Shown: positions 1 to 64,000 of the stretch, piece by piece
Layout: every line of letters begins with the position of its first letter
How positions within the stretch are numbered: position 1 is the stretch's first letter
DNA from: a virus
Reading direction: 5' to 3' (one strand)
DNA length: 64,000 nucleotides
Virus record (IMG/VR): IMGVR_UViG_3300045988_134731
Location: 74,545-138,544 of that record
Notes under the pieces: generated by a model
Seen by the model: the letters and a program-made list of their open reading frames with translations, nothing else
What the model was told of the DNA's origin: nothing
The model's database searches: none
Program-made: the position numbers and the translations under genes

Positions 1-93
1 TTGTTCATTTGCGAATATAGATATAAAATAGTTATCTTCAACTAATTTTAAATTTAGTTCTTTTTTCAGATATTCTATTTCTTTAATCATAAT

Positions 94-564
94 TTAACAC
101 CACACCCTATGTTTCTCATGTATTTCTTCTAGCCCATCATAATCACTTATCTCCCATTCAACATCTTCTGGTATTTCTACTATTTTTAATGAGGCACAAC
201 GACCACTAGCTTTTTTACTTCCCATTTCTTCAAACAATTTTATTAAGTCTTTGTCATCTCTATCATATAATTCATCACTTAGAAATGTACAATTCATTAA
301 CTCCTCGGGATTTTTACCTTGATATTCATATGTAACATAAATCATGTTCCAACTAGGTCTTTGATTTTCTACAATTAAATCTCCATTTTCTTTAAATTTA
401 AAATCTCGTATGAATTCAAAAGTATCATTGTAATCTTCGTCATACCCTCCACTATAGAAATATAATTTGTCGCATTCTCTATTTTTTATTTTACATAATT
501 TTATTTTAAATTCATCTGATAGGGTATACCCTCCGAAGCATCTATTTATTAATATTTTTCTCAT
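94..564 (-). CDS. hypothetical protein
   Basis: 156-aa ORF with an AGGAGG RBS upstream of the ATG. TTGACA (607-612) and the intergenic box (619-633) lie upstream. Confidence 0.6.
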   Translation of the reverse strand: MRKILINRCFGGYTLSDEFKIKLCKIKNRECDKLYFYSGGYDEDYNDTFEFIRDFKFKENGDLIVENQRPSWNMIYVTYEYQGKNPEELMNCTFLSDELYDRDDKDLIKLFEEMGSKKASGRCASLKIVEIPEDVEWEISDYDGLEEIHEKHRVWC

Positions 565-621
565 AATTATTCCTCCTTATATATTGCACTATAGTTTTAT
601 TCCTATTGTCAATATTTTTTA

Positions 622-1116
622 TTAATTATTTTTAAGAAGGTTGACTTCTTCTTTTTCATAATATTTACAATCAGCACAACATGGAGACTCGCAACTTAAT
701 AAGCTATTTAGTTCAGAAAGTTCAGATGGGTCTAATGTCTCTTTTCCATGAAGTTCACATTTATGAATTGTAAATTCAACTGAAGGTGTATTACTTTGTT
801 GTAAAACACATATTCTTAAAAGAGTATATACATCTATTATACCTTCATTACCTTCTTGAGTAATTGCTTGTATAATCTTATTTTTGTAATAATACAGTAT
901 TGATATGTTATAATTTCCATCTAACTTAGCTAATAATGTAAAATGTTTAGCATCTCCTATATTCGTATCTATATATTCATATAATTTTTTAGATGTTAAT
1001 TTCAAAGTCACCTCTAATACATCAAGTCCTTTTAATTTTTCAACTTTTTCCTTTACTTCCTCCATTATCAACTCCTCTAGCTTTTCGCCAAATATTTCGT
1101 TTTTACTTTTATTCAT
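622..1116 (-). CDS. hypothetical protein (Cys-rich C-terminus)
   Basis: 164-aa ORF with a GGAGG RBS. It ends ...KNN, with the stop inside the intergenic box. Confidence 0.6.
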   Translation of the reverse strand: MNKSKNEIFGEKLEELIMEEVKEKVEKLKGLDVLEVTLKLTSKKLYEYIDTNIGDAKHFTLLAKLDGNYNISILYYYKNKIIQAITQEGNEGIIDVYTLLRICVLQQSNTPSVEFTIHKCELHGKETLDPSELSELNSLLSCESPCCADCKYYEKEEVNLLKNN

Positions 1117-1140
1117 ATTACCAACCTCCTTATATTAATA

Positions 1141-1168
1141 ATTATATCATATATGAAATAAAAGTCAA
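1141..1168 (-). promoter_or_regulatory. sigma-A-type promoter (TTGACT-N16-TGaTATAAT)
   Basis: The reverse complement reads TTGACT (1163-1168), a 16-nt spacer and TATAAT (1141-1146) with an extended-10 TG. It lies directly downstream of the box at 1174-1187. Confidence 0.6.
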
Positions 1169-1176
1169 TACTTTTA

Positions 1177-1554
1177 TTAATTATTTTCATATATATTACC
1201 AATTACTTTATTTTCAACTTTACCAAATTTAGGTATAAGTCTGTAAAAACTATCTTTTTCGTCTTGAATATACCAACAACCTTTAATCATAACTACTCTG
1301 CCCACAATATGATTTAAAGCTCTAGTTGTTTCTACTATATCGTCTTCATATATTTCTGTGCCGTTTATATCGTTTATTTCTGTATACTGTCCTACATAAC
1401 TAACACTGTCCCAATTACATACATCATTTTGGTCTGATTTATTTTTTTCATTCGGCATAAAACAATATACGCTTTTGCCATATGGTATTATAGAAATTTG
1501 CGAATCATATAACCATTCAACTCCATTATGACCTCTAAACTTAATTTTTCTCAT
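1177..1554 (-). CDS. YopX-like phage protein
   Basis: N-terminal KFRGH..., GQYTEINDINGTEIYEDDIV and C-terminal VIGNIYEN match the YopX family pattern (KFRaW / TGlkDknGkeIyEGDiv / IGNihe). Confidence 0.6.
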   Translation of the reverse strand: MRKIKFRGHNGVEWLYDSQISIIPYGKSVYCFMPNEKNKSDQNDVCNWDSVSYVGQYTEINDINGTEIYEDDIVETTRALNHIVGRVVMIKGCWYIQDEKDSFYRLIPKFGKVENKVIGNIYENN

Positions 1555-1579
1555 AATTTTCCATCTCCTTATATTAATA

Positions 1580-1608
1580 ATAATACTATTTTTTATTTAT
1601 ATTGTCAA
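1580..1608 (-). promoter_or_regulatory. sigma-A-type promoter (TTGACA-N17-TATTAT)
   Basis: The reverse complement reads TTGACA (1603-1608), a 17-nt spacer and TATTAT (1580-1585). The box lies upstream and an AAGGAGATGG RBS downstream. Confidence 0.6.
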
Positions 1609-1647
1609 TACTTTTTATTAATTATTTTTATTAATTTTTTTAATCCT

Positions 1648-2520
1648 TTAATTTTCTTCTATATCTATTCCAGTTATTGTTTTAAATATATCTTTATCAA
1701 AGTTAGGTAATGAAACAAATGTCAATCTTTCTTTATCGTCTATACGATTCCACATATTTCTCCATGCTTCTGTATATCTTAATTCTTTTAAATAACCTCC
1801 AGTAGCTTCATAATTGGGATGTTTTTCTTTTTCTTCATCTGTCATATTGTATTCATTAACCCATAGAGTTAATTTAAAATAATTATCTATTATTTTAAAT
1901 GCATGACTATTCTTCCATATGTCTAATGTCCAATCACTTTCTTTATTAAATAGTTTAATCGTTTCATGTTTATCATTATCGTCAGTGCAAAAGCATCCTA
2001 ATTTTTTATTGCCTAAATTACAGTCTCCAATGTTATAATTACCTTTATTATAATTACCACTATTGCAATGACCAGAATTATAATTACCACTATTCCAATT
2101 TCCAGTATTCCAATCTCCAGTATTCCAATCTCCAGTATTATAATCTCCAGTATTATAATCTCCAGTATTAGAATTTCCAGTATTATAACTACCTGTGTTT
2201 TTAATACCTGTGTTACCTTCACCAGTATTAACCATATCTAATACTTCATGCCAGTTTAATTCTCTTATTATTTTTATTTCATTTGTTACACATTTATTAT
2301 TTGAATAATTACTTTCTATAACTTCACCAGTAGCTTCTATTATAGCTACTTTGTTTTCTGGGTCAAAAGTGTAATAATTAAAACAATCAACTAGCTTTTT
2401 ACAAAAATGAAATCCTGTTTCACATATACTTATTTCTCCTTCATATTTATATGTTTCTCCTACTTTATATTGAAAACCTCTGCAAGTCCAATCTGAATTA
2501 AATACTTTATATCCTTTCAT
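1648..2520 (-). CDS. repeat protein with an N[TS]G[DN][YW] pentapeptide array
   Basis: 290-aa ORF. The N-terminal module KVFNSDWTCRGFQYKVGETY...GFHFC is followed by about 13 tandem 5-aa units (NTGDYNTGDWNTGNWNSGNYN...). Confidence 0.65.
   Translation of the reverse strand: MKGYKVFNSDWTCRGFQYKVGETYKYEGEISICETGFHFCKKLVDCFNYYTFDPENKVAIIEATGEVIESNYSNNKCVTNEIKIIRELNWHEVLDMVNTGEGNTGIKNTGSYNTGNSNTGDYNTGDYNTGDWNTGDWNTGNWNSGNYNSGHCNSGNYNKGNYNIGDCNLGNKKLGCFCTDDNDKHETIKLFNKESDWTLDIWKNSHAFKIIDNYFKLTLWVNEYNMTDEEKEKHPNYEATGGYLKELRYTEAWRNMWNRIDDKERLTFVSLPNFDKDIFKTITGIDIEEN
2025..2228 (-). repeat. 15-nt tandem coding repeat (pentapeptide array)
   Basis: Units such as aatctccagtattcc and aatctccagtattat are repeated head to tail about 13 times inside the CDS. 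Confidence 0.8.
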
Positions 2521-2633
2521 ACCTTTTTCTCCTTTCTATTATTAATAATTTTCTTGCTCTATCCATTCTTTTTCTTCTTTATCCCATACCCTAAACTTTA
2601 AGTTTTTCATATTTATCACCACCTTATATTATT

Positions 2634-2665
2634 ATATTAACATAAACTTTATAAAAATTACCTAT
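2634..2665 (-). promoter_or_regulatory. class-2 promoter motif ATAGGTAAT-N14-TGTTAATAT
   Basis: The reverse complement is cATAGGTAATTTTTataaagtttaTGTTAATAt. The distance from ATAGGT to TG is 23 nt, identical in all 9 copies. Confidence 0.5.
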
Positions 2666-2698
2666 GATTATTATTTTATTATTATTTAAATCCTCTTT

Positions 2699-2727
2699 TA
2701 AAAAATTAGAGGGAAATTAATCCCTCT
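2699..2727 (-). terminator. rho-independent terminator
   Basis: Stem AGAGGGA/TCCCTCT (2708-2714 / 2721-2727), followed on the minus strand by AATTTTTT. It lies directly after the ParR-like gene. Confidence 0.6.
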
Positions 2728-2973
2728 TTATAAATTTAAGTCATCCAATGAAAAGTCAAACTCATCTTGTTTCCTTTCTTCTACCTTTATAGTTTCACGT
2801 GAAACACTTTGTTCTACATTCATGCCATTAGCTAAATACGATTGTTCAATCTGCATGTGTAATCGAATTAAATCTTTAATAAATGCTGTTTTTGATGTTT
2901 TACCATTTAAATATTCTATAATATCGCTATCTTTCTCATTGAATGTTAATCTCATTTCTTTTTTAGTAGCCAT
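2728..2973 (-). CDS. ParR-like ribbon-helix-helix centromere-binding protein (putative)
   Basis: 81-aa ORF immediately downstream of the ParM-like gene. The N-terminus KKEMRLTFNEKDSDIIEYLNGKTSKTAFIKDLIRLHM looks like a CopG/RHH fold. Confidence 0.45.
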   Translation of the reverse strand: MATKKEMRLTFNEKDSDIIEYLNGKTSKTAFIKDLIRLHMQIEQSYLANGMNVEQSVSRETIKVEERKQDEFDFSLDDLNL

Positions 2974-2981
2974 AATATCAC

Positions 2982-3896
2982 CTACTTATATAATTTATTA
3001 GCTATATTTAATAAACCTTGTGCTTGTAAAGTTATGTCCTCAGATGATATTGTTTGTTGATATATCTTTTTCATTGTAGGTGATATAATTTTAGCTCCAC
3101 CACCAATAATGAGAATATTTGAATTCTTGATGTTATTTGTTTGCCCTTTTATTTCATTTACTAAATTAACTATAAATTTCTTAACTAACTCTTCTTTGTA
3201 TTTGAAATCACCTACTAATAAAGACTCTTCATTATCAAATATTCTTTTTGTTTGTTCTAATGATAATGATAAATCATATGTTAGGTTAAGATATTCTCTA
3301 CAAGAATTGTATAAATTAAACAATCCTAATCTTATACTAAATCCATCTTTTAATTGCATTTTATTATCGTAGACTGTAATATCACACGTATTCCCACCTA
3401 TATCCACAACCATCGTATCTACATTTTTATTTAATTTATTCATTATACCTTGTATAGATTTGATTGAATAAGACTCTGGAAGTATTGTAACATTCTCAAT
3501 TACTATACTTCTTTTAATCCCATTTATAATTATAGTCTTTTTATTATTCTTTTTAATATAATTTTCCATTTCATCTTTCTTTTTATATTGATTAACAGGA
3601 CAACAAGTTACTAAATTGATATTGTTTTCCGTATCTTTTGTAGCATTTGCTATACAATAATAAAGTAATATTAAATAATTGTCTTTTTTATATTTTAAAA
3701 GTTCATTTTCATACTTTCCTTCACCAATTAAATAACCCTCATCATCTATAGTGAATTTTTGATTTTGTGAAAAGTCATCTAATCCCTTTTCACATTTTTT
3801 AATTCTCGATTCACAAATACAACTCCCATTATTAGATATAGCTATTGACGTTAAATTACCAATGTCTACTCCTATATTGATAATATTTTTACTCAT
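2982..3896 (-). CDS. parM: ParM/StbA-like actin-fold segregation ATPase
   Basis: Actin-fold motifs are present: IGVDIGNLTS (phosphate 1), VVDIGGNTCD (phosphate 2) and IIGGGA (adenosine). The start is set at MSKNIIN because of the GGGGAGG RBS; the ORF track extends to 3989. Confidence 0.7.
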   Translation of the reverse strand: MSKNIINIGVDIGNLTSIAISNNGSCICESRIKKCEKGLDDFSQNQKFTIDDEGYLIGEGKYENELLKYKKDNYLILLYYCIANATKDTENNINLVTCCPVNQYKKKDEMENYIKKNNKKTIIINGIKRSIVIENVTILPESYSIKSIQGIMNKLNKNVDTMVVDIGGNTCDITVYDNKMQLKDGFSIRLGLFNLYNSCREYLNLTYDLSLSLEQTKRIFDNEESLLVGDFKYKEELVKKFIVNLVNEIKGQTNNIKNSNILIIGGGAKIISPTMKKIYQQTISSEDITLQAQGLLNIANKLYK

Positions 3897-4293
3897 AATA
3901 TCATCCTCCCCAAAATATTGATTTATTAATTCCGCTACCCTCATGGTAGTATGATAAAAAATACGATATAAATTGATAATGATTTTCAACTGTTACATTA
4001 CAAATTTTACACCGTATTTCACCTCCTTTACTATAATATATGTTTATTTACAAAAATGTTGACTACTATATACATAAATTTTGTAAAAATATTTATTATA
4101 GCATCTCCTAATTCTCCTTCGGAGGTATCAAATGAGCTAATATATGCCTTTCTAAGAAGTTTGAGTAGTCTTATTGAATAAGAGAGGATGTATAAAATTA
4201 AATCTTCTTAAAATTGAAAAGGCAAATTTTACCATATAGGGTCGAGTTTTTCCGTTTTCATCATACTTAGATTCCACTCAACCCCATATTATT
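3897..4293 (-). other. long untranslated leader, candidate parC centromere or structured RNA
   Basis: About 400 nt without an ORF between the promoter motif and parM. It has three TTACAAAWTT copies (about 4001, 4057 and 4078 inverted), a CTCCttcgGGAG hairpin (about 4121-4132) and a locally GC-richer 160 nt stretch. Confidence 0.35.
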
Positions 4294-4325
4294 ATATTAA
4301 CATAAACATTATAAAAATTATCTAT
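4294..4325 (-). promoter_or_regulatory. class-2 promoter motif (variant ATAGATAAT-N14-TGTTAATAT)
   Basis: The reverse complement is tATAGATAATTTTTataatgtttaTGTTAATAt, with the same 23-nt geometry. Confidence 0.45.
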
Positions 4326-4734
4326 ATTTATTAATTATTTTTTCATAATCAATTTTATATTTTTTGTCTCTTGGATTTCTTAACATTATCCATAACGGAA
4401 TTGAATTTAAAAGGTCAGATGGAAGTTGATATAAAGTTACGTCTATTTCCCATTCTTTAAATTTTTCATAGACATCTAATAAATCAAATTCCAATTCTTT
4501 ATTTCTAAATTTTTGAGTAATTATATTTAATTCCTCTAAATCTAATAATACGTTTGCTTGAGAATGTGCATTACACCAAGCAAAGTTAACCTTTTCTAGA
4601 ACTTCTAAATTCTCTTTTATAACTTTAACATATGATTTGCTTTTATCTGGAAATTCCTTTTGTAAAATGTCAATAAATTCTTCTGACATAAGAATGGACT
4701 CCCTTATCAAAACTGTTACAGTTATATCTTTCAT
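4318..4734 (-). CDS. hypothetical protein
   Basis: 138-aa ORF with an AAAGGAGGAG RBS. Confidence 0.6.
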   Translation of the reverse strand: MKDITVTVLIRESILMSEEFIDILQKEFPDKSKSYVKVIKENLEVLEKVNFAWCNAHSQANVLLDLEELNIITQKFRNKELEFDLLDVYEKFKEWEIDVTLYQLPSDLLNSIPLWIMLRNPRDKKYKIDYEKIINKYR

Positions 4735-4769
4735 ATAATCTCCTCCTTTATTATTGTTAAATTTCTCAC

Positions 4770-4810
4770 CTAAGCGCAGAAAAAGGTTTACTAAGCGCAG
4801 AAAAAGGTTT
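4770..4810. repeat. two 20-bp direct repeats CTAAGCGCAGAAAAAGGTTT
   Basis: Exact copies lie at 4770-4789 and 4791-4810, forming a GC-rich island in AT-rich DNA. They are followed by 2 x ATAAATAGATAAA (4815-4827 and 4831-4843). Confidence 0.85.
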
Positions 4811-4854
4811 TTTTATAAATAGATAAATATATAAATAGATAAAAATATAAATAT

Positions 4855-5652
4855 TTATTTTTTTTCTTTATTATTCTTAACTTCTTCATATTTATCTTTC
4901 CAATATCCGTAAGTAGTTAATTTTATATTTATGTGTCTTGCAAACTCAATATTTCCATGTGAATTTATTTTATTATCATATTCAGTATAGCTCTTTATCA
5001 AATTATCATTGTTTAATCTTACAATCAAATTTGTTATTTTTGTTAGAGTAGACCCACTATTAGGAGATAAGCCTATACTTTCAGCCATATCTTTTCTTGA
5101 AATTTTAGTATATGTTTTAGTATTACAACGATATTTCAACAGTACATATAATTTAGTCAAATATTTATTTCCAGTATCAATTAAATATCTCATTACATCT
5201 TTTTCTAATAAGACATATTTTCTATTATTAGTATCTTTATTATTTATTATATATACAGCTTCGCCATTAATCTCTTTGGGTACTATCAAATTACCTAATT
5301 TAATTATTTTGTTTATACTTTTAAAATAATTTTCTATTTTCTTTCCACTTAACTCTTCAATCATAATTCTATTATCTTGTATGTCTTTTCTATAAATATA
5401 TCTATGCTTTTCATTTGGATTACGTTTGCTCATATAATTTAAAATAGAATAATCATTATAATTACAATTTTTATTTTTCATATATACATCTTCACTTCGC
5501 ACAGCATATTTTAAAATATCATCTTTGTCATTTAATTTACTACTATCTTTATTTCTATCTATAATTAAATCTTTTATATCATCGTCTGCATTATCCCAAC
5601 ATCCATTAGTCCATTCATATTCCCACTCTTGATTATAATCTAATTTATCCAA
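4855..5652 (-). CDS. putative DNA-binding protein (C-terminal wHTH-like)
   Basis: The ORF has the HTH-like segment ISRKDMAESIGLSPNSGSTLTKITNLIVRL. The start is set at TTG after the AAAGGTGGTGA RBS, so the ORF-track N-terminus MNIIINKGGDN is box/RBS sequence. Confidence 0.45.
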   Translation of the reverse strand: MDKLDYNQEWEYEWTNGCWDNADDDIKDLIIDRNKDSSKLNDKDDILKYAVRSEDVYMKNKNCNYNDYSILNYMSKRNPNEKHRYIYRKDIQDNRIMIEELSGKKIENYFKSINKIIKLGNLIVPKEINGEAVYIINNKDTNNRKYVLLEKDVMRYLIDTGNKYLTKLYVLLKYRCNTKTYTKISRKDMAESIGLSPNSGSTLTKITNLIVRLNNDNLIKSYTEYDNKINSHGNIEFARHINIKLTTYGYWKDKYEEVKNNKEKK

Positions 5653-5668
5653 GTTATCACCACCTTTA

Positions 5669-6157
5669 TTAATTATTATATTCATTCATTACATTATACA
5701 CGATATATCCATCTTTTATACCTGCATAATAGTCGTCCTTATCCATATCACCTATCATTATAGCTACAGATATAGGTTCACCAACTTTTGACGATACACT
5801 ATCACTTATGTTTTTACTTGCATTAGCATATTGTTCAACCAGTCTATTCCAAGATTCTCTATTATGTTCTATGCTATGTTTAAATTCATCTTGAGTATAG
5901 TTAAAAGTCACTAATATATATCCATTATCAACTTTGACATTATATTCAACAGATGCATCAGATTCAACTATAGCAAGTTCAATCATTTCTTCCACATAAT
6001 CTCTTGCATTATACAGTGTATCTTGATTGTCTACTTCTATTTGTTTATCTTGTATAGGTTCTTGATTTGTTTCATTGGTTTTCTCTATATTACTACAACC
6101 TACCATACTTATTGATAATACACCTGTTAATAATAAGGCTTTTATTTTTTTATTCAT
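5669..6157 (-). CDS. lipoprotein (paralog of 21676-22155)
   Basis: Signal peptide plus lipobox: MNKKIKALLLTGVLSISMVGC|SN. It is 162 aa and ends ...NN in the box. Confidence 0.7.
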   Translation of the reverse strand: MNKKIKALLLTGVLSISMVGCSNIEKTNETNQEPIQDKQIEVDNQDTLYNARDYVEEMIELAIVESDASVEYNVKVDNGYILVTFNYTQDEFKHSIEHNRESWNRLVEQYANASKNISDSVSSKVGEPISVAIMIGDMDKDDYYAGIKDGYIVYNVMNEYNN

Positions 6158-6184
6158 AATTCCCGTCTCCTTTACTAATTATTT

Positions 6185-6964
6185 TTAATCATCAATTTCT
6201 ACTATGTAATCATACAAAGCATCATATAGTTTTTGTGGTATTTTATCCTTATAATAATCAGCTACTTCTTTGATGTTACGTTCTTTATAATACTTATAAA
6301 CTTCAAAAGCTTTCTCTTGAGTTTCATAACACCCTAAGTGTTCATATTTTGATTTTCCAGTTTTTGGATTAATTAAACTGCAATAAGCTCTATATTTACT
6401 ATTTTGAGTAAGGCTTGTTCCAATGACTGACTCTCCTCTATCATTTTGTCTTTTAGTAAATAAACTATTAATTGTTTCTGGTACAAATATACAAGTCTCT
6501 GGTGAATAAACTTTATTTCTTTTAACTAAAATATCTTTATCTAAACACATTCTTTCACCTTCAACTGTATAATAATTTTTATCATACCATTTTCCAAAGT
6601 TTTGAAAGTTATGCCATTCATTACAAACGGTACAACCTTTATATGCAGGATATTTTTCTCGATTTTTTTCATCATAACATCTTTGTAACATACTATGCCA
6701 AGTGGAATAAACTCTAGTAGCCTTACCATTTTCTTTAGTTTTATACTTCCCCTCTCCAATATATCCCACATTTGAACAACGTGGCTCATAAGGACATTTT
6801 ATATTTCCTTTTTTAAAATTATAATACTGTTGATTTTTAATAATCCAATTATATTCTGTAAAAGATATATCTATGTCTTGTGCATTTCTATATCCTACAA
6901 TAATCATTTTACTTCCAAAATTATTCATTCTTCTCTCACCTGTTCTATCTATTTTCATTCTCAC
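6185..6964 (-). CDS. AP2-like DNA-binding, homing-endonuclease-like protein (paralog 1 of 3)
   Basis: 259 aa. It shares IDRTGER..NNFGSKM, YSTWHSMLQRCYD, LDKDILVK.NK.YSPETC.FVP and KY.A......GK...LG.YETQEKAFEVYKYYKE (AP2-like) with 14232-15011 and 24440-25219. Confidence 0.5.
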   Translation of the reverse strand: MRMKIDRTGERRMNNFGSKMIIVGYRNAQDIDISFTEYNWIIKNQQYYNFKKGNIKCPYEPRCSNVGYIGEGKYKTKENGKATRVYSTWHSMLQRCYDEKNREKYPAYKGCTVCNEWHNFQNFGKWYDKNYYTVEGERMCLDKDILVKRNKVYSPETCIFVPETINSLFTKRQNDRGESVIGTSLTQNSKYRAYCSLINPKTGKSKYEHLGCYETQEKAFEVYKYYKERNIKEVADYYKDKIPQKLYDALYDYIVEIDD

Positions 6965-6976
6965 AATATCTACCTC

Positions 6977-7165
6977 CTATATATTCATTAATTCTGACAA
7001 TTCAATAAGTTGCTTTAAATCCTCAAATTCTTCTTTTATTTCATTTATATCTTTATGCACATCGCAATCATTACAATAATAATTGCATATACTTTGACTA
7101 TCACATATAGTATTTATTACTAATTGTTTTATTTCTTCTAATTTATCTAACATTTCTTCATTCAT
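6977..7165 (-). CDS. hypothetical small Cys-rich protein
   Basis: 62-aa ORF with a GGAGG RBS and the motif CDSQSICNYYCNDCDVH. Confidence 0.5.
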   Translation of the reverse strand: MNEEMLDKLEEIKQLVINTICDSQSICNYYCNDCDVHKDINEIKEEFEDLKQLIELSELMNI

Positions 7166-7209
7166 ATCTTATTCCTCCTTGTATTATATCTCTCATTTAT
7201 TAATTATTT

Positions 7210-7578
7210 TTATAAAGTTTTAAACTTTTGAATCCATTTAGGTATATTTTTATCATATATACCTAAATTAACAGTTACTATATTATCTGAATAAGTTCCT
7301 TGTAGACCTCTAGCTCTTACCGTCAAATAACCTTTTCTTTCTAATTCAATTAAATCTTTTTCATGTGCTTTAAGTATGATTATTTTATTCCCATACTCTT
7401 TAAAGTCAGATATTCTTTTATCTAAAGCACGATATATTTTTAAGTTATCACAGTCGTCTATGTATGCAGGTAATTTCCAATGTATATAATCAAATACTGT
7501 CCATGCTGTATAAGTACCTATTTGCCCTGCATTCATATTTAAATCTTGATTTACAATTATATACATAACTTGGCTCAT
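7210..7578 (-). CDS. peptidyl-tRNA hydrolase PTH2-like protein
   Basis: MYIIVNQDLNMNAGQIGTYTAW resembles the PTH2 N-terminal block (vvRnDLkMgkGKvaAQ). KIIILKAHEKDLIELE...TVNLGIY parallels kvVvka..e..L..l...TvlgIGP. Confidence 0.5.
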   Translation of the reverse strand: MSQVMYIIVNQDLNMNAGQIGTYTAWTVFDYIHWKLPAYIDDCDNLKIYRALDKRISDFKEYGNKIIILKAHEKDLIELERKGYLTVRARGLQGTYSDNIVTVNLGIYDKNIPKWIQKFKTL

Positions 7579-7604
7579 ATATTCACCTTCTTATATCATA
7601 TCTA

Positions 7605-8168
7605 TTATTTTCTAGTTATTGTAAAATTATCATTTTTCCAATTTTCTCTACAATCACCAGAATATTTACATTTATTACAATTATGGAATTTATTGCAATA
7701 TTCTTCAAATAAATATTCCACTTCATCAAATGTATATTCTTTTTGTTCTGGTTCTACTAATTTACATTCTTTCCAAAATGTTTTATCAGACGTATTCCAA
7801 GAAGTTCTACCCATGTCAAAAGTATAAAATCTTCCGTCTTTATATTCTGAAAAATATCTTTTACGCCATTCCCCATCTTTAGAATCTCTAACTAAAACTT
7901 TTGTATCAACGGGTACTTTAGCCCAATCCACTTCTTCTCTTTCCCAAATGAGATTGTCGTCTGAATCAAGCACTCTCATTATGTCAAATTTAGCATTAGA
8001 TTCATAGCTCATATCTTCTTTAAAACATCTTTTTAATGTACTCAAACTATATTCTAATTCTAATTTATTTCCACATTCTTTTCTGTAAATATTATTTTCT
8101 ATTATATATTTTATTTCTCCATCTCTCGATATAAATTTCATTCCATTTTTTAAATCTTGTTTGTTCAT
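7605..8168 (-). CDS. hypothetical protein
   Basis: 187-aa ORF with an RBS. Confidence 0.6.
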   Translation of the reverse strand: MNKQDLKNGMKFISRDGEIKYIIENNIYRKECGNKLELEYSLSTLKRCFKEDMSYESNAKFDIMRVLDSDDNLIWEREEVDWAKVPVDTKVLVRDSKDGEWRKRYFSEYKDGRFYTFDMGRTSWNTSDKTFWKECKLVEPEQKEYTFDEVEYLFEEYCNKFHNCNKCKYSGDCRENWKNDNFTITRK

Positions 8169-8196
8169 ATTTCATCTCTCCTTTTATTAATTATTT

Positions 8197-8367
8197 TTAT
8201 CTATCACTTAATTTTGTTACAGATACATTCTCGATAACTCTTTCGTCTTTAGTTTTCAGTATATATTTAAAGTTAGTCAAGTCATAAGTGACCCCCATAA
8301 CTCTACATTTTATTTTCTTAGCTCCTTTCTCTGGTCGGTAATAAATCCAATCATTAATATTAAACAT
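8197..8367 (-). CDS. hypothetical small protein (56 aa, below the ORF-track cutoff)
   Basis: ATG at 8367 follows an AAGGGGGGG RBS and its own promoter. The protein is MFNINDWIYYRPEKGAKKIKCRVMG...KLSDR. Confidence 0.5.
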   Translation of the reverse strand: MFNINDWIYYRPEKGAKKIKCRVMGVTYDLTNFKYILKTKDERVIENVSVTKLSDR

Positions 8368-8393
8368 AATATCTACCCCCCCTTATACTTATA

Positions 8394-8421
8394 ATTATAA
8401 TACTTTTATTTATATTGTCAA
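8394..8421 (-). promoter_or_regulatory. sigma-A-type promoter (TTGACA-N16-TATAAT)
   Basis: The reverse complement has TTGACA at 8416-8421 and TATAAT at 8394-8399. The box lies immediately upstream (about 8425-8440). Confidence 0.6.
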
Positions 8422-8454
8422 TGCTTTATTAATTATTTTTACTTCAATGTCTTA

Positions 8455-9156
8455 TTAATAATTTATTGCATTTTCTTTATTTATAAAGAAATGTATTCCA
8501 GTACTACATTCATTCCATCTATTATTATCAAAATTATCCACATGTACTATTTCTCCAACTCTATATATAAAATTACTATCATGGTTACTATTTATCTTAG
8601 TTATTTTCTCTTCTGTTTCAATATTTTCTATATCTAATACTTTAGCTTTGTTACATCTACATTTTGAAGTAGTTGCACTACTTCTTTTAGCATCTTCTAA
8701 TATCAATAACTTAACTATACATCCATTAGCTTTCTTATATCCTATAAAACTCCCTTCTTCTGGACAAGCTAAATTATAACCAATAGTATGAATATTTGTT
8801 TTTATATCTTTTAAATTAGCATTACTTAAATCAGCATTGCTTAAATTAGCATTACTTAAATTACTATTACTTAAATTAGAATAACTTAAATCAGCATGAC
8901 TTAAATTGGTATATCTTAAATCAGTATATCTTAAATCTACACATCTTAAATTGGTATATCTTAAATCAGTATTGCTTAAATCAGTATTGCTTAAATTAGC
9001 ATATTTTAAATCAGCATATTTTAAATTAACATATTCTAAATCAGCATTTTCTAAATTGGCACATCTTAAATTAGCACGTTTTCCTCCTTTTCCTTTTACC
9101 CACAATTCATGCTCCTTTAATATTTTATTTAATTCCTCTTGATTTATATTTCTCAT
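8455..9156 (-). CDS. pentapeptide-repeat protein with a C-terminal phage-type globular domain
   Basis: About 20 canonical A(D/N)LxX units (ANLENADLEYVNLKYADLKYANLSNTDLSNTDLRYTNL...) are followed by GYKKANGCIVKLLI...RWNECSTGIHFF. Confidence 0.8.
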   Translation of the reverse strand: MRNINQEELNKILKEHELWVKGKGGKRANLRCANLENADLEYVNLKYADLKYANLSNTDLSNTDLRYTNLRCVDLRYTDLRYTNLSHADLSYSNLSNSNLSNANLSNADLSNANLKDIKTNIHTIGYNLACPEEGSFIGYKKANGCIVKLLILEDAKRSSATTSKCRCNKAKVLDIENIETEEKITKINSNHDSNFIYRVGEIVHVDNFDNNRWNECSTGIHFFINKENAINY

Positions 9157-9216
9157 AATATCAACTCCTTATACATATAATTATATCACTTTTTATATAA
9201 AAATCAATACCTTTTA

Positions 9217-9789
9217 TTAATTATTTTTAATTTCTTTTATTACATCTTTGATTAAATTAATTTTTCTATTAATTGTCACACTGCTTACATTTAATGTTTT
9301 AGAAATTTCATTTTGCTTGTATCCATCCATCAACATATTCATGATTATATGTAATTCTTCTGCATTAATTTTATTGTATTTTCCCACATTACGCATTGCA
9401 ATTATATCATCAAATTCTTTTAACAATTCCATATATTCAATATCTTTATATTTCAAATCTATTTTTCCTATGGTATCTAATAGAGTGGTCTGTTCTTTAT
9501 CATCGTCAGATATATTAACATCCATAGATATAAGTACATCTTTGTCTCTATAAACATTATCTCTTAAATATACATTGTATGAATTATATATTATTGCACA
9601 AATAAAACTTTTTATATTTCCTTTAGTAGAATCAAATTTGTTTTTAGCACTCCAAAGCTCCAGTAATGAATGTTGAATCATGTCATCTTTGAATTTGAAA
9701 AATCCATTATAATTTTTATTATATATCTTACCAGCCAATTCTAAAGATAAATTCACATATTCTGTATCACTTATCATTGTTTTACTCAT
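9217..9789 (-). CDS. sigma-70 family (ECF-like) RNA polymerase sigma factor
   Basis: Region 2-like DDMIQHSLLELWSAKNKFDSTKGNIKSFICAIIYNSYNVYLRD. Region 4 HTH: MLMDGYKQNEISKTLNVSSVTINRKINLIKDVI. Confidence 0.7.
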   Translation of the reverse strand: MSKTMISDTEYVNLSLELAGKIYNKNYNGFFKFKDDMIQHSLLELWSAKNKFDSTKGNIKSFICAIIYNSYNVYLRDNVYRDKDVLISMDVNISDDDKEQTTLLDTIGKIDLKYKDIEYMELLKEFDDIIAMRNVGKYNKINAEELHIIMNMLMDGYKQNEISKTLNVSSVTINRKINLIKDVIKEIKNN

Positions 9790-9827
9790 CCCTTATTTCC
9801 CCCATTTCTTTTGTATATTAATTATTT

Positions 9828-10217
9828 TTAAACTATTTCCCAAGATATTATTATAAAATTATTTATTTCGTAATAATTATTATTTGAATAAGTTATACCA
9901 TAATCATCATAGTCATATGCCGTATTACTTCCATAACTATTAAAGTTATCGGTATCTTTTAGACTACTACCACTTGCCCACGTATAACCTTTATCGGATA
10001 AAAAATATAAAAAATCTTCTGCTTTTTCTTTAGTATTGCAATTTACAGCTATGTCCTCATATATGAATTTATTTAAATCTATAGTATTTTTATTCCATGT
10101 CATTTCGCCTAAACATTCTTTTATTTTTGTTAAAAGGTTATACTCCATACAATTATTAGTATTTGATAATATTTTTTTAAGATAATTTAATTCTTCTTGT
10201 GTCATTTCTATTTTCAT
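9828..10217 (-). CDS. hypothetical protein (paralog family with 10884-11516 and 11518-11980)
   Basis: The start is set at MKIEMTQ after the AAAGGGGATGA RBS. The shared block is WNKNTIDLNKFIYEDIAVNCNTKEKAEDFLYFLSDKGYTW...WEIV. Confidence 0.55.
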   Translation of the reverse strand: MKIEMTQEELNYLKKILSNTNNCMEYNLLTKIKECLGEMTWNKNTIDLNKFIYEDIAVNCNTKEKAEDFLYFLSDKGYTWASGSSLKDTDNFNSYGSNTAYDYDDYGITYSNNNYYEINNFIIISWEIV

Positions 10218-10233
10218 AATATCATCCCCTTTA

Positions 10234-10794
10234 TTAATTATTTTCATTTATTTCATTTATTATAAATCTCATTCTATGAATTTTCTTCTTTACAGTATTC
10301 TGACTGCAACCAAACATCTTAGACACTTCAGATTGTGTGTAGCCTTTATCTAATAATTCAATAATTTTATGTAATTCATTTATATTCATTTTTCTACTTG
10401 TTCTTTTGTTTTTATTTATAACATATTTATCAAATTTCTTCATTAGTTCATTAAATTCTATATCGTTGTAATGTATATCATCTTTACCTATAATATCCTC
10501 TAAACCTAGTATATACCCTTCTTCACTTTCTTGCTCTATATAAGTATATTTGTCTTGATGTTTATATACAAAGTCTCTAAAGTACTTTTTAAAGCTTCTA
10601 TCGGCTATCAAATTAAGATAACTATTTAAAGATATATTTTTTCTATTATCGTATCTTTTTATAGATTTACACATTTCTAAAATTGCTAGTCCTATTGCAT
10701 CATCTCTATCATTAGGAAATTGTTTATATTTTTTATTCCATGTTCCCTTTGCTACACTCATTATTAGATTCCCTTTTTCCTCACTAATTTTCAT
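10234..10794 (-). CDS. sigma-70 family (ECF-like) RNA polymerase sigma factor
   Basis: Region 2-like DDAIGLAILEMCKSIKRYDNRKNISLNSYLNLIADRSFKKYFRD. Region 4 HTH: LLDKGYTQSEVSKMFGCSQNTVKKKIHRMRFII. Confidence 0.7.
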   Translation of the reverse strand: MKISEEKGNLIMSVAKGTWNKKYKQFPNDRDDAIGLAILEMCKSIKRYDNRKNISLNSYLNLIADRSFKKYFRDFVYKHQDKYTYIEQESEEGYILGLEDIIGKDDIHYNDIEFNELMKKFDKYVINKNKRTSRKMNINELHKIIELLDKGYTQSEVSKMFGCSQNTVKKKIHRMRFIINEINENN

Positions 10795-10883
10795 ATTTAT
10801 TCCCTCCTTTATTTATCTTATATATATTATAACACATTCTCATTAGAAGTCAACACCTCTAATGAGAATTTTATTAATTATTT

Positions 10884-11516
10884 TTATACTTCAACTAATT
10901 TAATTGGTATGTTATGATTCAAACAATATTCTCTTTCTATCATACATCCTTTACTGTTAACAAAATCTTTATCTATAACCCACATCTCCTTGCAAGTCTT
11001 TAAAAGTTCTATACAAAGGTCTATGCCTGCGTCATAAGGATAACTATCGTATAAGTAGCCGAATGTATGTACAGGGCTTATAAATACGTAATTTGGATAT
11101 TCTTTAACTAATCTTTTGACCTTATATTCTATATCTCTTTTGTTTTCTTTTAATCCACTATAGGAATGAGATATATAAATTTTCTTTATGAATTCAGTTC
11201 TTTCTATTTCATCAAATGATATTATGTTTGTTTCTTTATTAATTATTTCCCATTCGTATATTTTGTAATATTTATCATAAAAACCTATTGAGGAATAACT
11301 TAATCCTGTTTCGTCAAATCTATAACAAGTTTCACGCCCAAATTCGTAATTTTTTATATTATATTTTGTCAATTTATCTCTACTGCACCAAATTATACCT
11401 TCATCATCTAAATATTTAAATAAATCTATTGATTCTTTTTCTGTTTTACAGTTGATAACTATATTTCCTTTTTTGAATTCTTCTATGTCTAATGTATTTC
11501 TATTTAATTTATTCAT
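10884..11516 (-). CDS. two-domain protein: shared N-terminal module plus a DUF4406/nucleoside-deoxyribosyltransferase-like C-terminus (tentative)
   Basis: The N-terminus LNRNTLDIEEFKKGNIVINCKTEKESIDLFKYLDDEGIIW...WEII matches the neighbouring paralogs. The C-terminus is IYISHSYSG...VFISPVH...CKEMWVIDKDFVNSKGCMIEREYC. Confidence 0.4.
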   Translation of the reverse strand: MNKLNRNTLDIEEFKKGNIVINCKTEKESIDLFKYLDDEGIIWCSRDKLTKYNIKNYEFGRETCYRFDETGLSYSSIGFYDKYYKIYEWEIINKETNIISFDEIERTEFIKKIYISHSYSGLKENKRDIEYKVKRLVKEYPNYVFISPVHTFGYLYDSYPYDAGIDLCIELLKTCKEMWVIDKDFVNSKGCMIEREYCLNHNIPIKLVEV

Positions 11517-11517
11517 A

Positions 11518-11980
11518 TTATATAACCTCCCATTTTATTATTTTATAATTTTGACTTCTGTAATAGGTTGTGCTAGCATACAATATTCCCATATCTTCAA
11601 AGTTGTAACCCGTTCTGTTTTCATACATAAAATAGTAAGTTTCTATTCCTAAAGGTTTGCCTGTTCCTCAAATAAATTCATGTTCTTTTAAAACGTTAAA
11701 AAAAATCATTCACTTTCTCTTCAGTATCGCACCAAACAGCAACTCTACCATTTACAAATTCTTCTAAATCAATAGTATCTCTATTCCAAATATATTCATA
11801 TTCAAAATAACTCATTATTTTTTCAATCAAAGCATTCTTTTTGTTAAAATACGGGCAATTCACACAATCAAACGGTTTATATTGATATTCTTCAATTATA
11901 CAACCCGATTCACATTCATTTGTATTGCTGATTAATATTTTTAACACTTCAAATTCTTTATCAGTTAATTCTATTTCCAT
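11518..11980 (-). pseudogene. disrupted paralog of 9828-10217 (frameshift in an A8/T8 run plus an in-frame TGA at a conserved Trp)
   Basis: The ORF stops at 11696 just after a T8 run (11698-11705). A one-base shift continues as NVLKEHEFI-TGA-GTGKPLGIETYYFMYENRTGYNFEDMGILYASTTYYRSQNYKIIKWEVI. The TGA (11668-11670) aligns with W in both paralogs. Confidence 0.6.
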
Positions 11981-11981
11981 A

Positions 11982-12182
11982 TTAATCCTCCCATTCAAAA
12001 TCATAAGTTACCTTACCTTGTTTAAAATGATAATATATATCATTAAATTCTCTTGTTATTTTCACACATTTAAATAAATCGTGATAATCATTCACATATA
12101 TCGTATCTCCTAATTTATAATCATAGTTTGTTTTCATACACTCCATCACACCATTACAATACATTAATTCTAAAAATTTCAT
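11982..12182 (-). CDS. hypothetical small protein
   Basis: 66-aa ORF with an RBS. Confidence 0.5.
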   Translation of the reverse strand: MKFLELMYCNGVMECMKTNYDYKLGDTIYVNDYHDLFKCVKITREFNDIYYHFKQGKVTYDFEWED

Positions 12183-12243
12183 AATTACATTCCTTCCTTT
12201 TTATTAATTATTTAGTTTTCAATATTATTCGTCAATAAGTTTA

Positions 12244-12855
12244 TTAATTATTTTTCAACTTACACCATTTTCTATAAACTGTATGATATTCTTCCCATGA
12301 ATTGTCTAAAACGAATCCTTCATTTGCATTGATTACATCGACAATTCCTCCGTCACAACGATACATCCAAACCTTTATGTCTTTTTCTGCAACCAAATCC
12401 ATACTGAAATAATATTTCTTATTTTTATCAAATATAACTTCTTTTGAATTATTATTTATAAGTTTATCTTCTAAATTATCTAATGATAAAATTCCCGAGT
12501 CTGCCCAATGGTCATTTTTATCTATACCAAAAAATATTTTTCCTTCAAATTCTTTAGGTTTACCACCTTGAAAACTTGATTTTGTTTGTATTGTTCCTAT
12601 AATGTTATTTATAATATCATTTCCATATATATTTTCTTTTTCTATGGATTTAACATCTACTTCTATTTTATTGCAACTATAAGGAAATACAACATATTCC
12701 TCACCTTCTACTTTAATTACACCTATATATTCAGTTTCTGTCTCTACGATTTTATTATGGCATAAATTAGTCCAATTAGGAATGTTCCCATTATAAAGAT
12801 AATACTTATTTTTATCAAATATATATAAAGTGTCTAAATCAAATTTATCCAACAT
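12244..12855 (-). CDS. hypothetical protein
   Basis: 203-aa ORF with an RBS and a promoter/box upstream. It ends ...KNN in the box. Confidence 0.6.
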   Translation of the reverse strand: MLDKFDLDTLYIFDKNKYYLYNGNIPNWTNLCHNKIVETETEYIGVIKVEGEEYVVFPYSCNKIEVDVKSIEKENIYGNDIINNIIGTIQTKSSFQGGKPKEFEGKIFFGIDKNDHWADSGILSLDNLEDKLINNNSKEVIFDKNKKYYFSMDLVAEKDIKVWMYRCDGGIVDVINANEGFVLDNSWEEYHTVYRKWCKLKNN

Positions 12856-12919
12856 ATTTTTTCCTCCTTATACTTATAATTATATAACCTTTTATATCAT
12901 TTGTCAATAAGTTTATTAA

Positions 12920-13504
12920 TTATTTTAGCTTTAAATTATGTAACTTTTTAATTTTTTCTTTTTTCTCACCATTGCTTTCAGTATAATACTTTTCATTATA
13001 TCGTTTAATGCTTGCTTCGTCTTTTATAGGTTTTTCTTTTTGTATATAATTACTTAAAGCATCCAATATTGTATTGTAAGCTTTATCAAATCCGTATAAT
13101 TTACGATTTTCATTTTCTGTAATTCTACGCTTAGTTAATTGATTTTTCATATCATTTAAAAATTCTAATTGTTTTATTTCTTCTAATTCTCCTAAGTCTA
13201 ATTCTTCAAGTTGATGATATAATTTATTTTTAACATTACCATAATTATGCTCTTCTCTTGTTACTTCTACTTGGTATTTACCAAGCTCTATTAAGTCATC
13301 TATAAGATTATTATATAACTTTTCAAAAGACTTTTTACCTGTATGTTTTACAAATTGCACTTTATCATCTTTATAAACTGTTATTTCAGCAGGTATATTT
13401 GAATATTCTTGTTTAATTTCATTATATTTTTCCATACACTCTTTATAACTATCTGCTTTCAAAGAGAAACTGCCATATTTTAATCCAATTTTTATTTTAT
13501 ACAT
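12920..13504 (-). CDS. hypothetical protein (Lys/Glu-rich, coiled-coil-like)
   Basis: 194-aa ORF with an RBS. Confidence 0.6.
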   Translation of the reverse strand: MYKIKIGLKYGSFSLKADSYKECMEKYNEIKQEYSNIPAEITVYKDDKVQFVKHTGKKSFEKLYNNLIDDLIELGKYQVEVTREEHNYGNVKNKLYHQLEELDLGELEEIKQLEFLNDMKNQLTKRRITENENRKLYGFDKAYNTILDALSNYIQKEKPIKDEASIKRYNEKYYTESNGEKKEKIKKLHNLKLK

Positions 13505-13541
13505 CTTCTTTCCCCCTTATACATTATTTTATTAATTATTT

Positions 13542-13760
13542 TTAAACTTCTAAATCGAATCCCCTTAAATGATTATAATAACTTTCTCTTTTATCTGCTC
13601 TGTCTAACACATCCACTCTACATTGAAGAAAATCTATAACCTTTTCTAAAAACTCATCGTCAAAATCTTGATTAATTTCTTTACAATATATAGCGTCTTC
13701 TTCTACGCTATTTGCTACTATTTCGTACGCTTCTTTAACATTCATAGTACCTAATCTCAT
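13542..13760 (-). CDS. hypothetical small protein
   Basis: 72-aa ORF with an RBS. Confidence 0.5.
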   Translation of the reverse strand: MRLGTMNVKEAYEIVANSVEEDAIYCKEINQDFDDEFLEKVIDFLQCRVDVLDRADKRESYYNHLRGFDLEV

Positions 13761-13793
13761 ATTAATTTCCCCCTTTATTTTATCTTTTGTATA

Positions 13794-14138
13794 TTATATT
13801 TCTTTGCACCAATTCACAAATACGATGTAAGCTTCACCTTTGTCATTGAAACAATAACCATTTTTTTTATTTTCAACTTTGACTGGTTTACCATCTATTT
13901 CTATTTGCCACCCACTCAACTCTCCTAAATGTTTTGATATTAATCTCTTATCAAATACATATTGTTTTCCTACTTCAAACTCTTCTACTTTATCTCCTAA
14001 GCACATACATTGACTAGGTAAAATTATTTTTTCTTCACCATTTTCTGGTATAATCCCAGTAAATTCATCCACAATTGTTACAAGCTCTCCTTCATATATA
14101 TAATTTTTGCTTGAATCAAATAAATCTACATTTTTCAT
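13794..14138 (-). CDS. hypothetical protein
   Basis: 114-aa ORF with an RBS. Confidence 0.55.
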   Translation of the reverse strand: MKNVDLFDSSKNYIYEGELVTIVDEFTGIIPENGEEKIILPSQCMCLGDKVEEFEVGKQYVFDKRLISKHLGELSGWQIEIDGKPVKVENKKNGYCFNDKGEAYIVFVNWCKEI

Positions 14139-14231
14139 ATTACCAACTCCTTAATTTTTATTTATTATGTATTAAGTATATCATAACCAAATTATTTTTG
14201 TCAATACATTTTATTAATTATTTATAAATTT

Positions 14232-15011
14232 TTAGTCTGTAATTTCAACTTCATAATTATACAAAGCATCATAAAGTTTAATTGGTATCAAATCTTTATA
14301 ATAATCAGCAACTTCTTTAATATTCTTTTCCTTGTAATACTTGTAAACTTCAAATGCCTTATCTTGTGTTTCATAAATTCCTAGATGTTTACCTTTTGAT
14401 TCTCCTGTTTCTGGATTAATCATACTACAATGTACTATATATTTACCATTTTTAAGAGAACTTGTTCCTATAACTGATTCTCCTCTTGATTTATCACGTT
14501 TGATAAATAAACCATTAATTTTTTGAGGTACAAATACACAAGTATCCGGTGAATAAATCTTATTGTGCTTTACTAAAATATCTTTATCTAAATGCATTAT
14601 TTCATCTTTTACTTCATAATAGTTATCATAATACCACTTAGCAAAATTTTGAAAATTTAACCAATCTTCGTCAACTTCACAATTAGTATATGTAGGTTGT
14701 TTCTTGTGGTATTTAGAATCATAACATCTATATAACATATTATGCCATGTATCATAAACTCTAGTATTTTTACCATTCTCTTTTACTTTATACTCCCCTT
14801 CTCCCGGATAACCAACTTCATATACTTTTCTCTCATAAGGGCAACTAATTTTACCTTTTTTAAAGTTATCATATCGTCTATTTTTAGCAGTCCAATTATA
14901 CTCTGGGAAATAGACGTCAATATCTCTATTTGTTCTATACTCTACAATTATCATTTTACTGCCAAAATTATTTATTCCTCTTTCGCCTGTTCTATCTATT
15001 TTGTTATTCAT
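14232..15011 (-). CDS. AP2-like DNA-binding, homing-endonuclease-like protein (paralog 2 of 3)
   Basis: 259 aa and colinear with 6185-6964 and 24440-25219. The 3' third is also conserved at the nucleotide level. Confidence 0.5.
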   Translation of the reverse strand: MNNKIDRTGERGINNFGSKMIIVEYRTNRDIDVYFPEYNWTAKNRRYDNFKKGKISCPYERKVYEVGYPGEGEYKVKENGKNTRVYDTWHNMLYRCYDSKYHKKQPTYTNCEVDEDWLNFQNFAKWYYDNYYEVKDEIMHLDKDILVKHNKIYSPDTCVFVPQKINGLFIKRDKSRGESVIGTSSLKNGKYIVHCSMINPETGESKGKHLGIYETQDKAFEVYKYYKEKNIKEVADYYKDLIPIKLYDALYNYEVEITD

Positions 15012-15036
15012 AATATATCATCCCCTTTATTAATTA

Positions 15037-15348
15037 TTATTTATAAATTTTATAAAAAGTAATTAAATCATACATTCCCTTTGTTCCTCTTATAATAAAC
15101 CACTTTTTAAATTGTTCCTTACTTATATGAGTATATATTCTCGCACATTCTGAATCTGGTATGTCCTCAAATATAACATTATTAACTAAGAAGTTTTTGA
15201 ATGTTTCATAATCTGATTGATTATAAAGTGTATCTATTATCTTGTAATTTTTTTGCTGATTTATTTTTATATTTTTAATTCTTTCTTTATTTTTTTCAAT
15301 TATATTCCCACCTGCACAATTAATAGGTTTAATTATCATATTTATCAT
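15037..15348 (-). CDS. hypothetical protein
   Basis: 103-aa ORF. Confidence 0.5.
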   Translation of the reverse strand: MINMIIKPINCAGGNIIEKNKERIKNIKINQQKNYKIIDTLYNQSDYETFKNFLVNNVIFEDIPDSECARIYTHISKEQFKKWFIIRGTKGMYDLITFYKIYK

Positions 15349-15566
15349 TTATCCCCCTTGTTTTTATTTTATATATATATTATATGATGTTTATTATAAT
15401 TTATCAACTGTTTTATTAATTATTTTTAAAATTAAATAAAAATAATAGTAATCCAAATATTATACTCAATTATATTATACCACCTATGCATATTATATAT
15501 TTCATATTTATCACCCCTTTTATATAATAATAGTACATCTTGATATATTTGTCAATAAGAATGAGT

Positions 15567-15595
15567 AAAAAAATAGAAGGTATTAAACACCTTCT
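15567..15595 (-). terminator. rho-independent terminator
   Basis: Stem AGAAGGT/ACCTTCT (15575-15581 / 15589-15595), followed on the minus strand by a T7 run (plus-strand A-run at 15567-15573). Confidence 0.65.
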
Positions 15596-15609
15596 GAAAC
15601 TTTTATTAA

Positions 15610-16611
15610 TTATTTAACCACATTCTTTATATTATCTAATAATTTATCTAAATCAATTTCAAATAATTTAACTGATAATTCATACAGTTCATTTAATTGA
15701 TTTAATACTTTATCTATATATTCAAGTTTATTTTCTTTTATTTTCTTTGTAACTTTTATCTCTTCTCCTAAATTATTTATTATCTTACCTTTATAAACTA
15801 AATTACTCATTCTCTTAGATAAATCTAAATGATATTTCTTTTCAAATTCAGAATACAATAAATTCCATCTATCTGTAACTTTATCTATACCATTAATCCT
15901 TATTATTTGATTTAATCTTTGTCTTTTTTCAGCTAAAGTTATATTCTCTGCAAGCCCCTCTATAACGCCACTCTTATGTTTGCTTTCCTTTTCTAATTCT
16001 AGTATCCTTTTATTCTTTAATTCAAATAATTTGGCATTGATTTCATTCATTTTCACTAAATCACCAGACATCATAGCGTCAACATAATCAACTTTTAATC
16101 TTGTTTCCTCATCAATTTCATTCGATATTGTATCAATGTTACCATTGCCATTTTCTGCATCGTGTACTATATCTAATATTCTTTTTCTCAACTCTTTTGC
16201 TATTTCTGAATCTCTTAATAGCATACCTATATTTAATAGAGTGCGTTTTGTCATAAGATACATACCTCTGTTTGGAAATATTAATTCATATCCATCATTG
16301 AATGTTAATATTGACTTTCCGTTCATTTGTTTATTATTTCTTAAATGTCCTTCTAGAACTTTTAAGAAATCTTTCTTTTTATATATTTTAAGTCCATTTT
16401 CAATTAATTCATCTCTATTGTTTTTAATTAAACTATTTATTGCCTCTAACCCTACCTCATAATAATCTGCTCCCATTTGTACTGTTATTAAATCTGTATT
16501 AGCTATTGTTAGTATATCTTTTACACTTTCTAATATATGTATATTATTTTCAGTCATTTGAGTTCTTCTTTCTTTTACATTTATTATTCCATTTTCTATT
16601 CTTTTATCCAT
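15610..16611 (-). CDS. hypothetical protein, possibly a phage regulatory or antirepressor-type protein
   Basis: 333-aa ORF. The assignment is weak, resting only on general similarity of the N-terminal half to phage regulatory-protein domains. Confidence 0.55.
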   Translation of the reverse strand: MDKRIENGIINVKERRTQMTENNIHILESVKDILTIANTDLITVQMGADYYEVGLEAINSLIKNNRDELIENGLKIYKKKDFLKVLEGHLRNNKQMNGKSILTFNDGYELIFPNRGMYLMTKRTLLNIGMLLRDSEIAKELRKRILDIVHDAENGNGNIDTISNEIDEETRLKVDYVDAMMSGDLVKMNEINAKLFELKNKRILELEKESKHKSGVIEGLAENITLAEKRQRLNQIIRINGIDKVTDRWNLLYSEFEKKYHLDLSKRMSNLVYKGKIINNLGEEIKVTKKIKENKLEYIDKVLNQLNELYELSVKLFEIDLDKLLDNIKNVVK

Positions 16612-16716
16612 ATTATCATTCTCCTTTTTATTTATTATTTTTATTGATATTTCATTAACTTTATTAATTATTTTTATTCTGCACTCAATTTACATCAACT
16701 CCTTTCTTATATTACT

Positions 16717-16748
16717 ATATTAACAATTACTATTGAAAAATTACCTAT
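16717..16748 (-). promoter_or_regulatory. class-2 promoter motif ATAGGTAAT-N14-TGTTAATAT
   Basis: The reverse complement is cATAGGTAATTTTTcaatagtaatTGTTAATAt, with the 23-nt geometry. Confidence 0.5.
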
Positions 16749-16783
16749 GCCTATAAACAAAAAAAAGAAACTAGAGATTTTCT

Positions 16784-17656
16784 CTAATTTCTCGAAGAAT
16801 TACATCCATAATATAAATGGTGATATTTAAAGCTTAACTCATTAGCATTCATATTATATCCATTTATATCAAGATAGCTCTTTGTATTTTGTATAGTCCA
16901 TATAATATTATCTAATGTTTGTAATACAAACATGTCATACATGATTCCACTTTGGTATATTCCTGTAGCCGTTAAGGTAACATTTAATCCACCATGTTGT
17001 AATTCTTTTGTTAAAACAGTTAATTTTCCACTTAAATTACTACGTTTCATTGGTTCTAAACCATTATTAGTATATTTATTACATAATGTCTTGAATAAAT
17101 ATTCACTATGCATATTTAAATCATAATAAAGCACATTTCTACTTCTTGTTGTATTAACATATACTTCTTGTTCTATTGTATCTTTAACTAACTCTTTCAT
17201 TATATCATCACACAATATCTTATTTCCATTTACATTTATATAACTATAGTCTTCTGCTACGTCAGAAATCTTAATTTCTAATAGGTCTTTAAATCCTTTG
17301 CCTAATACTTTATTAAATATCATATATATTAATAATTTGTCTTGTGCATTTATAAGTGAATTGATTATATCTAATATTTGAGTTTTTGTGAAGTATTTAG
17401 ATTCGTCAAAATATAAACATTTTTCCATTAATTCATCTTCTTTTAAATCGTATTTAATTCCCTTTGTATCTAATATTTCTTTTAAAATTCTAAATCCGTC
17501 GTAGAAACTACTTCTATTAATTGTCTTTAGATTTTTTATAGCAAAATCTTTTATTACTTGTTCATTTATATTTTTTTCACCTATTTCATTAATTAAATCA
17601 TTCACTTTATTTTCCATTCTATTCATTTTAATTTGTTTATCACACATCTTTTTCAT
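16784..17656 (-). CDS. hypothetical protein
   Basis: 290-aa ORF with an AAGGAAGGGG RBS. Confidence 0.6.
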   Translation of the reverse strand: MKKMCDKQIKMNRMENKVNDLINEIGEKNINEQVIKDFAIKNLKTINRSSFYDGFRILKEILDTKGIKYDLKEDELMEKCLYFDESKYFTKTQILDIINSLINAQDKLLIYMIFNKVLGKGFKDLLEIKISDVAEDYSYINVNGNKILCDDIMKELVKDTIEQEVYVNTTRSRNVLYYDLNMHSEYLFKTLCNKYTNNGLEPMKRSNLSGKLTVLTKELQHGGLNVTLTATGIYQSGIMYDMFVLQTLDNIIWTIQNTKSYLDINGYNMNANELSFKYHHLYYGCNSSRN

Positions 17657-17688
17657 TTTAACCCCTTCCTTAGTTGTCTGCCTTGCTT

Positions 17689-17717
17689 ATTATAACATAT
17701 GATATCCTTAATGACAA
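17689..17717 (-). promoter_or_regulatory. sigma-A-type promoter (TTGTCA-N17-TATAAT) bracketed by a 9-bp inverted repeat
   Basis: The -35 is at 17712-17717 and the -10 at 17689-17694. The inverted-repeat arms TTAGTTGTC (17670-17678) and GACAACTAA (17713-17721) flank it. Confidence 0.55.
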
Positions 17718-17803
17718 CTAACTTTATTAATTTTTCTTTTTATATATTATATACAAATTAGAGTTTAAATATTCACAATTTATTAATTATTTTGAAAATG
17801 AGC

Positions 17804-17832
17804 AAAAAAAAATAAGAGGTTTTATGCCTCTT
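17804..17832 (-). terminator. rho-independent terminator
   Basis: Stem AAGAGG/CCTCTT (17814-17819 / 17827-17832), followed on the minus strand by ATTTTTTTT. Confidence 0.65.
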
Positions 17833-17873
17833 GAAAGTAACGATTATTTAATTCTGTTTTTAATTACCCTTTA

Positions 17874-18065
17874 TTAATTATTATCAAACTCATCTAAAGT
17901 AATCATGTTATCAAATCTTTTTTTTATTCTTCTTTCCCATTCGCGATTCATCACATCAAACATACAACTCATACCAAATAACTCTTTACATTTATTTTTT
18001 AAATCTTCATTCGTACATATATTATAACACGCAGGCGTATTTATTTTACATTCTTCACAATTCAT
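17874..18065 (-). CDS. hypothetical small Cys-rich protein
   Basis: 63-aa ORF with an RBS. It ends ...DNN in the box. Confidence 0.5.
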   Translation of the reverse strand: MNCEECKINTPACYNICTNEDLKNKCKELFGMSCMFDVMNREWERRIKKRFDNMITLDEFDNN

Positions 18066-18082
18066 TGTATCAACCTCCTTTA

Positions 18083-18340
18083 TTAATTATTTTTATTTAT
18101 GTAATTGAATACTAAAAAGGTGTTATTCTTTTTATTATACACTAATTCTAAATTATACCATGTAAGTTGAGTATTATAATATAAATCTTGAAAAGCTAAT
18201 ACTATTAATTCTTCATTATCTGGAATGTTCAGTATTTCAGCAAATTCCTTCAGCGTATAATTAACAATCAGTGTATCTTCCAATTTCTTTCTACTGTGTT
18301 CTATAAAGTCATTTACTTGTTTTTGTTTTAATATATTCAT
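18083..18340 (-). CDS. hypothetical protein
   Basis: The start is set at MNILKQ after the AAAAAGGAGGA RBS; the ORF track extends to 18412. Confidence 0.5.
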   Translation of the reverse strand: MNILKQKQVNDFIEHSRKKLEDTLIVNYTLKEFAEILNIPDNEELIVLAFQDLYYNTQLTWYNLELVYNKKNNTFLVFNYINKNN

Positions 18341-18458
18341 AATATATCCTCCTTTTTTTATTGATTTGATAAAACTATAATATTTAACATAAGTGGACAA
18401 GCATCGTTCCACTACAATTGAAAGGTAACGAACCCTGTCCTCTTTTTATAATTAGTAT

Positions 18459-19667
18459 TTATATTTTATGTATAAAGTAATATGTATTTTTAATTTTGTT
18501 GACAGTCTTTCTTTTCTTATGAACTACATAATGACTCTCTCCTAATATTTTAACAAATGTATTCAAATTAATATTTTTACCATTTACATTTTTTATATTT
18601 AAATCTTTGGGAATTTGTTGTATTTCGTCAACTATTATCCATTTATTTAAATATTTTTCATCTAAAGTTATTGTCATAGGTGGTAATGCGTTTTCTTTAG
18701 TTTTAACAACTATTAAATTTAAATCTTTTCTAAATCTTCCCCTAGCTTGTATACATTCGGTTATATTAGTTGAATTGACGATACATAAATCAACATCTTT
18801 ATCTGTAACATTGATTCCTGTTTCACTAGATTTATTAAATATAAATACATTATAAGGTTCTCTTATTTTACCTGTAGTCAACAATTCATCCATGAAACTT
18901 ATTTGCTCTTCATTTAAAGGATATTTTTCATTATTTCTGCTCCATACACAAATTGGATTTAATCCTAAGTCAAGACACATTGTTTCTATTCTCTTCATGT
19001 CATTTATTTGTTTTGTATAAATACCTGCTTTCATTCCACCATATAAAAATCCTTCTAATGATTGTTGCAAGTAAAATTTAATTTGTGAAATGTTATTGAT
19101 ATATAATTTAACCTTATCTATATATCTTTTTATTTCCTTATTGATTAATAAATTAATTACATTAAAATTTTCTAATTGTGGGTATTTTCTTACCATTTGT
19201 TCTAAATAATAATCTGTTGCTGTCATCATAATTATTGGAGTTCCTAAATGTTTTCTAAATAAAAAGAATAAAGCTGAACTTAAATCTCTATCTTGATTAA
19301 ATTCTGAATATTCTATGGCGCTATGTATCTCATCAGCAATAATCAAATCGAAATATGATGAAAATTCTTCATTGACATCATATAATATCTTGTGTCCAAA
19401 TTCCTTATAAGTCATCACTAATATACTTGGATGTTCTTCTTGCACATCTTTATTATTAGTTGAATATGTATTCTTTTCTTTTAAAACCTGGTCTTTTAAA
19501 TTACTATTATCACATAAATATAAATATTGTTTATTAACATCATTCATTAACACATTTATACAATAATAAGTTTTTCCACTACCTATAGGTGCAAGAATAA
19601 GATTATTTTCTTCTTCGCTTAACTTTTTCTTTTTCATTACCTCACTTAAATATTTATTACCTCTCAC
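18459..19667 (-). CDS. SF2 (DEAD/DEAH-like) helicase-family ATPase
   Basis: Walker A APIGSGKTYY, DEIH box IIADEIHS, motif III MMTAT and motif VI QARGRFR. The GTG start at 19667 follows a CAAGGAGGAG RBS. Confidence 0.7.
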   Translation of the reverse strand: MRGNKYLSEVMKKKKLSEEENNLILAPIGSGKTYYCINVLMNDVNKQYLYLCDNSNLKDQVLKEKNTYSTNNKDVQEEHPSILVMTYKEFGHKILYDVNEEFSSYFDLIIADEIHSAIEYSEFNQDRDLSSALFFLFRKHLGTPIIMMTATDYYLEQMVRKYPQLENFNVINLLINKEIKRYIDKVKLYINNISQIKFYLQQSLEGFLYGGMKAGIYTKQINDMKRIETMCLDLGLNPICVWSRNNEKYPLNEEQISFMDELLTTGKIREPYNVFIFNKSSETGINVTDKDVDLCIVNSTNITECIQARGRFRKDLNLIVVKTKENALPPMTITLDEKYLNKWIIVDEIQQIPKDLNIKNVNGKNINLNTFVKILGESHYVVHKKRKTVNKIKNTYYFIHKI

Positions 19668-19732
19668 AATATCTCCTCCTTGTTTATTAATTATTTTTAT
19701 TATTATAAGTGATATAACCACTCCACGCAATA

Positions 19733-19760
19733 ATTATACCACTTATAATATATTTGTCAA
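19733..19760 (-). promoter_or_regulatory. sigma-A-type promoter (TTGACA-N16-TATAAT)
   Basis: The -35 is at 19755-19760 and the -10 at 19733-19738. An 11-bp inverted repeat TATTATAAGTG/CACTTATAATA (about 19702-19712 / 19740-19750) overlaps it. Confidence 0.6.
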
Positions 19761-19767
19761 TGGTTAC

Positions 19768-20655
19768 TTACCATACATTTTCAGCCATAGCTTTTTTATT
19801 GTCATTGTCTTGGTGATAATAAAATCTAAAAGTTGTATTACTACTTGAATGACCTAATAACTTAGCGACTTCATCGCATGAATAACCAGCCTCAACGTAT
19901 TTTGTCGCTGAAATATGTCTAAGGTCATGTGGATTGAGTTGTTGTCCTGTAACCTCTGTTATCTTGTGTATAAGCTTTTCTAAGCCACCAATACTTATTC
20001 TGCTTTTATAACTACTAAGGAATAAAGAATTATCCTTAGAAGGGATTCTATTACGTTCTATCATGTATTCATTATATAGTTGTAATGTTTTACTAGATAA
20101 TACGCAAGGTTTCCTGCTACCACCTTTTTGAATTACTGTAAATTCTCCAGTATTGGGATTGATAGTATCTATATTTAATTGTCTAAGCTCTGAATTTCTT
20201 AAAGCACAATTAAGCATGACTTCAACAATCAATCTATTTCTCATATTCATATAATTAGGTTTTCTATTATATTCAGATTCTAAATAAGTTCTTATTTTGT
20301 CAACTTGTCCTGTATTTCCTATTTTACCTTTAGATTCAATTCTTAATTGTTTAAGTTCCTTACTAGCATTAAAATCAATAATCCTAAATGCATATAGATA
20401 ACTATAAAAACTCTTACAACTAGCAATACGTCGATTAATACTTTGACTGCTTAATCCTTCATTTTTTTTTCTATTCAACCAGTTTTGTAATATTACCACA
20501 TTAGAGTTTTGTATATCTTCAATTGTTTTAAAGTTACAATCTTTAATCATTTCCTTTACTACTGGAATATATGATTTAATAGATTTTGGAGATAAGTTTT
20601 TAATATCTTGTAGATATTTAACATAATTATTTATTAATTTTTCCATATTATTCAT
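19768..20655 (-). CDS. tyrosine recombinase (XerC/D or phage-integrase family)
   Basis: An N-terminal SAM-like domain is followed by the catalytic pattern ALRNSEL...HDLRHISAT...LLGHSSSNTTFRFYYH (R..HxxR..H..Y). Confidence 0.8.
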   Translation of the reverse strand: MNNMEKLINNYVKYLQDIKNLSPKSIKSYIPVVKEMIKDCNFKTIEDIQNSNVVILQNWLNRKKNEGLSSQSINRRIASCKSFYSYLYAFRIIDFNASKELKQLRIESKGKIGNTGQVDKIRTYLESEYNRKPNYMNMRNRLIVEVMLNCALRNSELRQLNIDTINPNTGEFTVIQKGGSRKPCVLSSKTLQLYNEYMIERNRIPSKDNSLFLSSYKSRISIGGLEKLIHKITEVTGQQLNPHDLRHISATKYVEAGYSCDEVAKLLGHSSSNTTFRFYYHQDNDNKKAMAENVW

Positions 20656-20854
20656 TATCTTTTCCTCCCCTTTTTAATATCTTATATATATAAGTATATA
20701 TCATGTGGTATATTTTGTCAATAGTTTTATTAATAATTTTTATAATCTTTTTGAACTATATAAAAATAGACCAGAACAAAATCCAGTCTGTAAGTTTATT
20801 AATTATTTTTGTTTCTTAACTTTTCTATTATTTTTATTTGCCCTATACCTGTTA

Positions 20855-21439
20855 TTAATGTTTTAATTCCAAATTTACTACCATACGGAGTATTTTTATA
20901 AGTTTTGCAAAATCGCCTATAGAAATACTATCTGATGTTTTTGAAATGGTTTCAGCAAAATCAACTTTAGGTTTATCCTCTTCTATCTTACCCAATAATG
21001 GTTTTGTTGCTTCTTCTACTTCTATTTTTACTAATTCCTTATGTGCGTTAACGACTTCTAAAGAATCTTCACTAAATAATTGTAATTGCAATTCTTCTTT
21101 TCTTGTTAGTTGTGGCAATTGTTGTTCCTTTAATCTCTTTTCACATTCAATAAAATATTTTCTAAACTTTTTTCCTTTATCATTCCTTTGTAACATACAT
21201 ATTTCTTTTGCCATGTCTAATTTAATTACATGGTCAATATATGTAGTTTCATTACCTTGGGCTGTTACTTTTTTTTGAGTAATAGCTATATAATCCAAAT
21301 TCTCTTCAAATCCATATTTCAACATTCTTTTAAACCAATCATTATATCTACTTTCCACTCCCAATCCTTTATGTAATTCTCTACCACTTACTATTATTTC
21401 TTGATTTTCATTCATTTCTATTTTTATTAATTCATTCAT
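20855..21439 (-). CDS. AntA/AntB-type phage antirepressor-like protein
   Basis: VSGRELHKGLGVESRYNDWFKRMLKYGFEENLDY...DHVIKLDMAKEICMLQRNDKGKKFRKYFIECEK matches the AntA N-terminal domain pattern. Confidence 0.6.
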   Translation of the reverse strand: MNELIKIEMNENQEIIVSGRELHKGLGVESRYNDWFKRMLKYGFEENLDYIAITQKKVTAQGNETTYIDHVIKLDMAKEICMLQRNDKGKKFRKYFIECEKRLKEQQLPQLTRKEELQLQLFSEDSLEVVNAHKELVKIEVEEATKPLLGKIEEDKPKVDFAETISKTSDSISIGDFAKLIKILRMVVNLELKH

Positions 21440-21541
21440 TTTATATTCCTCCCCTTATTAATTATTTCTATCATCTTTTTTACTTTCCATATATATATAT
21501 ATATAATTCTTTTACATATTTAGAACACCTCCTATATCATT

Positions 21542-21573
21542 GTATTAACAACTATATGTAAATAATCACCTAT
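21542..21573 (-). promoter_or_regulatory. class-2 promoter motif ATAGGTGAT-N14-TGTTAATAC
   Basis: The reverse complement is cATAGGTGATTATTtacatatagtTGTTAATAc, with the 23-nt geometry. Confidence 0.5.
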
Positions 21574-21607
21574 GATTTTAATAATTTTTAAAATCTTTTT
21601 AAACTAT

Positions 21608-21637
21608 AAAAAAATAGACTAGAATAAAATCTAGCCT
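21608..21637 (-). terminator. probable rho-independent terminator
   Basis: An imperfect stem TAGACTAGA/TCTAGCCTA is followed on the minus strand by a T-run. A homologous unit lies at 20762-20790. Confidence 0.45.
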
Positions 21638-21675
21638 ATCAATTAATATTATTTGTCATCATTTCAGTTCTTTTA

Positions 21676-22155
21676 TTAATTCATGTTATCTGCTATGTTA
21701 AATACAATTTCACCATCTTTTATTATCAAATAACAAGTTTCCTCCCTATCCTTTGCGTCACAAATTTGAATTGTAAAGTTAACATTAGTGTAACCTTTGT
21801 CGTTTAAGTATTCTTTTAATGTACTAGATGTTTCTTTTAATGTATCTAACAGATTATCCCATTTACCAGTATATATAGCATTAGATACCTCTTCATGTTG
21901 GAAATAGTTGGTTAATACTAAACCATCCTTTTCCATTTTATAACTGTAATCTTTTCCATAGAATATTTCATCCACCTTATTTTCGGTTAAATAATATGCT
22001 ATTTCTACCAGTTGTTGTTTTTGTTTATCCTTTGTTTCATCATCCATTTGTTGAGTTGTATTTTCTGACACAGAATCAAGTTCAACATCTTTACATCCTA
22101 TCATAGATATTAATAACATTCCTGTTAATATTAGTACTGATAATTTTTTATTCAT
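21676..22155 (-). CDS. lipoprotein (paralog of 5669-6157)
   Basis: MNKKLSVLILTGMLLISMIGC|KD lipobox. The start is set at 22155 because the GGAGG RBS occupies 22166-22170. Confidence 0.7.
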   Translation of the reverse strand: MNKKLSVLILTGMLLISMIGCKDVELDSVSENTTQQMDDETKDKQKQQLVEIAYYLTENKVDEIFYGKDYSYKMEKDGLVLTNYFQHEEVSNAIYTGKWDNLLDTLKETSSTLKEYLNDKGYTNVNFTIQICDAKDREETCYLIIKDGEIVFNIADNMN

Positions 22156-22176
22156 AATTACCAACCTCCTTATGTT

Positions 22177-22335
22177 TTATTTATTATAATTTTTTAACCA
22201 ATTTTTAAGTTCCTTTAATTGACTTTTATATATGAAATTATAATTTTGTCTTTTTTGTATTTCTTTTGTTGCAAATGCAATGCTTTCAGCTTCATAAGAC
22301 ATATCATTTATATCTTTTTCTCTCCAATTATGCAT
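22177..22335 (-). CDS. hypothetical small protein (52 aa), possibly the 3' part of a frameshifted gene
   Basis: The protein is MHNWREKDINDMSYEAESIAFATKEIQKRQNYNF...NYNK. A 28-aa ORF with a strong RBS (22344-22430) lies just upstream in another frame. Confidence 0.35.
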   Translation of the reverse strand: MHNWREKDINDMSYEAESIAFATKEIQKRQNYNFIYKSQLKELKNWLKNYNK

Positions 22336-22499
22336 TATACCTTCTATTCTGCTAAAATTATGTTTGATTTCTTTATTATTACTTTTTCTTCTTCTAAATC
22401 TTTTATTTTTCCTTCAATTATATTTTTCATGTTTACCCCTCCTATTTATCTTTATATACTAATCATATCATAATTTACTATCATTTGTCAACACTTTTA

Positions 22500-23123
22500 T
22501 TAATTATTTTTACTATCATTCACCATTATATTATTTAATTTAATATATTTTTTTTCTTTATTATCGTATATTTTTAATTCTCCATAATCAGCTTCATGTC
22601 TACCATATAGTAATAATTCAATTATCTTCTCTTTGGATAATCTATCTCTAACTCCTACAAGTTTATTACATTTAGTGCAATATATATTATAACGATGATA
22701 TTCTTTTTCTAGCTCTAAATTAGGAATAAAAAATTCATCGTCATTTACCTCATATTTATGACAAAATTCTTTCCATTCTTCATAATGACTTGTATTTCTA
22801 CCATGTTTCTTGTCAGACAATAAATGGATTAATTCATGTTGGATAACATGCTTAACCGTATCATTATCATATGCGTTAATACGTTTACTAAATTTAAATT
22901 TCACTGGTAATATAAATTCACCATTTCTCTTATATCTGGCACTAAAGTAACCCATGCTTGATTTAAGTCTACCATCTACTGATATTGGAATTGTATCAAT
23001 TACATTTCCTATTATCATTCTATCGTTTTCGTCCATGCTATTATTAACGAAACTCTTCATATAACTTCTTATTTCCTTTTCAGTCCAAACTTTATTATTT
23101 TTATTAATATTTTTCCCCATCAT
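22500..23123 (-). CDS. SprT-like zinc metallopeptidase-domain protein
   Basis: HExxH motif VIQHELIHLL, followed by H..EW..F and a C-terminal Cys pair (YCTKCNK). Confidence 0.6.
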   Translation of the reverse strand: MMGKNINKNNKVWTEKEIRSYMKSFVNNSMDENDRMIIGNVIDTIPISVDGRLKSSMGYFSARYKRNGEFILPVKFKFSKRINAYDNDTVKHVIQHELIHLLSDKKHGRNTSHYEEWKEFCHKYEVNDDEFFIPNLELEKEYHRYNIYCTKCNKLVGVRDRLSKEKIIELLLYGRHEADYGELKIYDNKEKKYIKLNNIMVNDSKNN

Positions 23124-23212
23124 TCAATCCCCCAATTAACTTTATTAATTATTTTTACTATCATTGTTACGAGCTAGAGGATTAATTAAAATCCCCTTTG
23201 AATTTAATTCCC

Positions 23213-23509
23213 CTATTTATTATTCTTCATATATTCAAAATCTCTAATTCTATATTTTATTTCATATTCCATATTGCACAATGCATCTGAAATCTTATCT
23301 GTTAAATCTTCAATTGTATTTTCTTTGTCAATTTCGACTATATCATTTAATAAATAATCAATCATAATTAATTTCTTTTCTATTTTATTACGTTCATCAT
23401 GAGTTAAATATCTAGCAGTTGCATATATGCATTTTTCTTCTTGTTCATATTCACAATTACCTCCCCACATCTTATTATAATCACAATTTACACATACATT
23501 TTTATCCAT
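23213..23509 (-). CDS. hypothetical small Cys-rich protein
   Basis: 98-aa ORF with an RBS. Confidence 0.5.
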   Translation of the reverse strand: MDKNVCVNCDYNKMWGGNCEYEQEEKCIYATARYLTHDERNKIEKKLIMIDYLLNDIVEIDKENTIEDLTDKISDALCNMEYEIKYRIRDFEYMKNNK

Positions 23510-23573
23510 AATAATTTATCCTCCTTATATAAACAATATCATGTTTAACCATCATTGTCAAGAGTTTTATTAA

Positions 23574-24410
23574 TTATTTGTAGTTAGTAATTAAAACTTC
23601 TATGCTCTTATATCCATTATCTTTTTTATGGTAATTACAATTTGAATAATCATAATCTAAGTAGTTTACATTATAATTTTTGCTCCAGTTTATTAATATT
23701 TCGTTTTTACTTCCATTATGTTCTAATACATTAGATATTGCAAATTTTATACCTTTTTCATTTAATCTGTCACATAATGATAATAATTCTTTTTCAGTTT
23801 CTTCATTCCAACCTGTATTGTAAGTAGCTTCTGTTACTAAGTATGGTGGGTCTAAATATACAAAGTCATTTTCTCCTAATTTGTTAATATCTAAAGATAT
23901 AAAATTTTTATTTGTAAATTCTATATCTTTTTTCTGAATTGCATTTGAAAAATCTTTAAATTTTTGTTTTAAACTTGGATTAAAATTTCTTTTCCCAAAA
24001 GGCATATTAAATTTTCCTTTCTTATTAAATCTTACTTGATTATTAAAAGAATGGGCTAATAAAGTATAAAGTACATACCATTCTTTATTACCATCATTGT
24101 AAGCTTTTCTTAATTCTAAATAACCTTCTTTGTTTTCTTTACTTAAATCATATTCGTTAATTATTTTTTCTATCATTTCGATAGCTTTCTCTGTATTATT
24201 ATTTTGTATTCCTTTATATGTATTTATTACTTGAGTGCATAAATCATTGGCTATTATTTTATTAGCATTAACATTCACTGCTACATTACAACCACCTGTA
24301 AATAAATCTACAAAAGTGTTTATATTTTTTGGAAATAGTGGTAATATTTGATTTAATAATTTCCCTTTTCCACCTGTGTAATTAAGAGGGCTTTTAATAT
24401 ATTTTTCCAT
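23574..24410 (-). CDS. D12-class (Dam-like) N6-adenine DNA methyltransferase
   Basis: SPLNYTGGKGKLL, the FxGxG-type motif FVDLFTGGCNV, and the catalytic motif YLDPPY. Confidence 0.8.
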   Translation of the reverse strand: MEKYIKSPLNYTGGKGKLLNQILPLFPKNINTFVDLFTGGCNVAVNVNANKIIANDLCTQVINTYKGIQNNNTEKAIEMIEKIINEYDLSKENKEGYLELRKAYNDGNKEWYVLYTLLAHSFNNQVRFNKKGKFNMPFGKRNFNPSLKQKFKDFSNAIQKKDIEFTNKNFISLDINKLGENDFVYLDPPYLVTEATYNTGWNEETEKELLSLCDRLNEKGIKFAISNVLEHNGSKNEILINWSKNYNVNYLDYDYSNCNYHKKDNGYKSIEVLITNYK

Positions 24411-24439
24411 AATTTCATCTCTCCTTTTATTAATTATTT

Positions 24440-25219
24440 TTAATCATCAATTTCAACTTCATAAGCGTATAATGCATCATATACTTCTTGTGGAATCTGT
24501 CCTTTATAATAATCCGCAACCTCTTTAATATTCTTTTCTTTATAATATTTATAAACCTCAAATGCTTTTTCTTGTGTTTCATATAAACCTAAATATTTAT
24601 TTTTTGATTTACCTGTTTTGGGATTAATCAAATTACATTGAGATACATATTTTCCATTTTTATAATTTGAAACACCTATTGGATTAGTACCTCTTTTACT
24701 ATCATTTTTAGTAAATAAAGTATTAATTGTATTTGGTACATAAACACAAGTATCTGGGCTATAAATTTTATTATGTTTGACTAATATATCTTTGTCTAAG
24801 CACATTTTCTCGCCTTCTATATCATAATAATTATTTTCGTCCCAATATCCAAAGTTTTGGAAATTATGAAATTCTTTTGAAACATTACAATTTTTGTATG
24901 TTGGATTTTTATGTCTATTCTTTTCATTATAACATCTTTCCAACATATGATTCCAAGTCTTATAAGCTCTAGTATTTTTACCATTTTCACTTACTTTATA
25001 CTTACCTTCACCAATATAACCAATAGCATAAATATTTCTTTCATATGGGCATTTTATTTGACCATTTTTAAAATTTTGATATGTTTTATTTTTAGCAGTC
25101 CAATTATATTCTGGAAAATAAATATCAACATCTTCCCATTTTTTATATTTTATTATTACCATCTCACTTCCAAAGTTATTAACTTTTGTTTCTCCAGTTC
25201 TATCTATTTTAGCCCCCAT
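24440..25219 (-). CDS. AP2-like DNA-binding, homing-endonuclease-like protein (paralog 3 of 3)
   Basis: 259 aa and colinear with the other two paralogs. Confidence 0.5.
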   Translation of the reverse strand: MGAKIDRTGETKVNNFGSEMVIIKYKKWEDVDIYFPEYNWTAKNKTYQNFKNGQIKCPYERNIYAIGYIGEGKYKVSENGKNTRAYKTWNHMLERCYNEKNRHKNPTYKNCNVSKEFHNFQNFGYWDENNYYDIEGEKMCLDKDILVKHNKIYSPDTCVYVPNTINTLFTKNDSKRGTNPIGVSNYKNGKYVSQCNLINPKTGKSKNKYLGLYETQEKAFEVYKYYKEKNIKEVADYYKGQIPQEVYDALYAYEVEIDD

Positions 25220-25348
25220 ATTATCTCCTCCTAATTAATTTTATATATTAAGTATATCATGTTGTGTTATTATTTGTCAAGAGCTTTTTTATTAATTGTT
25301 TTTATAATCTTTTGCAGGTTTTATAGGATAACCTGCAAACCTATAATA

Positions 25349-26212
25349 CTATCCTATTAATTTATATTGATTTTGTAAATTTTCAAGTACTATTAAGGTA
25401 TCTGAATTTCTTTTAGTATACCAACATTTTTTATTTCTATTCCATTTGAATCCAAATTGTTTCAACATGTTTCTAAAATTTTCTGATGGTTTACCTTCAA
25501 AATATAATTCTATTCCATTTTTTTCAAAGTTTTCTACTATATCAAATTTATCACTATTATTTTTATTATTTTTTTCTGTTCTCTTTTTAGATTTTTTAAC
25601 TTTTCTTTCAACCACTTTAACTGTCTCGTCATAATTACCAAGTTTTAAAGATGGATAGAAATTAACGCTAAAATAATCTATTTGAGAGTCACAATCAGAA
25701 TATCTATATTGATTTATTATTTCCCAAACTCTTGCAACTAATTTTTTACCATATATTGATAGTTCTGGATATTCGATATACGGTGATATTTCATAATTGA
25801 TTATATTTTTATCATCATTTGCATGAACACTTTTAGGAGTTTCTTTCACAATTACAGTTAAACTACAGCCTCCAGAAAATTCATTTTTTGTAACACTAAA
25901 TTTACAGTCTGAAAATTCTTCTTTTAATTGTTCTCTAACAAATTTAGCTATTGTTTTAATATCTAAATTTCTATCGTATTTTTCACCTTTCCAACCATTT
26001 TGAGTATAGAATTCATTTCTTGTACTTTCTGCTGTTTCTTCTGTTTTTATATTATCTCTATTTTTCCAAACAGGAAATAATATATCGTATTCATTATTGA
26101 TAGCTTTCATTACTTCAACATCTCCGCCTTTGTCTGGATGATGTTTAAAAGCTAGTTTTTTAAATTGTTTCTTTAAGTCTTCTAAAGAGTTTATATTTTT
26201 AAAATATTTCAT
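25349..26212 (-). CDS. J-domain (DnaJ-like) protein
   Basis: LEDLKKQFKKLAFKHHPDKGGDVEVMKAINNEYDIL contains the HPD tripeptide. There is no Gly/Phe or zinc-finger region. Confidence 0.8.
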   Translation of the reverse strand: MKYFKNINSLEDLKKQFKKLAFKHHPDKGGDVEVMKAINNEYDILFPVWKNRDNIKTEETAESTRNEFYTQNGWKGEKYDRNLDIKTIAKFVREQLKEEFSDCKFSVTKNEFSGGCSLTVIVKETPKSVHANDDKNIINYEISPYIEYPELSIYGKKLVARVWEIINQYRYSDCDSQIDYFSVNFYPSLKLGNYDETVKVVERKVKKSKKRTEKNNKNNSDKFDIVENFEKNGIELYFEGKPSENFRNMLKQFGFKWNRNKKCWYTKRNSDTLIVLENLQNQYKLIG

Positions 26213-26317
26213 ATCATTTATCCCCTTTCAATTATCTTACTTATATAATAACACACTTTATATTATATCGTCAATGACTTTTTAATAATTTATTAATTAT
26301 TTTTATCATCATTGACT

Positions 26318-26345
26318 TTGAGCTAGAGGACTATCTGAAGTCCTC
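26318..26345 (-). other. intergenic module: variable hairpin followed by conserved AGCTCAA (one of 10)
   Basis: Perfect stem GAGGACT/AGTCCTC (26326-26332 / 26339-26345), followed on the transcribed strand by TAGCTCAAA, then ..TGATGATAAAAATAATTAATAAA. Confidence 0.6.
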
Positions 26346-26583
26346 ATATGATTTTTTTAATTTCTGATATCAATATATCATAGTTGTCTTTTATATATTT
26401 CTTGGCTTGATTTATAGTTCTAAATTCCATACTGTCGTTGTTGCACTCTACTGCAAAATCTATTGCAGCATCTGAATTATCTCCTATTAATTCTAGTGTT
26501 GGTTCTAATCTCCAACTTTGTGTATATTCGCTAAAATTAATTAAAAATCCTTTGTATTTATAATTTCCTGTACATTGTTTCAT
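26344..26583 (-). CDS. hypothetical small protein
   Basis: 79-aa ORF with an RBS. The TGA stop lies inside the hairpin. Confidence 0.55.
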   Translation of the reverse strand: MKQCTGNYKYKGFLINFSEYTQSWRLEPTLELIGDNSDAAIDFAVECNNDSMEFRTINQAKKYIKDNYDILISEIKKII

Positions 26584-26730
26584 GTTATCAACTCCTTATT
26601 AATTATTATAGTTACATTATATATCATTGCAAATATATTTGTCAATAGCTTTTTATAAAATTTTATTAATTATTTTTATTATCATTTTCTATATGGTAGT
26701 ACAGATGTTTCCATACTACCATATAATAGT

Positions 26731-27225
26731 TTATATCATCATTTCTAATCGACTTATTAATTTTGATATAACATTATATATAAAGTCTGCGTCCTCCATA
26801 TCACAAATATAATTCCAGACGCACTGTTCCTCATCTTCGTAACCCAATTCATTAAAATACTTATATTCACTCCATGTAGCGTTATCCCAAATATACTGTT
26901 GTTTATCCACATTACTTTCAAATATTTCTTCACATTCTTCCATCAGATAGTCCACGAATTCTTGATAATCATCTTGCAACTCGATGTCACCAAATTCTAT
27001 TTCTGGCACTTCTACATATTCACTAATTGCTAATAATAACAATTGATTATCTTTTATTTCATTTGTATTTGTAGTTGTTATTGTTCCATCTAAATTTAAT
27101 ACTATGTTGGTTTTTATTTTGCCATCATACCACGCTTGTTTATGAAGCGTACAATAGCAATCTATTATCTTACCTTCTATTGTTTTGTCATTTAACAGAT
27201 TTAAAAATCTTTTAATATTATTCAT
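26731..27225 (-). CDS. hypothetical acidic protein
   Basis: The start is set at MNNIKRF after the AAAGGGGAAA RBS. The C-terminal half is very Asp/Glu-rich. Confidence 0.55.
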   Translation of the reverse strand: MNNIKRFLNLLNDKTIEGKIIDCYCTLHKQAWYDGKIKTNIVLNLDGTITTTNTNEIKDNQLLLLAISEYVEVPEIEFGDIELQDDYQEFVDYLMEECEEIFESNVDKQQYIWDNATWSEYKYFNELGYEDEEQCVWNYICDMEDADFIYNVISKLISRLEMMI

Positions 27226-27330
27226 TATCATTTCCCCTTTCAATTATCTTACTTATATTATAGCACTTGCAATTTAAAATTACAATCACTATTTATTAAT
27301 TATTTTTTAAGAGCTGGTAGGGACTAATCC

Positions 27331-27606
27331 CTACCATTTTGTATAATATTCGTCATCATCGTATTTATTTAAGTATGAAGTCTTTGAAGTCATTTTAAAA
27401 TCATATTCATTATCAACGTCACTTACTTCTACTATGTATTTTTTTCTATTTAGAGATACTTGTATATCTGTAGCTCCAAAAGGAATATCATCTAATACTT
27501 TTTTAATGTTGTTATAATTTAGTTTTTCTATTGATTTATCCCAACAACCTATTATAAAACCTTCCTTATTTAATTTCTCTTCAATTCTTTGTTTATTTGT
27601 TTTCAT
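27331..27606 (-). CDS. hypothetical small protein
   Basis: 91-aa ORF with an RBS. Confidence 0.55.
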   Translation of the reverse strand: MKTNKQRIEEKLNKEGFIIGCWDKSIEKLNYNNIKKVLDDIPFGATDIQVSLNRKKYIVEVSDVDNEYDFKMTSKTSYLNKYDDDEYYTKW

Positions 27607-27760
27607 ATTATCATTTCTCCTTTTTATTTATTATTATACTTTATATTATATCACACATCATTTTATTTTGTCAAGAGCTTTTTAAAAAATTTATTAATTA
27701 TTTTTACTGTTATTTTTGATAGCTCGAGCTAGAGGGATTTAACCCTCATAATATCATACA

Positions 27761-28273
27761 CTAACATAAGTTTGTTTCCCAAAATTGAGATTCTTCTTCA
27801 GCTTCTTTTACACTGATATCATTCATTATTGACCATATTTCAAACTTATGTCTTTTTATAAATGATACCGCGAATTTATCTGCATCTTTTTCTAATGTTA
27901 ATTCTCTATAAGTTTTGTAAGCTTCTTCATAAGTTTTATATATTGTATTTTCATATAAAAAGTATTCATTATCATATTTTTCATTATTCATTAATCCTTG
28001 TCTTGCGTGTCCTACTTCATGTAAAAATGAAAATGTTTCCAAAAAGTCATAAAACATATAAACATTAGAGTCTAAATTATATTCTTTTTTTAAGTATTCA
28101 ATCATAAATTTATACCATTTAGAATTTATGTTAAAATTACAATTCTGAATTGTTATCACATCATTTGTACTATATGAAAATTTATCATCTTTTATTAATT
28201 TTATATTATCTAGATTTATACCTTCTGATTTAACTAATTCCAATATTTTATTTGCTTTTTCTAACGTTAACAT
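27761..28273 (-). CDS. hypothetical protein with an HExxH motif (possible small metallopeptidase)
   Basis: 170-aa ORF with FSFLHEVGHARQG. Its own promoter is TTGATA-N17-TATACT upstream. Confidence 0.4.
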   Translation of the reverse strand: MLTLEKANKILELVKSEGINLDNIKLIKDDKFSYSTNDVITIQNCNFNINSKWYKFMIEYLKKEYNLDSNVYMFYDFLETFSFLHEVGHARQGLMNNEKYDNEYFLYENTIYKTYEEAYKTYRELTLEKDADKFAVSFIKRHKFEIWSIMNDISVKEAEEESQFWETNLC

Positions 28274-28366
28274 ATTATCATCTCCTAATTAATTATCATA
28301 CTTAAAGTATATTACTTTCAATTTTATTTATCAAGAAAAACTTTTTTTAAATTTTATTAATTATTT

Positions 28367-28465
28367 TTGAGCTATACTACTTATAAAAATATAAGCAGTA
28401 TTATTAATTATTTATACTATCATTTAAGATAGCTTTGAGCTATATTGCCTATATATAGGCAATAT
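28367..28465 (-). repeat. two tandem hairpin-AGCTCAA modules with no ORF between them
   Basis: The hairpins are ATACTACTTATA/TATAAGCAGTAT (28374-28401) and the perfect palindrome ATATTGCCTATA/TATAGGCAATAT (28442-28465). Each abuts TTGAGCTA and is flanked by box copies. Confidence 0.6.
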
Positions 28466-28477
28466 TATTAATTATTT

Positions 28478-28807
28478 TTAATATCTTTCAATAGATATTT
28501 TTCTTATAACTTTAGTTTCTTTATTAGGACTAACACTTACTAATCTAGTAGGTATATATCCGGCTATTGTATAACTTTTATATACTCTTTCAGTCCCTCC
28601 TAATATTTCAATAAAGAAATTAGTACTAGAGAATATTTTTTCATATTCTTCTGTTGTTATTTCTTCAGTTGTTATTTCTTCAGTTGTTATTTCTGAATAT
28701 TTTTTAGGGAAATTTTTTCTTCCTTCTTTTTTGTAAGTTTCTTTTGTTAATGTTATTTTATATCCTTCTAGACCTCTTATTATTGTTCCTAATTCTTTTT
28801 TATTCAT
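28478..28807 (-). CDS. hypothetical protein with an (EEITT)x3 tandem repeat
   Basis: The start is set at MNKKELG after a GGAG RBS. A 15-nt repeat spans 28651-28695. Confidence 0.55.
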   Translation of the reverse strand: MNKKELGTIIRGLEGYKITLTKETYKKEGRKNFPKKYSEITTEEITTEEITTEEYEKIFSSTNFFIEILGGTERVYKSYTIAGYIPTRLVSVSPNKETKVIRKISIERY

Positions 28808-28974
28808 ATTTACCACTCCTTTTTATTAATTATTTTTATATATTTATTATATATGATTTAAACTAAGAATTCAAGAGCTTTTTAAAAAAATTATTAATTA
28901 TTTTTACTATCATTTAAAATAGTGTTGAGCTAGTAGGAGGTTGCCCTCCCAATGTTATACTATCATTCTTAATA

Positions 28975-29139
28975 CTATAAATAGTATATTGTATTAAGCA
29001 AATCAATAATATCAACCACATTAATGTTGAATGCATAACCTATACAGTCAACTACATACATCAATGCTATGGATATTTGATTTTTAAATATAATAATTCC
29101 TAATACTAACACTAATACAAATAACATTTTATTTTTCAT
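28975..29139 (-). CDS. small hydrophobic (membrane) protein
   Basis: The start is set at MKNKMLFVLVLVLGIIIF after a GAAGGAG RBS. One or two transmembrane segments are likely. Confidence 0.45.
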   Translation of the reverse strand: MKNKMLFVLVLVLGIIIFKNQISIALMYVVDCIGYAFNINVVDIIDLLNTIYYL

Positions 29140-29216
29140 AATATTATCATTCTCCTTCATTATTAATATAATTTGCTATCATTTAAGACAGTCTTGAGCT
29201 AGAGGAATTTATTCCT

Positions 29217-29363
29217 CTATTTAATAATTATTTTTCCTTTGCCTTCATATATTTTGTTATATAACATTTTAGTTCTTATTGCAAGACCTTTTGACTTTAC
29301 TTTTGCTAAAAATTCTTCGCTTTCTTCTGTTACTAAATATAAGCTATAATATACTTTCTTCAT
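29217..29363 (-). CDS. hypothetical small protein (48 aa, below the ORF-track cutoff)
   Basis: The protein is MKKVYYSLYLVTEESEEFLAKVKSKGLAIRTKMLYNKIYEGKGKIIIK, with a GGAGTG RBS. Confidence 0.4.
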   Translation of the reverse strand: MKKVYYSLYLVTEESEEFLAKVKSKGLAIRTKMLYNKIYEGKGKIIIK

Positions 29364-29491
29364 AACTCATCACTCCTTAAATTTATTAATTATTTTTACT
29401 ATCATGATTATAATATCATATTCTACTATCTTTTGTCAACAACTTTATTAATATTTTTTATAATCATTTTGATAGCATTGAGCTGGAAGGA

Positions 29492-29935
29492 CTAGAACAC
29501 AATTTCTAAGTCCTTGTTATATCTTTTCATATTTAAACTTGCATGAGTGTCGTCAACGCTATTATAGTACACTGTAATAACTTGACTTGTTTTTGGTTCA
29601 ACAACGACCTTCATAACACAGTCTGTTATTTTTCCGTCGGTATCTACTGGGAATGTACTCCAACTTTCTATTAATACTCTTCCATTATTTCTTGTTCTGT
29701 TATATTCTATTATATCAAATTCACCATGTTTTAGCATGTCGCATATTGTTTTCATGCTATAGTTGACAGTTGATTTTTTTCTTAAATGATAACTAGCGTA
29801 TATACGTTGATGTAGCATGTTGTTTATTGCGATTATACATCTTTGATAATCGTCGCCTTTGAACTGTTTTACATATTTCTTTTCTTGTCCTTCTGTTCTT
29901 CTTATTGTTCCTTTTTTTATTTCTCCCTTTAACAT
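29492..29935 (-). CDS. hypothetical protein with a DUF4258-like (toxin-fold-like) C-terminal pattern (tentative)
   Basis: MKTICDMLKHGEFDIIEYNR...GRVLIES......VMKVVVEPKTSQVITVYY resembles the DUF4258 signature (..i..vl..g.ii.ey......hvvv.....v.viTvY). Confidence 0.35.
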   Translation of the reverse strand: MLKGEIKKGTIRRTEGQEKKYVKQFKGDDYQRCIIAINNMLHQRIYASYHLRKKSTVNYSMKTICDMLKHGEFDIIEYNRTRNNGRVLIESWSTFPVDTDGKITDCVMKVVVEPKTSQVITVYYNSVDDTHASLNMKRYNKDLEIVF

Positions 29936-29996
29936 TTTTCATTTTCCCCTTTATTTATTAATTATTTTTAAAACTTGAGCTTTAGGGAATAGATTA

Positions 29997-30350
29997 TTAT
30001 TCCCAATAATATTCTATGTCAAAACCAAGGTTGTCAAGTTCTCTTTGTTGTTCTAATGTTATCTTCTGTTTTTTATCTAACATTATAGTTTCACACTCTG
30101 GAACTATTCTAATAAGTTGGTAATTTCTTTGTAATTTTCCAAAAGCGTCATTATCGTATGCACTTATTTTTGTAGCTCCAAAAATTATTCTATGGTCGAC
30201 TGCTCTGTAACTACCATCAGATTCGGCATTCAAGTATCTACCGTCAGATAACATATAGAAACTTGAATTTCCTAAATAACAATCTGATACAGTGTTTTTA
30301 AGTTCGCAAAGATTTTCGTATCTTTTAACTAAATTTTTTGGATTTCTCAT
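29997..30350 (-). CDS. hypothetical protein
   Basis: The start is set at MRNPKN after the AAAGGAGTGG RBS. Confidence 0.55.
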   Translation of the reverse strand: MRNPKNLVKRYENLCELKNTVSDCYLGNSSFYMLSDGRYLNAESDGSYRAVDHRIIFGATKISAYDNDAFGKLQRNYQLIRIVPECETIMLDKKQKITLEQQRELDNLGFDIEYYWE

Positions 30351-30433
30351 ATTTACCACTCCTTTTAATTGTTTAATATTTTGTTACTGGAAAAGGGCTT
30401 TTAAGAGGTTAACCCTTTAGAACTCTTTAATAT

Positions 30434-30853
30434 TTACAGCATATATCCTAATTGATGTTTACATTCTTCCAAGTATGCAAGTTTTATTTGACTTGCTATT
30501 CTTTTACTTTGTGTTAGTTGTTTCTTTGTAAGTTTTTTTCCGTCTCTTACTGTTTTGGCGAATCCTTGTATATATGCAAATCCTTGTATATGTTTTCCGA
30601 CTTTTTCTGGAATTATTAACTTTAATGTTTCTATTAACTCTTCTTCTGTATCGAAATATTCTGTATAAGGGACTTTGGAATTTAATACTTTCTTTCTATC
30701 GACTTCTGTAATTTTGTTTTCTATTTCTTCAATATTTGTCAAGTATTTAACCACTGGTTCTGTTACTGGTTCTGTAGGTGCTACCATGTCGAAATCTAAG
30801 TTTAATATTTCTTCCAAGCTCATATTTGAAAAATCTAATTTTTTATCCTTCAT
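30434..30853 (-). CDS. hypothetical protein
   Basis: 139-aa ORF with a TTAGGAGGAG RBS. It is the first gene of the leftward arm. Confidence 0.6.
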   Translation of the reverse strand: MKDKKLDFSNMSLEEILNLDFDMVAPTEPVTEPVVKYLTNIEEIENKITEVDRKKVLNSKVPYTEYFDTEEELIETLKLIIPEKVGKHIQGFAYIQGFAKTVRDGKKLTKKQLTQSKRIASQIKLAYLEECKHQLGYML

Positions 30854-30879
30854 TTTTACTCCTCCTAATTTATTAATTA

Positions 30880-31140
30880 TTTTTAGCTAATGAGTAGCTA
30901 ATCCCGTAAATTATATTTTTATTACTTAATGAACGATTGGGCGTTCTCCCTTGTCTAATACTTATATTATAATGATAGTACGAATTATGCTTATTTGTCA
31001 AATACTTTTTTTAAAATTTTATTAATTATTTTTGTTGCTTGATGGTTAATTGGGTAACCTCCCTTGTCTAATACTTATACTTTTTATTATTTTGTTTTAT
31101 CTTAATTATATGATAGTACGACTAGTATACTTTTGTCAAA
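30880..31140 (-). repeat. tandem duplicated promoter-leader unit (2 copies), the upstream copy without an ORF
   Basis: TTGACA lies at 30996-31001 and 31134-31139, each followed after 18 nt by GTACTATCAT. The conserved box TAAGTATTAGACAAGGGAG..CCCAAT is the reverse complement of 30946-30964 and 31062-31080. Confidence 0.55.
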
Positions 31141-31337
31141 CATTTTTTTTATTTTTTTAAATTTATTTTTCCCTAAAAAAGTATATAGATAGAAGTTGAT
31201 AAGTAAAAACGCTACAAGTTAGTGATATCAACTGTTTAAGCTATATTTTAGATATCTACAATAAAAATAAAAGTTTATATATAAATAAATTTTTATAGCT
31301 AAATACTTTAATTTTTTAAGTAAAAGATAGACTCCAC

Positions 31338-31581
31338 GGTCAAATAGTAAAGTGTTCGACAAGTTTTACTTTAAAAATTGATAGTAAAAAATATGGTCAC
31401 TTTATTTATTTAAGTTTAACCCTTAATAAATTAATTCTTTATATATAAATAAAGTAAAGCATAATTGAATACTTATACATAAAAATAAATTTATATAGAT
31501 AAGTTATTGGTCGAATAGTTGAATAAAATAAAGTATATTATGTCGAATACTTTACTTATTGATAGTAGAAAATAGGGTCAC
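31338..31581. repeat. two roughly 65-73-bp direct repeats with 171-bp period (GGTCRAATAGT...TTGATAGTARAAAATAKGGTCAC)
   Basis: The copies lie at 31338-31400 and 31509-31581. The flanking TTATATATAAATAAA is also duplicated (about 31274 and about 31440). Confidence 0.7.
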
Positions 31582-32009
31582 AAATTTTATTAAAGTGGAT
31601 AGTACAATTTACTTTATTTTAGTAAAGCTATAAAAAAGTATTTTATCGTACAAAATTATTTTTATGAAGCGTTCCATTTTAAAATTGATTTTAAAGTTTA
31701 ATAAATAAAGTTGGTATTAATTATTAAGTTTAACTTAATTAAATAAAGCAGAATGATAATATCTCCTTTAAAATATTAAGGTAAATCAAGGATTAGCTTT
31801 ATTTAATTAGGGAAAATATAAAGATTGTTTTATATTATAAAGTTATTATAAAATACTGTAATCGTTGATATTACTAGCTTTAGAGTAATTTGACAAATAT
31901 ATACATGCTTTATATAGTAAAGAGAACAAAAGAGAATAGCTTAATTAGTTAATATAAATTAACATTATGCTTTATTATCTTAATTATCATAGGTATATTT
32001 ATTAACTAT

Positions 32010-32079
32010 CTAGTATTATCAACGGTTGTAAGCTTTAGGAAAATGCAAAGGAAAACAGTGAAACCGTTGATAATACTAG
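32010..32079. repeat. perfect 18-bp inverted repeat CTAGTATTATCAACGGTT / AACCGTTGATAATACTAG
   Basis: The arms are 32010-32027 and 32062-32079. Related CGTTGATATTACTAG copies lie at 31863-31877 and 32400-32414. Confidence 0.85.
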
Positions 32080-32352
32080 GATTGAATACCATACATAGGT
32101 ATACACAAATAGAAGAAAACAGAAGAATGTAGCAATTGCAACTGTTTCACGCTTTACAATATACCCACTATAGGTATAGGATGCAGTTATTGCAACGGTT
32201 GTATAGTATTGGGTAATATAGGTAAACTGTGAAACAATTATAGGTAAACACTTTAGGAAAATAAAGGAAAATAGATAAATCACTTTAGATTATTAGGAGA
32301 AATTGAATAAATGGTAAAAAATGTAAAATGGAAAAATTAGAAAAATTTTACT

Positions 32353-32361
32353 TGTGGATAA
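32353..32361. promoter_or_regulatory. perfect DnaA box (TGTGGATAA, the complement of TTATCCACA)
   Basis: It is embedded in the 14-mer ACTTGTGGATAACT, which recurs exactly at about 32513-32526 and about 32535-32548. Confidence 0.7.
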
Positions 32362-32515
32362 CTTAGATTAAGAAAAAAAGTGTATAAGTGTATGAAAGCG
32401 TTGATATTACTAGATTATATAGACTTATAGGTTGTTAGCTTGAGATGTAGCTGGAAATGTAATTGTAAGTATTAGTAAGACTTGCTTTCATATATATTTA
32501 TACATATTAACAACT

Positions 32516-32578
32516 TGTGGATAACTAGCAAAATACTTGTGGATAACTAGGGAATATAGTGTTGATAAGCACGTCACC
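32516..32578. promoter_or_regulatory. DnaA-box cluster (two perfect, one with a single mismatch)
   Basis: TGTGGATAA lies at 32516-32524 and 32538-32546, and TGTTGATAA at 32570-32578. All are in the same orientation, next to an AT-rich stretch at 32490-32512. Confidence 0.7.
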
Positions 32579-33130
32579 TGGACAAGTCAACCACTTTAAA
32601 AAATTAAGAATGTACGATTAATTAATACTTAATCACACTTTTTGGAGAAGGAATTTTTTTTCAATAGGCAAGAAATGTTGATATTCCAACATCTAGGGGG
32701 TGGTATCATATTCGGAGGGGCTTGACAAAAATTTTATTCTGTGTAGTAGTTTACCAACTACATGCCATAAAAAATACCGAATTACATTTTTAACCATTTC
32801 TATAAACTCCTATCTTCATAACATTAACATATTTACAAATTAAGAATACTAGGAAATTAATGCGTATTTATTATACTTTATTTTTATCTAATTTAAAGTA
32901 TTAAAATTAGATATTACCGTATTGTACTTATTCTCGGGAAATGATATTATAAATATGTTATTTTACGTTTATAAATTAATACTTGATTTAATGGGAATTT
33001 AATAGTATATTTAATATATTGGAAATAAATGGGAAAATATGGGTTTAATCAGATATAATACACCGCCACTACGTATTAATTTATCTATATAAACCCATTA
33101 GTTTTACCGTATCAAACCATTGAAATACCA

Positions 33131-33172
33131 AATAAAAAGGTGTGTAGTACAAGCAATAGTCGTACCACACAC
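33131..33172 (-). terminator. rho-independent terminator (possibly bidirectional)
   Basis: Stem GGTGTGTAGTAC/GTACCACACAC (33139-33150 / 33162-33172). CTTTTTATT follows on the minus strand and TCAATTTT on the plus strand. Confidence 0.6.
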
Positions 33173-33183
33173 TCAATTTTACA

Positions 33184-33777
33184 TTATAATATACACTTGT
33201 CTAAACACTCTAAGTTACAATTTACACACATAGTTTTAAGAATTTTATTCCTAATCTTGCCCTGTAAGTCGCTTATAATAAGTAGAGAAGGAAGAGTCTG
33301 CATACCTTGTTCAATCACATATTCTTTAATAGGATTAATATCTGTGTATTTATCTATACAATCTGATAATCTACCATGCAATTGAACTTCTATTAATAAA
33401 CCTTTCCTTATTATAGTATTGTCTTTTTTGTATCTAATTATAATATAACCATCTGCTATAACATTACCCAATTGAACATTTCTATCTACGTATATTATTT
33501 CCACGCCTAGTAATAATAAATTATATACTAATTCAGTTATATACATATCATGCCTAAGTAATCTTTCATTAGGTTTATTTTCAATATAATAAATATATTC
33601 TCTATTATATATTCCACTTCTAAAGCGTTTTAATTGCTTATATTCTACTAATTTATTAGCTCTTCTATCCCAAGTGGTATTAGTTAATCCTGCAAAGAAT
33701 AAATTTCTTATATGTTCTGTTCTACACATAGTAACTAGATTAATAAAGTTTAATACTTGGATATCTCTTTCAGTCAT
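33184..33777 (-). CDS. replication-relaxation family protein (Replic_Relax-like)
   Basis: The N-terminal wHTH pattern MTERDIQVLNFINLVTMCRTEHIRNLFF....RRANKLVEYKQLKRF is typical of the family. Confidence 0.55.
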   Translation of the reverse strand: MTERDIQVLNFINLVTMCRTEHIRNLFFAGLTNTTWDRRANKLVEYKQLKRFRSGIYNREYIYYIENKPNERLLRHDMYITELVYNLLLLGVEIIYVDRNVQLGNVIADGYIIIRYKKDNTIIRKGLLIEVQLHGRLSDCIDKYTDINPIKEYVIEQGMQTLPSLLIISDLQGKIRNKILKTMCVNCNLECLDKCIL

Positions 33778-33895
33778 ATTATCACCTCAATATAATATAT
33801 GTATATATTTAAATAATGTTACTAAAATATTTTTTTAATATTTAGGAAACATTTACTACACACTTGCATATAGTTAAGTAAAAGGAGATGATAAT

Positions 33896-35026
33896 ATGAG
33901 TAATGTGATAGAACCTTTAACAAATACTATTTGGGATACAATAACATTATTATGTAAATCAGCTTTAGATGTATTTAATATTAAACATATTGATTTTACT
34001 GATTTCTTTAATAATATCAATATGAAGAATGCTTCTGGAGATATACCTAAGTTAAGAAATAAATGGGAAGACGAAAACTATAAAATATATGAGTTTATAA
34101 TACCTACAGGAATGACTATAGATGATTTTAATAATAATAAGAATAAGTTTTGTCATTTATTAAATAAAGAAAAAGAAGATGTTAGTTTTAAAAAGAATGG
34201 ATATTATATTCAATTAAGAATTAAAAAAGAAGAGATAGTATGTGCTGACTTTGATTTAGAAAAACATAAAGCTAAAGGATACAAAATCCCTATAGGAATC
34301 AATTTAGAAGATTGTAGCATTAGATATATTGACTTTAGCGAACCTTCTAATGCACATATGTATTTAGCAGGAGCTACTAGATGTGGTAAATCTAATTGTT
34401 TAAGAGTTATTATATCTCAATTAGTAATGAAAAGAAAATGTGACGTTGTGTTAGATTTAATCAATGAAAAGAGAGTAGATTTATTTGAATTTAGAAACTG
34501 TAAAAATGTAATTCATTATACGGAAAATAGAGATGAAGCTGAAGATATATTATTTGATGCTATACAAGATATAGATAAAAGATATGAACTGTTTACTTAT
34601 AGAAATTGCACTGATATATGGCAATATAGGAAGTTTAAAAAAATGCCTATTAGATTTATAGTGATAGAAGAGTTATCTTCTTATATGAAGAATAAGGATT
34701 TTCATAATATGTTAGCTTTAATAGCTAGTAGAGGTGCAGGAGCAGGGGTGTTTCTAATACTAACTACCCAATTACCTTCTAAAGATATATTACCTAATAT
34801 AACTAAACAGAATATAAATATCGTTATAGGTGGTAAATGTAAAGATGAAATTAGGTCTAATATGATAATTAACTATGGATATTTACATTTATTAAGAGGA
34901 GCTGGAAATATGAGAGTGTTTGATTGTGAAGAATATGGGACAGAAATACAGACATTTTATATTGATAGAGAAACTGTATTAAAAATAAGTGAAAAATATA
35001 GTAAAAAGAAAGAGGAGGTAAAATAA
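33896..35026 (+). CDS. FtsK/SpoIIIE-family DNA-translocase-like ATPase
   Basis: Walker A GATRCGKS and Walker B RFIVIEELSSY, followed by LTTQLPSKD. AAAGGAG RBS. Confidence 0.7.
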   Translation: MSNVIEPLTNTIWDTITLLCKSALDVFNIKHIDFTDFFNNINMKNASGDIPKLRNKWEDENYKIYEFIIPTGMTIDDFNNNKNKFCHLLNKEKEDVSFKKNGYYIQLRIKKEEIVCADFDLEKHKAKGYKIPIGINLEDCSIRYIDFSEPSNAHMYLAGATRCGKSNCLRVIISQLVMKRKCDVVLDLINEKRVDLFEFRNCKNVIHYTENRDEAEDILFDAIQDIDKRYELFTYRNCTDIWQYRKFKKMPIRFIVIEELSSYMKNKDFHNMLALIASRGAGAGVFLILTTQLPSKDILPNITKQNINIVIGGKCKDEIRSNMIINYGYLHLLRGAGNMRVFDCEEYGTEIQTFYIDRETVLKISEKYSKKKEEVK

Positions 35027-35208
35027 TGAAGTATACATTATATGAATCTATAGAAGATAGAGATGATTTATATGAAAATATTTATGTGAATAAAATTGAA
35101 ACAAAAAATAAAAAAGAAATAGAAGAAGAAATAAATAAATTAAAAGAAAAATGTAGTAAAAATCCTTCATATGAATATGGATATAGAATAATTAAAAAAT
35201 TATTTTAG
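35026..35208 (+). CDS. hypothetical small protein
   Basis: 60-aa ORF whose start overlaps the upstream stop (TAATG). Confidence 0.45.
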   Translation: MKYTLYESIEDRDDLYENIYVNKIETKNKKEIEEEINKLKEKCSKNPSYEYGYRIIKKLF

Positions 35209-35220
35209 GAGGTTAATGGT

Positions 35221-35415
35221 ATGAGAGAGCTTTGGGAAGTAGAATGGAAGATGGAATCAAGAGATAGAATGGAAATAATTGGTGGATTAATTAAAGAAGA
35301 TACGTTAGAGGAGTTAGAAACATCAATGGAAATTTATAAAGATAGGTCAATACTTGAGAAAATTTTAATAAAACCTCCTAAATTTGGTGAAATTATTAAG
35401 AAAAAATACGAATAA
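35221..35415 (+). CDS. hypothetical small protein
   Basis: 64-aa ORF with a TAGGAGG RBS. Confidence 0.45.
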   Translation: MRELWEVEWKMESRDRMEIIGGLIKEDTLEELETSMEIYKDRSILEKILIKPPKFGEIIKKKYE

Positions 35416-35499
35416 AATGCTAAATTTTTAGCAAAAAAATGAGTAAAAATGCATAAAAAACATTAAAAAATTAAGAAAAATTGCTTATTTTTATAAAAA

Positions 35500-35606
35500 A
35501 CAAAAGAAAAAGCCCTAAAAAGGGCTGATTATTACATTTTGGAAATAAAATATAATAATTTAATTAAAGTTATATGCGATATTTGCAATTCTTATGAGAA
35601 TGTACT
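35500..35606 (-). ncRNA. candidate small RNA (promoter plus terminator, no ORF)
   Basis: TTGACA (35635-35640), a 17-nt spacer and TATCAT (35612-35617) lie on the minus strand. About 90 nt downstream is the hairpin AGCCCT/AGGGCT (35511-35526), followed by TTTTCTTTT. Confidence 0.35.
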
Positions 35607-35648
35607 ATATCATGATAACATGGAAAATATATTTTGTCAATAGATTAA

Positions 35649-36605
35649 TTAAAAAATACTTGTCCTTATAAATAAGTCAGTATAATACTTAATTTTATTA
35701 TTTAACACAGCTTTAAAGTAAGGATATACATTATAATCTATTTTATCTACATTAAATTTAGATAATGTTGTATTGACTGATTCAATAAAAGACTGTTTCA
35801 TATCTTCATACGTGAAATCTATTAACTCAAAATCTTTTTGAAGAGACGACATACAATTATTTGATATTAAACTCTTATTAGGAATGTATGACAATGGTGA
35901 AATTTGTTCAGTTTGTTTCTTTTTAAAATATACTCTTTTATCTAAATCTTTTACATGAAATGTTATAGATTTTACACTTCGTCCTTTTTTATTTTCAGTA
36001 TATGATAATTCAAACATTCCAGTATTATTTAATTCCTTTTTAGCTCGTTGAAGAACATTTCTTTTAAAATCAGCATACAAATTATATTTGTTGTTTAACA
36101 TTAATAAATCTTTTAATTCGTCTAGTTCATATGTTATATTTTCTTTTGTATTACTCCATAATCTAAGAAGGTCATATAATCTTTGGCTATATATTGATTT
36201 TAAAGTTAAAAATATTTTCATATTAATAGGTGTATAAGCTTTGTAATTCATAAGAAGATGATAAACTTTATCAATGACAACTATTTTAAATAAATCTTCT
36301 TTTTTATTATATTCATACCCAGCTATAATACTATATTTACAGCTCCACTCACCATCTTCTCTAAAGTATATTTTTTCATCTAGCATATTATCTAATACTT
36401 TTTTAATACCTGGAACTGTTTTCTGTGTTTTATTTGAAATAAGATTTTGAAATTCTTGTTTGCTTATATAACAATATGCATTACCAGACTTAGCCTTCTG
36501 AAGTTTATACAATATGAAAATAAATATATTATTATGCATGAGAGATATGTTATATCTAGCACTAACTATTGTGTTATTTTTCATAAGTATTTGATTTTTA
36601 CTCAT
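35649..36605 (-). CDS. rep: Rep_3-family (RepB-like) plasmid replication initiator
   Basis: The N-terminus LMKNNTIVSARYNISLMHNNIFIFILYKL matches the Rep_3 signature (v.k.N.li.a.y.lsl.e.rl). Iterons lie immediately upstream. Confidence 0.65.
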   Translation of the reverse strand: MSKNQILMKNNTIVSARYNISLMHNNIFIFILYKLQKAKSGNAYCYISKQEFQNLISNKTQKTVPGIKKVLDNMLDEKIYFREDGEWSCKYSIIAGYEYNKKEDLFKIVVIDKVYHLLMNYKAYTPINMKIFLTLKSIYSQRLYDLLRLWSNTKENITYELDELKDLLMLNNKYNLYADFKRNVLQRAKKELNNTGMFELSYTENKKGRSVKSITFHVKDLDKRVYFKKKQTEQISPLSYIPNKSLISNNCMSSLQKDFELIDFTYEDMKQSFIESVNTTLSKFNVDKIDYNVYPYFKAVLNNKIKYYTDLFIRTSIF

Positions 36606-36642
36606 ATTAAAACCTCCTTAATTTCTCATAGTTATATTATAA

Positions 36643-36809
36643 CCCTTAATATCTCATATTAATAGTCCCTTATTTTAACATATTTAAATTATTATGAGTA
36701 ATTAAGGAAATAAAAATGCCCTTAAAAACACATATTTATAAACGAAATGATACTTAATTTAACATATATATCCCTTAAAAACACATATTAAAACCTTTAA
36801 AACTCATAT
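36643..36809. repeat. five 17-bp iterons (consensus CCCTTAAAAACACATAT)
   Basis: The copies start at 36643, 36667, 36719, 36772 and 36794. Those at 36719-36735 and 36772-36788 are identical. Spacings are 24, 52, 53 and 22 bp. Confidence 0.7.
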
Positions 36810-36905
36810 ATAATATGATGAATACAAGGAATATCAATAGAAGTAGCTTTCTTAAATACTATTAAATACTAAATTAAATACTATATATATTAAATAATAT
36901 AATTC

Positions 36906-36937
36906 ATAGGTAATTTTTCATTATTAGTTGTTAATTA
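36906..36937 (+). promoter_or_regulatory. class-2 promoter motif (variant -10 TGTTAATTA)
   Basis: cATAGGTAATTTTTcattattagtTGTTAATTA, with the 23-nt geometry. Confidence 0.4.
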
Positions 36938-37031
36938 TATAAATATAATTATAAAATAATACATATATTCGGAGTGTTTTTGTAATGGTATTAAAGAAGC
37001 TTAATAAAAAATCTTAAAGGACAAACATATT

Positions 37032-37063
37032 TTTGTAATTCATAGGTAATTTTTTATATAGTT
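37032..37063 (+). promoter_or_regulatory. class-2 promoter motif ATAGGTAAT-N14-TGTTAATAC
   Basis: cATAGGTAATTTTTtatatagttaTGTTAATAC, about 45 nt upstream of the ATG at 37108. Confidence 0.5.
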
Positions 37064-37107
37064 ATGTTAATACATAAATAAGAAATAAATAAAAAGGAGT
37101 TGATATT

Positions 37108-37467
37108 ATGTGGTTTAGACGTGCAAGATATTTTGGTTTATATAGCTTTTCATTATTACAAATCGTAATTTTTTCACTTATATTATTTGGAGCTTGTTAT
37201 TTCTCTTTAATTGCAGGAGATTTATTTGGTGAGGTAGGTTTTATGTTTACTCTTATAGGATTTATGTTTCTACCTATGATTATATTGATAATGATGGTAG
37301 TAATTCACGACGCTATAGTTAAAAAGAGAGAGAAAAAAATTGCTAAAGCAGAAGAAGAAATAAAAAGACAACAAGAATTAGAGGAAGAAGTAAGAGCATT
37401 TAATGATAAGATTACTGAAACATTAAAAAATAGCAAGAAAGAAAAAATAATAATAAAAGAAAAATAA
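37108..37467 (+). CDS. membrane protein with a charged coiled C-terminus
   Basis: 119 aa with two or three hydrophobic segments followed by KKREKKIAKAEEEIKRQQELEEE. AAAGGAG RBS. Confidence 0.6.
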   Translation: MWFRRARYFGLYSFSLLQIVIFSLILFGACYFSLIAGDLFGEVGFMFTLIGFMFLPMIILIMMVVIHDAIVKKREKKIAKAEEEIKRQQELEEEVRAFNDKITETLKNSKKEKIIIKEK

Positions 37468-37472
37468 AAATC

Positions 37473-37504
37473 ATAGGTGATTTTTATAACATTTATGTTA
37501 ATAC
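37473..37504 (+). promoter_or_regulatory. class-2 promoter motif ATAGGTGAT-N14-TGTTAATAC
   Basis: cATAGGTGATTTTTataacatttaTGTTAATAC, followed by the CAAGGAGGTG RBS. Confidence 0.5.
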
Positions 37505-37524
37505 ATAAACAAGGAGGTGATAAT

Positions 37525-37737
37525 ATGAAAAAATGGAACTTAGAAAGTGCCAAAAAAGATTATTGTAAAACACATCATAAAAAATATAAAAAAGAAAAAA
37601 TAGATTGTATGTATTGTGAATTTGCAGAATGGACTTATGATTGTGATGTATATTGTCCTATAAAAGAAAAGGTGATTATTTTCTTTACAAATATACATGC
37701 AAAAAGATGTAAGTATTATCAACGTAGAAATAATTAA
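37525..37737 (+). CDS. hypothetical small Cys-rich protein
   Basis: The start is set at MKKWNLES after the AAGGAGGTGA RBS. The ORF-track N-terminus overlaps the promoter motif. Confidence 0.5.
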   Translation: MKKWNLESAKKDYCKTHHKKYKKEKIDCMYCEFAEWTYDCDVYCPIKEKVIIFFTNIHAKRCKYYQRRNN

Positions 37738-37754
37738 TAAAAGGAGGTGATAAT

Positions 37755-38036
37755 ATGAAGAGAAAAATTTTAGATGTTATTGAAAGTATAGTTTTAGGTG
37801 CTGTAGCATTATTAATAAGTTTTGCTGTAGGTATTACGATATCATATATAGTGTATATCCAAATATCAAGTATTCATATATCTTGGAATATAAATTTAGA
37901 ACCTATATTTAGATATGTAATTTTATTTTTAATTAGTTTAGCAAGTATTTATGGGGCTTATGAAATAGGTAGTGATTTATTATGGGATTATAAAAGAAAA
38001 AGAAATAATAAAGATTTTGGAAAAGATAATGAATAG
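37755..38036 (+). CDS. small membrane protein
   Basis: 93 aa with two transmembrane segments. AAGGAGGTGA RBS. Confidence 0.55.
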   Translation: MKRKILDVIESIVLGAVALLISFAVGITISYIVYIQISSIHISWNINLEPIFRYVILFLISLASIYGAYEIGSDLLWDYKRKRNNKDFGKDNE

Positions 38037-38097
38037 AAAATGGATTGTATAAAAATATAAGTATTATCAAAAATAATTAATAAAAAGGGGTGGTATT

Positions 38098-38367
38098 GTG
38101 ATTAAATTTAAAAATATATTATTTAATATAGGATATGTGTTATTAGGTGTTTTAGGTTGGATAGGAATATTCATAGGTATTTATGTATCGGCTTATACAT
38201 GTCTTATTTTGTTTTATTTATTAATGAACATAAAAATTATAGAATTTATAATATTGACTACAGTTTGTGCATTTTGTTTGTTAATATCTTGGTATTTAGG
38301 AAAAGTTATAATAGATAAAATCAAATATTACATAGCTAGAAGAAAAATTAATAAAGGAGATAAATAA
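38098..38367 (+). CDS. small membrane protein
   Basis: 89 aa with two or three transmembrane segments. The GTG start follows an AAGGGGTGG RBS and the box. Confidence 0.55.
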   Translation: MIKFKNILFNIGYVLLGVLGWIGIFIGIYVSAYTCLILFYLLMNIKIIEFIILTTVCAFCLLISWYLGKVIIDKIKYYIARRKINKGDK

Positions 38368-38369
38368 TT

Positions 38370-39578
38370 ATGAAAAATCAATGTAAAATAACAGTAGTTG
38401 ATGCGCCATGTGGGTACGGTAAGACTTCATATGCGATACAATATATGAATAATGAACTATTTGAAAGATTTATGTATATAACACCGTTTTTATCTGAAAT
38501 AGATAGAGTAATTAAAACTTGTGATAACAGAGAGTTTAGAAAGCCAAGTGAAAAATTGGGAAAAGGTAGTAAAACAAACCATTTTTATGAACTTGTTAAA
38601 GAGGGTTATAATGTAATTTCAACACACTCTTTATTTAGAGGATTAAGTCAAGAAGTAATAAATGACATACGAGAAGGTGAGTATATACTCATATTAGACG
38701 AAGTATGCGATGTTGTCGAGCAAATACCAATATCTAAAAGAGATATTCAAATATTAATAAATGAAAAAATAATTGAAATAGACGAAGAAAATAAAGCCCA
38801 TTGGATAGATGATACATACGAAGGTAAATTTAGTAGTATGAAAAATCCAATTAAAAATGGAGATGTATATTTCTTTAATAATTCATTAATGCTGTGGACA
38901 TTCCCAATTAATATATTTACAGCATTCAAAGAAGTTTACATATTAACATATATGTTTAAAGGTCAAGTACAAAGATATTACTATGATTTAAATAATGTAG
39001 AATATGAATATAAATCAATAAGTAAAATTAATGACAGCTATAACTTATGTGAATATCAAGAAATCAATGGTAATAAATATAAAGACTTAATACATATATA
39101 TGAAGGTAAATTAAATGATATAGGTGATAAATCAACGGCATTATCTAAGAGTTGGTATGATAAATCTAGTAAGAAGGAATTAATGAAAAAATTGAAGAAT
39201 AGTACATACTATTATTTTAAAAGAGTTATTAAATCAAAATCAAAAGATAATATGTGGACAACATTTGAAGGCTATAAATCACAATGTAAAGGGGAAGGTT
39301 ACAGTAAAGGATTTGTTCCTTGTAACAGTAGGGCAACTAACGATTATAAAAATAAAACTAATTGTGCTTATTTAATAAATAGATTCTATATACCTACAAT
39401 TAACAATTTCTTTACTGGTAAAGGAGTCAAAATAGACGAAGATGTTTGGAGTTTATCCGAATTAATTCAATGGTTATTTAGAAGTGCAATAAGAGAAGAA
39501 AAGGAAATTAATTTATATATACCAAGTAAAAGAATGAGAAACTTATTAATTCAATGGTTGGACAGTTGTACGGATTAA
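38370..39578 (+). CDS. P-loop ATPase, SF2 helicase-like (distant paralog of 18459-19667)
   Basis: Walker A DAPCGYGKTSY and Walker B ILILDEVCD. The C-terminal LIQWLFRSAIR parallels motif VI. Confidence 0.5.
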   Translation: MKNQCKITVVDAPCGYGKTSYAIQYMNNELFERFMYITPFLSEIDRVIKTCDNREFRKPSEKLGKGSKTNHFYELVKEGYNVISTHSLFRGLSQEVINDIREGEYILILDEVCDVVEQIPISKRDIQILINEKIIEIDEENKAHWIDDTYEGKFSSMKNPIKNGDVYFFNNSLMLWTFPINIFTAFKEVYILTYMFKGQVQRYYYDLNNVEYEYKSISKINDSYNLCEYQEINGNKYKDLIHIYEGKLNDIGDKSTALSKSWYDKSSKKELMKKLKNSTYYYFKRVIKSKSKDNMWTTFEGYKSQCKGEGYSKGFVPCNSRATNDYKNKTNCAYLINRFYIPTINNFFTGKGVKIDEDVWSLSELIQWLFRSAIREEKEINLYIPSKRMRNLLIQWLDSCTD

Positions 39579-39832
39579 AACCGTACAAATCAAAAATTAC
39601 ATTTTAAAATAACATAGTTTTATCGCAACATTTTAAAGACAAAAAATTCATTTTCTTAAAAGATAAGAGAAGAGTAAAAATAATTAATAAAGAGATAACT
39701 CCCCTTATCAAAGGGGATAGAATTGTAATTATTCGTCAGAGTTTAACAAAGCCCATTAAACTCTTCCTCACACTCTTTCATTTACTCATTACATTCGTAA
39801 ACTTAGAGTGACACTAAAAATAATTTAAATTC

Positions 39833-39864
39833 ATAGGTAATTTATTATACATGAATGTTAATAT
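39833..39864 (+). promoter_or_regulatory. class-2 promoter motif ATAGGTAAT-N14-TGTTAATAT
   Basis: cATAGGTAATTTATtatacatgaaTGTTAATAT, followed by TAAGGAGGTGG and a 9-codon mini-ORF (MRAFLRAFN). Confidence 0.5.
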
Positions 39865-39987
39865 ACTAATATAAGGAGGTGGCAAAATATTCAATGAGAG
39901 CTTTTCTAAGAGCTTTTAATTAAAAATAGAATTAGTTATTCAAGAAAGAGGTAGAATGTCTTAAAATTGAATTTAGGAGGTATGAAT

Positions 39988-40230
39988 GTGAAAGTGTATA
40001 TTGTCACAGAAATATATTATAGTGAAGAAGGAGTTCATAAGGAAGTTAAATGTGTTTGTAAAGATAAGAACACAGCTAAAGATAAAATAAAAGAATATGC
40101 AAAGAAACAACTAGAGGAACAATTTGAATATGAAGATTGGGCAATAACAACGATAGAAGACGATAAATGTATTTTAGACAGTATGTACGAATCACTTGTG
40201 TTTAGAATAAATGAATGGGAGGTGATATAG
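39988..40230 (+). CDS. hypothetical small protein
   Basis: The GTG start lies 7 nt after AGGAGG (39975-39980). The ORF track starts at 39967. Confidence 0.5.
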   Translation: MKVYIVTEIYYSEEGVHKEVKCVCKDKNTAKDKIKEYAKKQLEEQFEYEDWAITTIEDDKCILDSMYESLVFRINEWEVI

Positions 40231-40231
40231 A

Positions 40232-40390
40232 ATGAGTAGAGTAGCTAATACGGACAGGGTTATAAAAATAGAAGAAAAAATTAAACAAGCAATTGAAGAA
40301 GGGAGGAATAAGGAGTATATAGAAAGATTGTTCTGGAGCTTGGAGCGTATTGAATATAAAATAGATAGAATAGATGATTATTCAAAGTAG
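40232..40390 (+). CDS. hypothetical small protein (52 aa, below the ORF-track cutoff)
   Basis: The protein is MSRVANTDRVIKIEEKIKQAIEEGRNKEYIERLFWSLERIEYKIDRIDDYSK. It is coupled to the upstream gene, with a GGGAGGTG RBS inside that gene's end. Confidence 0.45.
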   Translation: MSRVANTDRVIKIEEKIKQAIEEGRNKEYIERLFWSLERIEYKIDRIDDYSK

Positions 40391-40417
40391 AAAATAATTA
40401 ATAAAGGAGGAAATGTT

Positions 40418-41161
40418 ATGAATGTAAGATATAAATTATATCAAGGGGATTGTTTGGAGGTTATGGATGGATTAATTAGTTTAGGTGTAAAATTTGATGC
40501 AATTATAACAGACCCACCTTATGGAAAAACTGCTTGCAAATGGGATTCAGTTATACCTTTAGAGGAAATGTGGGAAAGATTAAATAAATTAATAAAAGAT
40601 AATGGTGCAACAGTATTGTTTTCAGATAATCCATTTACATCAAAATTAATAAATAGTAATATTAAAAATTATAAATATGATTGGATATGGGAAAAGGAAC
40701 AGGGCAAGAATTTTCAACATTGCAAGAGAATGCCACTAAAGAAAACTGAATATATAAATATTTTTTACAAGAAACAGCCGACATATAATCCTCAAGGATT
40801 GGTAAAATTGAAACAGCCAATAATAAAATCAAATAAAGGTAAAGGTGGTAATCTGGGTCATTTGGCAAGTGAGAAAAAAAGAAATACTTATGAACAATGG
40901 TATACCAATTATCCATCAAACGTATTAAAATTTAACGCAGATAGAGGATTGCATCCTACTCAAAAACCAGTGGCATTACTTGAATATTTAATTAAAACAT
41001 ACACAAATGAAAACGATTTGGTATTAGATTTTACAATGGGTAGTGGTAGTACAGGTGTTGCTTGTTTAAATACTAATAGAAGATTTGTAGGAATAGAATT
41101 AGATGAAAATTATTTCAATATAGCTAAGGATAGAATAGAAGAATTAGATAAAAATAATTAA
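40418..41161 (+). CDS. beta-class N6A/N4C DNA methyltransferase
   Basis: N-terminal catalytic motif ITDPPYG and C-terminal HPTQKPVALLEYLI plus the SAM-binding motif DFTMGSGSTG. Confidence 0.8.
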   Translation: MNVRYKLYQGDCLEVMDGLISLGVKFDAIITDPPYGKTACKWDSVIPLEEMWERLNKLIKDNGATVLFSDNPFTSKLINSNIKNYKYDWIWEKEQGKNFQHCKRMPLKKTEYINIFYKKQPTYNPQGLVKLKQPIIKSNKGKGGNLGHLASEKKRNTYEQWYTNYPSNVLKFNADRGLHPTQKPVALLEYLIKTYTNENDLVLDFTMGSGSTGVACLNTNRRFVGIELDENYFNIAKDRIEELDKNN

Positions 41162-41180
41162 TAAAATAGGGGTGGATAAA

Positions 41181-42359
41181 ATGGGAAGAGTATATTTCAA
41201 TAGATTTTTTAGCAAGATAGATGGAAAAGGTATTTATGATTATACAAAATTAGATACAAATATAAATGATTTAGAAGGTAGAATACAATACATATACGAT
41301 TTGTTAAATGTGATAAAAGATAAGAATGGAATAGAATTTAGTAATGATGAATTTTGGAATGAAGTATTTGTTCAACGTATTAATAAAACAAGTTATATTG
41401 ATTTAATGCCTAATTCAGAAACAGAATTATATTCTGAATCAAATATAGCAAAGACTTTAGAAGCTATAGCAAATTATATAATGTGGTGTGACCCTAATAA
41501 AAAAAAGAAAGAACATATTAAAATATATGACAATGAAAAGAAGTTTCAAGATGCTATATCTAAAGATAGAAAATATTTTGATACATATGGAGAATCGGTA
41601 GATGACGGTGTTATTATATTAAGGAGAAAAGAAAATTACAAGAAAGCTAAAGATGAAAAAGTTACAGCTGAAGATTTAAAAAATTATCCAGAGTTAAGAG
41701 AATATAAAAAAGAAATAGATAGATTGAGTTCTTACATAAGAGAAGATAGATTGGATGAGTTCATGGAATACATGCAAAACAAAGGACACACTAAGATTAA
41801 AACGGAAAGACAAGCTAAATCATTTTTAGTAAACCATATAGGAGAACTTAAAAAAGATATGTTACAAACAAAAATAGAATTGGCAAGACCTATTGTTTGG
41901 AAAGCTCCATTAAAAGATGCAGGGGAGCCCGATTGGGACGAACTTGATGAATTGGATTCTACTCATATGAAAGCTTTATTGCAATTATATAGAGAATTAG
42001 AAGTGTATGATTTTCAAAGCGATTTAGGATGTATATTTAAAGATTTAGAAGATGTACTCAATGAGGTTAAATTAACTGAAAAACAAGAAGAATTATTGAA
42101 TTTATGGATGAAAGGTATGACGGTTAGTAAAATAGCTAAAGAGTTAAATAAAAGCGTAGGTACAGTAAGTAAATATTTAGATAGAATAGTTAATAAAATA
42201 GTTGAGGTATATGAAGAAAAATTAGAAGATTGGTATTATTTAAATATAAGAAAAGGAGAATATAAACGTTGTAATAAATGTGGTGAAGTTAAATTAGTTA
42301 ATAAATTTAATAAAAATGGAAGTAAAGGAGTATTATCTATATGTAAAAAATGCCGATAA
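41181..42359 (+). CDS. sigma-region-4-like HTH regulator with a C-terminal zinc ribbon (candidate late sigma or activator)
   Basis: KQEELLNLWMKGMTVSKIAKELNKSVGTVSKYLDRIVNKI is a region 4/LuxR-type HTH. CNKCGE...CKKC lies at the C-terminus. Confidence 0.5.
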   Translation: MGRVYFNRFFSKIDGKGIYDYTKLDTNINDLEGRIQYIYDLLNVIKDKNGIEFSNDEFWNEVFVQRINKTSYIDLMPNSETELYSESNIAKTLEAIANYIMWCDPNKKKKEHIKIYDNEKKFQDAISKDRKYFDTYGESVDDGVIILRRKENYKKAKDEKVTAEDLKNYPELREYKKEIDRLSSYIREDRLDEFMEYMQNKGHTKIKTERQAKSFLVNHIGELKKDMLQTKIELARPIVWKAPLKDAGEPDWDELDELDSTHMKALLQLYRELEVYDFQSDLGCIFKDLEDVLNEVKLTEKQEELLNLWMKGMTVSKIAKELNKSVGTVSKYLDRIVNKIVEVYEEKLEDWYYLNIRKGEYKRCNKCGEVKLVNKFNKNGSKGVLSICKKCR

Positions 42360-42495
42360 AAATAATATATTTTAAAAGTGTGCAAAATATGCTACTTTTT
42401 TCCTAGTATAAATAGCGTATTTTGTGTAAGGCTAAAAAGCCTATAATATTTGTTATTTTTATTAATATTTTATAATTTATAAGGGGGTATGTTTT

Positions 42496-42801
42496 ATGGA
42501 AATAAACGTAATAAAAGAATTACAAGATGCATTAGAAGAAAGAGGTTTAAAAGTATCGCAAGCAGAGGCTAGAGAGGTACTTAAAGCATTAGAGGATACT
42601 GTAAGTTCTATATATGAACAAATAGAAGTTGATGAATCTGTTTCTCTAGGAATGTTTTTAGTGGATAAGAAAGTTAAAAAAGGTAGAGAAGGTGTAATGA
42701 AAACTAAAGAAGGAAAAGAGACACCTTTTAAAACTGAAGATAAGGAAGTTGTTAAAATTAGACTTAAAAAGTCTGTTGCTAAAAGAATACAAGGGGAATA
42801 A
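42496..42801 (+). CDS. HU/IHF-family DNA-binding protein-like
   Basis: 101 aa. A helical N-terminus (SQAEAREVLKALEDTV) is followed by SLGMFLVDKKVKKGREGVMKTKEGKETPFKTEDKEVVKIRLKKSV, arranged like the HU beta-arm. Confidence 0.5.
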   Translation: MEINVIKELQDALEERGLKVSQAEAREVLKALEDTVSSIYEQIEVDESVSLGMFLVDKKVKKGREGVMKTKEGKETPFKTEDKEVVKIRLKKSVAKRIQGE

Positions 42802-42823
42802 TTAATAAAGGGAGGAGAGTTTA

Positions 42824-43105
42824 ATGTTTAATAAATATTATATTTTCAATGAAGATATAGACAATAAATTAAAAGAGTTGGGATTTAAATTAAATAATGA
42901 TACATTAACATATGAGATGGTATGTTATGATTGTAATAGAATAATAACATATATGGTAAATGATAAGAGTGTATTGGCTTATAGAATGTATCCTACAGGT
43001 GTACGTGGTAGAATATTTAAAACAGACATATGTCGTTCTTATAATTTTGAAGAGATAAAATCATCATTAGAATATATACTTGAACAATTAATTCATAATA
43101 ATTAA
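42824..43105 (+). CDS. hypothetical protein
   Basis: 93-aa ORF with a GGGAGGAG RBS. It ends ...HNN in the box. Confidence 0.55.
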   Translation: MFNKYYIFNEDIDNKLKELGFKLNNDTLTYEMVCYDCNRIITYMVNDKSVLAYRMYPTGVRGRIFKTDICRSYNFEEIKSSLEYILEQLIHNN

Positions 43106-43123
43106 TAAAGGGAGGAAAATTCT

Positions 43124-43315
43124 ATGGTTTTTAAAGAAGGAAAAACATTAGAAATAAAGATAGGTCGTGTTATAGAAGAAGATGGAGAATATTTTATTGT
43201 AGAATTAGACAAAGATGGATATGATTTAGAAAGATTCGCAATAAACGACTTATTCGCTGATTTTGTTGGAGATAAAAACGTTAAGTTGAAAATAGAAAAT
43301 ACTGTCGAAAGATAA
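43124..43315 (+). CDS. hypothetical small protein
   Basis: 63-aa ORF with a GGGAGG RBS. Confidence 0.5.
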   Translation: MVFKEGKTLEIKIGRVIEEDGEYFIVELDKDGYDLERFAINDLFADFVGDKNVKLKIENTVER

Positions 43316-43323
43316 TTGAATAT

Positions 43324-43355
43324 GGGAGGTTTTGTACCTCCCAATTATTTTTTTG
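43324..43355 (+). terminator. rho-independent terminator
   Basis: Stem GGGAGGT/ACCTCCC (43324-43330 / 43336-43342), followed by AATTATTTTTTTG. Confidence 0.7.
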
Positions 43356-43372
43356 TTTATTTGGAGGGAATT

Positions 43373-44500
43373 ATGAATAAAAAAGGATTAATACAGGATT
43401 GTTTAAATAAACTTAATAAATTAAATGATATGTCATGGGAAGATATAAATAGAAAATATGAAACAGATTATTCAGATGACCATTTAAGAAAATTAGCATA
43501 TGGATTTAAATTATATTCTGAAACTATAGATGAAAATGATATAGATAGTAAAACATTAGCTGAAATAAAAAAGGAAAAAATAAAGTTAACTGATTTAAGA
43601 ACAGAAGTGAATAGACAATTAAGAGGACTATCTAGGATGGAAAATGTAATGAATTTAATAAGTGAAGAAATTAATAATTTAAATTCAAGAAATCCATTAT
43701 TAAATCGTTATGTTCCAAAAAAAGATTCTAGTGGGAAAGACGGAATTTTGATATTAAGTGATTTACATATTTCTATGACTGTAGAAAATTCAATAAATAA
43801 GTATAATAAAGATATAGCCATAAAAAGGTTAGATAAAATAATTAATAAAACAATAGAACATTGTATTGATAATAATATAGATAAATTACATTTAGTATTG
43901 AATGGAGATTTAATATCTGGTGAATTACATAATAGTATTAAATTATCTAATCAAGAATCTTTGGTAAAACAAATAGTAAGTGTTAGTGAAATAATATCAC
44001 AGGTAATAGAAAAATTATCAAATTATTTTTATTTAACTGTAACTCAAAACAATGGTAACCATGAAGCAGTAGAAATGATGAAAGATGATAGAAGTAATAG
44101 TAACAATTATTCTATGTTATTAAATGAAATGATTAAAATGAGAACATCGAATTTATCTAATGTTGTATTTTTAGATTCGATAAATAATGGTGAATTATCT
44201 GTAATGAATGTAAAAGGAAATACAGTTGTTTCATGCCATGGCGACCAAGTTAATTTAAATAAAGTAAGTGAAGAATTATCTATGGTTATAGGTGGTGAAA
44301 ACATAGATTTAATTTTATTAGGACATTATCACCAACCTAAAATGTTTTCACAATATAATACGGATATATATGTGAACGGAAGCTTGATTTCAACAGATGA
44401 TTATGCTATGAAGAAAAAATTATATAACAAGCCTTCTCAAACATTATTAATACTTGATGAAGATGGAGTAGTTGCAAGTTATGTAATGAAAGTTGAATAA
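43373..44500 (+). CDS. calcineurin-like metallophosphoesterase (Mre11/SbcD-type fold)
   Basis: Motifs LILSDLH, NGDLISG, NGNHE, CHGD and GHYH. The start is moved to 43373 (GGAGGG RBS) because 43316-43372 is the terminator. Confidence 0.65.
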   Translation: MNKKGLIQDCLNKLNKLNDMSWEDINRKYETDYSDDHLRKLAYGFKLYSETIDENDIDSKTLAEIKKEKIKLTDLRTEVNRQLRGLSRMENVMNLISEEINNLNSRNPLLNRYVPKKDSSGKDGILILSDLHISMTVENSINKYNKDIAIKRLDKIINKTIEHCIDNNIDKLHLVLNGDLISGELHNSIKLSNQESLVKQIVSVSEIISQVIEKLSNYFYLTVTQNNGNHEAVEMMKDDRSNSNNYSMLLNEMIKMRTSNLSNVVFLDSINNGELSVMNVKGNTVVSCHGDQVNLNKVSEELSMVIGGENIDLILLGHYHQPKMFSQYNTDIYVNGSLISTDDYAMKKKLYNKPSQTLLILDEDGVVASYVMKVE

Positions 44501-44509
44501 TTAATTAAA

Positions 44510-44540
44510 CCACTCGAATAAGAGTGGTATTTTTATTTTA
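44510..44540 (+). terminator. rho-independent terminator
   Basis: Stem CCACTC/GAGTGG (44510-44515 / 44522-44527), followed by TATTTTTATTTT. Confidence 0.7.
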
Positions 44541-44633
44541 AGGATTGAAATGATATTGATAATTATATCAGTATTTTTTGAGTCTTTAAAATAAGACTCA
44601 AAATTATGTTGAATAAAAGGAGAATGATGAAAG

Positions 44634-45599
44634 ATGTATTTTAACAAAAATCACGAAGAAAAAGTTAAGAAAAATGGGAGATATATTTATATAGGTTCGT
44701 ATAAGAAAGGCGAAATAAGTAAAGATAAAAGAAACATAGGTATTAAAAGTACATATATAAGAGTTAAATGTATTAATTGCAATCACGAATATGATATTTC
44801 GTTAGCATATTTGAAAAACAACACCAAGTGTATTTATGAAAATAGTATTGCATATTATATTGAGGTTGAATTAGGAAAAGATTTAAATAAGTATTGGAAT
44901 TGGGAGAAAAATAACATAAATCCATATTATACATATAAAAATAGTAATTTAAGTGTTACAATGAAATGTACCGAAAAAGACTATCATGATGATTATCCAG
45001 TTGTAATAAAAGATTTTTATAGAGGATGTAGATGCCCATATTGTACAAATAGAAACGGTAAAGTTCATTCTAAAGATTCTTTTGGAGCTTTATATCCAGA
45101 AAAAGCTAAACATTGGGATTATAAAAAGAATAATAAGTCTCCTTATGAAGTCGCACCTAAAACTGCAAATAAATATTGGTTTAAATGTGAAGAATGTGGA
45201 AAATCTTTTAAAAGAAGTTTAACCACATATAACGCTGATATGGTGATTTGTAAAAATTGTCATATATCAAAAGGAGAGAGAATAATTAAAGATTATTTAA
45301 TTAATAATAATTTTTATTTTATTCATGATAAACCATATTTTAAAGATTTATTATCTGATTTAGGAAGAAGATTGAGACCAGATTTTATATTGCCTAATGA
45401 AAGAGTTTGGATAGAATACGATGGTAGACAGCATTATGAACTACAAAAAGGATGGCAAACTAAAGAAAATTTTAAACGATTGCAAAAGCACGATGAATTA
45501 AAAAATAATTATGCTAAACAACATAATTGGAAATTAATAAGAATACCTTATTATGATTTTGAAAATATAGAAGAAGTTTTAAATAATATATTAAAATAA
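44634..45599 (+). CDS. free-standing homing-endonuclease-like protein (zinc-ribbon repeats plus a Vsr/DUF559-like PD-(D/E)XK nuclease)
   Basis: Treble-clef-like units (YWNWEKNNINPYY..., HWDYKKNNKSPYEV...YWFKCEECGKSF). The C-terminus is RPDFILP....WIEYDGRQH....KHDELKNNYAKQHNWKLIRIPY. It is a paralog of 50967-51965 and 56050-57156. Confidence 0.6.
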   Translation: MYFNKNHEEKVKKNGRYIYIGSYKKGEISKDKRNIGIKSTYIRVKCINCNHEYDISLAYLKNNTKCIYENSIAYYIEVELGKDLNKYWNWEKNNINPYYTYKNSNLSVTMKCTEKDYHDDYPVVIKDFYRGCRCPYCTNRNGKVHSKDSFGALYPEKAKHWDYKKNNKSPYEVAPKTANKYWFKCEECGKSFKRSLTTYNADMVICKNCHISKGERIIKDYLINNNFYFIHDKPYFKDLLSDLGRRLRPDFILPNERVWIEYDGRQHYELQKGWQTKENFKRLQKHDELKNNYAKQHNWKLIRIPYYDFENIEEVLNNILK

Positions 45600-45620
45600 T
45601 TAATAAAAGGAGAGAAAATT

Positions 45621-45785
45621 ATGATGTTATTTAATATGGATTGTGTAAATTTTATAATAAAACTTGGAGTAAATCCTAAGGGAGCAGGAATACATAAGAA
45701 AACTCATAAAGCTTATGTATATTTTGATAAAAGTGATAAAAATTTTATCAAAGCTATGGAGTTATGGAATGATAGAAACACTTAA
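45621..45785 (+). CDS. hypothetical small protein (54 aa, below the ORF-track cutoff)
   Basis: The protein is MMLFNMDCVNFIIKLGVNPKGAGIHKKTHKAYVYFDKSDKNFIKAMELWNDRNT. AAAGGAGAG RBS. It resembles 50764-50940 and 52836-53021. Confidence 0.45.
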   Translation: MMLFNMDCVNFIIKLGVNPKGAGIHKKTHKAYVYFDKSDKNFIKAMELWNDRNT

Positions 45786-45887
45786 TCTTAAAAAAATTAA
45801 GAACCGAATAGGGGGTTAATATTTAAATTAACTTCCTATTGAGTTCTTAAATATGATATAAGAACTCGAACATAATTCTCCCCTTTA

Positions 45888-45930
45888 GGTTACGGCTAAA
45901 AACTCCTTCCATCAGTCGTAACCATTTTTT
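45888..45930 (+). terminator. rho-independent terminator-like hairpin upstream of the packaging genes
   Basis: Stem GGTTACGGCT/AGTCGTAACC (45888-45897 / 45914-45923), followed by ATTTTTT. A second long hairpin precedes it (about 45808-45850). Confidence 0.5.
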
Positions 45931-45955
45931 CATTTTTTTAAAGGAGAGTGATAAA

Positions 45956-46801
45956 ATGGCAGACACAAAACAATGTTCAGCTACAGGTAAATTTAAACCT
46001 ACCGTTAGAGATTTCTACTCTACACAATCAATGCTTTATGAGCATGATAAAAAATTACCTATGAGTAAAGAAGTAGTTGACAAGTATTTTAAAAGGTTGT
46101 TAAAGAATTATAATAACGACCATAGGTTGGCTTTCATACATTTATGTATGGTTTTAGATATGTATTATGATGAAGAAACGTATTTAAAATGTGTTGAAAA
46201 ATATGGTAATAATTTTTTAGGTAATTATACTAGAATAATTAATAGAGATAAAGCATTTAAAGGATTGACATCATTAGACAATATGCTTACTTATGATGGT
46301 GTAACCAATATTATTACTGGAGAAACAGTTACTTCAAGTGAAATTGTTGACTTTTGGGGTAAGGGATTCCAAGATGATGAATATGAATTACTTCAAAGAA
46401 AATATGAACAATACACAGACAATTATCCATCTAAAGCCATTCAAGAGGTAAATTTAATTAAAACAATATGTATGTTAGAAGTTTTAAGAGAAAGAGCTAT
46501 AGTTAAGAATGACCAAAAAGCATTTGAAAACTTAACTAATCAAATTTCTAAACGTATGGAAGAATTAAATGTTTTACCATCTAAAATGAGTAAATATGGT
46601 GAAGACGATAACTTAAGTTATGGAAATTTAATAGCAATAATAGAAAAAAATGAACCTATCCCAGATGTTCATCCAGAATACGATGATGTTGATAGAATTA
46701 AATGGTGGTTAAATCGTTATTTCTTAAATCCTATCAAGAAATTAATGAATAATGATTCAACTCCTTATACAGAGGAGGATGAAAAGGGATATGGAGAATA
46801 A
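45956..46801 (+). CDS. terS: putative terminase small subunit
   Basis: The call is by position only: a 281-aa ORF directly upstream of and overlapping the large terminase gene. Confidence 0.4.
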   Translation: MADTKQCSATGKFKPTVRDFYSTQSMLYEHDKKLPMSKEVVDKYFKRLLKNYNNDHRLAFIHLCMVLDMYYDEETYLKCVEKYGNNFLGNYTRIINRDKAFKGLTSLDNMLTYDGVTNIITGETVTSSEIVDFWGKGFQDDEYELLQRKYEQYTDNYPSKAIQEVNLIKTICMLEVLRERAIVKNDQKAFENLTNQISKRMEELNVLPSKMSKYGEDDNLSYGNLIAIIEKNEPIPDVHPEYDDVDRIKWWLNRYFLNPIKKLMNNDSTPYTEEDEKGYGE

Positions 46802-47264
46802 GTTAAAATGTAAACAAAGAAAAAAATTAAAAAAAGATTCATATGAAAATTTATTAGATGGTGTAAAAATATGGACTGAATATTTTAGAAAAAATCCACA
46901 TAGATTTTGTATGGATTTTTTAGGAATTAATCTATATTGGTTTCAACAAGTATTGCTTTATATGATGAATATAAGTACTTCAATGGCATTTATTGCATCG
47001 CGTGGTTTGGGAAAATCGTTCTTAACCGCTGTATTCTGTTGTTGTAGAGCAATATTATATCCAGGTTCAAAAATAATAGTTGCATCTGGTAATAAAGACC
47101 AAGCAGGATTGATTATAACTGAAAAGATTGAAGATTTACGAATGAATTATCCTGCATTAGCAAAAGAGATAAAGAAAATTCAAAATAATAAAGATAATGT
47201 TAAATGTATTTTTAAAAATGGTTCTGTAATAACTGCAATAGCATCTAATGATGGAGCTAGAGGT
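46791..47264 (+). CDS. terL: terminase large subunit, exon 1
   Basis: Walker A FIASRGLGKSF. The frame ends ...SNDGARG and then hits TAA at 47265. The start is ambiguous (46752, 46779 or 46791). Confidence 0.7.
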
Positions 47265-47581
47265 TAAGTTTAGCCGTCTAAAAGAGAAATTTTTTAGATT
47301 ATTAGAGGGATGTATCGGTTCACTAAGTGAATAATAATTTTATGTTAAGACAGTATAAAATTAAAAGTGAGTCCTCCTATTTGTATGGGATAATACCGAG
47401 AGCAGTAATATCTAATACTGTTTGTAACGCATAAGGAATGAACGATAATATGAGAGTAATAATTTCCTCACGAGCTTCCTCCCCTTAACAGATAATGCTG
47501 AAGGTGAAAATATATGCTGAGCTTACATGATGGTAAAATGTAAGAACTATAAGATAAAAAGCTTATAGGGTAACAAAACTG
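47265..47581 (+). mobile_element. putative self-splicing (group I-like) intron 1 in terL, ORF-less
   Basis: 317 nt, GC-richer than its surroundings and without an ORF. The upstream exon ends in T and the insert ends in G. It shares sequence blocks with the second insert. Confidence 0.6.
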
Positions 47582-47754
47582 TTACGTGGAAATGTGCTAG
47601 TCGCAGATGAATTTAGGCTTATCAAATTAGATATAATAAATTCAGTTTTAAAACAATTCTTAACAAATCCAAGAAAACCTCCATTTTTAGAAAAACCCGA
47701 ATATGCAGATTATCCATTAGAATCAAATATGGAGATAAAAAGATATGTCTCAAT
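47582..47754 (+). CDS. terL: terminase large subunit, exon 2
   Basis: Encodes LRGNVLVADEFRLIKLD... (Walker B-like VADEF) and has no start codon of its own. The 3' boundary is uncertain by a few codons (alternative 47736). Confidence 0.6.
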
Positions 47755-48145
47755 ATAAGTAAAGTATAAGTGCTTATATTTAAAATAGGGTAAAATCGGT
47801 CAAATGTATAGTGATATACATGGTAAGGAAGGCTAAGTCTATAAAGTTAATTAATGATTTTTACGTTATAGATAAGCTAATACCGAGATAACTTATATGT
47901 TTAAAAACTATAAGTATTGTAACGCATAGGGGCTGAAACTGTTTGAGGGATAATTACCCTCCACAGAATATAATGCCGTAATTATTTTACATACTAAAAT
48001 TAGTATCCCAAGAGTATCCTACATTCATTATACAGAATTTAGAGAATGAAAATATATGCTAAACTGGGTTAGAATTGACTAACCGATGAAAATGAGGGAA
48101 ACCTCCAGAGTATAGGATAAAAAGCCTATAGTTAATAACAAATTG
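47755..48145 (+). mobile_element. putative self-splicing (group I-like) intron 2 in terL, ORF-less
   Basis: 391 nt. It shares TAATACCGAGA, TGTAACGCATARGG, GAAAATATATGCT, ATARGATAAAAAGCYTATAG and TAACAAA..TG with intron 1, and ends in G. Confidence 0.6.
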
Positions 48146-49265
48146 ATATCTTTCTAGTGCATGGTTAAAAGTTCACTGGAGTTATGAAAAGTTTATGACT
48201 ATACTAAATAGAATGTTTGAAGGTGGTAAGGCATTTGCTTGTGCAATTCCTTATTTAGCTTCTTTAGACCATAAACTTGTATTAAAAGATAAGATTGAAG
48301 AAGATAAAGAGGACATGGGCGAATTTGTATTTAATATGGAATATGGAGCTATATGGCATGGACAAAGTGGTGATTGCTTCTTTAATACATCTGATATGTT
48401 AAATGCTAGAGTTTTAAAGAATTGTTATTATCCATTAACAGATGACGACTATAGAAATCCGGAAGAGAAGAAAAAGAAATTAAGACAAATGCCTAAAAAG
48501 AAAGACGAAATAAGAATAATTTCGGTCGATGTAGCCACAGCAAAAGCTAACAAATCAAATAAAAATGATAACTCTATTTTTACTTTATGGAGATTACTTC
48601 CTAGTGGAAATAATATTATTAGAGAAGTTGTTTATATGGAATCACATAATGGTATGAAATTTGAAAAACAAGCCACTAGAATTAAGAGATTATATACAGA
48701 ATTTAAAGCTGATAAAATCATTATAGATGGTGGTGGATTAGGTATAGCGGTAATACAAGAGATGGAAAAATCATCTTATGACGAAGGTATCGATGAACAT
48801 TACGAACCTTTTGGTATTTATGATATGAGTACACAATCAAAAGATTTTGAACCTTTAAAGAATGGTATAAATTGTATATATGTGATTAAAGGGAATCAAA
48901 AAATAAATAATGATTGTGCCGTATATCTTAAAAATGCTTTTGGTAGTAAAAAAATAAGATTATTAATAGAAGAAAATGAAAAAAGAGGAGACTTTAGTAA
49001 AGACTTAAAATATCATCAAGACGCTGAATATCATGCTAATAAAATAGCACCATTTATTCAAACATCTAATTTTATATTTGAATCAATAAACTTAGATTAT
49101 GAAACTATGGGGAATGGTGATATAGTTCTTAAAGAAAAAGGAAGAAATCGTAAGGATAGATATTCTTCTATTACTTATGGTAATTATTTAGCAGAATTGA
49201 TAGAAAGAGATATAAGAAAGAAAAATAGGAATAAGAAAAAGAGACATATTTTCTTAGCTAATTAA
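48146..49265 (+). CDS. terL: terminase large subunit, exon 3 (nuclease half)
   Basis: The open frame runs from 48147 (YLSSAWLKVHW...) well upstream of the first ATG at 48195. Exons 1-3 total 1767 nt, giving one continuous 588-codon frame. Confidence 0.65.
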
Positions 49266-49282
49266 AAAAGGTGGTGAGATAT

Positions 49283-50743
49283 TTGAGCGAAGAGAAAGAC
49301 AATAAAAAGAATAATTTGAAATTTGCGCAACAAGCTTCTATGGTTGATATAAGTAACATAGATAAAATATCTAGCAATAGAAAAAGAAGTAAGGTGGATA
49401 CTGACACTATAGCTAGTGCTTTAGAAAATCCTTATTCTAATGTTACTACACTACAACAGCAAGCCGAGTTAATGAGGGTTATTAATGGTAATTTAAAAGA
49501 AATAATAAATTATAAATCGAATTTGTTAACTTACGACCATTATTTAGTTCCATTAGATGTTAGTAAGTTTATGACTAAAGGACAAGATAATTTTTTTAAA
49601 TCTTATAGAAAAGCGTGTTCAGAATTAGAAAAATATAATTTAAAAACTCTTTGTCCATGGATTCTAGAAAGTGAATTTAGAAAAGGAGAAATATATCTAT
49701 ATAAACAGGAAACAAGTGATAGCATTACATTCGTTTCTTTGCCAGAAGATTTATGTAAAGTCACTTATACTGAATCTTTTATGTTAGGTTATAGCATAAA
49801 ACTTAGTGGTATTAATACTAAACAATTAGGATATTACCCAACAGACATTCAAGATTTATATGCAAGCTATAAAGCAGGTACATTAAAGAATGATGAAAAT
49901 TTCGTAGATAACTATTATAAATTACCACTTGAAAACGCAATAGCTTTTCTTCCAGAAGTAATAGAAAGTAAAGGTATTCCATATTATTCTGGATTGCTTT
50001 TAGATTTAAGTAGGATAAAAGATTTAGCAGATGCTAGCATGGAAAATATTGAGGCTAATAATTTTAAATTAATTCATCAACTATTGCCTACAGATGATGA
50101 CGGTGATTTAAGTATAGAGCCAGAAACAGCAACGTTTTATCATAGAGCATTAGTTAAAAATGTCAGAGATGGTATAGGTGTTGTAAGTTCACCTTATCCA
50201 ATAGATTCCGTTTCATTACAAACTAATAAGGTTTCTGATTATGAGGAAATAAACAATTTAACTAAAAATGTATACGATACAGCTGGTATAGATAGTAATT
50301 TATTTAATGGTGACAATAGAAGTAGTACACAATCTGTAATTTATGGAACGATTGTTGACAGTTTAGCACCATTAAATTTATTGGATAGAATTAAAATTTG
50401 GTTAAATTATGCTTTTAGTAAAAATTCATCATTAAAGAACTTTCAATTGTGTTTTTGTGATACAACCAAATTTAATAAAGAGGAAAGAATCCAATCTAGT
50501 TGCAATAGATTAACTACATGGGCAAGCAAATTGGAATATTTAGGATTATGTGGATATTCTCCGTTAGAAGCGTTGAATATATTACAAATAGAATCAATAC
50601 TAGATTTTAGCAATTTAATGACTCCATTAGCTAATAGTCATAGTCAAGTTATTGATAATGATAAAGGTGGAAGACCAAAGGCTAGTGAACAATCTGGTGA
50701 CCCAAATAGAGCGCCGGTGGCAGACAATGCAGGAGATTATTAA
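49283..50743 (+). CDS. putative portal protein
   Basis: An ORF of about 486 aa directly after terL. The TTG start lies 6 nt after the GGTGGTGA RBS; the ORF track starts at GTG 49271. The call rests on position and size. Confidence 0.55.
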   Translation: MSEEKDNKKNNLKFAQQASMVDISNIDKISSNRKRSKVDTDTIASALENPYSNVTTLQQQAELMRVINGNLKEIINYKSNLLTYDHYLVPLDVSKFMTKGQDNFFKSYRKACSELEKYNLKTLCPWILESEFRKGEIYLYKQETSDSITFVSLPEDLCKVTYTESFMLGYSIKLSGINTKQLGYYPTDIQDLYASYKAGTLKNDENFVDNYYKLPLENAIAFLPEVIESKGIPYYSGLLLDLSRIKDLADASMENIEANNFKLIHQLLPTDDDGDLSIEPETATFYHRALVKNVRDGIGVVSSPYPIDSVSLQTNKVSDYEEINNLTKNVYDTAGIDSNLFNGDNRSSTQSVIYGTIVDSLAPLNLLDRIKIWLNYAFSKNSSLKNFQLCFCDTTKFNKEERIQSSCNRLTTWASKLEYLGLCGYSPLEALNILQIESILDFSNLMTPLANSHSQVIDNDKGGRPKASEQSGDPNRAPVADNAGDY

Positions 50744-50763
50744 AAAATATGGGAGGAAGATAT

Positions 50764-50940
50764 ATGAATTATAAAAATCCATTATATATATGTTACGATG
50801 CTAAACAAAAGAAATTTTTAATAAATGAAGGACTTAAATATTATGTTTGCGGTTTAAATCCTAATAATCATAAAACATTTTGGGTATTTATGAGGGATGA
50901 AGATTTAGATTCAGCATTAAATAAATGGAATAAAAAATAA
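50764..50940 (+). CDS. hypothetical small protein (family with 45621-45785 and 52836-53021)
   Basis: The start is set at MNYKNPLY after the GGGAGGAAG RBS. Confidence 0.45.
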   Translation: MNYKNPLYICYDAKQKKFLINEGLKYYVCGLNPNNHKTFWVFMRDEDLDSALNKWNKK

Positions 50941-50966
50941 TTAATAAAATATTAGGAGGAATATAT

Positions 50967-51965
50967 ATGTATTTTAATGAAAAACATAAAGAAAAAGTTG
51001 AAAATCGTGGAGATGGTTATGTCTATGTAGGAAGTTATCATAAAAATGAAGTAACTATGGATGGGAAAAATAAAAAATATAGTAATACTTATGTAAGGGT
51101 TAAATGTCCTTATTGTAAAAAGGACTATGATGTTATATTTGGTCATTTTAATCGTGGTAGTAAATGTCCTAATTGTTGTCATAGTTATGAGAATAGTTTT
51201 GCTTATTATATTGAAAAAGAATTAAATGAAAAATTAGAGGATTATTGGGACTTTGAAGAAAATGAAAGAAGAGGTATAAATCCTTACTGTATAACTTGTA
51301 AAAGTCATAATAAAATCATTTTAATATGTGATAAAACTGATTATCATGGTAATTATACTACAACTCCTGCTCATTTTTTAGAAGGTAAAAGATGCCCTTA
51401 TTGTTCACATACAAATGGTAAAATACATCCAAAAGATAGTTTTGGAGCTTTATATCCTGAAAAAGCCAAATATTGGTCTCCTAATAACAAGAAATCACCT
51501 TTTAAAGTAACACCTAGAACTAATATAAAATATAAGTTTATATGTGAAGAATGTGGTAATGAATTTGAGAGGGATTTAGCAAATTTAAATCAAGTTGATA
51601 CAGGTGTGTTTTGTAGAGAATGTAATTCTTCTCAATTAGAAATAAAAACTAAGAATGTATTAGTTAAATATAATATCAAATATGAAATGCAAGTGAAATA
51701 TGACGATTTATTAGGACTAGGAAAAAGAAATCTTTCTTATGACTTTTACTTACCAAGTTATAACCTATTGATAGAGTGTCAAGGCGTACAACACGAATCA
51801 TGGCAAAAAACTTGGATTACCAAAGAGGATTTTGAAAAACAATTAGAACATGATAGGAGAAAAAGAGAATATGCACAAAAACATAACATTAGATTATTAG
51901 AAATTTGGTATTATAACATAGATAATATCGAAGATATATTAATAAAAGAATTAAATTTAGGATAG
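50967..51965 (+). CDS. free-standing homing-endonuclease-like protein (paralog 2)
   Basis: The first roughly 60 aa are near-identical in pattern to 44634-45599 (MYFN.KH.EKV...Y.YVGSY.K.E...D..N). The C-terminus is SYDFYLP...LIECQGVQH...EHDRRKREYAQKHNIRLLEIWY. Confidence 0.6.
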   Translation: MYFNEKHKEKVENRGDGYVYVGSYHKNEVTMDGKNKKYSNTYVRVKCPYCKKDYDVIFGHFNRGSKCPNCCHSYENSFAYYIEKELNEKLEDYWDFEENERRGINPYCITCKSHNKIILICDKTDYHGNYTTTPAHFLEGKRCPYCSHTNGKIHPKDSFGALYPEKAKYWSPNNKKSPFKVTPRTNIKYKFICEECGNEFERDLANLNQVDTGVFCRECNSSQLEIKTKNVLVKYNIKYEMQVKYDDLLGLGKRNLSYDFYLPSYNLLIECQGVQHESWQKTWITKEDFEKQLEHDRRKREYAQKHNIRLLEIWYYNIDNIEDILIKELNLG

Positions 51966-51973
51966 GTGATATA

Positions 51974-52825
51974 ATGGATTATAATATTTTATCAACAAAT
52001 CCTTATAGCGATTATATGTGTAAAGGAATACAATTATCTAATGTACAAGCTTTACATAAACAAGGATATAAAGGAAAAGGACAAAGAGTTTGTATTATTG
52101 ATACAGGTTCACATTCTCATTCATTTATAGTTAATAATATTGTAGCAGGTAAAAATTTTACAAATGAAGGAACTTCAGAAGATTATACTGATAAAAATAA
52201 TCATGGTAGTTTCTGTATAGGTGAGGTAATACAAATAGCACCAGAGTGTGAAGTAGTAGTTGCTAAAGCACTAAACTCTAAAAGTGAAGGTGATATGAAA
52301 AGTATTATAAATGCTTTTAAATATGCCTTAGAACAAAATGTTCATGTAATATCTATGAGTTTAGGGAGTACTGAAAATGATGAAGAATTGCACAATTTAG
52401 TAAAAGAAGCAACTAAACGTGGTATTTTAGTTTGTACTTCAGCAGGAAATAATGGTGATGGAAATGCAGATACAGATGAATATGGATATCCTGCTAGTTA
52501 TCAAGAATGTGTAAATGCAGGTGCAGTAAATCAAGATTTATCTATTGCAAAATATAGCAATTCAAATGAATGGGTAGATATAGTAGCTTGTGGAACAAAT
52601 ATCGTTTCATGTTATTTTAATAATAAATGGTGTTTATCAAGTGGAACTTCAATGGCTTGCCCTATAGTTGCAGGAACAGCATTATTATTAAGAGAAAAAT
52701 TTATAAATAAATATGGTAGAATTCCTTCGGAAGAAGAATTATATGCAAGACTTATAAAGCATACTAAAGACTTAGGTATAAGTTCAAAACTTCAAGGCGA
52801 AGGATTTTTATATATAAATGAGTAG
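51974..52825 (+). CDS. subtilisin-like (S8) serine peptidase
   Basis: The catalytic triad contexts are CIIDTGS (Asp), NNHGSFC (His) and SGTSMACP (Ser). Confidence 0.8.
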   Translation: MDYNILSTNPYSDYMCKGIQLSNVQALHKQGYKGKGQRVCIIDTGSHSHSFIVNNIVAGKNFTNEGTSEDYTDKNNHGSFCIGEVIQIAPECEVVVAKALNSKSEGDMKSIINAFKYALEQNVHVISMSLGSTENDEELHNLVKEATKRGILVCTSAGNNGDGNADTDEYGYPASYQECVNAGAVNQDLSIAKYSNSNEWVDIVACGTNIVSCYFNNKWCLSSGTSMACPIVAGTALLLREKFINKYGRIPSEEELYARLIKHTKDLGISSKLQGEGFLYINE

Positions 52826-52835
52826 GTGATATATT

Positions 52836-53021
52836 ATGAATAAATTCATATATGCATTTAATGAAGAAGATAAACATGAACTTTTAAATCGAGGATTAGT
52901 GTTTTTATCTGAAGGTATTATAGACAATAAAACTGTTTATATTTTTCTTAATAGTACTAAAGTTAAATTCAGTAATGAAGATAAAAGAAAATTCATGTTT
53001 TCTAATAAATTATTTTTCTAA
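52836..53021 (+). CDS. hypothetical small protein
   Basis: 61-aa ORF with a TAGGTGA RBS. Confidence 0.45.
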   Translation: MNKFIYAFNEEDKHELLNRGLVFLSEGIIDNKTVYIFLNSTKVKFSNEDKRKFMFSNKLFF

Positions 53022-53045
53022 GAAGAAAGGGGGTGTGAATTAGAA

Positions 53046-54320
53046 TTGGGAAATAAACATTTAAAATTATATAGTGAAATGGAAGTTTTTAAATCTTCAA
53101 GTGATAGTAGATTTGTTCCCTGTAGAATACTTGCATGCCACGACCAAGATAATTTAAATGGTTCTTGGTTTGATTCAGAAACACAAATGAAATGTGCTGA
53201 AAAAAGTATTAGAGGTATACCCTTATTAGCTCATGTTTATAAAAATGAAGATGACGAATGGGTTTTAGGTGGACATGATACTAAAGTGGAGGCTACTGAT
53301 ACTCCAGATGGTTACGACTATCAATTGATATATCTTGAAAAAGCTTATGGATTTGTTCCAGAAGATACTATAATTACACAAGTAGAAAAAGACGGTAAGA
53401 AATATTTATCTTGCACAGCATTAATATGGAGGGAGTATTCCCAACAATTACTTGATATATTAGATTCTAACGATGGTGCATTAGAAGTATCTATGGAAAT
53501 AAATGTTGACGATTTCAGCTTTAGAGAAGATGGATTCTTTGAAATAACTGATTTTACTTTTTTAGGTATAACAATGCTTGGTGTAGGTGTTCAACCTGCT
53601 ATGGCAGGAGCTAACTTATCTCTGTTCACTTGTGGAGATGTTAAAACTGAATTAGAAGAAATGAAGAAAATTTATTCTTTAGAAAAGGGAGGTGAAACAA
53701 TGGACAAAGAGTTTGAAAATCAAGAAGTTCAAGAAACTGAAGAATTTGAAAATCAAGAGGAAACTCAACAAGAAGATTTCACTCCAGATGAAGAAGAACA
53801 AAAAGAAGAATGTTCTCAAGATAATTCTGAAGAAAAGAAAGAAGATTGTTCAGAAGAGGAAGAAGATAAAGATAAGGAAAATCATTCTGTTGAAGATAAC
53901 ACAGAAGATGAAAAATATACACAATTAAAAACTGCTTTTGACCAATTAAAAGTTGAATATGAAGAATTAAAAACTCAATTAGAAAACATGAGTGATTATG
54001 AAGAATTAAAACAATTTAAAGCTGATAGCGATGCTAAACAATTTAAATTAGAAATTGATTCTATAACTGAAAAATATTCTTTAGATACAGAAGATGCTAA
54101 AGCACTTCAAGACACAGTATTAAAACATGAAATATCTAAAGAAGAATATGAAGGGAAATTAGCTATAATGTGGGCTAAACAAGTTAAAGAAGCTCAATCA
54201 TTTAGTAAAACTAAAACTGGAAAGGCTAATTCAATAGGTATAATAAATCCAAATGAAGAATTTATAGATTCTAATGCACCTTACGGTGGTAGATTAGAAA
54301 AATGGAGAACTAAAAAATAA
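53046..54320 (+). CDS. putative scaffolding protein (globular N-domain, acidic linker, coiled coil), possibly a prohead-protease-scaffold fusion
   Basis: 424 aa with a TTG start. It has an extremely acidic stretch (EEFENQEETQQEDFTPDEEEQKEE...) followed by heptad-like K/E-rich helices. It lies between the portal and capsid genes. Confidence 0.45.
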   Translation: MGNKHLKLYSEMEVFKSSSDSRFVPCRILACHDQDNLNGSWFDSETQMKCAEKSIRGIPLLAHVYKNEDDEWVLGGHDTKVEATDTPDGYDYQLIYLEKAYGFVPEDTIITQVEKDGKKYLSCTALIWREYSQQLLDILDSNDGALEVSMEINVDDFSFREDGFFEITDFTFLGITMLGVGVQPAMAGANLSLFTCGDVKTELEEMKKIYSLEKGGETMDKEFENQEVQETEEFENQEETQQEDFTPDEEEQKEECSQDNSEEKKEDCSEEEEDKDKENHSVEDNTEDEKYTQLKTAFDQLKVEYEELKTQLENMSDYEELKQFKADSDAKQFKLEIDSITEKYSLDTEDAKALQDTVLKHEISKEEYEGKLAIMWAKQVKEAQSFSKTKTGKANSIGIINPNEEFIDSNAPYGGRLEKWRTKK

Positions 54321-54340
54321 TAAAACAGGAGGTAAAATTT

Positions 54341-54862
54341 ATGTATCAAATATTAACTTATGTAGAAGATAATTTTGCTAAATCAGCAATATGCTCTACT
54401 GAATTAAAAAATGGTGAAGTAGTATTAGTAAAAGGACTAGCTGATTCAACTCTAGCTAAAATAGATGATATAGGAGTTGAAGGTGAATGTTATGAAGTGA
54501 CAAACTTAGAAGATGACGCTAATAAAATATTAGCTATGGTAGCATCTGACGGTCATAGATATGAAAAAGAAACATCTTATAATTTTGGTGATTATGCAAA
54601 CACACCAGCTGGAGAAGCAGTGAGAATTTATTTCTTACACAAAGGTATGGTTGTTGATATAGAAAAAACACTTATAGATGGAACTGTTGCTAAAGGAGAC
54701 CAATTAACTGTTAAAGCTGGTTCACATAATCTTAAAAAATACACTGCTCCAGTTGCTAGTGAAGCAGGTACTGGTGAAGCAGGTGCTAAAAGAATAGTAG
54801 GGGAAGTTATAGGCACTTCACAATTAATGGGTAAAGATATGGTGCAAATATTATTCTATTAA
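54341..54862 (+). CDS. hypothetical head-module protein (possible decoration or auxiliary capsid protein)
   Basis: 173-aa ORF with a CAGGAGG RBS, immediately upstream of the capsid gene. Confidence 0.5.
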   Translation: MYQILTYVEDNFAKSAICSTELKNGEVVLVKGLADSTLAKIDDIGVEGECYEVTNLEDDANKILAMVASDGHRYEKETSYNFGDYANTPAGEAVRIYFLHKGMVVDIEKTLIDGTVAKGDQLTVKAGSHNLKKYTAPVASEAGTGEAGAKRIVGEVIGTSQLMGKDMVQILFY

Positions 54863-54896
54863 GAATAAAATAATTAATAAAATGGAGGTTAAAAGA

Positions 54897-55741
54897 ATGA
54901 TAGATAACGATGTTAGACAAATGGTAATAGACTTACATAACGGTGTGTGTTCTTATTCAAGAAAAGAAGCTTCAGATGTTATAAGAAATATGATATTTGA
55001 AAAAGTAGAACCACTTCCAGAAAAAAAATCTAATTATAGAAGATGGTTAAAAAGAAATGGTAATACAGTATTTGAATTATTAGAAGAATTAATAACTGTA
55101 ACTCATAACGAAATAACTGTTGAATCTTTTGGGGATTTAGTAGATGTTGACACTTTTGATATAGGAGATAAAAAAGAATTTTTAATTCAAAATGACGAAT
55201 TGTTCAAAGTTGCTATAATGGCTACTGGTGTCAAAACAGTTCATAGACAAAGAATCTATGATAAAAAGGTAGATACTAAAGCTTTCAGATTAGGCGTTAA
55301 AATCTATGCTGAAATGTTTGATTTCTTAAAAGGAAATATAGACTGGACTTTATTTGTAGATAGAGTATCTAAATCTTTTGATAAAAAAGTATGTACTTTA
55401 GTTACAAAAACTATATTTGGAGCTTATGATGCTTCTGGAAATCCAAATTTATGTAAAGCATCTAATGACGGTGCTTTATCAACTACTTTAAAAGAAATGA
55501 TAGCTAAAGTTGCAGATTCTACAGGTCAAGAAGTTCAAATACTAGGAACTAAAACTGCATTAGCTCATGTAAAATCAGATGCGACTTTTGTATCAGATGC
55601 TGAAAAAGACGATAGAAGAAATTATGGATATACTCAAGTATTTGAAGGTACTCCTTTAGTTCCATTACCAAATTATTATGATAAAACTACTGGTGCTTTT
55701 GAAGTTGATGACGATATGTTATTAATAGTTCCGGTTAACGT
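54897..55741 (+). CDS. putative major capsid protein, exon 1
   Basis: The start is set at MIDNDV after the TGGAGGT RBS. The frame ends ...LLIVPVNVE-TAA, but a matching C-terminal frame resumes at about 57302. The boundary is uncertain by about 6 nt. Confidence 0.55.
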
Positions 55742-55994
55742 AGAATAAATACTACAACAGCCCGTATATCGAGCAATCGGTATAGGACACAACTTGAATT
55801 GCAGGTAATGGGTAAAGCTCTACACCAAAGCGGATAGTGAAAACTAAGACGTAACGGTACGAAAGTAGAAAAAACGTAGAGATGGTGCATGGTTAAATCC
55901 TAAACACTAGATGATTAAATTCATTACAATCCCTGTTCATGCAGGTAAGCGTCCCTGTTTTAATATTAATTATTTTGTTTAAAAGGTTAAAATA

Positions 55995-56026
55995 ATAGGT
56001 AATTTTATCAATAGTTATGTTAATAC
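55995..56026 (+). promoter_or_regulatory. class-2 promoter motif inside the intron, upstream of the endonuclease ORF
   Basis: aATAGGTAATTTTAtcaatagttaTGTTAATAC, followed by the GAAGGAGGTGG RBS and the ATG at 56050. Confidence 0.5.
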
Positions 56027-56049
56027 AATAATATGAAGGAGGTGGTAAT

Positions 56050-57156
56050 ATGCCAAAGAAATTAACTTATGAGGAAGTTAAAGAATATATTGAATCGCAA
56101 GGTTATAAATTGATATCTAAAGAATACATAAAAAGCGATGTTAAACTTGAAATGATATGTCCTAATGGTCATCAATGTTATATATCATGGGATAATTTTA
56201 AATACGGAAGAAGATGTAAAGAATGTAAATATGAAAAACTTTCTAAAGAGTATAAATTTTCTTATGATTATGTAAATAATTATGTCCAATCGCTTGGATT
56301 TGAATTGTTATCTGATAAATATGAAAATAATCAAACCCTTTTAAAAATAAAATGTGATAAAGGACATGAATTTGAACGACAATTTAATAATTTAAAACAT
56401 AACCATGAATGTCCTGTTTGCAAAGAAAATAAAAATAAGAAAAAGAAAAGTGAAGAAATGATAAAAGAAATACAAGAATATTTAAATAAATTTGGTTACA
56501 AATTGATATCAACTGAATATGTAAATCATGGTGAAAAATTAGATATGATTTGTAATGAAGGACATAAATGTTCTATCTCATGGGGAAATTTTAAGTCTGG
56601 AAGAAGATGTAAAGTTTGTAATGATATAGAAAAATCCAAAAGAAATCGTAAAGATTATAATGAAGTTAAATCTTATATAGAATCTTTCGGTTATGAATTG
56701 ATAAGTAAAGAATATTTTAATCAAGATGGTTTACTTACTATTAAGTGTCCCGAAAATCACGTTTTTAAAATGACGTATAAAATGTTTAAGCGTGGTAGCA
56801 GATGCCCAATATGTAATAAGTCAAAGGGAGAAAAAAGGATAAGTGATTATTTGGATGAAAAACATATTAAATATGAATATAATAAAGGTTATTTTGATGA
56901 TTTGATTGGGTATAGTGGAAGATTGTTAAGACCAGACTTTATTTTACCAGACTGTAAAATTTGGATAGAATATGATGGAGAGTTTCATTATAATAAAATT
57001 TATGAGAATGATAGTTATGATATAATGAAAATACATGATAAAATCAAAGATACATATGCAAAGGAACATGATTGGAAATTAATAAGAATCCCATATTGGG
57101 AATTTGATAATATAGAAACCATTTTAAACAAAGAATTAAAAATAATTAATAAATAG
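56050..57156 (+). CDS. intron-encoded homing-endonuclease-like protein (paralog 3)
   Basis: Three repeated modules (YKLISKEYIKSDVKLEMICPNGHQCYISWDNFKYGRRCKEC...) precede the same nuclease end: RPDFILP...WIEYDGEFH...IHDKIKDTYAKEHDWKLIRIPY. Confidence 0.65.
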   Translation: MPKKLTYEEVKEYIESQGYKLISKEYIKSDVKLEMICPNGHQCYISWDNFKYGRRCKECKYEKLSKEYKFSYDYVNNYVQSLGFELLSDKYENNQTLLKIKCDKGHEFERQFNNLKHNHECPVCKENKNKKKKSEEMIKEIQEYLNKFGYKLISTEYVNHGEKLDMICNEGHKCSISWGNFKSGRRCKVCNDIEKSKRNRKDYNEVKSYIESFGYELISKEYFNQDGLLTIKCPENHVFKMTYKMFKRGSRCPICNKSKGEKRISDYLDEKHIKYEYNKGYFDDLIGYSGRLLRPDFILPDCKIWIEYDGEFHYNKIYENDSYDIMKIHDKIKDTYAKEHDWKLIRIPYWEFDNIETILNKELKIINK

Positions 57157-57301
57157 AACGAGATGAAACTTCAACGACTATTCCGAGAGGAAGTACACTC
57201 AAGCGAGTGGAAGTGGGTTGCCCCTATATTTATAGGGTGAAGAAATAGTCTATTCTTTAGTGAAAGCTAAAGCAGTTCATAAGAGAACGGTATAAAAATA
57301 G

Positions 57302-57485
57302 CGAATTTATACGAATAAAAAGTGGAGAATCACTTGTAAAACTTGGATATGAAGGTGATGTTGAATTGTACGAAGATACAGAAGGAGATAGACAAGACTA
57401 TCAAATAGAAATGGAAATGAATCGTATGTTACACTTAGGAGTTGCTATAGCTTCTACATACGCAATGATAAAAATAACTGCATAA
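57302..57485 (+). CDS. putative major capsid protein, exon 2
   Basis: The frame is open from 57264 without a start codon and encodes ...EFIRIKSGESLVKLGYEGDVELYEDTEGDRQDYQIEMEMNRMLHLGVAIASTYAMIKITA. A hairpin follows at 57507-57530. Confidence 0.5.
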
Positions 57486-57556
57486 TAATTAATATTTAAA
57501 TAATATAGCACTACTTTAATTAGTAGTGCTTAATTCTACAAGAAGGGAGAATAAAA

Positions 57557-58153
57557 ATGGAAAAAATAAAGAAAACTACTAAAACGAAGACTGTAGATAA
57601 AACGGAAGAAATCAAAAAAAAAGTAGAAACAAAAAAAACTAAAAGACAGATAAATATGGAATTAAGAAAAAAACAAGACGAAATATATATTGAAATTTGC
57701 AATATGTCTTTTATGAGTGTAATATACATGAATAAAAATGAAGAAACTTATTTTGATTTATATCCAAATGAATATGCTGAATTACCACTATCGGAATTAT
57801 ATGAAGTTGCAACTAAAAATAAATCATATTTTAAAGATTATATGTTGGCAATAACAGATGTTTTATCTGATGAATATACAATAGATAATATAATTGATTA
57901 TTTAGGTATAACAAGTATATATAATAGTGAAGAAAATCAATTTGCTATGCAAATAGATTCAATATTAAATCTTTCAGATGATGTTTTTGAAAGAGAAATT
58001 GAAGGAAGAAGTAATAAATTTATAAGAACTTTAGCTTGTAAAGCTATATTATTAACTAAATCTGAAGAATCTGACTATGAGTTATCAAGAAAAAAAGAAC
58101 GTGTTTTATGCAGAAAATTAGGAAGAGAACAATTAATAGATATTGATGAATAG
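57557..58153 (+). CDS. hypothetical structural-module protein (Lys-rich N-terminus)
   Basis: 198-aa ORF with a GAAGGGAG RBS. Confidence 0.6.
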   Translation: MEKIKKTTKTKTVDKTEEIKKKVETKKTKRQINMELRKKQDEIYIEICNMSFMSVIYMNKNEETYFDLYPNEYAELPLSELYEVATKNKSYFKDYMLAITDVLSDEYTIDNIIDYLGITSIYNSEENQFAMQIDSILNLSDDVFEREIEGRSNKFIRTLACKAILLTKSEESDYELSRKKERVLCRKLGREQLIDIDE

Positions 58154-58163
58154 AGGTGATTAA

Positions 58164-58574
58164 ATGACACCTGTCACAGAAATTTATGATTTATTTTTAA
58201 AACATTTAGGTAAAGATGATTTATTAGAAATAGATGAATCCGTCCTTGAAGATTTGTTAGAATCCTACTTATATGTTTCAATATCTAATTTTGAACAATG
58301 CAAACAAGATTTAACTATAGAGGACGGCTATTTTAAATCTGAATTAAATTGGAAAGAAAAACAAATATTAGCTAAAGGTATGTTGATTCCTTTTGTGGAT
58401 ACAAAAATACTTAATAGAGACGCTTTAACTATTCATATAACAGATAGTGAGTATTCTATTAAGTCCCCTGCAACCTTATTAAATAACCTTTTAAAAACTA
58501 GAGAAATGTATGTTAAAGAGTTAAGAAAGTTAAAAATAGGTTATGCCACAAGAGGAGTTGACATAAATGAGTAA
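58164..58574 (+). CDS. hypothetical head-tail connector-region protein
   Basis: 136-aa ORF. The call rests on its position after the capsid gene. Confidence 0.5.
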   Translation: MTPVTEIYDLFLKHLGKDDLLEIDESVLEDLLESYLYVSISNFEQCKQDLTIEDGYFKSELNWKEKQILAKGMLIPFVDTKILNRDALTIHITDSEYSIKSPATLLNNLLKTREMYVKELRKLKIGYATRGVDINE

Positions 58575-59562
58575 TTACTTTGAAAAATATAGAAAAAGAA
58601 ATCTAAAAGATTTTAATACAATAGAGGAAAAAGAAAGAAATGATATGATTAACGACTTTGAGTTTTACTTAACTAAAGAGGCTCGAAGTGCTTATGAAGT
58701 CCAATATACGAGACCAGATGAATTAATAAATAAAGAAACTAATCTTCATGAAAGAATGGTTATAAAAGATATTGCTGACAATGATAAATCAGCATTTGAT
58801 GAAAAATATTTAGTTTGTAGATTAGGTTGCCCAGTAGATGTTGGTAGTTATATATATTGGAATAAATCATATTATATATTAGAATTTGAAGAAGTAATCA
58901 CTACAATGACTCATAAAAAGTATACATTAAAACGATGTAATGAATGGTTTAATATTGGATATAAAGGTGAAATTTATAGAACACCAGTTAATATTACTAA
59001 CTTAACAATGTATTCTAAAGGTATTCACGATTATAAATATATTTCTAACCTAGATGCAAAAAGAACGGTTTTAGTAGGTTCTAATCCGATAACTTCTAGT
59101 TTGAAAGTCGGTGCAAGACTTATGGGAAAAGATAGACAAGCCTATAAAATAACTCATAAAAATGATTTTGAGTATACTAGAAGAGAAACTCCTGGTGATG
59201 GATTAATTAAATGGTTATTACTTGAAACTACTCAATTAGTAGAAGATGATGATGATAATTTAGTTGCTTACAATCCTTTTTATGATTCGTCTATTAAATC
59301 TGGAGAAATAGAAGGAAATGATAAAATACATATAGGTGAAGATTTAATCTATAAAATCCAATATGATGAAGAAGTGAATTTTGAATTAGACTTTGATTAT
59401 GGTTTTTGTAAAATTACTAATGCAAATAATAAAGAATGTACTATATCTGTAGATTTAGATTTTGATATTATTGGAGAAGTTATTACTTTAATAGCAAAAA
59501 ATAAGAATGGTGAAACTATAGATATTAAAAATATAACAATAAGAGGATTGGGGGCATCTTAA
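58567..59562 (+). CDS. hypothetical structural protein
   Basis: 331-aa ORF whose start overlaps the upstream stop. Confidence 0.6.
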   Translation: MSNYFEKYRKRNLKDFNTIEEKERNDMINDFEFYLTKEARSAYEVQYTRPDELINKETNLHERMVIKDIADNDKSAFDEKYLVCRLGCPVDVGSYIYWNKSYYILEFEEVITTMTHKKYTLKRCNEWFNIGYKGEIYRTPVNITNLTMYSKGIHDYKYISNLDAKRTVLVGSNPITSSLKVGARLMGKDRQAYKITHKNDFEYTRRETPGDGLIKWLLLETTQLVEDDDDNLVAYNPFYDSSIKSGEIEGNDKIHIGEDLIYKIQYDEEVNFELDFDYGFCKITNANNKECTISVDLDFDIIGEVITLIAKNKNGETIDIKNITIRGLGAS

Positions 59563-59563
59563 A

Positions 59564-60091
59564 ATGGGCAAGTTAATAACATTTCCAGATAGATATATAA
59601 ATAAAGTGGGAACTCTTTTAATGCTTGATGATACAATTAATAAAATGTTGTATTATACAAACACCACTGAAGATGATATTTTATCTCTACCTAAAGTAAA
59701 AGAGCCTATAAAGAACCTTAATGATAAAAAAATATTTATAGACCGTAGAGTTAATAAACTCTTTGACGCTATATTTGAATCTGATTGTTATATATTTTTA
59801 AATATGTATAAAGATGAACCAGCTTCTTTAAATAATGGTAAAACCTCTTCATTTATAAGTTCTTTTAGATTAGATATAGGTGTAGTTTGTCACAATAGTT
59901 GTTCCAATACATTAAATGGTTCAAGAGATGTTATCATTTACAAAAGAATAAATGAAATTCTTAGAGAAGATGAAAGATTAGAGGCTATTGGGAAACCAAT
60001 TATAGGAACTACATCACAAAATTATTCAATACCAATTGATTATAACACTTATATAACAAGTGTTACAGTGAGATATTTCAATGAAATGTAA
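59564..60091 (+). CDS. hypothetical structural protein
   Basis: 175-aa ORF, tightly coupled to its neighbours. Confidence 0.6.
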   Translation: MGKLITFPDRYINKVGTLLMLDDTINKMLYYTNTTEDDILSLPKVKEPIKNLNDKKIFIDRRVNKLFDAIFESDCYIFLNMYKDEPASLNNGKTSSFISSFRLDIGVVCHNSCSNTLNGSRDVIIYKRINEILREDERLEAIGKPIIGTTSQNYSIPIDYNTYITSVTVRYFNEM

Positions 60092-60821
60092 ATTCACTAA
60101 AGAATTATTATCTGGTAAAGATATTGATTTAAAAGAATTTAATTTGGGCATTATTAAACAACCCAAGGTTCAAACCTTTATAGAGGTGGTAGATAGTATA
60201 GAATTTATAAAACCTTTTTATATGGTTCGATATTGGAATAATAATGGTGCTTTTGAAGAAGTGGAAATGCCTTTTAATATATATTATACCTTATCTCAAA
60301 AGAATAAATCTTTATTAGTAGATTTAATATTATATCTTATGATTTTATATGATACGAAAGATATAAAATTAAAAAATTGTGGAGATAAAGGATATAGTAT
60401 ATTTATTAAATCTCAAGATAATATTGAATCTTTTATAGACGATAGTAATTTTAATATATTGTCTAAAATTGTTTTAGAAATAATGTATTATGATGAACCT
60501 AAAAAAGAAATCAAGCAAAAGATTGAAGGTTCGGCTGAAGATATAGCATTATTTGAAAAGTATGAAAAAGAATACAAAGAAAAACAAATAAAAAGAAATG
60601 CTATATATTTTGAAGAAATAGTAAGACAAGTAATACATACGAGAAAAACTACGTATGAAGAAATAAAAAAATGGACTGCTTGGCAATTACAAGACACTTA
60701 TAAATCAATGAAAGCAATGGAAGATTGCGAATTGGCTTGGAAACTTGCTATTGCAGGAGCATATAAAGGTAAAGAAATTCCTCCTTGGTATATGGGTACA
60801 AGACTAATGAGGGATGAATAA
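60081..60821 (+). CDS. hypothetical structural protein
   Basis: 246-aa ORF that overlaps the upstream gene by 11 nt. Confidence 0.6.
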   Translation: MKCKFTKELLSGKDIDLKEFNLGIIKQPKVQTFIEVVDSIEFIKPFYMVRYWNNNGAFEEVEMPFNIYYTLSQKNKSLLVDLILYLMILYDTKDIKLKNCGDKGYSIFIKSQDNIESFIDDSNFNILSKIVLEIMYYDEPKKEIKQKIEGSAEDIALFEKYEKEYKEKQIKRNAIYFEEIVRQVIHTRKTTYEEIKKWTAWQLQDTYKSMKAMEDCELAWKLAIAGAYKGKEIPPWYMGTRLMRDE

Positions 60822-60849
60822 ATAATTAATAAAATGGAGGTAATGTGAA

Positions 60850-61359
60850 ATGGCACAAGAAACTTTATTCGTAATAGAAGGTGCTATGCAAGGGAAACTT
60901 CATCCAAACGGTGAAACTGGAACAGATAAAGACGTAGCATTAGATTATGTAAATGCATTTAATTTAGGTCAATCAGAAGATACTTTAAATGCTAGAGCTG
61001 ATGGTAAAAATAAAATAACATTAAAAGCAAATAAAGCTATGACTTTCACAGCAGAAATGGAAGTTATGAATTTCGATATGTTCTTAGTTACTTTAGGAGC
61101 TACAAAAGATGCAGAAGGTAAAATACATATAGGTGATTCTCCATCTACTACTTATACTTATACAGGAAAAATGAAATTAAAATTCCCAGACGGTACAAGA
61201 AAAATATTAAATGCAACAATACCTAACTGTACTCCACAAATAACTGAAGATTTTGGTACAAGTTCATTAGATTTACAAACTTATTCTGTAACTTTTGATG
61301 TAGGTACTGATGACAAAGGCGATTTTATGACATTTGAAGAAGATAAAACAAGTGTGTAA
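60850..61359 (+). CDS. putative major tail (tube) protein
   Basis: 169-aa ORF with a strong RBS, followed directly by a strong terminator. The call rests on size and position. Confidence 0.4.
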   Translation: MAQETLFVIEGAMQGKLHPNGETGTDKDVALDYVNAFNLGQSEDTLNARADGKNKITLKANKAMTFTAEMEVMNFDMFLVTLGATKDAEGKIHIGDSPSTTYTYTGKMKLKFPDGTRKILNATIPNCTPQITEDFGTSSLDLQTYSVTFDVGTDDKGDFMTFEEDKTSV

Positions 61360-61382
61360 AAATAATTAATAAATTTTAACTT

Positions 61383-61412
61383 ATGGGGGCAGAAATGTCC
61401 CCATATTTTTTT
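61383..61412 (+). terminator. rho-independent terminator
   Basis: Stem ATGGGGGC/GTCCCCAT (61383-61390 / 61397-61404), followed by ATTTTTTT. Confidence 0.7.
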
Positions 61413-61517
61413 ATATACTTTTGTAAGAGTATTTGGATTAATGGTTTTACGAAAGTATATAAATTATATGGGGGCAATAAACACCTCCAATAAAATATAC
61501 AAAAGGAGGATAATTAA

Positions 61518-62933
61518 ATGGGCGATAAAGTGAAAGTCAGAGAAGGGAATGATGGTTACTCTTATCCATACACTTCCCCAGATTTAGTTATAGATAAAAA
61601 CGGAAAATCAAATACAAAGAAATTTAAAGAAATTGATTCGCAATTTAAAGATATTGCGAATAAAAAAATATATATAACTCCAGAAGATTTTGGTGCAAAA
61701 GGTGATGGAATAACAGATGATACAGTAGCATTACAAAATGCTATCAATGAAGCTCAGTCCCAAAATATACCAATAAGAAGTAAGCATAAAACTTATTTAA
61801 TTTCAGCTTCTATTACTATAACAAATAAAATTGATTTAGATTTTTCTAATTCAATTTTAACCTCTAACACTAATATAAATAACATTATAGATGTAGCATC
61901 AGGGCAAAATCATTATAGTCAAATAAAAAACCTAACAATAGACTGTAATAATATAGAAAATTTAAACGGATTTAATATTAGTCATGCCGAAAAATTAGAA
62001 ATAAATCATTTGATAGTAAAAAATTGTACTAAATCATGTTATAAAATAGATAGTGGATATGAAGTTTTTATGTCTAATTCCCATTTGAATGGTGTTGGAG
62101 AAAATTCTATAGGATTAAATATAAATACAAGTGATTGCAATTATACAGATATCATATTAATAGATTGTTTTACAGGTATATTTTCTAACAATACAAATAA
62201 TTATTATACTAGAATACATGGATGGATAAAGGAGAATACACTGTTAAATTCAACTTTTATAAATATAAACAATGGGAATATATTTATAAAAGATTGTTAT
62301 TCGGATACTTATTATAAAACTATGTATGTAAACAACCCCGCAAATATAGTGATTAATGGTCTAAATGTATATTATTTTGATTCAGACAAAGTTAATAATG
62401 AATACAAAATAAATAACCCATATGTTTTTTATTTTAATGAAACCACTTGTAATTCCTCCAATAGTGAATTTATAACATTAAATAATTCGATTATAAAGGG
62501 GTCAGATAATTTTAATCTTAATTTATCCAATTTGGACGAATTAAGATGTAAAGGTTTTTATAACAATATATATGCAAAATGTAAGAACATAAAATTTTAT
62601 AAAAAAGGAAATTTATCTATAGATGATATTTCTAATATAAAAGCACTTGATGAAAAAATTATTAATATGGATAATAAAATTAAAATTAATATAGTATTAC
62701 AAATTACATTGGATAATATAATTCATGACCAAAATATTACATTAGGAGTTTTACCTAGTGGATTTAGACCAATTGAAAGTATATATACCTATGCTATTTT
62801 AAGTAAGAATAGATATAAATTTACTGAAGCATATCCATTATATGTTTATATAAGTTCTTCTGGAAGTATACTTGTAAATATTCCTTCTAATATTACTGGT
62901 ACAGGATATGTATTCTTAGATTTTTCTTTTTAG
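61518..62933 (+). CDS. tail spike or depolymerase with a pectate-lyase-3-type beta-helix domain
   Basis: ITPEDFGAKGDGITDDTVALQNAINEA is the canonical N-terminal cap of Pectate_lyase_3 / rhamnogalacturonase-like beta-helices. The rest is Asn-rich and repetitive. Confidence 0.65.
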   Translation: MGDKVKVREGNDGYSYPYTSPDLVIDKNGKSNTKKFKEIDSQFKDIANKKIYITPEDFGAKGDGITDDTVALQNAINEAQSQNIPIRSKHKTYLISASITITNKIDLDFSNSILTSNTNINNIIDVASGQNHYSQIKNLTIDCNNIENLNGFNISHAEKLEINHLIVKNCTKSCYKIDSGYEVFMSNSHLNGVGENSIGLNINTSDCNYTDIILIDCFTGIFSNNTNNYYTRIHGWIKENTLLNSTFININNGNIFIKDCYSDTYYKTMYVNNPANIVINGLNVYYFDSDKVNNEYKINNPYVFYFNETTCNSSNSEFITLNNSIIKGSDNFNLNLSNLDELRCKGFYNNIYAKCKNIKFYKKGNLSIDDISNIKALDEKIINMDNKIKINIVLQITLDNIIHDQNITLGVLPSGFRPIESIYTYAILSKNRYKFTEAYPLYVYISSSGSILVNIPSNITGTGYVFLDFSF

Positions 62934-62980
62934 TACGCAATTTAAAAATATTGTGTACTTAGTATCGAAATGAAATTGTA

Positions 62981-63010
62981 AGAGTGGTGTTAATTTACCA
63001 CTCTTTTTAT
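62981..63010 (+). terminator. rho-independent terminator
   Basis: Stem AGAGTGGT/ACCACTCT (62981-62988 / 62997-63004), followed by TTTTAT. Confidence 0.65.
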
Positions 63011-63038
63011 ATAAAAATTAATAAAGGAGGATGATTAA

Positions 63039-64000
63039 ATGATTAATATAGATAAAGATTATTTAATTACCGTAGATTTAAAAAATACAAAAGTTAAATC
63101 CGACAAAACTATATTTTTCTATAACACAGATTTAAATATTTGTAATATTTTTATAAAATTAATTTGTACTGATGAAGATAAAACCATACCAGATGATTTA
63201 ATCGTTGAATTTGCAGTATTAAAACCAGAAACAGATGAATTTAAACCTTTAGACGCAACATTAATATCTAAAGAAGATTTATTGTATCAAGTTGATTTAA
63301 CTACAGATTATTTTGATATAGTTGGTAAATATTCATGTGAAATAAGAGTTTCGGGAACAATAGAAAATGAATTAAAATGTTTTACATCTGAAGAATTTGA
63401 TTATGTAGTTAAACCTAATATAACTGCTAAATTAAATAAAAAAATAAAAAATGATAAAAATCTTCCTATATTAGAAAAATTAATAAAAGATGTTAAAGAA
63501 ATAACCGACGGAATAAATACAAATGAAATTCAGATGAAACGAGATGAAAATTTAGTTGGTGATAACAAAACTATAGTAGGTGCGATAAATCAGTTAAGAG
63601 AAGATGTTAATTCTGGAATCGGTGGAGGAACTGTAGAATTAAAAGATTATCAAAAGAAAAATGATGAATTTTTAAATACCGATGAAAAAACAATTACTGG
63701 TGGGATAAATGAAGTAAATAATAAAATAAAGAAAGTACAAGAAAGTCAAATTGAACTTGATAAAGACGATGTTTCATTTAATGGTGTAGATGATATTTCA
63801 CATGATGAATTAAATACTACAAATAAAACTATAATTGGTGCTATAAATGAAGTTGATTCGCAATTTAAAGATATTGCGAACAACCAACCAACTGATTTGT
63901 CATTAGATAGTGCTACTAATTTACTTCAACTTGTAAATTCAAAGGGTAGTAAATTAGGCAACGGAATAACACTTCCTATATCAAGTGGTGGGGGTACAAG
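63039..64000 (+). CDS. tail fibre or baseplate protein (BppU-N-like N-terminus, KTIxGAINE repeats), 3' partial
   Basis: The ATG at 63039 follows an AAAGGAGGA RBS and the frame stays open to the window end. Repeats: NKTIVGAINQL, EKTITGGINEV, NKTIIGAINEV. It is absent from the ORF track because it has no stop in the window. Confidence 0.6.
   Translation, partial: MINIDKDYLITVDLKNTKVKSDKTIFFYNTDLNICNIFIKLICTDEDKTIPDDLIVEFAVLKPETDEFKPLDATLISKEDLLYQVDLTTDYFDIVGKYSCEIRVSGTIENELKCFTSEEFDYVVKPNITAKLNKKIKNDKNLPILEKLIKDVKEITDGINTNEIQMKRDENLVGDNKTIVGAINQLREDVNSGIGGGTVELKDYQKKNDEFLNTDEKTITGGINEVNNKIKKVQESQIELDKDDVSFNGVDDISHDELNTTNKTIIGAINEVDSQFKDIANNQPTDLSLDSATNLLQLVNSKGSKLGNGITLPISSGGGT

Follow-up and report, generated by a model that had tools for sequence, protein, structure and literature searches.

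About half of the gene junctions of this phage genome carry a near-invariant, strand-oriented A/T box of 14-17 nt, which is probably the many-copy operator (core A-AATAATTAATAA-A) of a 290-aa homologue of SroF and MrpR (YopR), that is, a site of the SPBRE/SroF type expanded into a stoperator-like network. In the window, the whole 64,000-nucleotide stretch analyzed here, AATAATTAATAA occurs in 59 exact copies, compared with 0.90 ± 0.97 expected from dinucleotide shuffles (shuffle maximum 4). The 45 minus-strand copies all fall within 619-31030, where the genes run leftward, and the 14 plus-strand copies all fall within 37729-61372, where the genes run rightward; none of the 59 exact copies in the window opposes the local gene polarity, and the one-mismatch copies in the window are 23 co-oriented and 1 anti-oriented. 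The oriented, near-invariant box of the original prediction is therefore real, and all the coordinates quoted for it check out. The box is, however, longer than the 12-15 nt proposed, with the extended consensus t(-4) A A A AATAATTAATAA A(+12), and its presence at nearly every junction was overstated: it is widespread in both arms, but perfect copies are found at 47 of the 87 gene junctions of the window, or about half (35 of 52 in the left arm, with one-mismatch copies at 4 more, and 12 of 35 in the right arm, with one-mismatch copies at 2 more). Two copies are intragenic, one at 11236-11247 (minus strand), which reads KIINK, is not conserved in orthologues and is probably incidental, and the other at 43837-43848 (plus strand), in the exonuclease gene. 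The genome that carries the box is phage-plasmid-like, with a size of ~135 kb.

The box is under purifying selection. In 94 alignments of orthologous junctions from related phages, conservation is 98% for the 14-mer and 79-81% for the flanks. Sought in related genomes, the box was found at the loci of nine related contigs in 169 co-oriented copies and a single anti-oriented one, which lies inside a coding sequence. Given its count, polarity and conservation, and the failure of the intragenic copy to be kept, the box has the hallmarks of a sequence-specific site maintained by selection.

The surroundings of the box vary. In 30 cases, the box overlaps or abuts the stop of a called gene; it supplies TAA in two of the three frames, and 13 genes end in AAT AAT TAA (Asn-Asn), where at least 11 such proteins were originally counted. 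A -35 element (TTGAC/TTGAT) lies 4-7 nt downstream of 12 boxes, which are there in the position of an UP element, and 15-19 nt downstream of 7 boxes. A GGAGG-type RBS begins 0-8 nt past ~25 boxes, and this adjacency, originally attributed to the right arm, is seen in the left arm as well.

Among the left-arm copies, all on the minus strand, a stop codon is overlapped and a -35 element closely follows at 619-630 (Asn-Asn end; TTGACA 6 nt downstream), 1174-1185 (Asn-Asn; TTGACT, 5 nt), 9214-9225 (sigma-like gene 9217-9789; TTGATT, 6 nt), 12241-12252 (TTGACG, 5 nt), 12913-12924 (TTGACA, 5 nt, 12/12 promoter), 22497-22508 and 23567-23578 (both TTGACA, 5 nt). Short spacing is also found at 1615-1626 and 14211-14222 (both TTGACA, 6 nt), 8426-8437 (TTGACA, 4 nt, 12/12 consensus promoter), 15413-15424 (TTGATA, 5 nt; intact in 14 of 14 orthologous alignments) and 27293-27304 (TTGTAA, 7 nt; 3' of a hairpin+AGCTC module), and with the minus-strand one-mismatch boxes AAAAATTAATAA (17724-17735; followed after 6 nt by the MrpR-like gene promoter TTGTCA-17-TATAAT), AACAATTAATAA (25289-25300; 8 nt upstream of TTGACA) and AATTATTAATAA (20727-20738; followed after 5 nt by the tyrosine recombinase gene promoter, with TTGACA). 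Longer distances separate the box from the -35 element at 10871-10882 (after a stop; TTGACT, 17 nt), 26663-26674 (TTGACA, 17 nt), 31019-31030, the innermost copy of the arm (TTGACA, 17 nt), and, 3' of hairpin+AGCTC modules, 26290-26301 (TTGACG, 15 nt), 27691-27702 (TTGACA, 16 nt, 12/12 promoter) and 28891-28902 (TTGAAT, 16 nt), as well as in a tandem trio whose members are separated by hairpins (28465-28476, after a stop and with a hairpin downstream; 28401-28412; and 28354-28365, with TTGATA 19 nt downstream).

Other left-arm copies precede an RBS, either overlapping a stop, at 5666-5677 (RBS 1 nt downstream), 10231-10242 (sigma-like gene 10234-10794; 1 nt), 18080-18091 (immediately downstream) and 30870-30881 (3 nt), or abutting it, at 15027-15038 (1 nt), or after it, at 7197-7208 (TAA at -4; ~15 nt), 8184-8195 (1 nt), 13529-13540 (~12 nt) and 24427-24438 (1 nt); the copy at 21455-21466 adjoins the RBS of the AntA/KilAC antirepressor gene on its upstream side, and that at 23142-23153 lies 3' of a hairpin+AGCTC module, 8 nt before an RBS. 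Gaps between promoter and RBS hold boxes at 12201-12212 (its AATAAT 17 nt past TTGACG), 19684-19695 (helicase gene, 12/12 promoter 19760-19733), 26596-26607 (promoter 26645-26616), 28823-28834 (28874-28846), 29383-29394 (29439-29410) and 29955-29966 (30022-29993). Terminator hairpins follow 15603-15614, which overlaps a stop (hairpin 15595-15575), and 20796-20807 (20789-20768); 17871-17882 overlaps a stop (Asn-Asn) ~60 nt before a terminator, and 17780-17791 is flanked by a terminator (17832-17814) on one side and by the MrpR-like gene's promoter region on the other. A P2-type promoter-like motif comes next after 4328-4339, at the 3' end of ORF 4318-4734, and 16661-16672 is in a leader, 3' of such a motif.

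In the right arm, where all copies are on the plus strand, a stop is overlapped at 37729-37740, the first of the arm (RBS 1 nt downstream), 41153-41164 (RBS of the large sigma gene, 4 nt), 42797-42808 (stop of the HU-like gene; RBS 2 nt), 43097-43108 (Asn-Asn; RBS 2 nt), 45595-45606 (stop of a homing-endonuclease-like gene; RBS 1 nt) and 50936-50947 (RBS of an endonuclease-like gene, 6 nt), and is abutted at 40393-40404 (RBS of the N6/N4 methyltransferase gene immediately downstream) and 60821-60832 (RBS 3 nt). The box at 38072-38083 precedes an RBS by 3 nt, that at 54869-54880 adjoins the RBS of major capsid gene exon 1 on the upstream side, that at 39679-39690 is followed by a hairpin (ctcccctt...aagggga), and that at 61361-61372 comes after a stop, with a terminator hairpin downstream. 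One more (57141-57152) lies at the 3' end of an endonuclease ORF, within an insertion of 1.6 kb by which the capsid gene is split. In the window as a whole, boxes also bracket promoters. The position of the box relative to transcription starts is thus variable (upstream of the -35 element, in promoter-RBS gaps, before terminators and in terminator-promoter gaps), and therefore, an operator or a roadblock fits these contexts, whereas a promoter does not.

The proposed master repressor is the product of a minus-strand gene at 16784-17656. The top PDB matches of this 290-aa protein in sequence search are SroF/YopR/MrpR, its family profile matches 9rd5_H (‘Phi3T SroF bound to DNA') with E = 6e-6, and its homologues carry the Pfam domain MrpR_C_cat. 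With the AlphaFold2 model (pLDDT 90.6) as the Foldseek query, the best seven matches are all YopR/MrpR/SroF (E 1.7e-8 to 2.7e-7), compared with only about 3e-4 for Cre, IntI and Xer; the predicted fold fits the integrase-like repressors far better than true recombinases, the similarity to the former being moderate (TM 0.52-0.59, 14-16% identity). Among 20 homologues, no invariant Arg or His was found in the catalytic-domain half.

MrpR maintains lysogeny and recognizes the 15-bp SPBRE, which is located in intergenic promoter regions (PMC10516654). The SroF monomer binds an asymmetric, A/T-rich box of 26 bp at sites genome-wide, reading the A-tracts AAAAATAAAA of this box (bioRxiv 10.1101/2025.11.27.690993). 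In our scan, the phi3T box core has 32 copies with at most one mismatch, of which 31 follow the direction of the genes, with a switch of orientation at the divergent point; the 50-100 kb stretch of phi3T contains 21 copies compared with 0.75 expected. Several phi3T copies directly abut TTGAC or GGAGG, as the window boxes do, and TAAAAATAA is common to both boxes. Two points count against the parallel: the conserved window box (14-17 nt, all A/T) is shorter than the 24 bp that SroF reads, and the window contains about one site per kb, late structural gene junctions included, far more than the 10 peaks reported from ChAP-seq of SPbeta. If these sites are operators, their density is several times that known for the integrase-like repressors recently reported from the Bacillus phages SPbeta and phi3T.

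Lineages in which the MrpR-like protein is 59% and 50% identical have the same box core, whereas those at 37% and 41% have different oriented junction boxes related to the window box; in the sister lineage L133, the box AATAAATATAAAATTAATAAA is identical to the phi3T consensus in 17 of 20 positions when the consensus strings are aligned. The parallel divergence of protein and box is as expected of a repressor and an operator that co-evolve, but the variation of the box among lineages follows the overall phylogeny and is thus not tied specifically to the MrpR-like protein. A natural control is phiCD211, with the same architecture, 26% GC and 132 kb, where the MrpR-like homologue is present (HMM E = 3e-39) but the commonest oriented 12-mer has only 10 copies; thus, the protein alone does not predict box expansion.

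From the directly observed statistics, polarity and purifying selection of the box and the contexts of its phi3T counterpart, together with the protein fold, we infer that the box is bound by the 290-aa protein and that this results in repression. On the model of phi3T SroF, each asymmetric A/T-rich box would be clamped by a single repressor monomer, which would be bound for as long as the genome persists as a plasmid-like prophage. At ~19 strong sigmaA-type early promoters, it would occupy the DNA just 5' of the -35 element and hinder initiation, and at promoter-RBS or intergenic boxes, it would form a polar roadblock, in the manner of mycobacteriophage stoperators. Because it consists of A/T only and carries TAA in two frames, the box would fit a compact genome only at gene ends, and because it can be packed only there, it would double as a stop codon, hence the Asn-Asn tails, and adjoin the RBS. 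A plasmid prophage would be expected to keep its Rep3/FtsK/origin and ParM/ParR genes active. The distribution of the box is consistent with repression in that it is absent from 31031-37728, the Rep3/FtsK/origin region (31.0-37.7 kb), and from 1626 to 4328, which covers the ParM/ParR genes and their surroundings, there is no perfect copy, only a one-mismatch copy at 2539.

Readings of the box as a promoter element, RNA signal, HU site or recombination joint are weaker. The originally suggested UP element or translation enhancer combined with a frame-independent stop is partly supported by the TAA stops and the 12 promoters with a suitably placed box, but leaves unexplained both the near-invariance (98% vs 80% conservation) and the boxes before terminators or in terminator-promoter gaps. 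The general idea of a site for a phage or nucleoid protein fared best, but not with the HU-like protein as the ligand: its gene (42496-42801) and the adjacent large sigma gene are shared with the boxless phiCD211. The SroF/MrpR-like protein is the better candidate because its studied relatives bind asymmetric, A/T-rich, multi-copy boxes and the phi3T contexts are alike. Homology breakpoints do cluster near boxes, as a recombination joint for cassette shuffling would predict, but 87% of them are in gene junctions with or without a box, at 8.5 vs 8.3 breakpoints per junction, so that the box itself has no demonstrated part in recombination. The probable direction of replication, outward from the central origin, also matches the polarity of the box, which may have a replication-linked role in place of, or beside, one in transcription.

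Several neighboring genes bear on the proposed repressor switch. A tyrosine recombinase (Phage_integrase) is encoded at 19768-20655 (minus strand), and in relatives, the equivalent gene is directly upstream of the MrpR-like gene, resembling yopP near yopR. The window yielded no LexA (Cheo) box, a point against the proposed switch; the AntA/KilAC antirepressor-family gene (20855-21439, minus strand) encodes a possible inducer of the switch. Together, the antirepressor, Rep3, ParM and tyrosine recombinase genes suggest a temperate, plasmid-borne lifestyle.

The box, the oriented A/T motif at the gene junctions of the window, is real and strongly selected. Its core, the 12-mer AATAATTAATAA, is present in 59 copies in the 64 kb, compared with 0.90 +/- 0.97 expected from dinucleotide-preserving shuffles, and its polarity is always that of the genes: all 45 minus-strand copies are located between 619 and 31030, in the region of leftward ORFs (the left arm), and all 14 plus-strand copies between 37729 and 61372, in the region of rightward ORFs (the right arm). 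The point where the polarity of the boxes switches coincides with a flip in the GC and AT skews. Of the boxes with one mismatch, 23 are co-oriented with the genes and only one is not. Alignment of the 59 sites yields the consensus t-AAA-AATAATTAATAA-A, with zero information beyond positions -4 to +12, and inspection of the sequence reveals no overall dyad symmetry, only the 6-nt palindromes TAATTA and ATTAAT. The box coordinates and the sub-claims of the original prediction hold on recount. The statement that nearly every junction carries a box was, however, too strong: many junctions do, but a perfect box is found at 35 of the 52 junctions in the left arm and at 12 of the 35 in the right arm, and there is none in the central 6.7 kb.

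Related genomes contain the box as well. In loci from nine related contigs, 169 boxes are co-oriented with the genes, and the single anti-oriented one is a chance copy within a coding sequence. In 94 alignments of orthologous junctions with at most 96% identity, box positions -1 to +12 are 98% conserved, compared with 79-81% in the flanks; the copy at 11236, which lies within a gene, lacks conservation in the orthologues. The original prediction held that AT-richness was insufficient as an explanation, and phiCD211, a large C. difficile phage that serves as a natural box-free control, bears this out: despite the matching architecture and base composition, its commonest 12-mer has only 10 copies, so that AT-richness is not the cause of the box. 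The polarity of transcription is inseparable from that of replication, given that neither the window nor the examined loci contain a gene inverted within its arm, and the polarity of the box also matches the likely direction of replication outward from a central origin. A literature search with the box sequence retrieved only unrelated papers, and megablast produced no match among plasmids and only trivial matches among phages. In these genomes, the box is a reliable annotation marker of gene ends and gene polarity.

The window appears to come from a temperate phage-plasmid whose host is a low-GC Firmicute. The GC content of the window is 25%, and its centre encompasses a Rep3 initiator, an FtsK-like protein, three perfect DnaA boxes and iteron-like repeats. 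Each DnaA box (TTATCCACA on the opposite strand) is contained in one of three copies of ACTTGTGGATAACT in the ORF-poor, box-free centre, and three iteron-like repeats, CCCTTAAAAACACATATT, adjoin the Rep3 gene; these DnaA-box and iteron-like repeat regions (32349-32548 and 36643-36789) are probably the plasmid origin region. The left arm encodes a ParM-type actin and a tyrosine recombinase, together with an AntA/KilAC antirepressor, two DNA methyltransferases, a helicase and two small sigma factors. In the right arm, genes for a large sigma factor and an HU-like protein are accompanied by those for an exonuclease and for the terminase, portal, protease and capsid; this arm shares synteny with phiCD211 (132 kb), at a portal identity around 30%. 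Related contigs of 113-141 kb, 70-97% identical to the window, are found in IMG/VR and in metagenomes; scans of genome contigs, one using the helicase protein and one using a 24-mer, detected no cultured genome matching the window. No match at the gathering threshold of Rfam and no tRNAs were found in the window.

The boxes adjoin signals of several kinds. Called stop codons are overlapped or abutted by 30 of them, and 13 genes terminate with AAT-AAT-TAA, in agreement with the earlier claim that at least 11 proteins owe their Asn-Asn ends to the box. A -35 element, TTGAC or TTGAT, lies 4-7 nt downstream of 12 boxes and 15-19 nt downstream of 7 more, and a GGAGG-type RBS begins within 0-8 nt of ~25 boxes. 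Boxes are seen between a stop codon and an RBS or a sigmaA promoter, between a stop codon and a terminator (15603 and 61361), between a terminator and a promoter (17780, intact in 9 of 11 orthologous alignments), between a promoter and an RBS (12201, 19684, 26596, 28823, 29383 and 29955) and between two hairpins (28465, 28401 and 28354). Terminators or hairpins follow at least six boxes, some boxes are in tandem, sigmaA promoters are flanked by boxes on either side, and one box (57141) sits in a 1.6-kb insertion that splits the capsid gene. Nearly all strong sigmaA-type promoters of the left arm have a box immediately upstream or within the leader.

The left arm contains ~20 such near-consensus promoters (TTGACA-17-TATAAT; for example, 8394-8421, 12879-12907, 19733-19760, 26616-26645 and 27645-27674), an individual promoter for almost each small early gene, and many of these share a conserved leader, TATAAGTATAAGGAGG. 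Another recurrent module, on the minus strand at ~23150-30000, is placed between the upstream gene and the box and consists of a GC-rich hairpin followed by (T)AGCTC and, often, by ATGATAGTAAA; it is found upstream of the boxes at 23142, 26290, 27293, 27691, 28354, 28401, 28891 and 29955. Several of these hairpins are followed by T-runs on the opposite strand (for example, 27315-27336 and 26326-26345), so that they may terminate antisense transcription.

The candidate binder of the box is the 290-aa product of 16784-17656 (minus strand), hereafter the MrpR-like protein. It matches an 'integrase' PHROG but not the Pfam Phage_integrase family, which does match a recombinase encoded in the adjacent region (19768-20655). 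The best PDB sequence matches are SroF of phage phi3T and YopR (MrpR) of SPbeta, integrase-fold master repressors of Bacillus phages, and a profile constructed from 20 homologues matches 9rd5_H with E = 6e-6. For the AlphaFold2 model (pLDDT 90.6), Foldseek ranks YopR, MrpR and SroF structures in the first seven places, among them 'Phi3T SroF bound to DNA' (E-values of 1.7e-8 to 2.7e-7, TM-scores of 0.52-0.59), whereas the true recombinases Cre, IntI and Xer are matched at about 3e-4. The protein thus has the integrase-like CB + CAT fold of the SroF/MrpR repressors, and the Pfam family MrpR_C_cat (PF22823) is present in its homologues. A Pfam scan of the protein itself gave no match, and an older Pfam copy matched 3 of the 20 family members, weakly; the assignment is based on the PDB profile search, the fold search and precomputed PF22823 hits. 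Among the 20 homologues, no invariant or nearly invariant Arg or His is found in residues ~100-290, the half that contains the catalytic domain, a loss of catalytic residues that is read from alignment columns rather than from residue-by-residue mapping onto the structure. In phiCD211, a homologue is encoded at ~114136-115062 (minus strand; HMM E = 3e-39) and annotated 'hypothetical protein'; this phage thus has an MrpR-like gene while lacking a high-copy box.

MrpR maintains the lysogeny of SPbeta by binding a 15-bp operator, SPBRE, at intergenic promoter regions (PMC10516654). SroF is described in a preprint as a monomeric clamp on an asymmetric, A/T-rich 26-bp box in which A-tracts are read, with sites distributed across the phi3T genome (bioRxiv 10.1101/2025.11.27.690993). 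A scan of phi3T (KY030782) with the SroF box core AATAAAAATAAAAT, allowing up to one mismatch, identified 32 copies, and the 50-100 kb stretch contains 21 of these, compared with 0.75 expected. All but one of the 32 share the local gene polarity, which flips at the divergent point at 54.1 kb (for example, minus-strand copies at 53840-54132 and plus-strand copies at 55852-125086), and several directly abut a TTGAC -35 element or GGAGG, as in the window. The scan suggests ~31 sense-oriented sites, roughly threefold the number of ChAP-seq peaks (10) that SPbeta is reported to have.

The system of the window resembles that of SroF and MrpR in many respects. The protein has these repressors as its closest structures; the SroF operator, bound by a monomer, is likewise asymmetric and A/T-rich, with A-tracts; many intergenic copies are spread over a genome of roughly 130 kb; copies are sense-oriented and multiply represented near early promoters, where 19 copies in the window are 4-19 nt upstream of a -35 element. 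A tyrosine recombinase gene adjoins the repressor gene: in phi3T, the order is yopP-yopQ-yopR, in four related loci (L133-L136), a Phage_integrase gene is immediately upstream of the MrpR_C_cat gene, in the related locus L131, it is several kb upstream and, in the window, about 2 kb away. YopX and HU-like genes are shared with phi3T. The two boxes have TAAAAATAA in common, but both are low-complexity A/T sequences, so that similarity of the sequences alone is weak evidence. There are also differences. The density of the boxes is higher in the window, ~1.4 per kb in the early arm and 0.9 per kb overall, compared with ~0.25 per kb in phi3T and with the 10 peaks known from SPbeta. In the window, even the late structural operon contains boxes, whereas the late genes of phi3T have none except for a doubtful copy at 35614. 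Conservation spans 14-17 nt, purely A/T, compared with 24-26 bp including G/C positions in the SroF box, and the boxes in the window routinely provide the stop codon. The genome is plasmid-prophage-like (Rep3, ParM) rather than an integrated prophage, the protein identity to SroF and MrpR is only 14-16%, and there is no LexA box: in the 64 kb of the ~135-kb genome, GAAC-N4-GTTC with at most one mismatch has 4 hits compared with 9.9 expected, and all four are remote from the MrpR-like gene. The window has, instead, a gene of the AntA/KilAC antirepressor family.

Sister lineages provide variants of both the protein and the box. The locus L131, with an MrpR-like protein 59% identical to that of the window, has the same box in 25 copies in 20.9 kb, and L134 (50%) has the same core in 13 copies. 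With greater divergence of the protein, the box is different, TAAGTAYAAAATAAATAAA in L135 (Logan contig SRR33465459_22138; 41%) and AATAAATATAAAATTAATAAA in L133 (Logan contig ERR14656847_559; 37%), and a further relative, L116 (IMGVR_UViG_3300045988_149468), has ATATAGAAATTAATAA. The boxes of L131, L133, L134 and L135 are all co-oriented with the genes, and those of L133 and L135 are found at junctions, adjoining a -35 element or an RBS. In an alignment of consensus strings made here, the L133 box is identical to the phi3T consensus at 17 of 20 positions, although these, too, are low-complexity A/T strings. At the sequence level, variation of the box alongside divergence of the MrpR-like protein appears as a pattern of repressor-operator co-evolution, yet it tracks the overall phylogeny as well. 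The boxes of L133, L135 and L116 may represent different immunity types, and the variants form a ready series for the study of the change of DNA specificity in a clamp monomer and the origin of immunity groups.

By analogy with SroF and MrpR, the box is, on balance, probably an operator of the SPBRE/SroF type that is recognized by the integrase-fold repressor encoded at 16784-17656. Several other roles have to be weighed against this one. The box could be a '-10-only' promoter, similar to the T4 late promoters, for RNA polymerase with a phage sigma factor, giving nearly each gene its own start. Three sigma-like proteins are encoded (9217-9789, 10234-10794 and 41181-42359), one of the small ones is weakly similar to a 'late sigma transcription factor' PHROG, and the genes for the two small sigmas have no homologue in the box-free phiCD211; the box includes AATAAT (5 of the 6 positions of TATAAT), is strictly co-oriented and ends with a conserved A that could be the start site, and at 12201, AATAAT is located 17 nt after TTGACG. 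The geometry speaks against such a promoter: at the ~25 sites where the SD is 0-8 nt past the box, a start 6-8 nt after the -10 would remove or truncate the RBS, leaving no room for a start site and leader, boxes precede terminators or hairpins in at least six cases, occur in tandem and stand on both sides of sigmaA promoters, and there is no conserved second (-35) element although the small sigmas possess region 4. Furthermore, a separate bipartite motif, ATAGGTAAT-N14-TGTTAATA (P2), is a better candidate for a phage-sigma promoter, and the related phi3T box, which has the same kinds of neighbours, was defined by experiment as a repressor operator; a promoter role of the box is thus improbable. 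The large sigma factor is rejected as the binder because it is common to the box-free phiCD211. The perfect sense-strand polarity is also what an element acting in mRNA would be expected to show, either an AU-rich processing site for an endoribonuclease or a binding site, just before the SD, of a translational regulator or enhancer, and the intercistronic location fits, with ~25 boxes directly before an SD and 30 overlapping or following stop codons. AU-rich leaders enhance translation, and RegA and RegB of T4 act on intercistronic sites. Mere AU-richness, however, does not require an invariant 14-mer, and the fixed distance of 4-7 nt between twelve boxes and a -35 element is a relation at the DNA level. 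Little RNA is expected at the box at 17780, between an intrinsic terminator and a promoter, yet this box is preserved in most of the orthologues, and at 57141, inside the capsid-splitting insertion, obligatory RNA cleavage would ruin the precursor and obligatory termination would be harmful. A primary role in RNA is, accordingly, quite improbable.

The binder named in the original prediction, the HU-like protein (42496-42801), is a plausible HU homologue, with a Pfam Bac_DNA_binding score of 21.9 bits against a cut-off of 22.4, membership in a DNA-binding PHROG family and a syntenic counterpart in phiCD211 that is annotated as HU. But the gene is present in phiCD211, which has no box, as well as in phi3T, and thus does not co-vary with the box, and this candidate is rejected; proteins of the HU family, moreover, bind DNA with little sequence specificity. 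A plain UP element for the alpha subunit of RNA polymerase would agree with the location of the box at roughly -57 to -40 of 12 promoters and with its 3' half, which resembles the proximal UP subsite, but such a function cannot account for the boxes beside an RBS or a terminator, nor for the near-invariance. An HU site or UP element as the explanation of the box is barely credible. The original prediction also proposed a recombination joint, that is, identical linkers for cassette shuffling by short-homology recombination or by the adjacent tyrosine recombinase. Gene orders are indeed strongly shuffled among relatives of 70-97% identity, the boxes can bracket any kind of module (gene, promoter, terminator or hairpin), and the proposed binder is of recombinase descent. 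Homology breakpoints are found within 15 nt of a box in 28% of the cases, compared with 3.4% for random positions, and for 25 of the 138 block ends, a box is located no more than 20 nt away in each of the two genomes, as in the cassette 619-1187 of the window, which corresponds to 671-1255 of a related locus, L048. The enrichment vanishes, however, when box-free junctions serve as the control: 87% of the breakpoints fall in gene junctions anyway, with 8.5 per boxed and 8.3 per box-free junction. Where a cassette has been replaced at 17871-18091, the other genome has a box at just one of the two boundaries; dyads or hairpins are absent from the box, unlike those of tyrosine recombinase core sites or attC; the MrpR-like family lacks the invariant catalytic Arg and His; and second-order selection for evolvability poorly accounts for the 98% conservation. 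Recombination as the main function is highly improbable, and an integron attC-like site is rejected for want of a hairpin-forming inverted repeat and of box-specific breakpoints.

If the box is an operator of the MrpR-like repressor, this operator would have multiplied to a density near one per kb, in strict polarity with transcription, and would work like the stoperators of mycobacteriophages; the stop-codon role and, possibly, a role as UP element or AU-rich leader would be by-products of an A/T-only site in a compact genome. The SroF/MrpR type of repressor, known since 2023 and to date only from the SPbeta-like phages of Bacillus, would then reach AT-rich phage-plasmids of ~135 kb, a clade without cultivated members that is related to large C. 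difficile phages, would be capable of running a dense, transcription-polar, stoperator-like network, and would represent convergent evolution of genome-wide silencing by a completely different protein fold. A bolder possibility, rather unlikely as it stands, is that a catalytically dead integrase is a genome-wide polar silencer, with one monomeric clamp shutting almost every gene individually, and that the boxes are, perhaps, also landing pads for a recombinase. Should the density in the window hold over the ~135-kb genome, such a silencer would have more than 100 identical operators, even in late operons and in an intron-like insertion, and would amount to an independent, far denser re-invention of the stoperator principle. 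The landing pads, if real, would permit an integron-like exchange of single-gene cassettes between related phages through the active tyrosine recombinase encoded nearby.

The stoperators of Cluster A mycobacteriophages are >20 asymmetric short sites, found in promoters and in short spaces between genes and oriented along the direction of transcription; the repressor that binds them is a monomer that reads DNA with two of its parts (PMC9283540). The boxes of the window agree with the stoperators in number, asymmetry, location and orientation, with a strict correlation between orientation and transcription in both arms, as in L5, Bxb1 and TipsytheTRex. Variants of the stoperator site define immunity groups, as the variants of the box may do. 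The stoperators differ in being G/C-containing 13-mers in a GC-rich genome, at a lower copy number per kb, and in the repressor, which combines an HTH with a 'stoperator domain' instead of the integrase-like clamp proposed here; nothing similar to this L5 gp71-type architecture (N-terminal HTH plus stoperator domain) was found when the window proteins were scanned with Pfam and PHROG. L5 stoperators have been demonstrated to act as roadblocks, an activity that is proposed for the boxes of the window. In Cluster K mycobacteriophages, the start-associated sequence (SAS) is a conserved, oriented 13-nt motif just upstream of many start codons that includes the SD itself and is tied to the start codons; the box, in contrast, precedes the SD and occurs at promoters and terminators as well. 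The C1 operator of P1, an asymmetric 17-bp site, is present in well over a dozen copies across a plasmid-prophage genome, and a single repressor, with an antirepressor circuit, controls many operons; the repressor fold is different, however, and the P1 sites are far fewer, neither located at each junction nor strictly co-oriented. The promoter/stem-loop cassettes (PeSL) of T4-type phages are repeated promoter-plus-terminator units of about 50 bp beside small early genes in hyperplastic regions, at mosaic boundaries, whereas the box is a 14-mer for which an added recombination role is unsupported in the window.

Several further features of the window are worth mention. Comparison with phiCD211 proteins using tblastn shows that two insertions devoid of ORFs (~47265-47584 and ~47738-48146) divide the large terminase gene (46791-49265) into three coding pieces, and that the major capsid gene (54897-57485) is interrupted by a 1.6-kb insertion containing an endonuclease gene (56050-57156); no group I or group II intron was detected by Rfam in these split genes. 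Free-standing genes resembling homing endonucleases form two families of three paralogues each. Those of one family (6185-6964, 14232-15011 and 24440-25219) encode 259-aa proteins with no Pfam match, and those of the other (44634-45599, 50967-51965 and 56050-57156) encode a DUF4379 treble-clef zinc finger and a RAP-like C-terminus. Such genes are variably present among the related phages (for example, 8486-9332 of the locus L117).

The P2 motif is represented by eight co-oriented copies in the window, starting at 37042, 37473, 39833 and 55995 on the plus strand and at 21573, 16748, 4325 and 2665 on the minus strand. Its fuller form is cATAGGTAAT-N14-TGTTAATA, followed by AATAATATAAGGAGGTG, and its -35 part resembles a sigmaH-type AGGAWWT. 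The motif is present in the three box-bearing relatives that were scanned and absent from phiCD211 and L116, and it may define the promoter class of the two small phage sigmas. At ~21520-21540 (minus strand), a P2-type motif is followed by an RBS and a minimal start-stop ORF (ATG TAA), and then by the box at 21455 and the antirepressor gene.

Follow-up and report, generated by a model that had tools for sequence, protein, structure and literature searches.

The 64-kb window analysed here (the whole stretch of DNA, 64,000 nucleotides), part of an uncultured gut phage-plasmid, carries nine copies of a bipartite signal, ATAGGTAAT-N14-TGTTAATAY, against 0.5 expected by chance. It almost certainly marks a class of promoters peculiar to the phage and serving its replication, antirepressor and regulator genes, and its most likely reader is a single sigma factor that the phage itself encodes. 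To the reading as a whole, in which this non-sigma-A class is of the middle or delayed-early type and is read by a small sigma-like protein, sigma-1, we would assign about an even chance. A search with the pattern ATAGGTAAT-N14-TGTTAATAC, allowing up to three mismatches, returned exactly nine matches in the window, whereas 100 shuffles averaged 0.52 matches and never gave more than 3, so that none of them reached nine. The nine copies of the original prediction are thus borne out, with the correction that the one placed at 37032 lies at 37042. The invariant spacing also held: N14 gave nine copies, and each other gap length between 6 and 25 gave one at most. Sites of intermediate score were not found in a scan with a position weight matrix of the motif.

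The full signal consists of tC-ATAGGTAATTTTt (box 1), about 10 variable nucleotides, TGTTAATAy (box 2) and TAATATAA (box 3), the last lying right before the ribosome-binding site. The original prediction had overlooked this third conserved box. It had also described an extended -10 TAATAC, which is true of some copies, but five of the nine end in TAATAT or TAATTA, and the copies at 4294 (box 1 ATAGATAAT) and 36906 (box 2 TGTTAATTA) are weaker versions. A strong ribosome-binding site was said to follow every copy; four or five of the nine do have (A)AGGAGGTG or AAGGTGGTG within ~10 nt, and the Shine-Dalgarno (SD) sequences of the remainder are weaker or farther away. Downstream of the SD at the copies at 21542 and 39833 comes a start-stop or a 10-codon ORF. 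The conserved span of the cassette is ~44 bp (33-44 bp) with an unread centre of 10 bp, which is more than a promoter strictly needs and hints at a second reader, such as a repressor on boxes 2 and 3 or on box 1.

Every one of the nine copies is intergenic and has the same orientation as the gene downstream, and two lie directly behind intrinsic terminators. Four are on the minus strand. The first (2620..2671, core 2634-2665) is just downstream of a minus-strand terminator (2708..2727) and stands at the head of a short ORF, after which comes a DUF7666/pentapeptide gene (1648-2520). The second (4280..4331, core 4294-4325) abuts a AAATAATTAATAAA element; a leader of ~300 nt separates this copy from the actin-like ALP/ParM segregation gene downstream (2982-3989). 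The third (16703..16754, core 16717-16748) comes immediately after an MrpR-like gene and its minus-strand terminator (16765..16793) and heads 15610-16611, a slot that in relatives holds ANT/pRha/ORF6N antirepressor-type genes. The fourth (21528..21579, core 21542-21573) is followed by an SD, an ATG-TAA start-stop and an AntA/ANT antirepressor-like gene (20855-21439). The other five are on the plus strand. The weakest (36900..36951, core 36906-36937) is without box 3 and adjoins Rep_3 iteron-like repeats. A perfect match (37036..37087, core 37042-37073) heads 37108-37467, and the next copy (37467..37518, core 37473-37504), with an SD only 7 nt past box 2, heads the genes from 37525-37737 through 38370-39578. 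The copy at 39827..39878 (core 39833-39864) heads an operon (39988-42359) whose genes include those of a DNA methyltransferase and a 395-aa sigma-like protein. The last, again a perfect match (55989..56040, core 55995-56026), heads an HNH homing-endonuclease gene (56050-57156), both lying in an intron-like segment that interrupts a structural gene.

In uncultured phage-plasmid relatives of ~113-140 kb the motif occurs in at least 13-16 copies per genome, always with equal spacing (132 instances at N14, no more than 3 at neighbouring spacings). When 99 distinct sites were ascertained by box 1 alone, box 2 was conserved at 89-99% and box 3 at 81-90% at a fixed offset; when 64 sites were ascertained by boxes 2 and 3 alone, box 1 was conserved at 89-100%. 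Motif positions 14-23 are variable. The rigid spacing of boxes 1 and 2 implies that both are contacted by a single rigid reader, in the manner of an RNA polymerase holoenzyme. The phage itself is known from metagenomes alone. A search of 185,579 bacterial species genomes with the stringent form of the motif yielded only two isolated matches, 50,697 phage records did not exceed the chance level, and all isolated phages are without the motif, which argues that it is no host regulon. Its targets include genes for DNA polymerase III alpha, NrdD, AAA_24, PhoH, methyltransferases, HNH, TnpB and ANT proteins as well as the operon of the 395-aa protein, which resembles a late regulator, and this is a typical middle regulon.

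Six independent assemblies retain, in synteny, the copy behind the MrpR-like gene, although the spacer of this copy and the gene downstream of it change. Such gene swapping downstream of a conserved copy could be taken to mean that the cassette is mainly a non-promoter element, a conserved linker carried along with mobile gene cassettes (homing endonucleases, morons) or mediating their recombination, the more so as HNH, TnpB and antirepressor genes are among the targets and one copy sits within an intron-like insertion. We consider this highly improbable. The window has two further members of this HNH family that are without the motif, the motif is present at core replication genes (polymerase III alpha, NrdD), and the divergence of the spacer while boxes and spacing are held points to selection for recognition and not to recent copying. 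A role in recombination may be a by-product of promoter conservation.

The left arm carries, on its minus strand, the promoters from which the motif has to be distinguished: ~22 near-consensus sigma-A promoters (TTGACA-16/17/18-TATAAT, no more than one mismatch) were found there, or ~30, the number originally given for the window, at up to two mismatches. Their spacers of 16, 17 and 18 bp occur in a 5:8:9 ratio, and on the coding strand of the right arm promoters of this type are almost absent. In 133 independent box-1-ascertained sites, GTTAAT stood at motif positions 25-30 in 114, and the hexamer at 27-32 was TAATAC in 61, TAATAT in 53 and TATAAT in none, with C at the key last position of this -10-like hexamer in 46%. 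Host sigma-A is an unlikely reader because TATAAT was never seen and C is last in so many of these copies. The prediction of a motif with sigma-type geometry, distinct from the phage's sigma-A promoters, is supported; it is genuine, strongly selected, gene-oriented and bipartite. A sigma-A promoter dependent on an activator, either T4 MotA-like or class II, with box 2 as a weak extended -10 and box 1 bound by the activator, would also need fixed spacing, and TGnTAATAy does have extended -10 geometry. Candidates for the activator would be an unnamed phage DNA-binding protein contacting RNA polymerase or the 395-aa protein, whose GerE/LuxR helix-turn-helix (HTH) scores above the Pfam cut-off. 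We think this improbable. The same hexamer counts speak against it, the recognition helix of the 395-aa protein differs among genomes with a common motif, a motif copy heads that protein's own operon, and MotA- or AsiA-like proteins were not found among the ORFs scanned.

All three predicted sigma-like ORFs are present and match sigma-70-family profiles as divergent members. Sigma-1 (9217..9789, minus strand) is a 190-aa protein with sigma-2 and sigma-4 domains; its paralogue, the 186-aa protein sigma-2 (10234..10794, minus strand), is mosaic between genomes; the 395-aa protein (41172..42359, plus strand; phrog_5767) is sigma-like at residues 174-345 and starts with GTG at 41172, not at 41181. 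Both small genes are in the early arm, as had been proposed, behind a minus-strand sigma-A promoter (10826..10853, TTGACT-16-TATAAT with TG). Sigma-1 matches TIGR02937 over profile positions 25-162 of 165 (E 3e-10) and exceeds the cut-off of PF07638 Sigma70_ECF, although it narrowly misses some curated cut-offs (TIGR02937, 39.8 vs 42.9 bits). The best PDB match of its family profile is the sigma-H factor 3mzy (E 1e-4, nearly full length). The top 50 fold neighbours of its structural model are all sigma factors, in a model only moderately confident (pLDDT 72) and with weak fold matches (E 2e-3 or worse). Tblastn detected no similarity of sigma-1 to proteins of isolated phages or to any phage-borne relative.

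The original prediction held that one of these three factors reads the motif, and alignments leave sigma-1 while arguing against the other two. Its recognition helix, VSSVTINRKI, is identical at nine or more of 10 positions across motif-bearing genomes, and among 67 homologues no block is better conserved than residues 171-180 (0.94). Sigma-2 has two different types of region-4.2 helix (3/10 identical) in genomes that share an identical motif and is an unlikely reader, and the same argument applies to the 395-aa protein, whose HTH recognition helix is 2/10 identical between such genomes. Sigma-1 alone among the three has a constant DNA-reading helix across all motif-bearing genomes and is, on these comparisons, the best candidate. 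The 395-aa protein is probably a late regulator; large Firmicute siphoviruses conserve it beside their structural module. A caveat that must be applied is that in every genome compared the motif is accompanied by all four candidates (sigma-1, sigma-2, the 395-aa protein and the MrpR-like one), so phylogenetic profiling is unable to single out the reader. It also counts against sigma-1 that in the clade with a 59% MrpR allele two assemblies have the gene frameshifted before the HTH while canonical motif copies remain.

A host sigma of the transition phase, sigma-H-like, might instead read the motif as a borrowed regulon signal, with the phage sigmas serving other promoters. The motif, as AGGTAAT-N14-TGTTAAT, resembles B. 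subtilis sigma-H AGGAATT-N14-CGAAT (PMC6849360). Box 1 retains the AGG core at the head of a -35 7-mer (5/7 identical), the 14-nt spacer is equal and G is second in the downstream element; the -10 part is otherwise unlike (TGTTAAT vs CGAAT), only the G agreeing in the N14 register. The consensus compared is that of B. subtilis and may not be the host's. We regard a host reader as a rather remote prospect, in view of the near-absence of the stringent motif from the species genomes; a private specificity is more economical because the phage has its own protein, with a sigma-H factor as its best solved relative and an invariant recognition helix.

From the sequence we infer initiation at the signal, sigma-1 as reader and a temporal order as follows. 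Host sigma-A RNA polymerase would first transcribe the left arm from consensus promoters, including the sigma-2/sigma-1 operon. Sigma-1, as a small two-domain sigma of the sigma-H/ECF-like kind, would next bring host core polymerase to the motif, with box 1 (tC-ATAGGTAATTTTt) as -35-region element, box 2 (TGTTAATAy) as -10-region element and the transcription start inside box 3, a few nucleotides before the ribosome-binding site. Box 2 is the only usable -10, because the SD of the copy at 37473 begins 7 nt after it and must stay in the transcript. The very short 5' UTR so predicted is a point against the promoter reading. The motif would switch on replication and nucleotide-metabolism genes, antirepressor-type genes, the plasmid-segregation operon, the intron-borne homing endonuclease and the operon of the 395-aa sigma-like late regulator. 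Since a copy heads the operon of this third sigma-like gene, a cascade is plausible. The sigma cascade originally proposed is supported in its signal and its three sigma-like proteins, and its sigma dependence is what the sequence suggests.

A well-precedented alternative, overlooked in the original prediction, involves the 290-aa MrpR/YopR/SroF-family protein (16784..17656, minus strand). The seven structures that match it best are all MrpR/YopR or phi3T SroF (E 2e-8 to 3e-7, TM up to 0.65; Cre 6e-4), and PF22823 MrpR_C_cat is found in 42/42 full-length homologues. The cassette could be an extended -10 promoter usable by host sigma-A, with box 1 and its upstream bases, or boxes 2 and 3, as operator of this recombinase-fold repressor; ~15-25 dispersed lytic promoters would then be silenced during plasmid-prophage maintenance and relieved by an antirepressor. 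In SPbeta MrpR binds SPBRE at ~10 promoters (PMC10516654), and the SPBRE derived here from NC_001884 (ATAGACAAATACAAATAATATGTATATAATAAAT...GGAGG, ~12 copies just before SDs) has an equal cassette architecture. In the case of SroF, a monomer occupies each of many distant copies of a long, asymmetric operator until an antirepressor, whose gene comes right after that of SroF, releases it (bioRxiv 10.1101/2025.11.27.690993); here a motif copy lies directly behind the repressor gene and heads antirepressor-type genes in relatives. Plasmid functions (Rep_3 and ALP/ParM) and a regulon logic (replication genes, ant, late regulator) like that of SPBRE fit as well, and the phi3T box CAGTAATTTTATTTTTATTCTTAATG has GTAATTTT...TTAAT in common with boxes 1 and 2, but 3 bp closer together.

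Despite this we hold the repressor explanation to be unlikely, if well short of negligible. SroF reads 24/26 contiguous bp, whereas the motif spans 33-44 bp with a 10-bp unread centre, so one SroF-type monomer would not suffice for the rigid spacing of boxes 1 and 2, and an operator beside a promoter need not be placed to the exact base pair. For sigma-A the -10-like hexamer is a poor match, which that of SPBRE (TAGACA-17-TATAAT) is not. The repressor gene's own promoter has a different, covarying inverted repeat, TTAGTTGTC...GACAACTAA, without a motif box; the motif does not differ between genomes whose MrpR-like proteins have just 59% identity; and the ~22 left-arm sigma-A promoters, being without the motif, would escape the repressor.

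A further claim concerned an origin-like region at 32 kb, where ATAGGTA half-sites were thought to bind the same protein as the motif. Five such 7-mers on the plus strand (31989..32246: 31989, 32095, 32170, 32218 and 32240, the last given previously as 32246) form a real, non-coding local repeat. It has just 7-9 nt in common with box 1, and outside the cluster and the motif ATAGGTA occurs at chance rate; a common binding protein is thus conjecture. The plasmid-type origin (Rep_3 gene and iterons) is instead at 35.6-36.8 kb.

Comparison with known systems shows likenesses to several, the sigma-H promoters of Bacillus and Clostridia discussed above among them. SPbeta is similarly a large (~135 kb) Firmicute siphovirus genome with YopX/YonV/MrpR-type genes in common, and its SPBRE is an asymmetric conserved cassette of ~35-45 bp in 10-20 repeats, each just before an SD and heading early, replication or regulator operons, with a homologue of the recombinase-fold repressor here too. 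SPBRE is, however, a near-consensus sigma-A promoter with a conserved spacer, whereas the motif is non-sigma-A with a variable centre; the sequences are unrelated except for ATAG... and TATGT, and in SPbeta, where small sigma genes are missing, late genes are left to the YonO polymerase; the present lineage has three sigma-like genes. Phage P1 C1 is the master repressor of a plasmid-prophage, with many scattered asymmetric sites at replication, antirepressor and late-activator promoters; its fold differs from that of the MrpR-like repressor and the analogy would be one of logic alone. The TcdR/BotR/TetR/UviA group 5 sigmas are also of ~185-190 aa and are found on clostridial mobile elements. 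The -10 elements of the BotR/TcdR group are GTTATA or GTTAAT (PMC4031146). They correspond to motif positions 25-30, and a 17-bp spacer would place the -35 at TAGGTA; the group's -35, TTTACA, is absent from the motif and its SRQ signature from region 4.2 of sigma-1. Phage-encoded sigma cascades are those of SPO1 gp28 (middle) and gp33/34 (late) and of T4 gp55. There, too, host sigma-A promoters drive early genes including small phage sigma genes, and middle genes of the replication type are under a bipartite promoter class of their own, which also yields a further regulator. The consensus sequences are other ones, and those phages are virulent myoviruses, in contrast to the temperate-looking phage-plasmid described here. 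The kind of system is ordinary; the lineage is new.

The bipartite motif was recovered as the original prediction had described it: a search for ATAGGTAAT-N14-TGTTAATAC allowing up to three mismatches gave exactly nine matches in the window, where dinucleotide-preserving shuffles of the same DNA gave 0.52 on average and never more than 3. Four copies lie on the minus strand (2634-2665, 4294-4325, 16717-16748 and 21542-21573) and five on the plus strand (36906-36937, 37042-37073, 37473-37504, 39833-39864 and 55995-56026), the second of the latter having been wrongly placed at 37032. The invariance of the spacing was also borne out. All nine sites have N14, and when the gap was varied from 6 to 25 nt with at most one mismatch in each box, no other spacing gave more than one site; among relatives there were 132 sites with N14 against three or fewer at neighbouring spacings. 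A position weight matrix built from the nine copies detected no sites of intermediate score in the window. Pooling ~130 distinct instances resolved three conserved blocks, tC-ATAGGTAATTTTt (box 1), TGTTAATAy (box 2) and TAATATAA (box 3), with positions 14-23, between boxes 1 and 2, variable. To remove circularity sites were re-ascertained from single parts of the motif: among 99 distinct sites picked by box 1 alone, box 2 was 89-99% and box 3 81-90% conserved at the same offset, and among 64 picked by boxes 2 and 3 alone, box 1 was 89-100% conserved. A copy lies directly after the gene for a MrpR-like protein (290 aa, 16784-17656, minus strand) in six of six independent assemblies, which were retrieved via the sigma-2 protein and not via the motif; the spacer differs between them and the downstream gene has been exchanged. 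That spacer and downstream gene vary while the boxes are held indicates that selection acts on the boxes and their spacing. The motif class is thereby confirmed, and extended by a third box and by its occurrence throughout a lineage.

An exact-pattern scan of IMG/VR returned more than 100 stretches with the motif, mostly contigs of ~113-140 kb with many copies each, with 71-97% identity to the window in the parts that overlap. In each of nine contigs 13-16 copies were counted within 40-70 kb. The lineage recurs in many human-gut metagenome assemblies. A stringent form of the motif had just two isolated matches in 185,579 species genomes and a 63-nt consensus cassette gave only chance-level matches in 50,697 phage records (blastn, E up to 10), a near-absence that marks the motif as a private feature of this uncultured lineage. 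No relatives turned up when 15 kb of the window was compared with phages by megablast; the nearest annotated ones, whose proteins are 25-36% identical, are the ~130-kb C. difficile phiCD211/phiCDIF1296T group, the Lactococcus 949 group and Brevibacillus Sundance. The SPbeta-type genes YopX, YonV_C and MrpR_C_cat occur in relatives.

GC content is 25% in the window, which is made up of two divergent arms. The left arm (1-31 kb, minus strand) comprises many small genes behind ~22 near-consensus sigma-A promoters, TTGACA-16/17/18-TATAAT. The right arm carries an FtsK-like gene, a DNA methyltransferase, an exonuclease, three HNH homing-endonuclease genes and portal, protease and tail genes, and sigma-A-type promoters are nearly lacking from its coding strand. 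A Rep_3 initiator gene (35649-36605, minus strand) adjoined by iteron-like repeats CCCTTAA(A/T)A.C.CATATT at ~36640-36800, an actin-like ALP/ParM gene (2982-3989) and a tyrosine recombinase gene (19768-20655) together identify the element as a phage-plasmid. No Rfam family reached its gathering score across the window, and no tRNAs were found in it. Three paralogous genes of ~259 aa with 73-76% DNA identity lie in the left arm (6181-6970, 14228-15017 and 24436-25225), and a ~930-nt non-coding stretch (47267-48195) between a 171-aa ORF and a terminase-like gene (48195-49265) contains repeated GTAACGCATA(A/G)GG-type segments and may represent one or more further introns or a packaging region. 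A short element, AAATAATTAATAAA, occurs 65 times across the window with at most one mismatch (e.g. [quoted passage not shown] It serves as punctuation between genes, and might work like an UP element, as a translational enhancer or as a site for RNA processing or protein binding.

All nine motif copies are intergenic and co-oriented with the downstream gene, and two directly follow intrinsic terminators (2727-2708 and 16793-16765). Since this placement and orientation, the upstream terminators and the rigid two-box geometry all fit a promoter, the motif very likely defines a phage-specific promoter class; a fixed-length, non-conserved spacer between two conserved boxes, with ~16-18 bp between the hexamers, is characteristic of bipartite promoters of the sigma-70 family, at which RNA synthesis begins 6-9 nt past the -10 element under the cognate sigma. 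A dyad-symmetric operator was rejected, boxes 1 and 2 being neither inverted nor good direct repeats. At 37473 the SD begins 7 nt after box 2, so that only box 2 is usable as a -10 element if the transcript is to include the SD, and transcription would then start within box 3. Alternative -10 elements at positions 30-35 (TAYAnT) or 35-40 (TAATAT) were rejected, as the start would then fall inside or beyond the SD at this site.

The host's own sigma-A is unlikely to be the reader. As the prediction had stated, box 1 is unlike TTGACA. The hexamer at positions 27-32 in 133 sites picked by box 1 was TAATAC in 61 and TAATAT in 53, and TATAAT, a single transposition away, was absent from all of them; C stands in 46% of these copies where sigma-A needs its most conserved T. 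Moreover, spacers of 16, 17 and 18 bp are used about equally (5:8:9) by the sigma-A promoters of the same phage, whereas the motif tolerates one length.

The strong RBS that had been ascribed to every copy was found at four or five, where (A)AGGAGGTG or AAGGTGGTG lies within ~10 nt, but the rest have weaker or more distant SDs. Copies 21542 and 39833 are followed by an SD and then a start-stop or 10-codon ORF before the real gene. Across the lineage, an SD-led ORF of at least 40 aa lies within 200 nt of 122 of 176 distinct sites. A variant cassette, AA(A/G)GGT(G/T)AyTTTT-N-TGTTAATAT-ATAAGTATAAA, in which box 1 is degenerate, box 2 intact and box 3 altered, recurs in related phage-plasmids (L110 18352, L111 18967, L114 19133 and contigs 123101 and 135797), often followed by AAATAATTAATAA in place of an SD.

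In the left arm the motif heads a DUF7666/pentapeptide gene, the ALP segregation operon, the gene after the repressor and an AntA/ANT antirepressor-like gene. Right-arm copies head three small-gene operons at 36.9-39.6 kb, an operon ending in a methyltransferase and a 395-aa sigma-like gene, and an HNH endonuclease. Lineage-wide, the 176 distinct copies head at least 44 gene clusters, among them DNA polymerase III alpha, the anaerobic ribonucleotide reductase NrdD, an AAA_24 ATPase and PhoH, together with TnpB, HNH endonucleases and several antirepressor types. The targets therefore make up a 'middle' regulon of replication and nucleotide metabolism, to which some mobile genes also belong. A structural gene (54882-55748, phrog_4088) is without its last ~50 residues, which are encoded at ~57310-57480, and homologues in nine phages align uninterrupted across the junction, showing that an insertion of ~1.57 kb, carrying the ninth motif copy and the HNH gene at 56050-57156, splits it. 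This insertion is an intron-like element, with no intron model detected in a permissive Rfam scan of 44.4-57.7 kb. Two further HNH/homing-endonuclease genes belong to the same family, phrog_559 (44634-45599 and 50967-51965); they are preceded by AAATAATTAATAAA and an SD, and the motif occurs only at the third.

Three sigma-like genes had been claimed, and the products of all three match the sigma-70/ECF profile TIGR02937 across its sigma-2 and sigma-4 parts: the 190-aa protein sigma-1 (9217-9789, minus strand) with E 3e-10 over positions 25-162 of 165 (39.8 bits against a cut-off of 42.9), its 186-aa paralogue, termed sigma-2 (10234-10794, minus strand), with E 8e-10, just under the curated cut-off, and the 395-aa protein (41172-42359, plus strand) with E 4e-7 over residues 174-345. 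Sigma-1 also exceeds the cut-off of PF07638 Sigma70_ECF (22.6 bits against 21.1) and falls short of that of Sigma70_r2 (21.0 against 24). Its predicted structure, of moderate confidence (pLDDT 72), has two helical domains joined by a disordered linker, and all of its 50 best PDB fold neighbours are sigma factors, although at E 2e-3 or worse; with a profile of the family the best solved relative was the sigma-H factor 3mzy (E 1e-4, nearly full length). For the 395-aa protein the match to phrog_5767 'sigma factor' extends over its whole length; many large Firmicute siphoviruses conserve it beside their structural module, a position suggestive of a late regulator.

The prediction that one of these factors reads the motif is a narrower matter. 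All three, and the MrpR-like protein, are present in every motif-bearing genome examined, a co-occurrence that leaves phylogenetic profiling unable to discriminate between them; identities across these genomes are 66-100% for sigma-1, 45-100% for sigma-2, 46-100% for the 395-aa protein and 59-100% for the MrpR-like protein. What tells the candidates apart is the DNA-reading helix. In sigma-1 the region-4.2 recognition helix is VSSVTINRKI, at worst VSNVTINRKI, and residues 171-180 form the most conserved block (0.94, 67 homologues). In contrast, genomes with an identical motif have two unrelated helices in sigma-2 (CSQNTVKKKI and VSSTNVNKKV) and varying ones in the 395-aa protein (KSVGTVSKYL and RKLPSITGML). 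The prediction is borne out in part: the promoter class very likely holds, and its putative reader is narrowed by the constant helix to sigma-1; a phage sigma of this kind is the best explanation, and one to which we give about an even chance. A caveat to sigma-1 comes from the clade with a 59% identical MrpR allele, in which its orthologue appears to be frameshifted just before the HTH in two independent assemblies (L119 17464-18000 and the same region of L132). An intact QNEISKTLNVSSVTINRKINLIK is encoded in the next frame, and an extra sigma-1-like paralogue (44% identity) follows.

The rival taken most seriously, besides smaller ones, is that the cassette is a putative promoter/operator of the SPBRE type, bound by the MrpR-like repressor, as MrpR binds SPBRE at ~10 promoters in Bacillus phage SPbeta (PMC10516654). 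The identity of the repressor is in its favour: the seven best structural matches to its model (pLDDT 90) are MrpR/YopR/SroF, at E 2e-8 to 3e-7 against 6e-4 for Cre, and PF22823 is found in all full-length homologues. The repressor of the SPBRE system has a catalytically dead recombinase fold, and it is by fold and PF22823 that the protein is assigned to its family here. SPBRE as derived from the SPbeta genome (ATAGACAAATACAAATAATATGTATATAATAAAT...GGAGG, ~12 copies, each just ahead of an SD) shares the cassette architecture, and the motif too is a long, asymmetric and non-palindromic element at many dispersed promoters, present nine times in these 64 kb and at least 13-16 times in the genome of each relative. 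SroF, the phi3T relative of MrpR, acts as a monomer on a long asymmetric box at many distant sites, and an antirepressor whose gene lies directly downstream releases it (bioRxiv 10.1101/2025.11.27.690993). In the phage-plasmid the motif heads the slot that follows the repressor gene, and relatives have antirepressor-type genes there. However, SroF reads 24 of 26 contiguous bp (bioRxiv 10.1101/2025.11.27.690993), whereas the motif has an unread 10-bp centre within a conserved span of 33-44 bp, so that one monomer cannot enforce the spacing between boxes 1 and 2, although either half alone would fit such a footprint. Furthermore, SPBRE is a near-consensus sigma-A promoter and the cassette avoids the sigma-A consensus, the repressor's own promoter has a different, covarying inverted repeat and no motif box, and an unchanged motif is shared by genomes whose repressors have just 59% identity. 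We regard this promoter/operator reading as rather improbable.

The repressor gene's promoter, TTGTCA-17-TGTTATAAT, illustrates the form that a good extended -10 promoter for sigma-A takes in this phage. It is bracketed (17657-17730) by a 9-bp inverted repeat, TTAGTTGTC...GACAACTAA, unique in the window, and on comparison across L119, L121 and L123-L133 both arms were seen to change together in the distant clade L121 (AGTTGAT...ATCAAC); the repeat is likely an autoregulatory operator. The idea that motif and MrpR allele go together, with identities of 92% or more in motif-rich loci and the 59% allele in motif-poor L119/L120, was considered and rejected, because contigs 123101 and 135797, with the 59% allele, have canonical right-arm copies. 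A search for a second repeated cassette in clades with 59%, 50% and 37% MrpR alleles (13-21 kb) gave nothing convincing. The SroF box of phi3T, CAGTAATTTTATTTTTATTCTTAATG, contains GTAATTTT and TTAAT, which also occur in boxes 1 and 2; in the phi3T box the two lie 3 bp closer together, and the resemblance may be coincidence in AT-rich DNA.

Both proteins could also act on the same cassette, the sigma-H-like sigma-1 reading boxes 1 and 2 and the MrpR/SroF-type repressor clamping boxes 2 and 3, which would be a stretch of ~24 bp over the -10 element and start site. We rate such a dual-key switch as somewhat less probable even than the repressor reading. If it were true, a private sigma and a monomeric master repressor would together control ~15-25 promoters scattered over a gut phage-plasmid, antirepressor genes behind the same cassette would close a feedback loop, and the result would be a lysis-lysogeny architecture undescribed in any phage-plasmid and in SPbeta, where host sigma-A is used.

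A half-site cluster in the origin-like region had been taken as a hint that the motif's reader also binds there. Five copies of ATAGGTA do lie on one strand at 31989-32240, but a common binding protein is an unsupported conjecture. The cluster and the motif have only 7-9 nt in common, and ATAGGTA occurs 10 times outside both, against ~14 estimated from composition for the whole window. Relatives keep the cluster, but the surrounding region is ~92% identical, so its retention says little. Three DnaA-box-like repeats, TGTGGATAA, lie at ~32350-32550, and a plasmid-type origin with the Rep_3 gene and iterons at 35.6-36.8 kb.

If the preferred reading, a private promoter class read by sigma-1, is true, an abundant uncultured family of ~135-kb human-gut phage-plasmids runs a private transcription programme in which a sigma-H-like sigma of its own serves a promoter orthogonal to host sigma-A. 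This sharply defined promoter, of which more than 130 natural variants exist, could then be used directly as a part for orthogonal expression in low-GC Firmicutes, and the motif would mark the middle regulon in metagenomic contigs without transcriptomics. Phage sigma cascades and dispersed promoter/operator cassettes are both familiar in principle; what is new is the uncultured lineage.

Comparison with known systems shows partial likenesses. The B. subtilis sigma-H motif is AGGAATT-N14-CGAAT (PMC6849360), and the phage motif, AGGTAAT-N14-TGTTAAT, agrees with the -35 consensus at 5/7 positions and has the exact 14-nt spacer. However, in the N14 register TGTTA faces CGAAT with only G in common, and xxAAT aligns only at N16. 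Promoters of the BotR/TcdR group have GTTATA or GTTAAT at -10 and TTTACA at -35 (PMC4031146). GTTAAT stands at motif positions 25-30 in 114 of 133 sites picked by box 1, but the -35 region is ATAGGTAAT and not TTTACA, and region 4.2 of sigma-1, ...LNVSSVTINRKINLIK..., is without the SRQ signature. A tblastn search with sigma-1 and sigma-2 found no relative in 50,697 phage records. The -35 element and the missing SRQ signature and sequence similarity argue against membership of the TcdR/BotR group 5. In the SPbeta/phiCD211 comparison a repressor of the MrpR/SroF type is conserved, here beside a non-sigma-A cassette. SPbeta has YonO and the sigma-A-type SPBRE, whereas here, on the preferred reading, sigma-like proteins and the non-sigma-A cassette stand in that place, a replacement through which the evolution of a regulatory layer would become testable.

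Follow-up and report, generated by a model that had tools for sequence, protein, structure and literature searches.

Described phage genes with several group I introns

The terL genes of the Bastillevirinae Bacillus phages SIOphi and phiAGATE carry two to three group I introns of the IA type, some of which encode phrog_559 (VSR-like) proteins (NAR 2025, PMC11878797). Splicing of these introns was shown both in vitro and in vivo, and half of the spliced introns in that study did not self-splice in vitro (PMC11878797). In the gyrA gene of Bacillus phage AR9/PBS1 (KU878088, AR9_g044), annotated as a join of three pieces, two related ORF-less introns of ~350 nt interrupt one gene. The introns of T4 td and nrdB and the Twort-type IA2 introns share the usual group I architecture, with P7 and P3' separated by an additional helix; they also reside in conserved phage genes, have an early in-frame stop after the 5' splice site and are associated with homing endonucleases.

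The locus described here lies in a 64,000-nt stretch of viral DNA from IMG/VR, referred to below as the window. We consider it highly probable that the region represents one terL gene of an SPbeta/phiCD211-like phage of ~135 kb, into which two ORF-less group I introns of a single widespread phage family of IA type are inserted. The host is probably a member of the gut Clostridia. The likeness to the Bastillevirinae concerns the gene and the number and type of introns, and extends to a phrog_559 protein encoded in a same-site intron of a relative and in the capsid-gene intron of the window. The differences are the lineage (SPbeta/phiCD211-like, gut Clostridia-type, 25% GC), the lack of ORFs in both window introns, and their detectability: the Bastillevirinae introns are found by Rfam and GISSD models, whereas those of the window are invisible to Rfam RF00028. 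The AR9 gyrA introns are members of the same family, which we call R1 (81.6 and 72.4 bits), with 89% identity to the 3' 94 nt of intron 2. AR9 differs in being a jumbo myovirus with gyrase A as the interrupted gene, and the 5' halves of the introns (P1-P5) cannot be aligned by eye. T4 td and nrdB represent another sequence family, since they are recognized by RF00028 (40 and 36 bits) and not by R1, the reverse of what is found for the window introns, in which P7 is GCAUA/UAUGC and the extra element is nested instead of forming two side-by-side hairpins. No near-identical phage was found in INPHARED.

Two related endonuclease-free introns in one packaging gene were regarded as unusual in a first-pass annotation of this DNA. 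The published terL genes with two to three group I introns (PMC11878797), the two ORF-less introns of AR9 gyrA and the copy numbers in relatives (see below) show otherwise: the two introns in terL are real, but the arrangement is already familiar in phages, and this case does not alter how group I introns are understood.

Gene continuity and exact junctions of terL

The coordinates of exons, introns and helices are collected in Table 1. Exon 1 starts 12 nt downstream of an AGGAGG and matches Pfam Terminase_6N/TerL_ATPase; its frame (FIASRGLGKSF to DGARG) is stopped by TAA at 47265-47267. The frame from 47582 encodes the Walker B segment LRGNVLVADEF, and a third frame is open from 48147, with 16 codons preceding the ATG at 48195; these three frames agree with the first-pass reading. 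Exon 3 gives a weak match to Pfam Terminase_6C (354-425, 21 bits, cutoff 22.6 bits) and PHROG terminase families match as well. Walker A, Walker B and the nuclease domain are distributed over exons 1, 2 and 3. The inserts had been described as visibly GC-richer and devoid of ORFs. The former holds only marginally (31.5% and 29.1%, against 27.7% for the exons and 25.4% for the window), while the latter is correct, the longest frame being 35 aa with a GTG start.

Table 1. Positions in the window of terL exons, introns, intron helices and candidate endonuclease genes
Feature	Position	Strand	Remarks
terL exon 1	46791-47264	+	158 codons; Walker A GLGKS; last base U47264; ORF and translation
Intron 1	47265-47581	+	group I, IA-type, ORF-less, 317 nt; ends set by intron-less alleles and L121
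Intron 1 P1	47258-47264 / 47273-47280		U47264.G47273; G47276 bulged
Intron 1 P2	47277-47285 / 47290-47298		GAAA loop
Intron 1 P3	47305-47311 / 47475-47481
Intron 1 P4	47315-47319 / 47395-47399
Intron 1 P5 extension	47320-47394
Intron 1 P6	47403-47407 / 47416-47420
Intron 1 P7	47429-47433 / 47513-47517
Intron 1 P7.1	47434-47438 / 47464-47468
Intron 1 P8	47482-47486 / 47502-47506
Intron 1 P9	47522-47527 / 47539-47544
Intron 1 P9.1	47547-47553 / 47562-47568
terL exon 2	47582-47736	+	155 nt; Walker B LVADEF; last base U47736; translation, tblastn segment map
Intron 2	47737-48145	+	group I, IA-type, ORF-less, 409 nt; ends in G48145
Intron 2 P1	47732-47736 / 47747-47751		U47736.G47747
Intron 2 P2	47752-47759 / 47773-47780
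Intron 2 P3	47786-47792 / 48015-48021
Intron 2 P4	47796-47800 / 47882-47886
Intron 2 P5 extension	47801-47881		remnant of ORF-bearing loop
Intron 2 P6	47891-47897 / 47909-47915
Intron 2 P7	47924-47928 / 48055-48059
Intron 2 P7.1	47929-47933 with 48007-48008 and 47975-47977
Intron 2 P7.1a	47939-47966
Intron 2 extra segment in P7.1	47978-48006		29 nt
Intron 2 P8	48022-48026 / 48044-48048
Intron 2 P9	48064-48068 / 48104-48108
Intron 2 P9.1	48111-48116 / 48125-48130
terL exon 3	48146-49265	+	nuclease/RNaseH-like domain; stop 49263-49265; translation
Candidate trans endonuclease, free-standing gene	50967-51965		phrog_559/VSR-like
Candidate trans endonuclease ORF, capsid intron	56050-57156		phrog_559/VSR-like

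Gene continuity and the exact junctions are established by uninterrupted alleles. The close relatives L124, L125 and L140 possess a terL of 582 codons without introns, with 95-96% amino acid identity to the TerL of the window and colinear with it over both junctions. At the first junction their DNA reads GGC followed by TTGAGA; the base preceding this site is C in intron-less alleles and U in intron-bearing ones. In another relative, L121, exons 1 and 2 are naturally contiguous. At the second junction the protein runs from ESNMEI into YLSSAW and the DNA from ATGGAAAT (ending in GGAAAT) into ATATCTTTCTAG. The TerL of C. difficile phage LIBA6276, of 39% identity, is also colinear and shows a 6-aa gap exactly at the IKRYVS segment that would be added if exon 2 extended to 47754. 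The latter boundary had been preferred in the first-pass annotation, but IKRYVS is absent from the intron-less alleles and from the LIBA6276 protein, and U47754 would face A instead of G. The alternative that the annotation had mentioned, between T47736 and A47737, is therefore the correct one. Accordingly, intron 2 is 409 nt long instead of the proposed 391 nt (the 317 nt of intron 1 stands), and the joined coding sequence (47264 to 47582 and 47736 to 48146) is 1749 nt, encoding a predicted protein of 582 aa and about 67 kDa. The earlier sum of 474+173+1120 = 1767 nt in one 588-codon frame was arithmetically right, but the true product is shorter. The expected colinearity of the conceptual protein with TerL relatives is thus seen across both junctions.

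On public contigs two genes are called here, one for exon 1 (158 aa) and one for the portion of exon 3 that begins at an ATG (356 aa), with exon 2 missing. Such calls could be taken to mean that TerL consists of three natural polypeptides (an ATPase N-terminal part, a Walker B piece and a nuclease part) that assemble post-translationally, with the inserts as mere spacers. We regard this as extremely improbable: exon 2 lacks a start codon at its 5' end, exon 3 is open well upstream of its first ATG, relatives carry the same sequence as a single 582-aa ORF, and the spacers belong to a family of structured RNAs built like group I introns. With a single interrupted gene as the far better reading, the calls reflect fragmentation of terL by gene callers; a family-specific covariance model would mend such annotations in many Firmicutes and gut phages, for capsid and tape-measure genes as well as for terL.

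Group I fold and splice-site features

Family membership was established with R1, a covariance model built from other members of the family with the window left out. In the 128 kb of strand searched it matches exactly two places, which are the two terL inserts (47305-47583, 125.5 bits, E 3e-33; 47786-48145, 79 bits, E 2e-20). Further copies of the family were not found in the window; with filters off, the one other match of E<0.01 is weak (17.4 bits) and lies in the capsid-gene intron.

All core helices, including the P3/P7 pseudoknot, pair in both introns, and the fold is confirmed by covariation. With a hand-drawn P3-P9.1 structure applied to 23 other family members aligned by MAFFT (A2), 90.2% of cells are paired, compared to at most 41% when the structure is slid along the alignment; double changes occur in 43 of the 56 pairs, and none of 500 shuffles matched the observed values. 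In a larger alignment of 110 distinct sequences (A3), the paired fraction of cells is 91.5% and compensatory changes are seen in 53 of 55 pairs. The strands of P7, a helix left out of the covariance model, pair in 99.3% of the A3 cells, with exchanges of CG to AU and of AU to GC or CG. Subgroup IA is marked by one or more additional helices (P7.1/P7.1a or P7.1/P7.2) inserted after P7 and before the 3' strand of P3 (PMC3984707). Such a P7.1 helix is present here and also covaries (98% and 96% paired, compensatory changes in 5 of 5 pairs), with an inner P7.1a in most members. Because this element is a nested P7.1/P7.1a and not two side-by-side hairpins, the finer subgroup may be either IA1-like or IA2. 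In intron 2 an extra segment in P7.1 disrupts the consensus pairing of the family.

With the junctions set independently by the intron-less alleles, each 5' splice site shows a U.G wobble in P1, and each intron has G as its last nucleotide (G47581, G48145). The statement that both 5' exons end in U and both inserts in G thus holds, for the second 5' exon with the corrected boundary. The terminal G recurs in same-site introns of relatives despite changes in the length of the 3' tail, and the P1 pairing of intron 1 (AGA-GGU/GCCGUCU) is conserved in L129 and L138 despite a variable loop L1. In both introns, P2 competes through its 5' strand with the outer part of P1. Inspection by eye of the first bases of each 3' exon and the sequence 5' of the guide revealed no convincing complementarity for P10 (guide with 3' exon) in either, and the z-scores of their minimum free energies are modest (-1.9 and -2.5).

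The ordered blocks noted earlier as shared between the inserts are real and correspond to conserved ribozyme elements: TAATACCGAGA is J5/4 with the 3' strand of P4, TGTAACGCATA is J6/7 with the 5' strand of P7, GAAAATATATGCT is J8/7 with the 3' strand of P7, ATARGATAAAAAGCYTATAG is the P9.1 hairpin, and TAACAAA..G is the 3' tail including the terminal G. The exception is TAAGT, of which the copies are not homologous, because the corrected boundary places one at the splice site of intron 1 and the other within P2 of intron 2.

The proposed search of the whole window with the Rfam group I model RF00028, run at the gathering score, gave no match, nor did a search of 47150-48250 at E<=10. The same model missed the AR9 introns and scored T4 td and nrdB at 40.3 and 35.7 bits against a gathering score of 50. 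Since these controls also fall short, RF00028 is insensitive to phage IA introns and its negative outcome is uninformative. The proposed Rfam group II search was negative as well. Apart from the circumstance that Rfam identifies no family positively, nothing specific speaks for the inserts being a group II intron, an intein, a translational bypass element or a small transposon, and we give this next to no credence. Group II introns are expected to be about 600 nt or longer, with 5' GUGYG, domain V and 3' AY, whereas the inserts are far too short, start with UAAGU and AAAAA and lack GUGYG..AY ends. Inteins are excluded by stop codons in all frames, the lengths are far above known bypass gaps, terminal repeats or target duplications were not seen at the junctions, and the group I core covaries. 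The core claim of one terL in three exons, with two related ORF-less group I introns, is in contrast borne out by the alleles, the covariation, the U.G pairs and terminal G residues, and the AR9 control.

Based on these features, expression would start from a single precursor transcript of terL. P1, with the U.G wobble at the cleavage site, would form in each intron between its internal guide sequence and the last bases of the exon before it, and the P3-P9 core would fold round the P3/P7 pseudoknot. Free guanosine in P7 would cut the RNA 3' of U47264 or U47736, respectively; G47581 or G48145, the last base of the intron, would next replace the free guanosine, and ligation of the exons would give a mature mRNA for the 582-aa TerL. 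A transcript in which exon 2 is skipped (47264 joined to 48146), an event reported for SIOphi TerL, would be out of frame here. Unspliced RNA would yield truncated peptides only, because an in-frame UAA occurs at or just past each 5' splice site (at the very start of intron 1 and at 47756-47758 in intron 2). We infer this splicing chemistry from the conserved elements; excision may be autonomous or may involve cellular factors, and autonomous splicing cannot be assumed here because half of the spliced Bastillevirinae introns failed in vitro.

The absence of endonuclease ORFs from both introns, together with the deletion and the 29-nt P7.1 insertion in intron 2, would also suit inserts that are derived from group I introns and have lost splicing, leaving terL as a pseudogene of a defective or decaying (pro)phage. 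This is very unlikely, as the three exons are intact and in phase and encode a protein nearly identical to that of uninterrupted alleles. Furthermore, the core helices of both introns all still pair, terL with introns in this arrangement is also seen on several independent contigs of 90-137 kb, and the neighbouring structural genes are intact.

Distribution and mobility of the R1 introns

Members of the R1 family occur on at least 120 IMG/VR contigs and in 82 isolate phage records, and in related contigs the region of a single gene (tape-measure, terL or capsid) holds up to 4-6 copies. The copies in isolate phages are mostly unannotated, and standard annotation (Rfam RF00028, GenBank feature tables) may miss the family. 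The term paralogous, applied earlier to the two terL introns, is not appropriate: their core identity of 64% is close to the family median of 61%. An origin by intragenic duplication was rejected, as the introns rank only 33rd and 68th of 129 as each other's neighbours and are nearer to introns on unrelated contigs.

Presence/absence polymorphism of the introns is established among 19 relatives, in which terL carries 0-3 introns at three or four sites; sites A (aa 74/75), B (158/159) and C (210/211) are vacant in some alleles and filled in others. Within one gene, three sites thus offer a clean natural series of alleles that are empty, carry an intron with an ORF or carry one without, and this series could be used for studying intron gain, endonuclease loss and target-site evolution. 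By this pattern the terL introns are mobile or formerly mobile DNA elements. Neither of the window introns contains a homing endonuclease ORF, and they could at most be mobilised in trans. The phrog_559/VSR-like endonucleases of the same genome listed in Table 1 are candidates for such a function and could maintain the ORF-less terL copies by collaborative homing. That R1 in addition constitutes a phage group I lineage of its own, very widespread and almost wholly missed by annotation, with the terL copies under collaborative homing, is a tentative proposal that we think rather doubtful.

Same-site introns in relatives do encode proteins, a LAGLIDADG protein of 278 aa in L130 and a phrog_559 (VSR-like) protein of 326 aa in L121. 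Intron 2 is 96% identical to the ORF-containing L121 intron, with ~1016 nt missing, and by this comparison is a deletion derivative of an endonuclease-encoding intron that lost the ORF. Within 30 nt of the insertion sites, the nucleotide identity to intron-less alleles is 60-80%, compared to 92% overall.

Reading frame and junctions of terL

As described in the first-pass annotation, the terL frame is interrupted twice, and all three frames were confirmed in the sequence. The frame with the Walker A motif (FIASRGLGKSF) starts at ATG 46791, with AGGAGG 12 nt 5' of it, and runs to ..DGARG, after which intron 1 begins with an in-frame UAA (47265-47267). From 47582, a frame lacking a start codon encodes LRGNVLVADEF, and the third frame, open from 48147, reaches its first ATG (48195) after 16 codons and ends at 49265. 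Recomputation of the originally proposed join (474+173+1120 nt) gave the claimed single frame of 588 codons; with corrected junctions mature TerL has 582 amino acids. The N-terminal half of the joined protein matches Pfam Terminase_6N and TerL_ATPase, the match of the C-terminal half to Terminase_6C is weak and slightly below its cutoff, and the protein also matches profiles of PHROG terminase families.

A scan of IMG/VR with the conceptual TerL protein gave 19 related loci, referred to here by L-numbers, several of which hold an uninterrupted 582-codon terL with 95-96% identity to the window protein. Their DNA reads ..GCGAG(A/G)GGC directly followed by TTGAGAGG.. at the first site and ..AACATGGAAAT directly followed by ATATCTTTCTAGTGCATGG.. 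at the second, which sets the intron limits listed in the table. The boundary of exon 2 and intron 2 preferred earlier, 47754, is therefore wrong, and the alternative 5' splice site 47736 matches the intron-less alleles. The annotated TerL of Clostridium difficile phage LIBA6276 (39% identity, gap-free over junction 1) agrees: a boundary at 47754 adds IKRYVS, exactly where this protein has a six-residue gap. In L121, where intron 2 is present, exon 1 naturally runs straight into exon 2 (..DGARGLRGNV..).

Six metagenome contigs, the longest of 137.6 kb, contain the exact exon-3 ORF; on them neighbouring genes encode YonG_N and YonD_N domains (SPbeta-like) and public gene calls split terL into fragments. 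A human-gut Firmicutes MAG contains an intron-less terL allele, and Terrisporobacter mayombei a 63% relative.

Features of the window and intron sites in related terL alleles
Feature	Position	Length	Details
terL exon 1	46791-47264		
terL exon 2	47582-47736		
terL exon 3	48146-49265		
Intron 1	47265-47581	317 nt	Basis: intron-less alleles
P1 of intron 1			U47264.G47273, G-C, G-C, bulged G47276, A-U, G-C, A-U, U-A
R1 match, intron 1	47305-47583		125.5 bits, E 3e-33
Intron 2	47737-48145	409 nt	Basis: intron-less alleles
P1 of intron 2			U47736.G47747, A-U, G-C, A-U, G-C, one mismatch, four further pairs
R1 match, intron 2	47786-48145		79 bits, E 2e-20
Site A region	46968-47058		terL codons ~60-90
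Portal-like gene	49271-50743		
Zn-ribbon gene	50967-51965	332 aa	Free-standing, between portal-like and peptidase S8 genes
Peptidase S8 gene	51974-52825		
Major capsid-like gene	54882-57487		PF27364; interrupted
Capsid-gene intron	55736-57322	1587 nt	After T55735, last nt G57322; basis: intron-less allele P0001
Capsid-intron ORF	56050-57156	368 aa	Zn-ribbon/VSR-like endonuclease (phrog_559, E 3e-75)
No intron in terL			L124-L127, L140
terL site A	aa 74/75		Between GLG and KS of Walker A: L138 (457 nt); L141, two codons upstream (327 nt)
terL site B	aa 158/159		Window (317 nt); L129, L138 (~350 nt); L130, L132, L133 (~1255 nt)
terL site C	aa 210/211		Window (409 nt), L138 (410 nt); L136, L137, L142, L112, L121 (~1390-1416 nt)

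Group I fold and the R1 intron family

The two inserts are related, with 73% mean column identity when aligned, and the sequence blocks noted earlier are common to both. They are richer in GC than the exons, as had been stated, though only slightly (31.5% and 29.1% vs 27.7%). We consider it almost certain that both, at the coordinates in the table, belong to the R1 family of group I introns, named after a covariance model of phage IA-type introns that was built solely from members other than the window introns. At E<=1 this model found nothing in the window beyond the matches in introns 1 and 2, and with filters off the next-best match scored 17 bits. R1 detected 130 copies across 97 loci, including the gyrA introns of Bacillus phage AR9 (81.6 and 72.4 bits) and a terL intron of a C. 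perfringens phage.

The Rfam group I model RF00028, which had been suggested as a check, was negative: it matched nothing in the whole window at the gathering score and nothing at E<=10 over the terL intron locus; it also missed the AR9 gyrA introns. The T4 td and nrdB introns (T4 136000-148000), used as positive control, scored 40.3 and 35.7 bits in E-value mode, below the gathering score of 50. RF00028 is thus present in the library but detects phage IA introns poorly and the R1 family not at all. R1 gave no match to the T4 introns, so its family is a separate sequence family.

BLAST against isolate phages showed that the 3' 94 nt of intron 2 are 89% identical to both intervening sequences of AR9 gyrA, which is annotated as a three-piece join; further matches come from Clostridium, Staphylococcus, Yersinia and crAss-like phages, where they lie in gaps without annotation in terL, capsid and tape-measure genes. 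At least 120 IMG/VR contigs carry the motif ATACCGAGA-N(10-40)-GTAACGCATA. Compact members follow the group I plan: P3, AAA/AUA, P4 (UCGGU), a short P5, P4' (ACCGA) and P6, then UGUAAC, P7 (GCAUA), P7.1/P7.1a as an additional nested element, CA(C/A)GAG, P3' and P8, and finally GAAAAURUA, P7' (UAUGC), P9, frequently capped by a GAAA loop, P9.1, whose loop is GAUAAAAAG, and GRUAACA..G at the 3' end. An extra helix between P7 and P3', here P7.1/P7.1a, marks subgroup IA (PMC3984707).

Covariation supports this structure. When it was drawn onto a MAFFT alignment of 23 family members, window excluded, standard pairs filled 90.2% of cells, vs 31-41% with partners slid, and 43 of 56 pairs showed two-sided changes, values reached by none of 500 shuffles. 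P4 and P7 are invariant in this alignment, partly because the search pattern fixed one strand of each. A larger model-based alignment (110 distinct sequences) showed compensatory change in 53 of 55 pairs. There P7 is paired in 99.3% of cells, with CG to AU and AU to GC/CG exchanges; this pseudoknot helix lies outside the covariance model, so the alignment was not fitted to it.

In both window introns all core helices pair, with verified coordinates, and the last nucleotide is G. The outer part of P1 overlaps the P2 5' strand in each, so the two pairings are alternatives. Same-site introns of L129 and L138 keep the P1 pairing, with loop L1 varying in length and sequence. Intron-bearing alleles have GGU vs GGC in intron-less ones, which fits the requirement of U at the splice site. 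Continued into intron 2, the frame of the exon ends at UAA 47756-47758. MFE folding recovered many local helices with modest z-scores (-1.9 and -2.5), and inspection by eye showed no convincing P10 in either window intron. Removal of the introns from terL mRNA in vivo is predicted with high confidence, possibly without protein help.

R1 matches, core pairing and intron-less alleles thus bear out two related ORF-less group I introns in one terL gene. Contrary to what had been supposed, the arrangement is not unusual: phage terminase genes are recognised as sites of group I introns (PMC3984707), and terL genes with two or three of them are reported from Bastillevirinae, where splicing was demonstrated both in vitro and in vivo and SIOphi TerL showed exon skipping (PMC11878797). 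AR9 gyrA likewise contains two ORF-less introns that are related to each other and belong to the R1 family. The terL introns are elements of a known kind, here detected in a new phage lineage; a mild interest remains in the size and poor annotation of the R1 family. Most of its copies in 82 isolate phage records are not covered by any annotated feature.

Site occupancy and history in the terL lineage

L138 contains three terL introns. The long site-B introns encode a 278-aa LAGLIDADG ORF and the long site-C introns a 326-aa Zn-ribbon protein of phrog_559, listed as VSR-like endonuclease of terL introns (PMC11878797). Intron 2 is 96% identical to the L121 intron; ~1016 nt of the P5 loop that bears the ORF are missing from it, and its P7.1 is longer by ~23 nt. 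Intragenic duplication as source of the two window introns is opposed by their core identity of 64%, close to the family median of 61%, and by their places in each other's neighbour ranking (33rd and 68th of 129); judged from these comparisons, they look like separate acquisitions.

The spliced coding sequence is 91-93% identical to intron-less alleles at the nucleotide level, vs only 60-80% within 30 nt of sites A (empty in the window), B and C. We infer that this drop is a trace of homing or target-site escape. In the site A region, compared with L124-L130, nucleotide identity to intron-less alleles is 65% vs 92% overall, with mainly synonymous differences and a few amino-acid changes; earlier activity of an intron or endonuclease may have left this divergence. 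Close relatives in which a third terL intron lies in the Walker A codons, or in L141 two codons upstream, are L138 (= L015; 3322-6285) and L141 (487-1668). Other terL variants carry LAGLIDADG or GIY-YIG ORFs in the upstream terL part (among L138, L141, L146, L147). L128 and L131 have no introns at sites A-C but a 1-nt frameshift near aa 71-73 (~4209-4219), adjoining site A; possible explanations are sequencing error, a scar and a programmed shift.

Other interrupted and probable endonuclease genes

The intron-less capsid allele P0001 (333 aa, 99% identity) reads ..LLIVPV directly followed by GESLVKLGY.. across the capsid-gene intron. The 3' part of this insert matches an interval without annotation between the parts of the split capsid gene in Staphylococcus Silviavirus phages; R1 matched the insert weakly (17.4 bits) and Rfam gave no match to it. 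The C-terminal motif of the free-standing Zn-ribbon protein (..YDFYLP..ECQGVQH..RLLEIWYYN) is similar to that of intron ORFs, and its gene is missing from the corresponding position in L147 and L148, which points to a probable free-standing homing endonuclease.

On the unrelated IMG/VR contig L056 (1110-2805, minus strand), a tape-measure gene has four R1-family introns in 1.7 kb, separated by exons of merely ~150-265 nt. Intron copies per gene may exceed the three-intron cases of the literature; R1 matches number six in L101 and five in L060.
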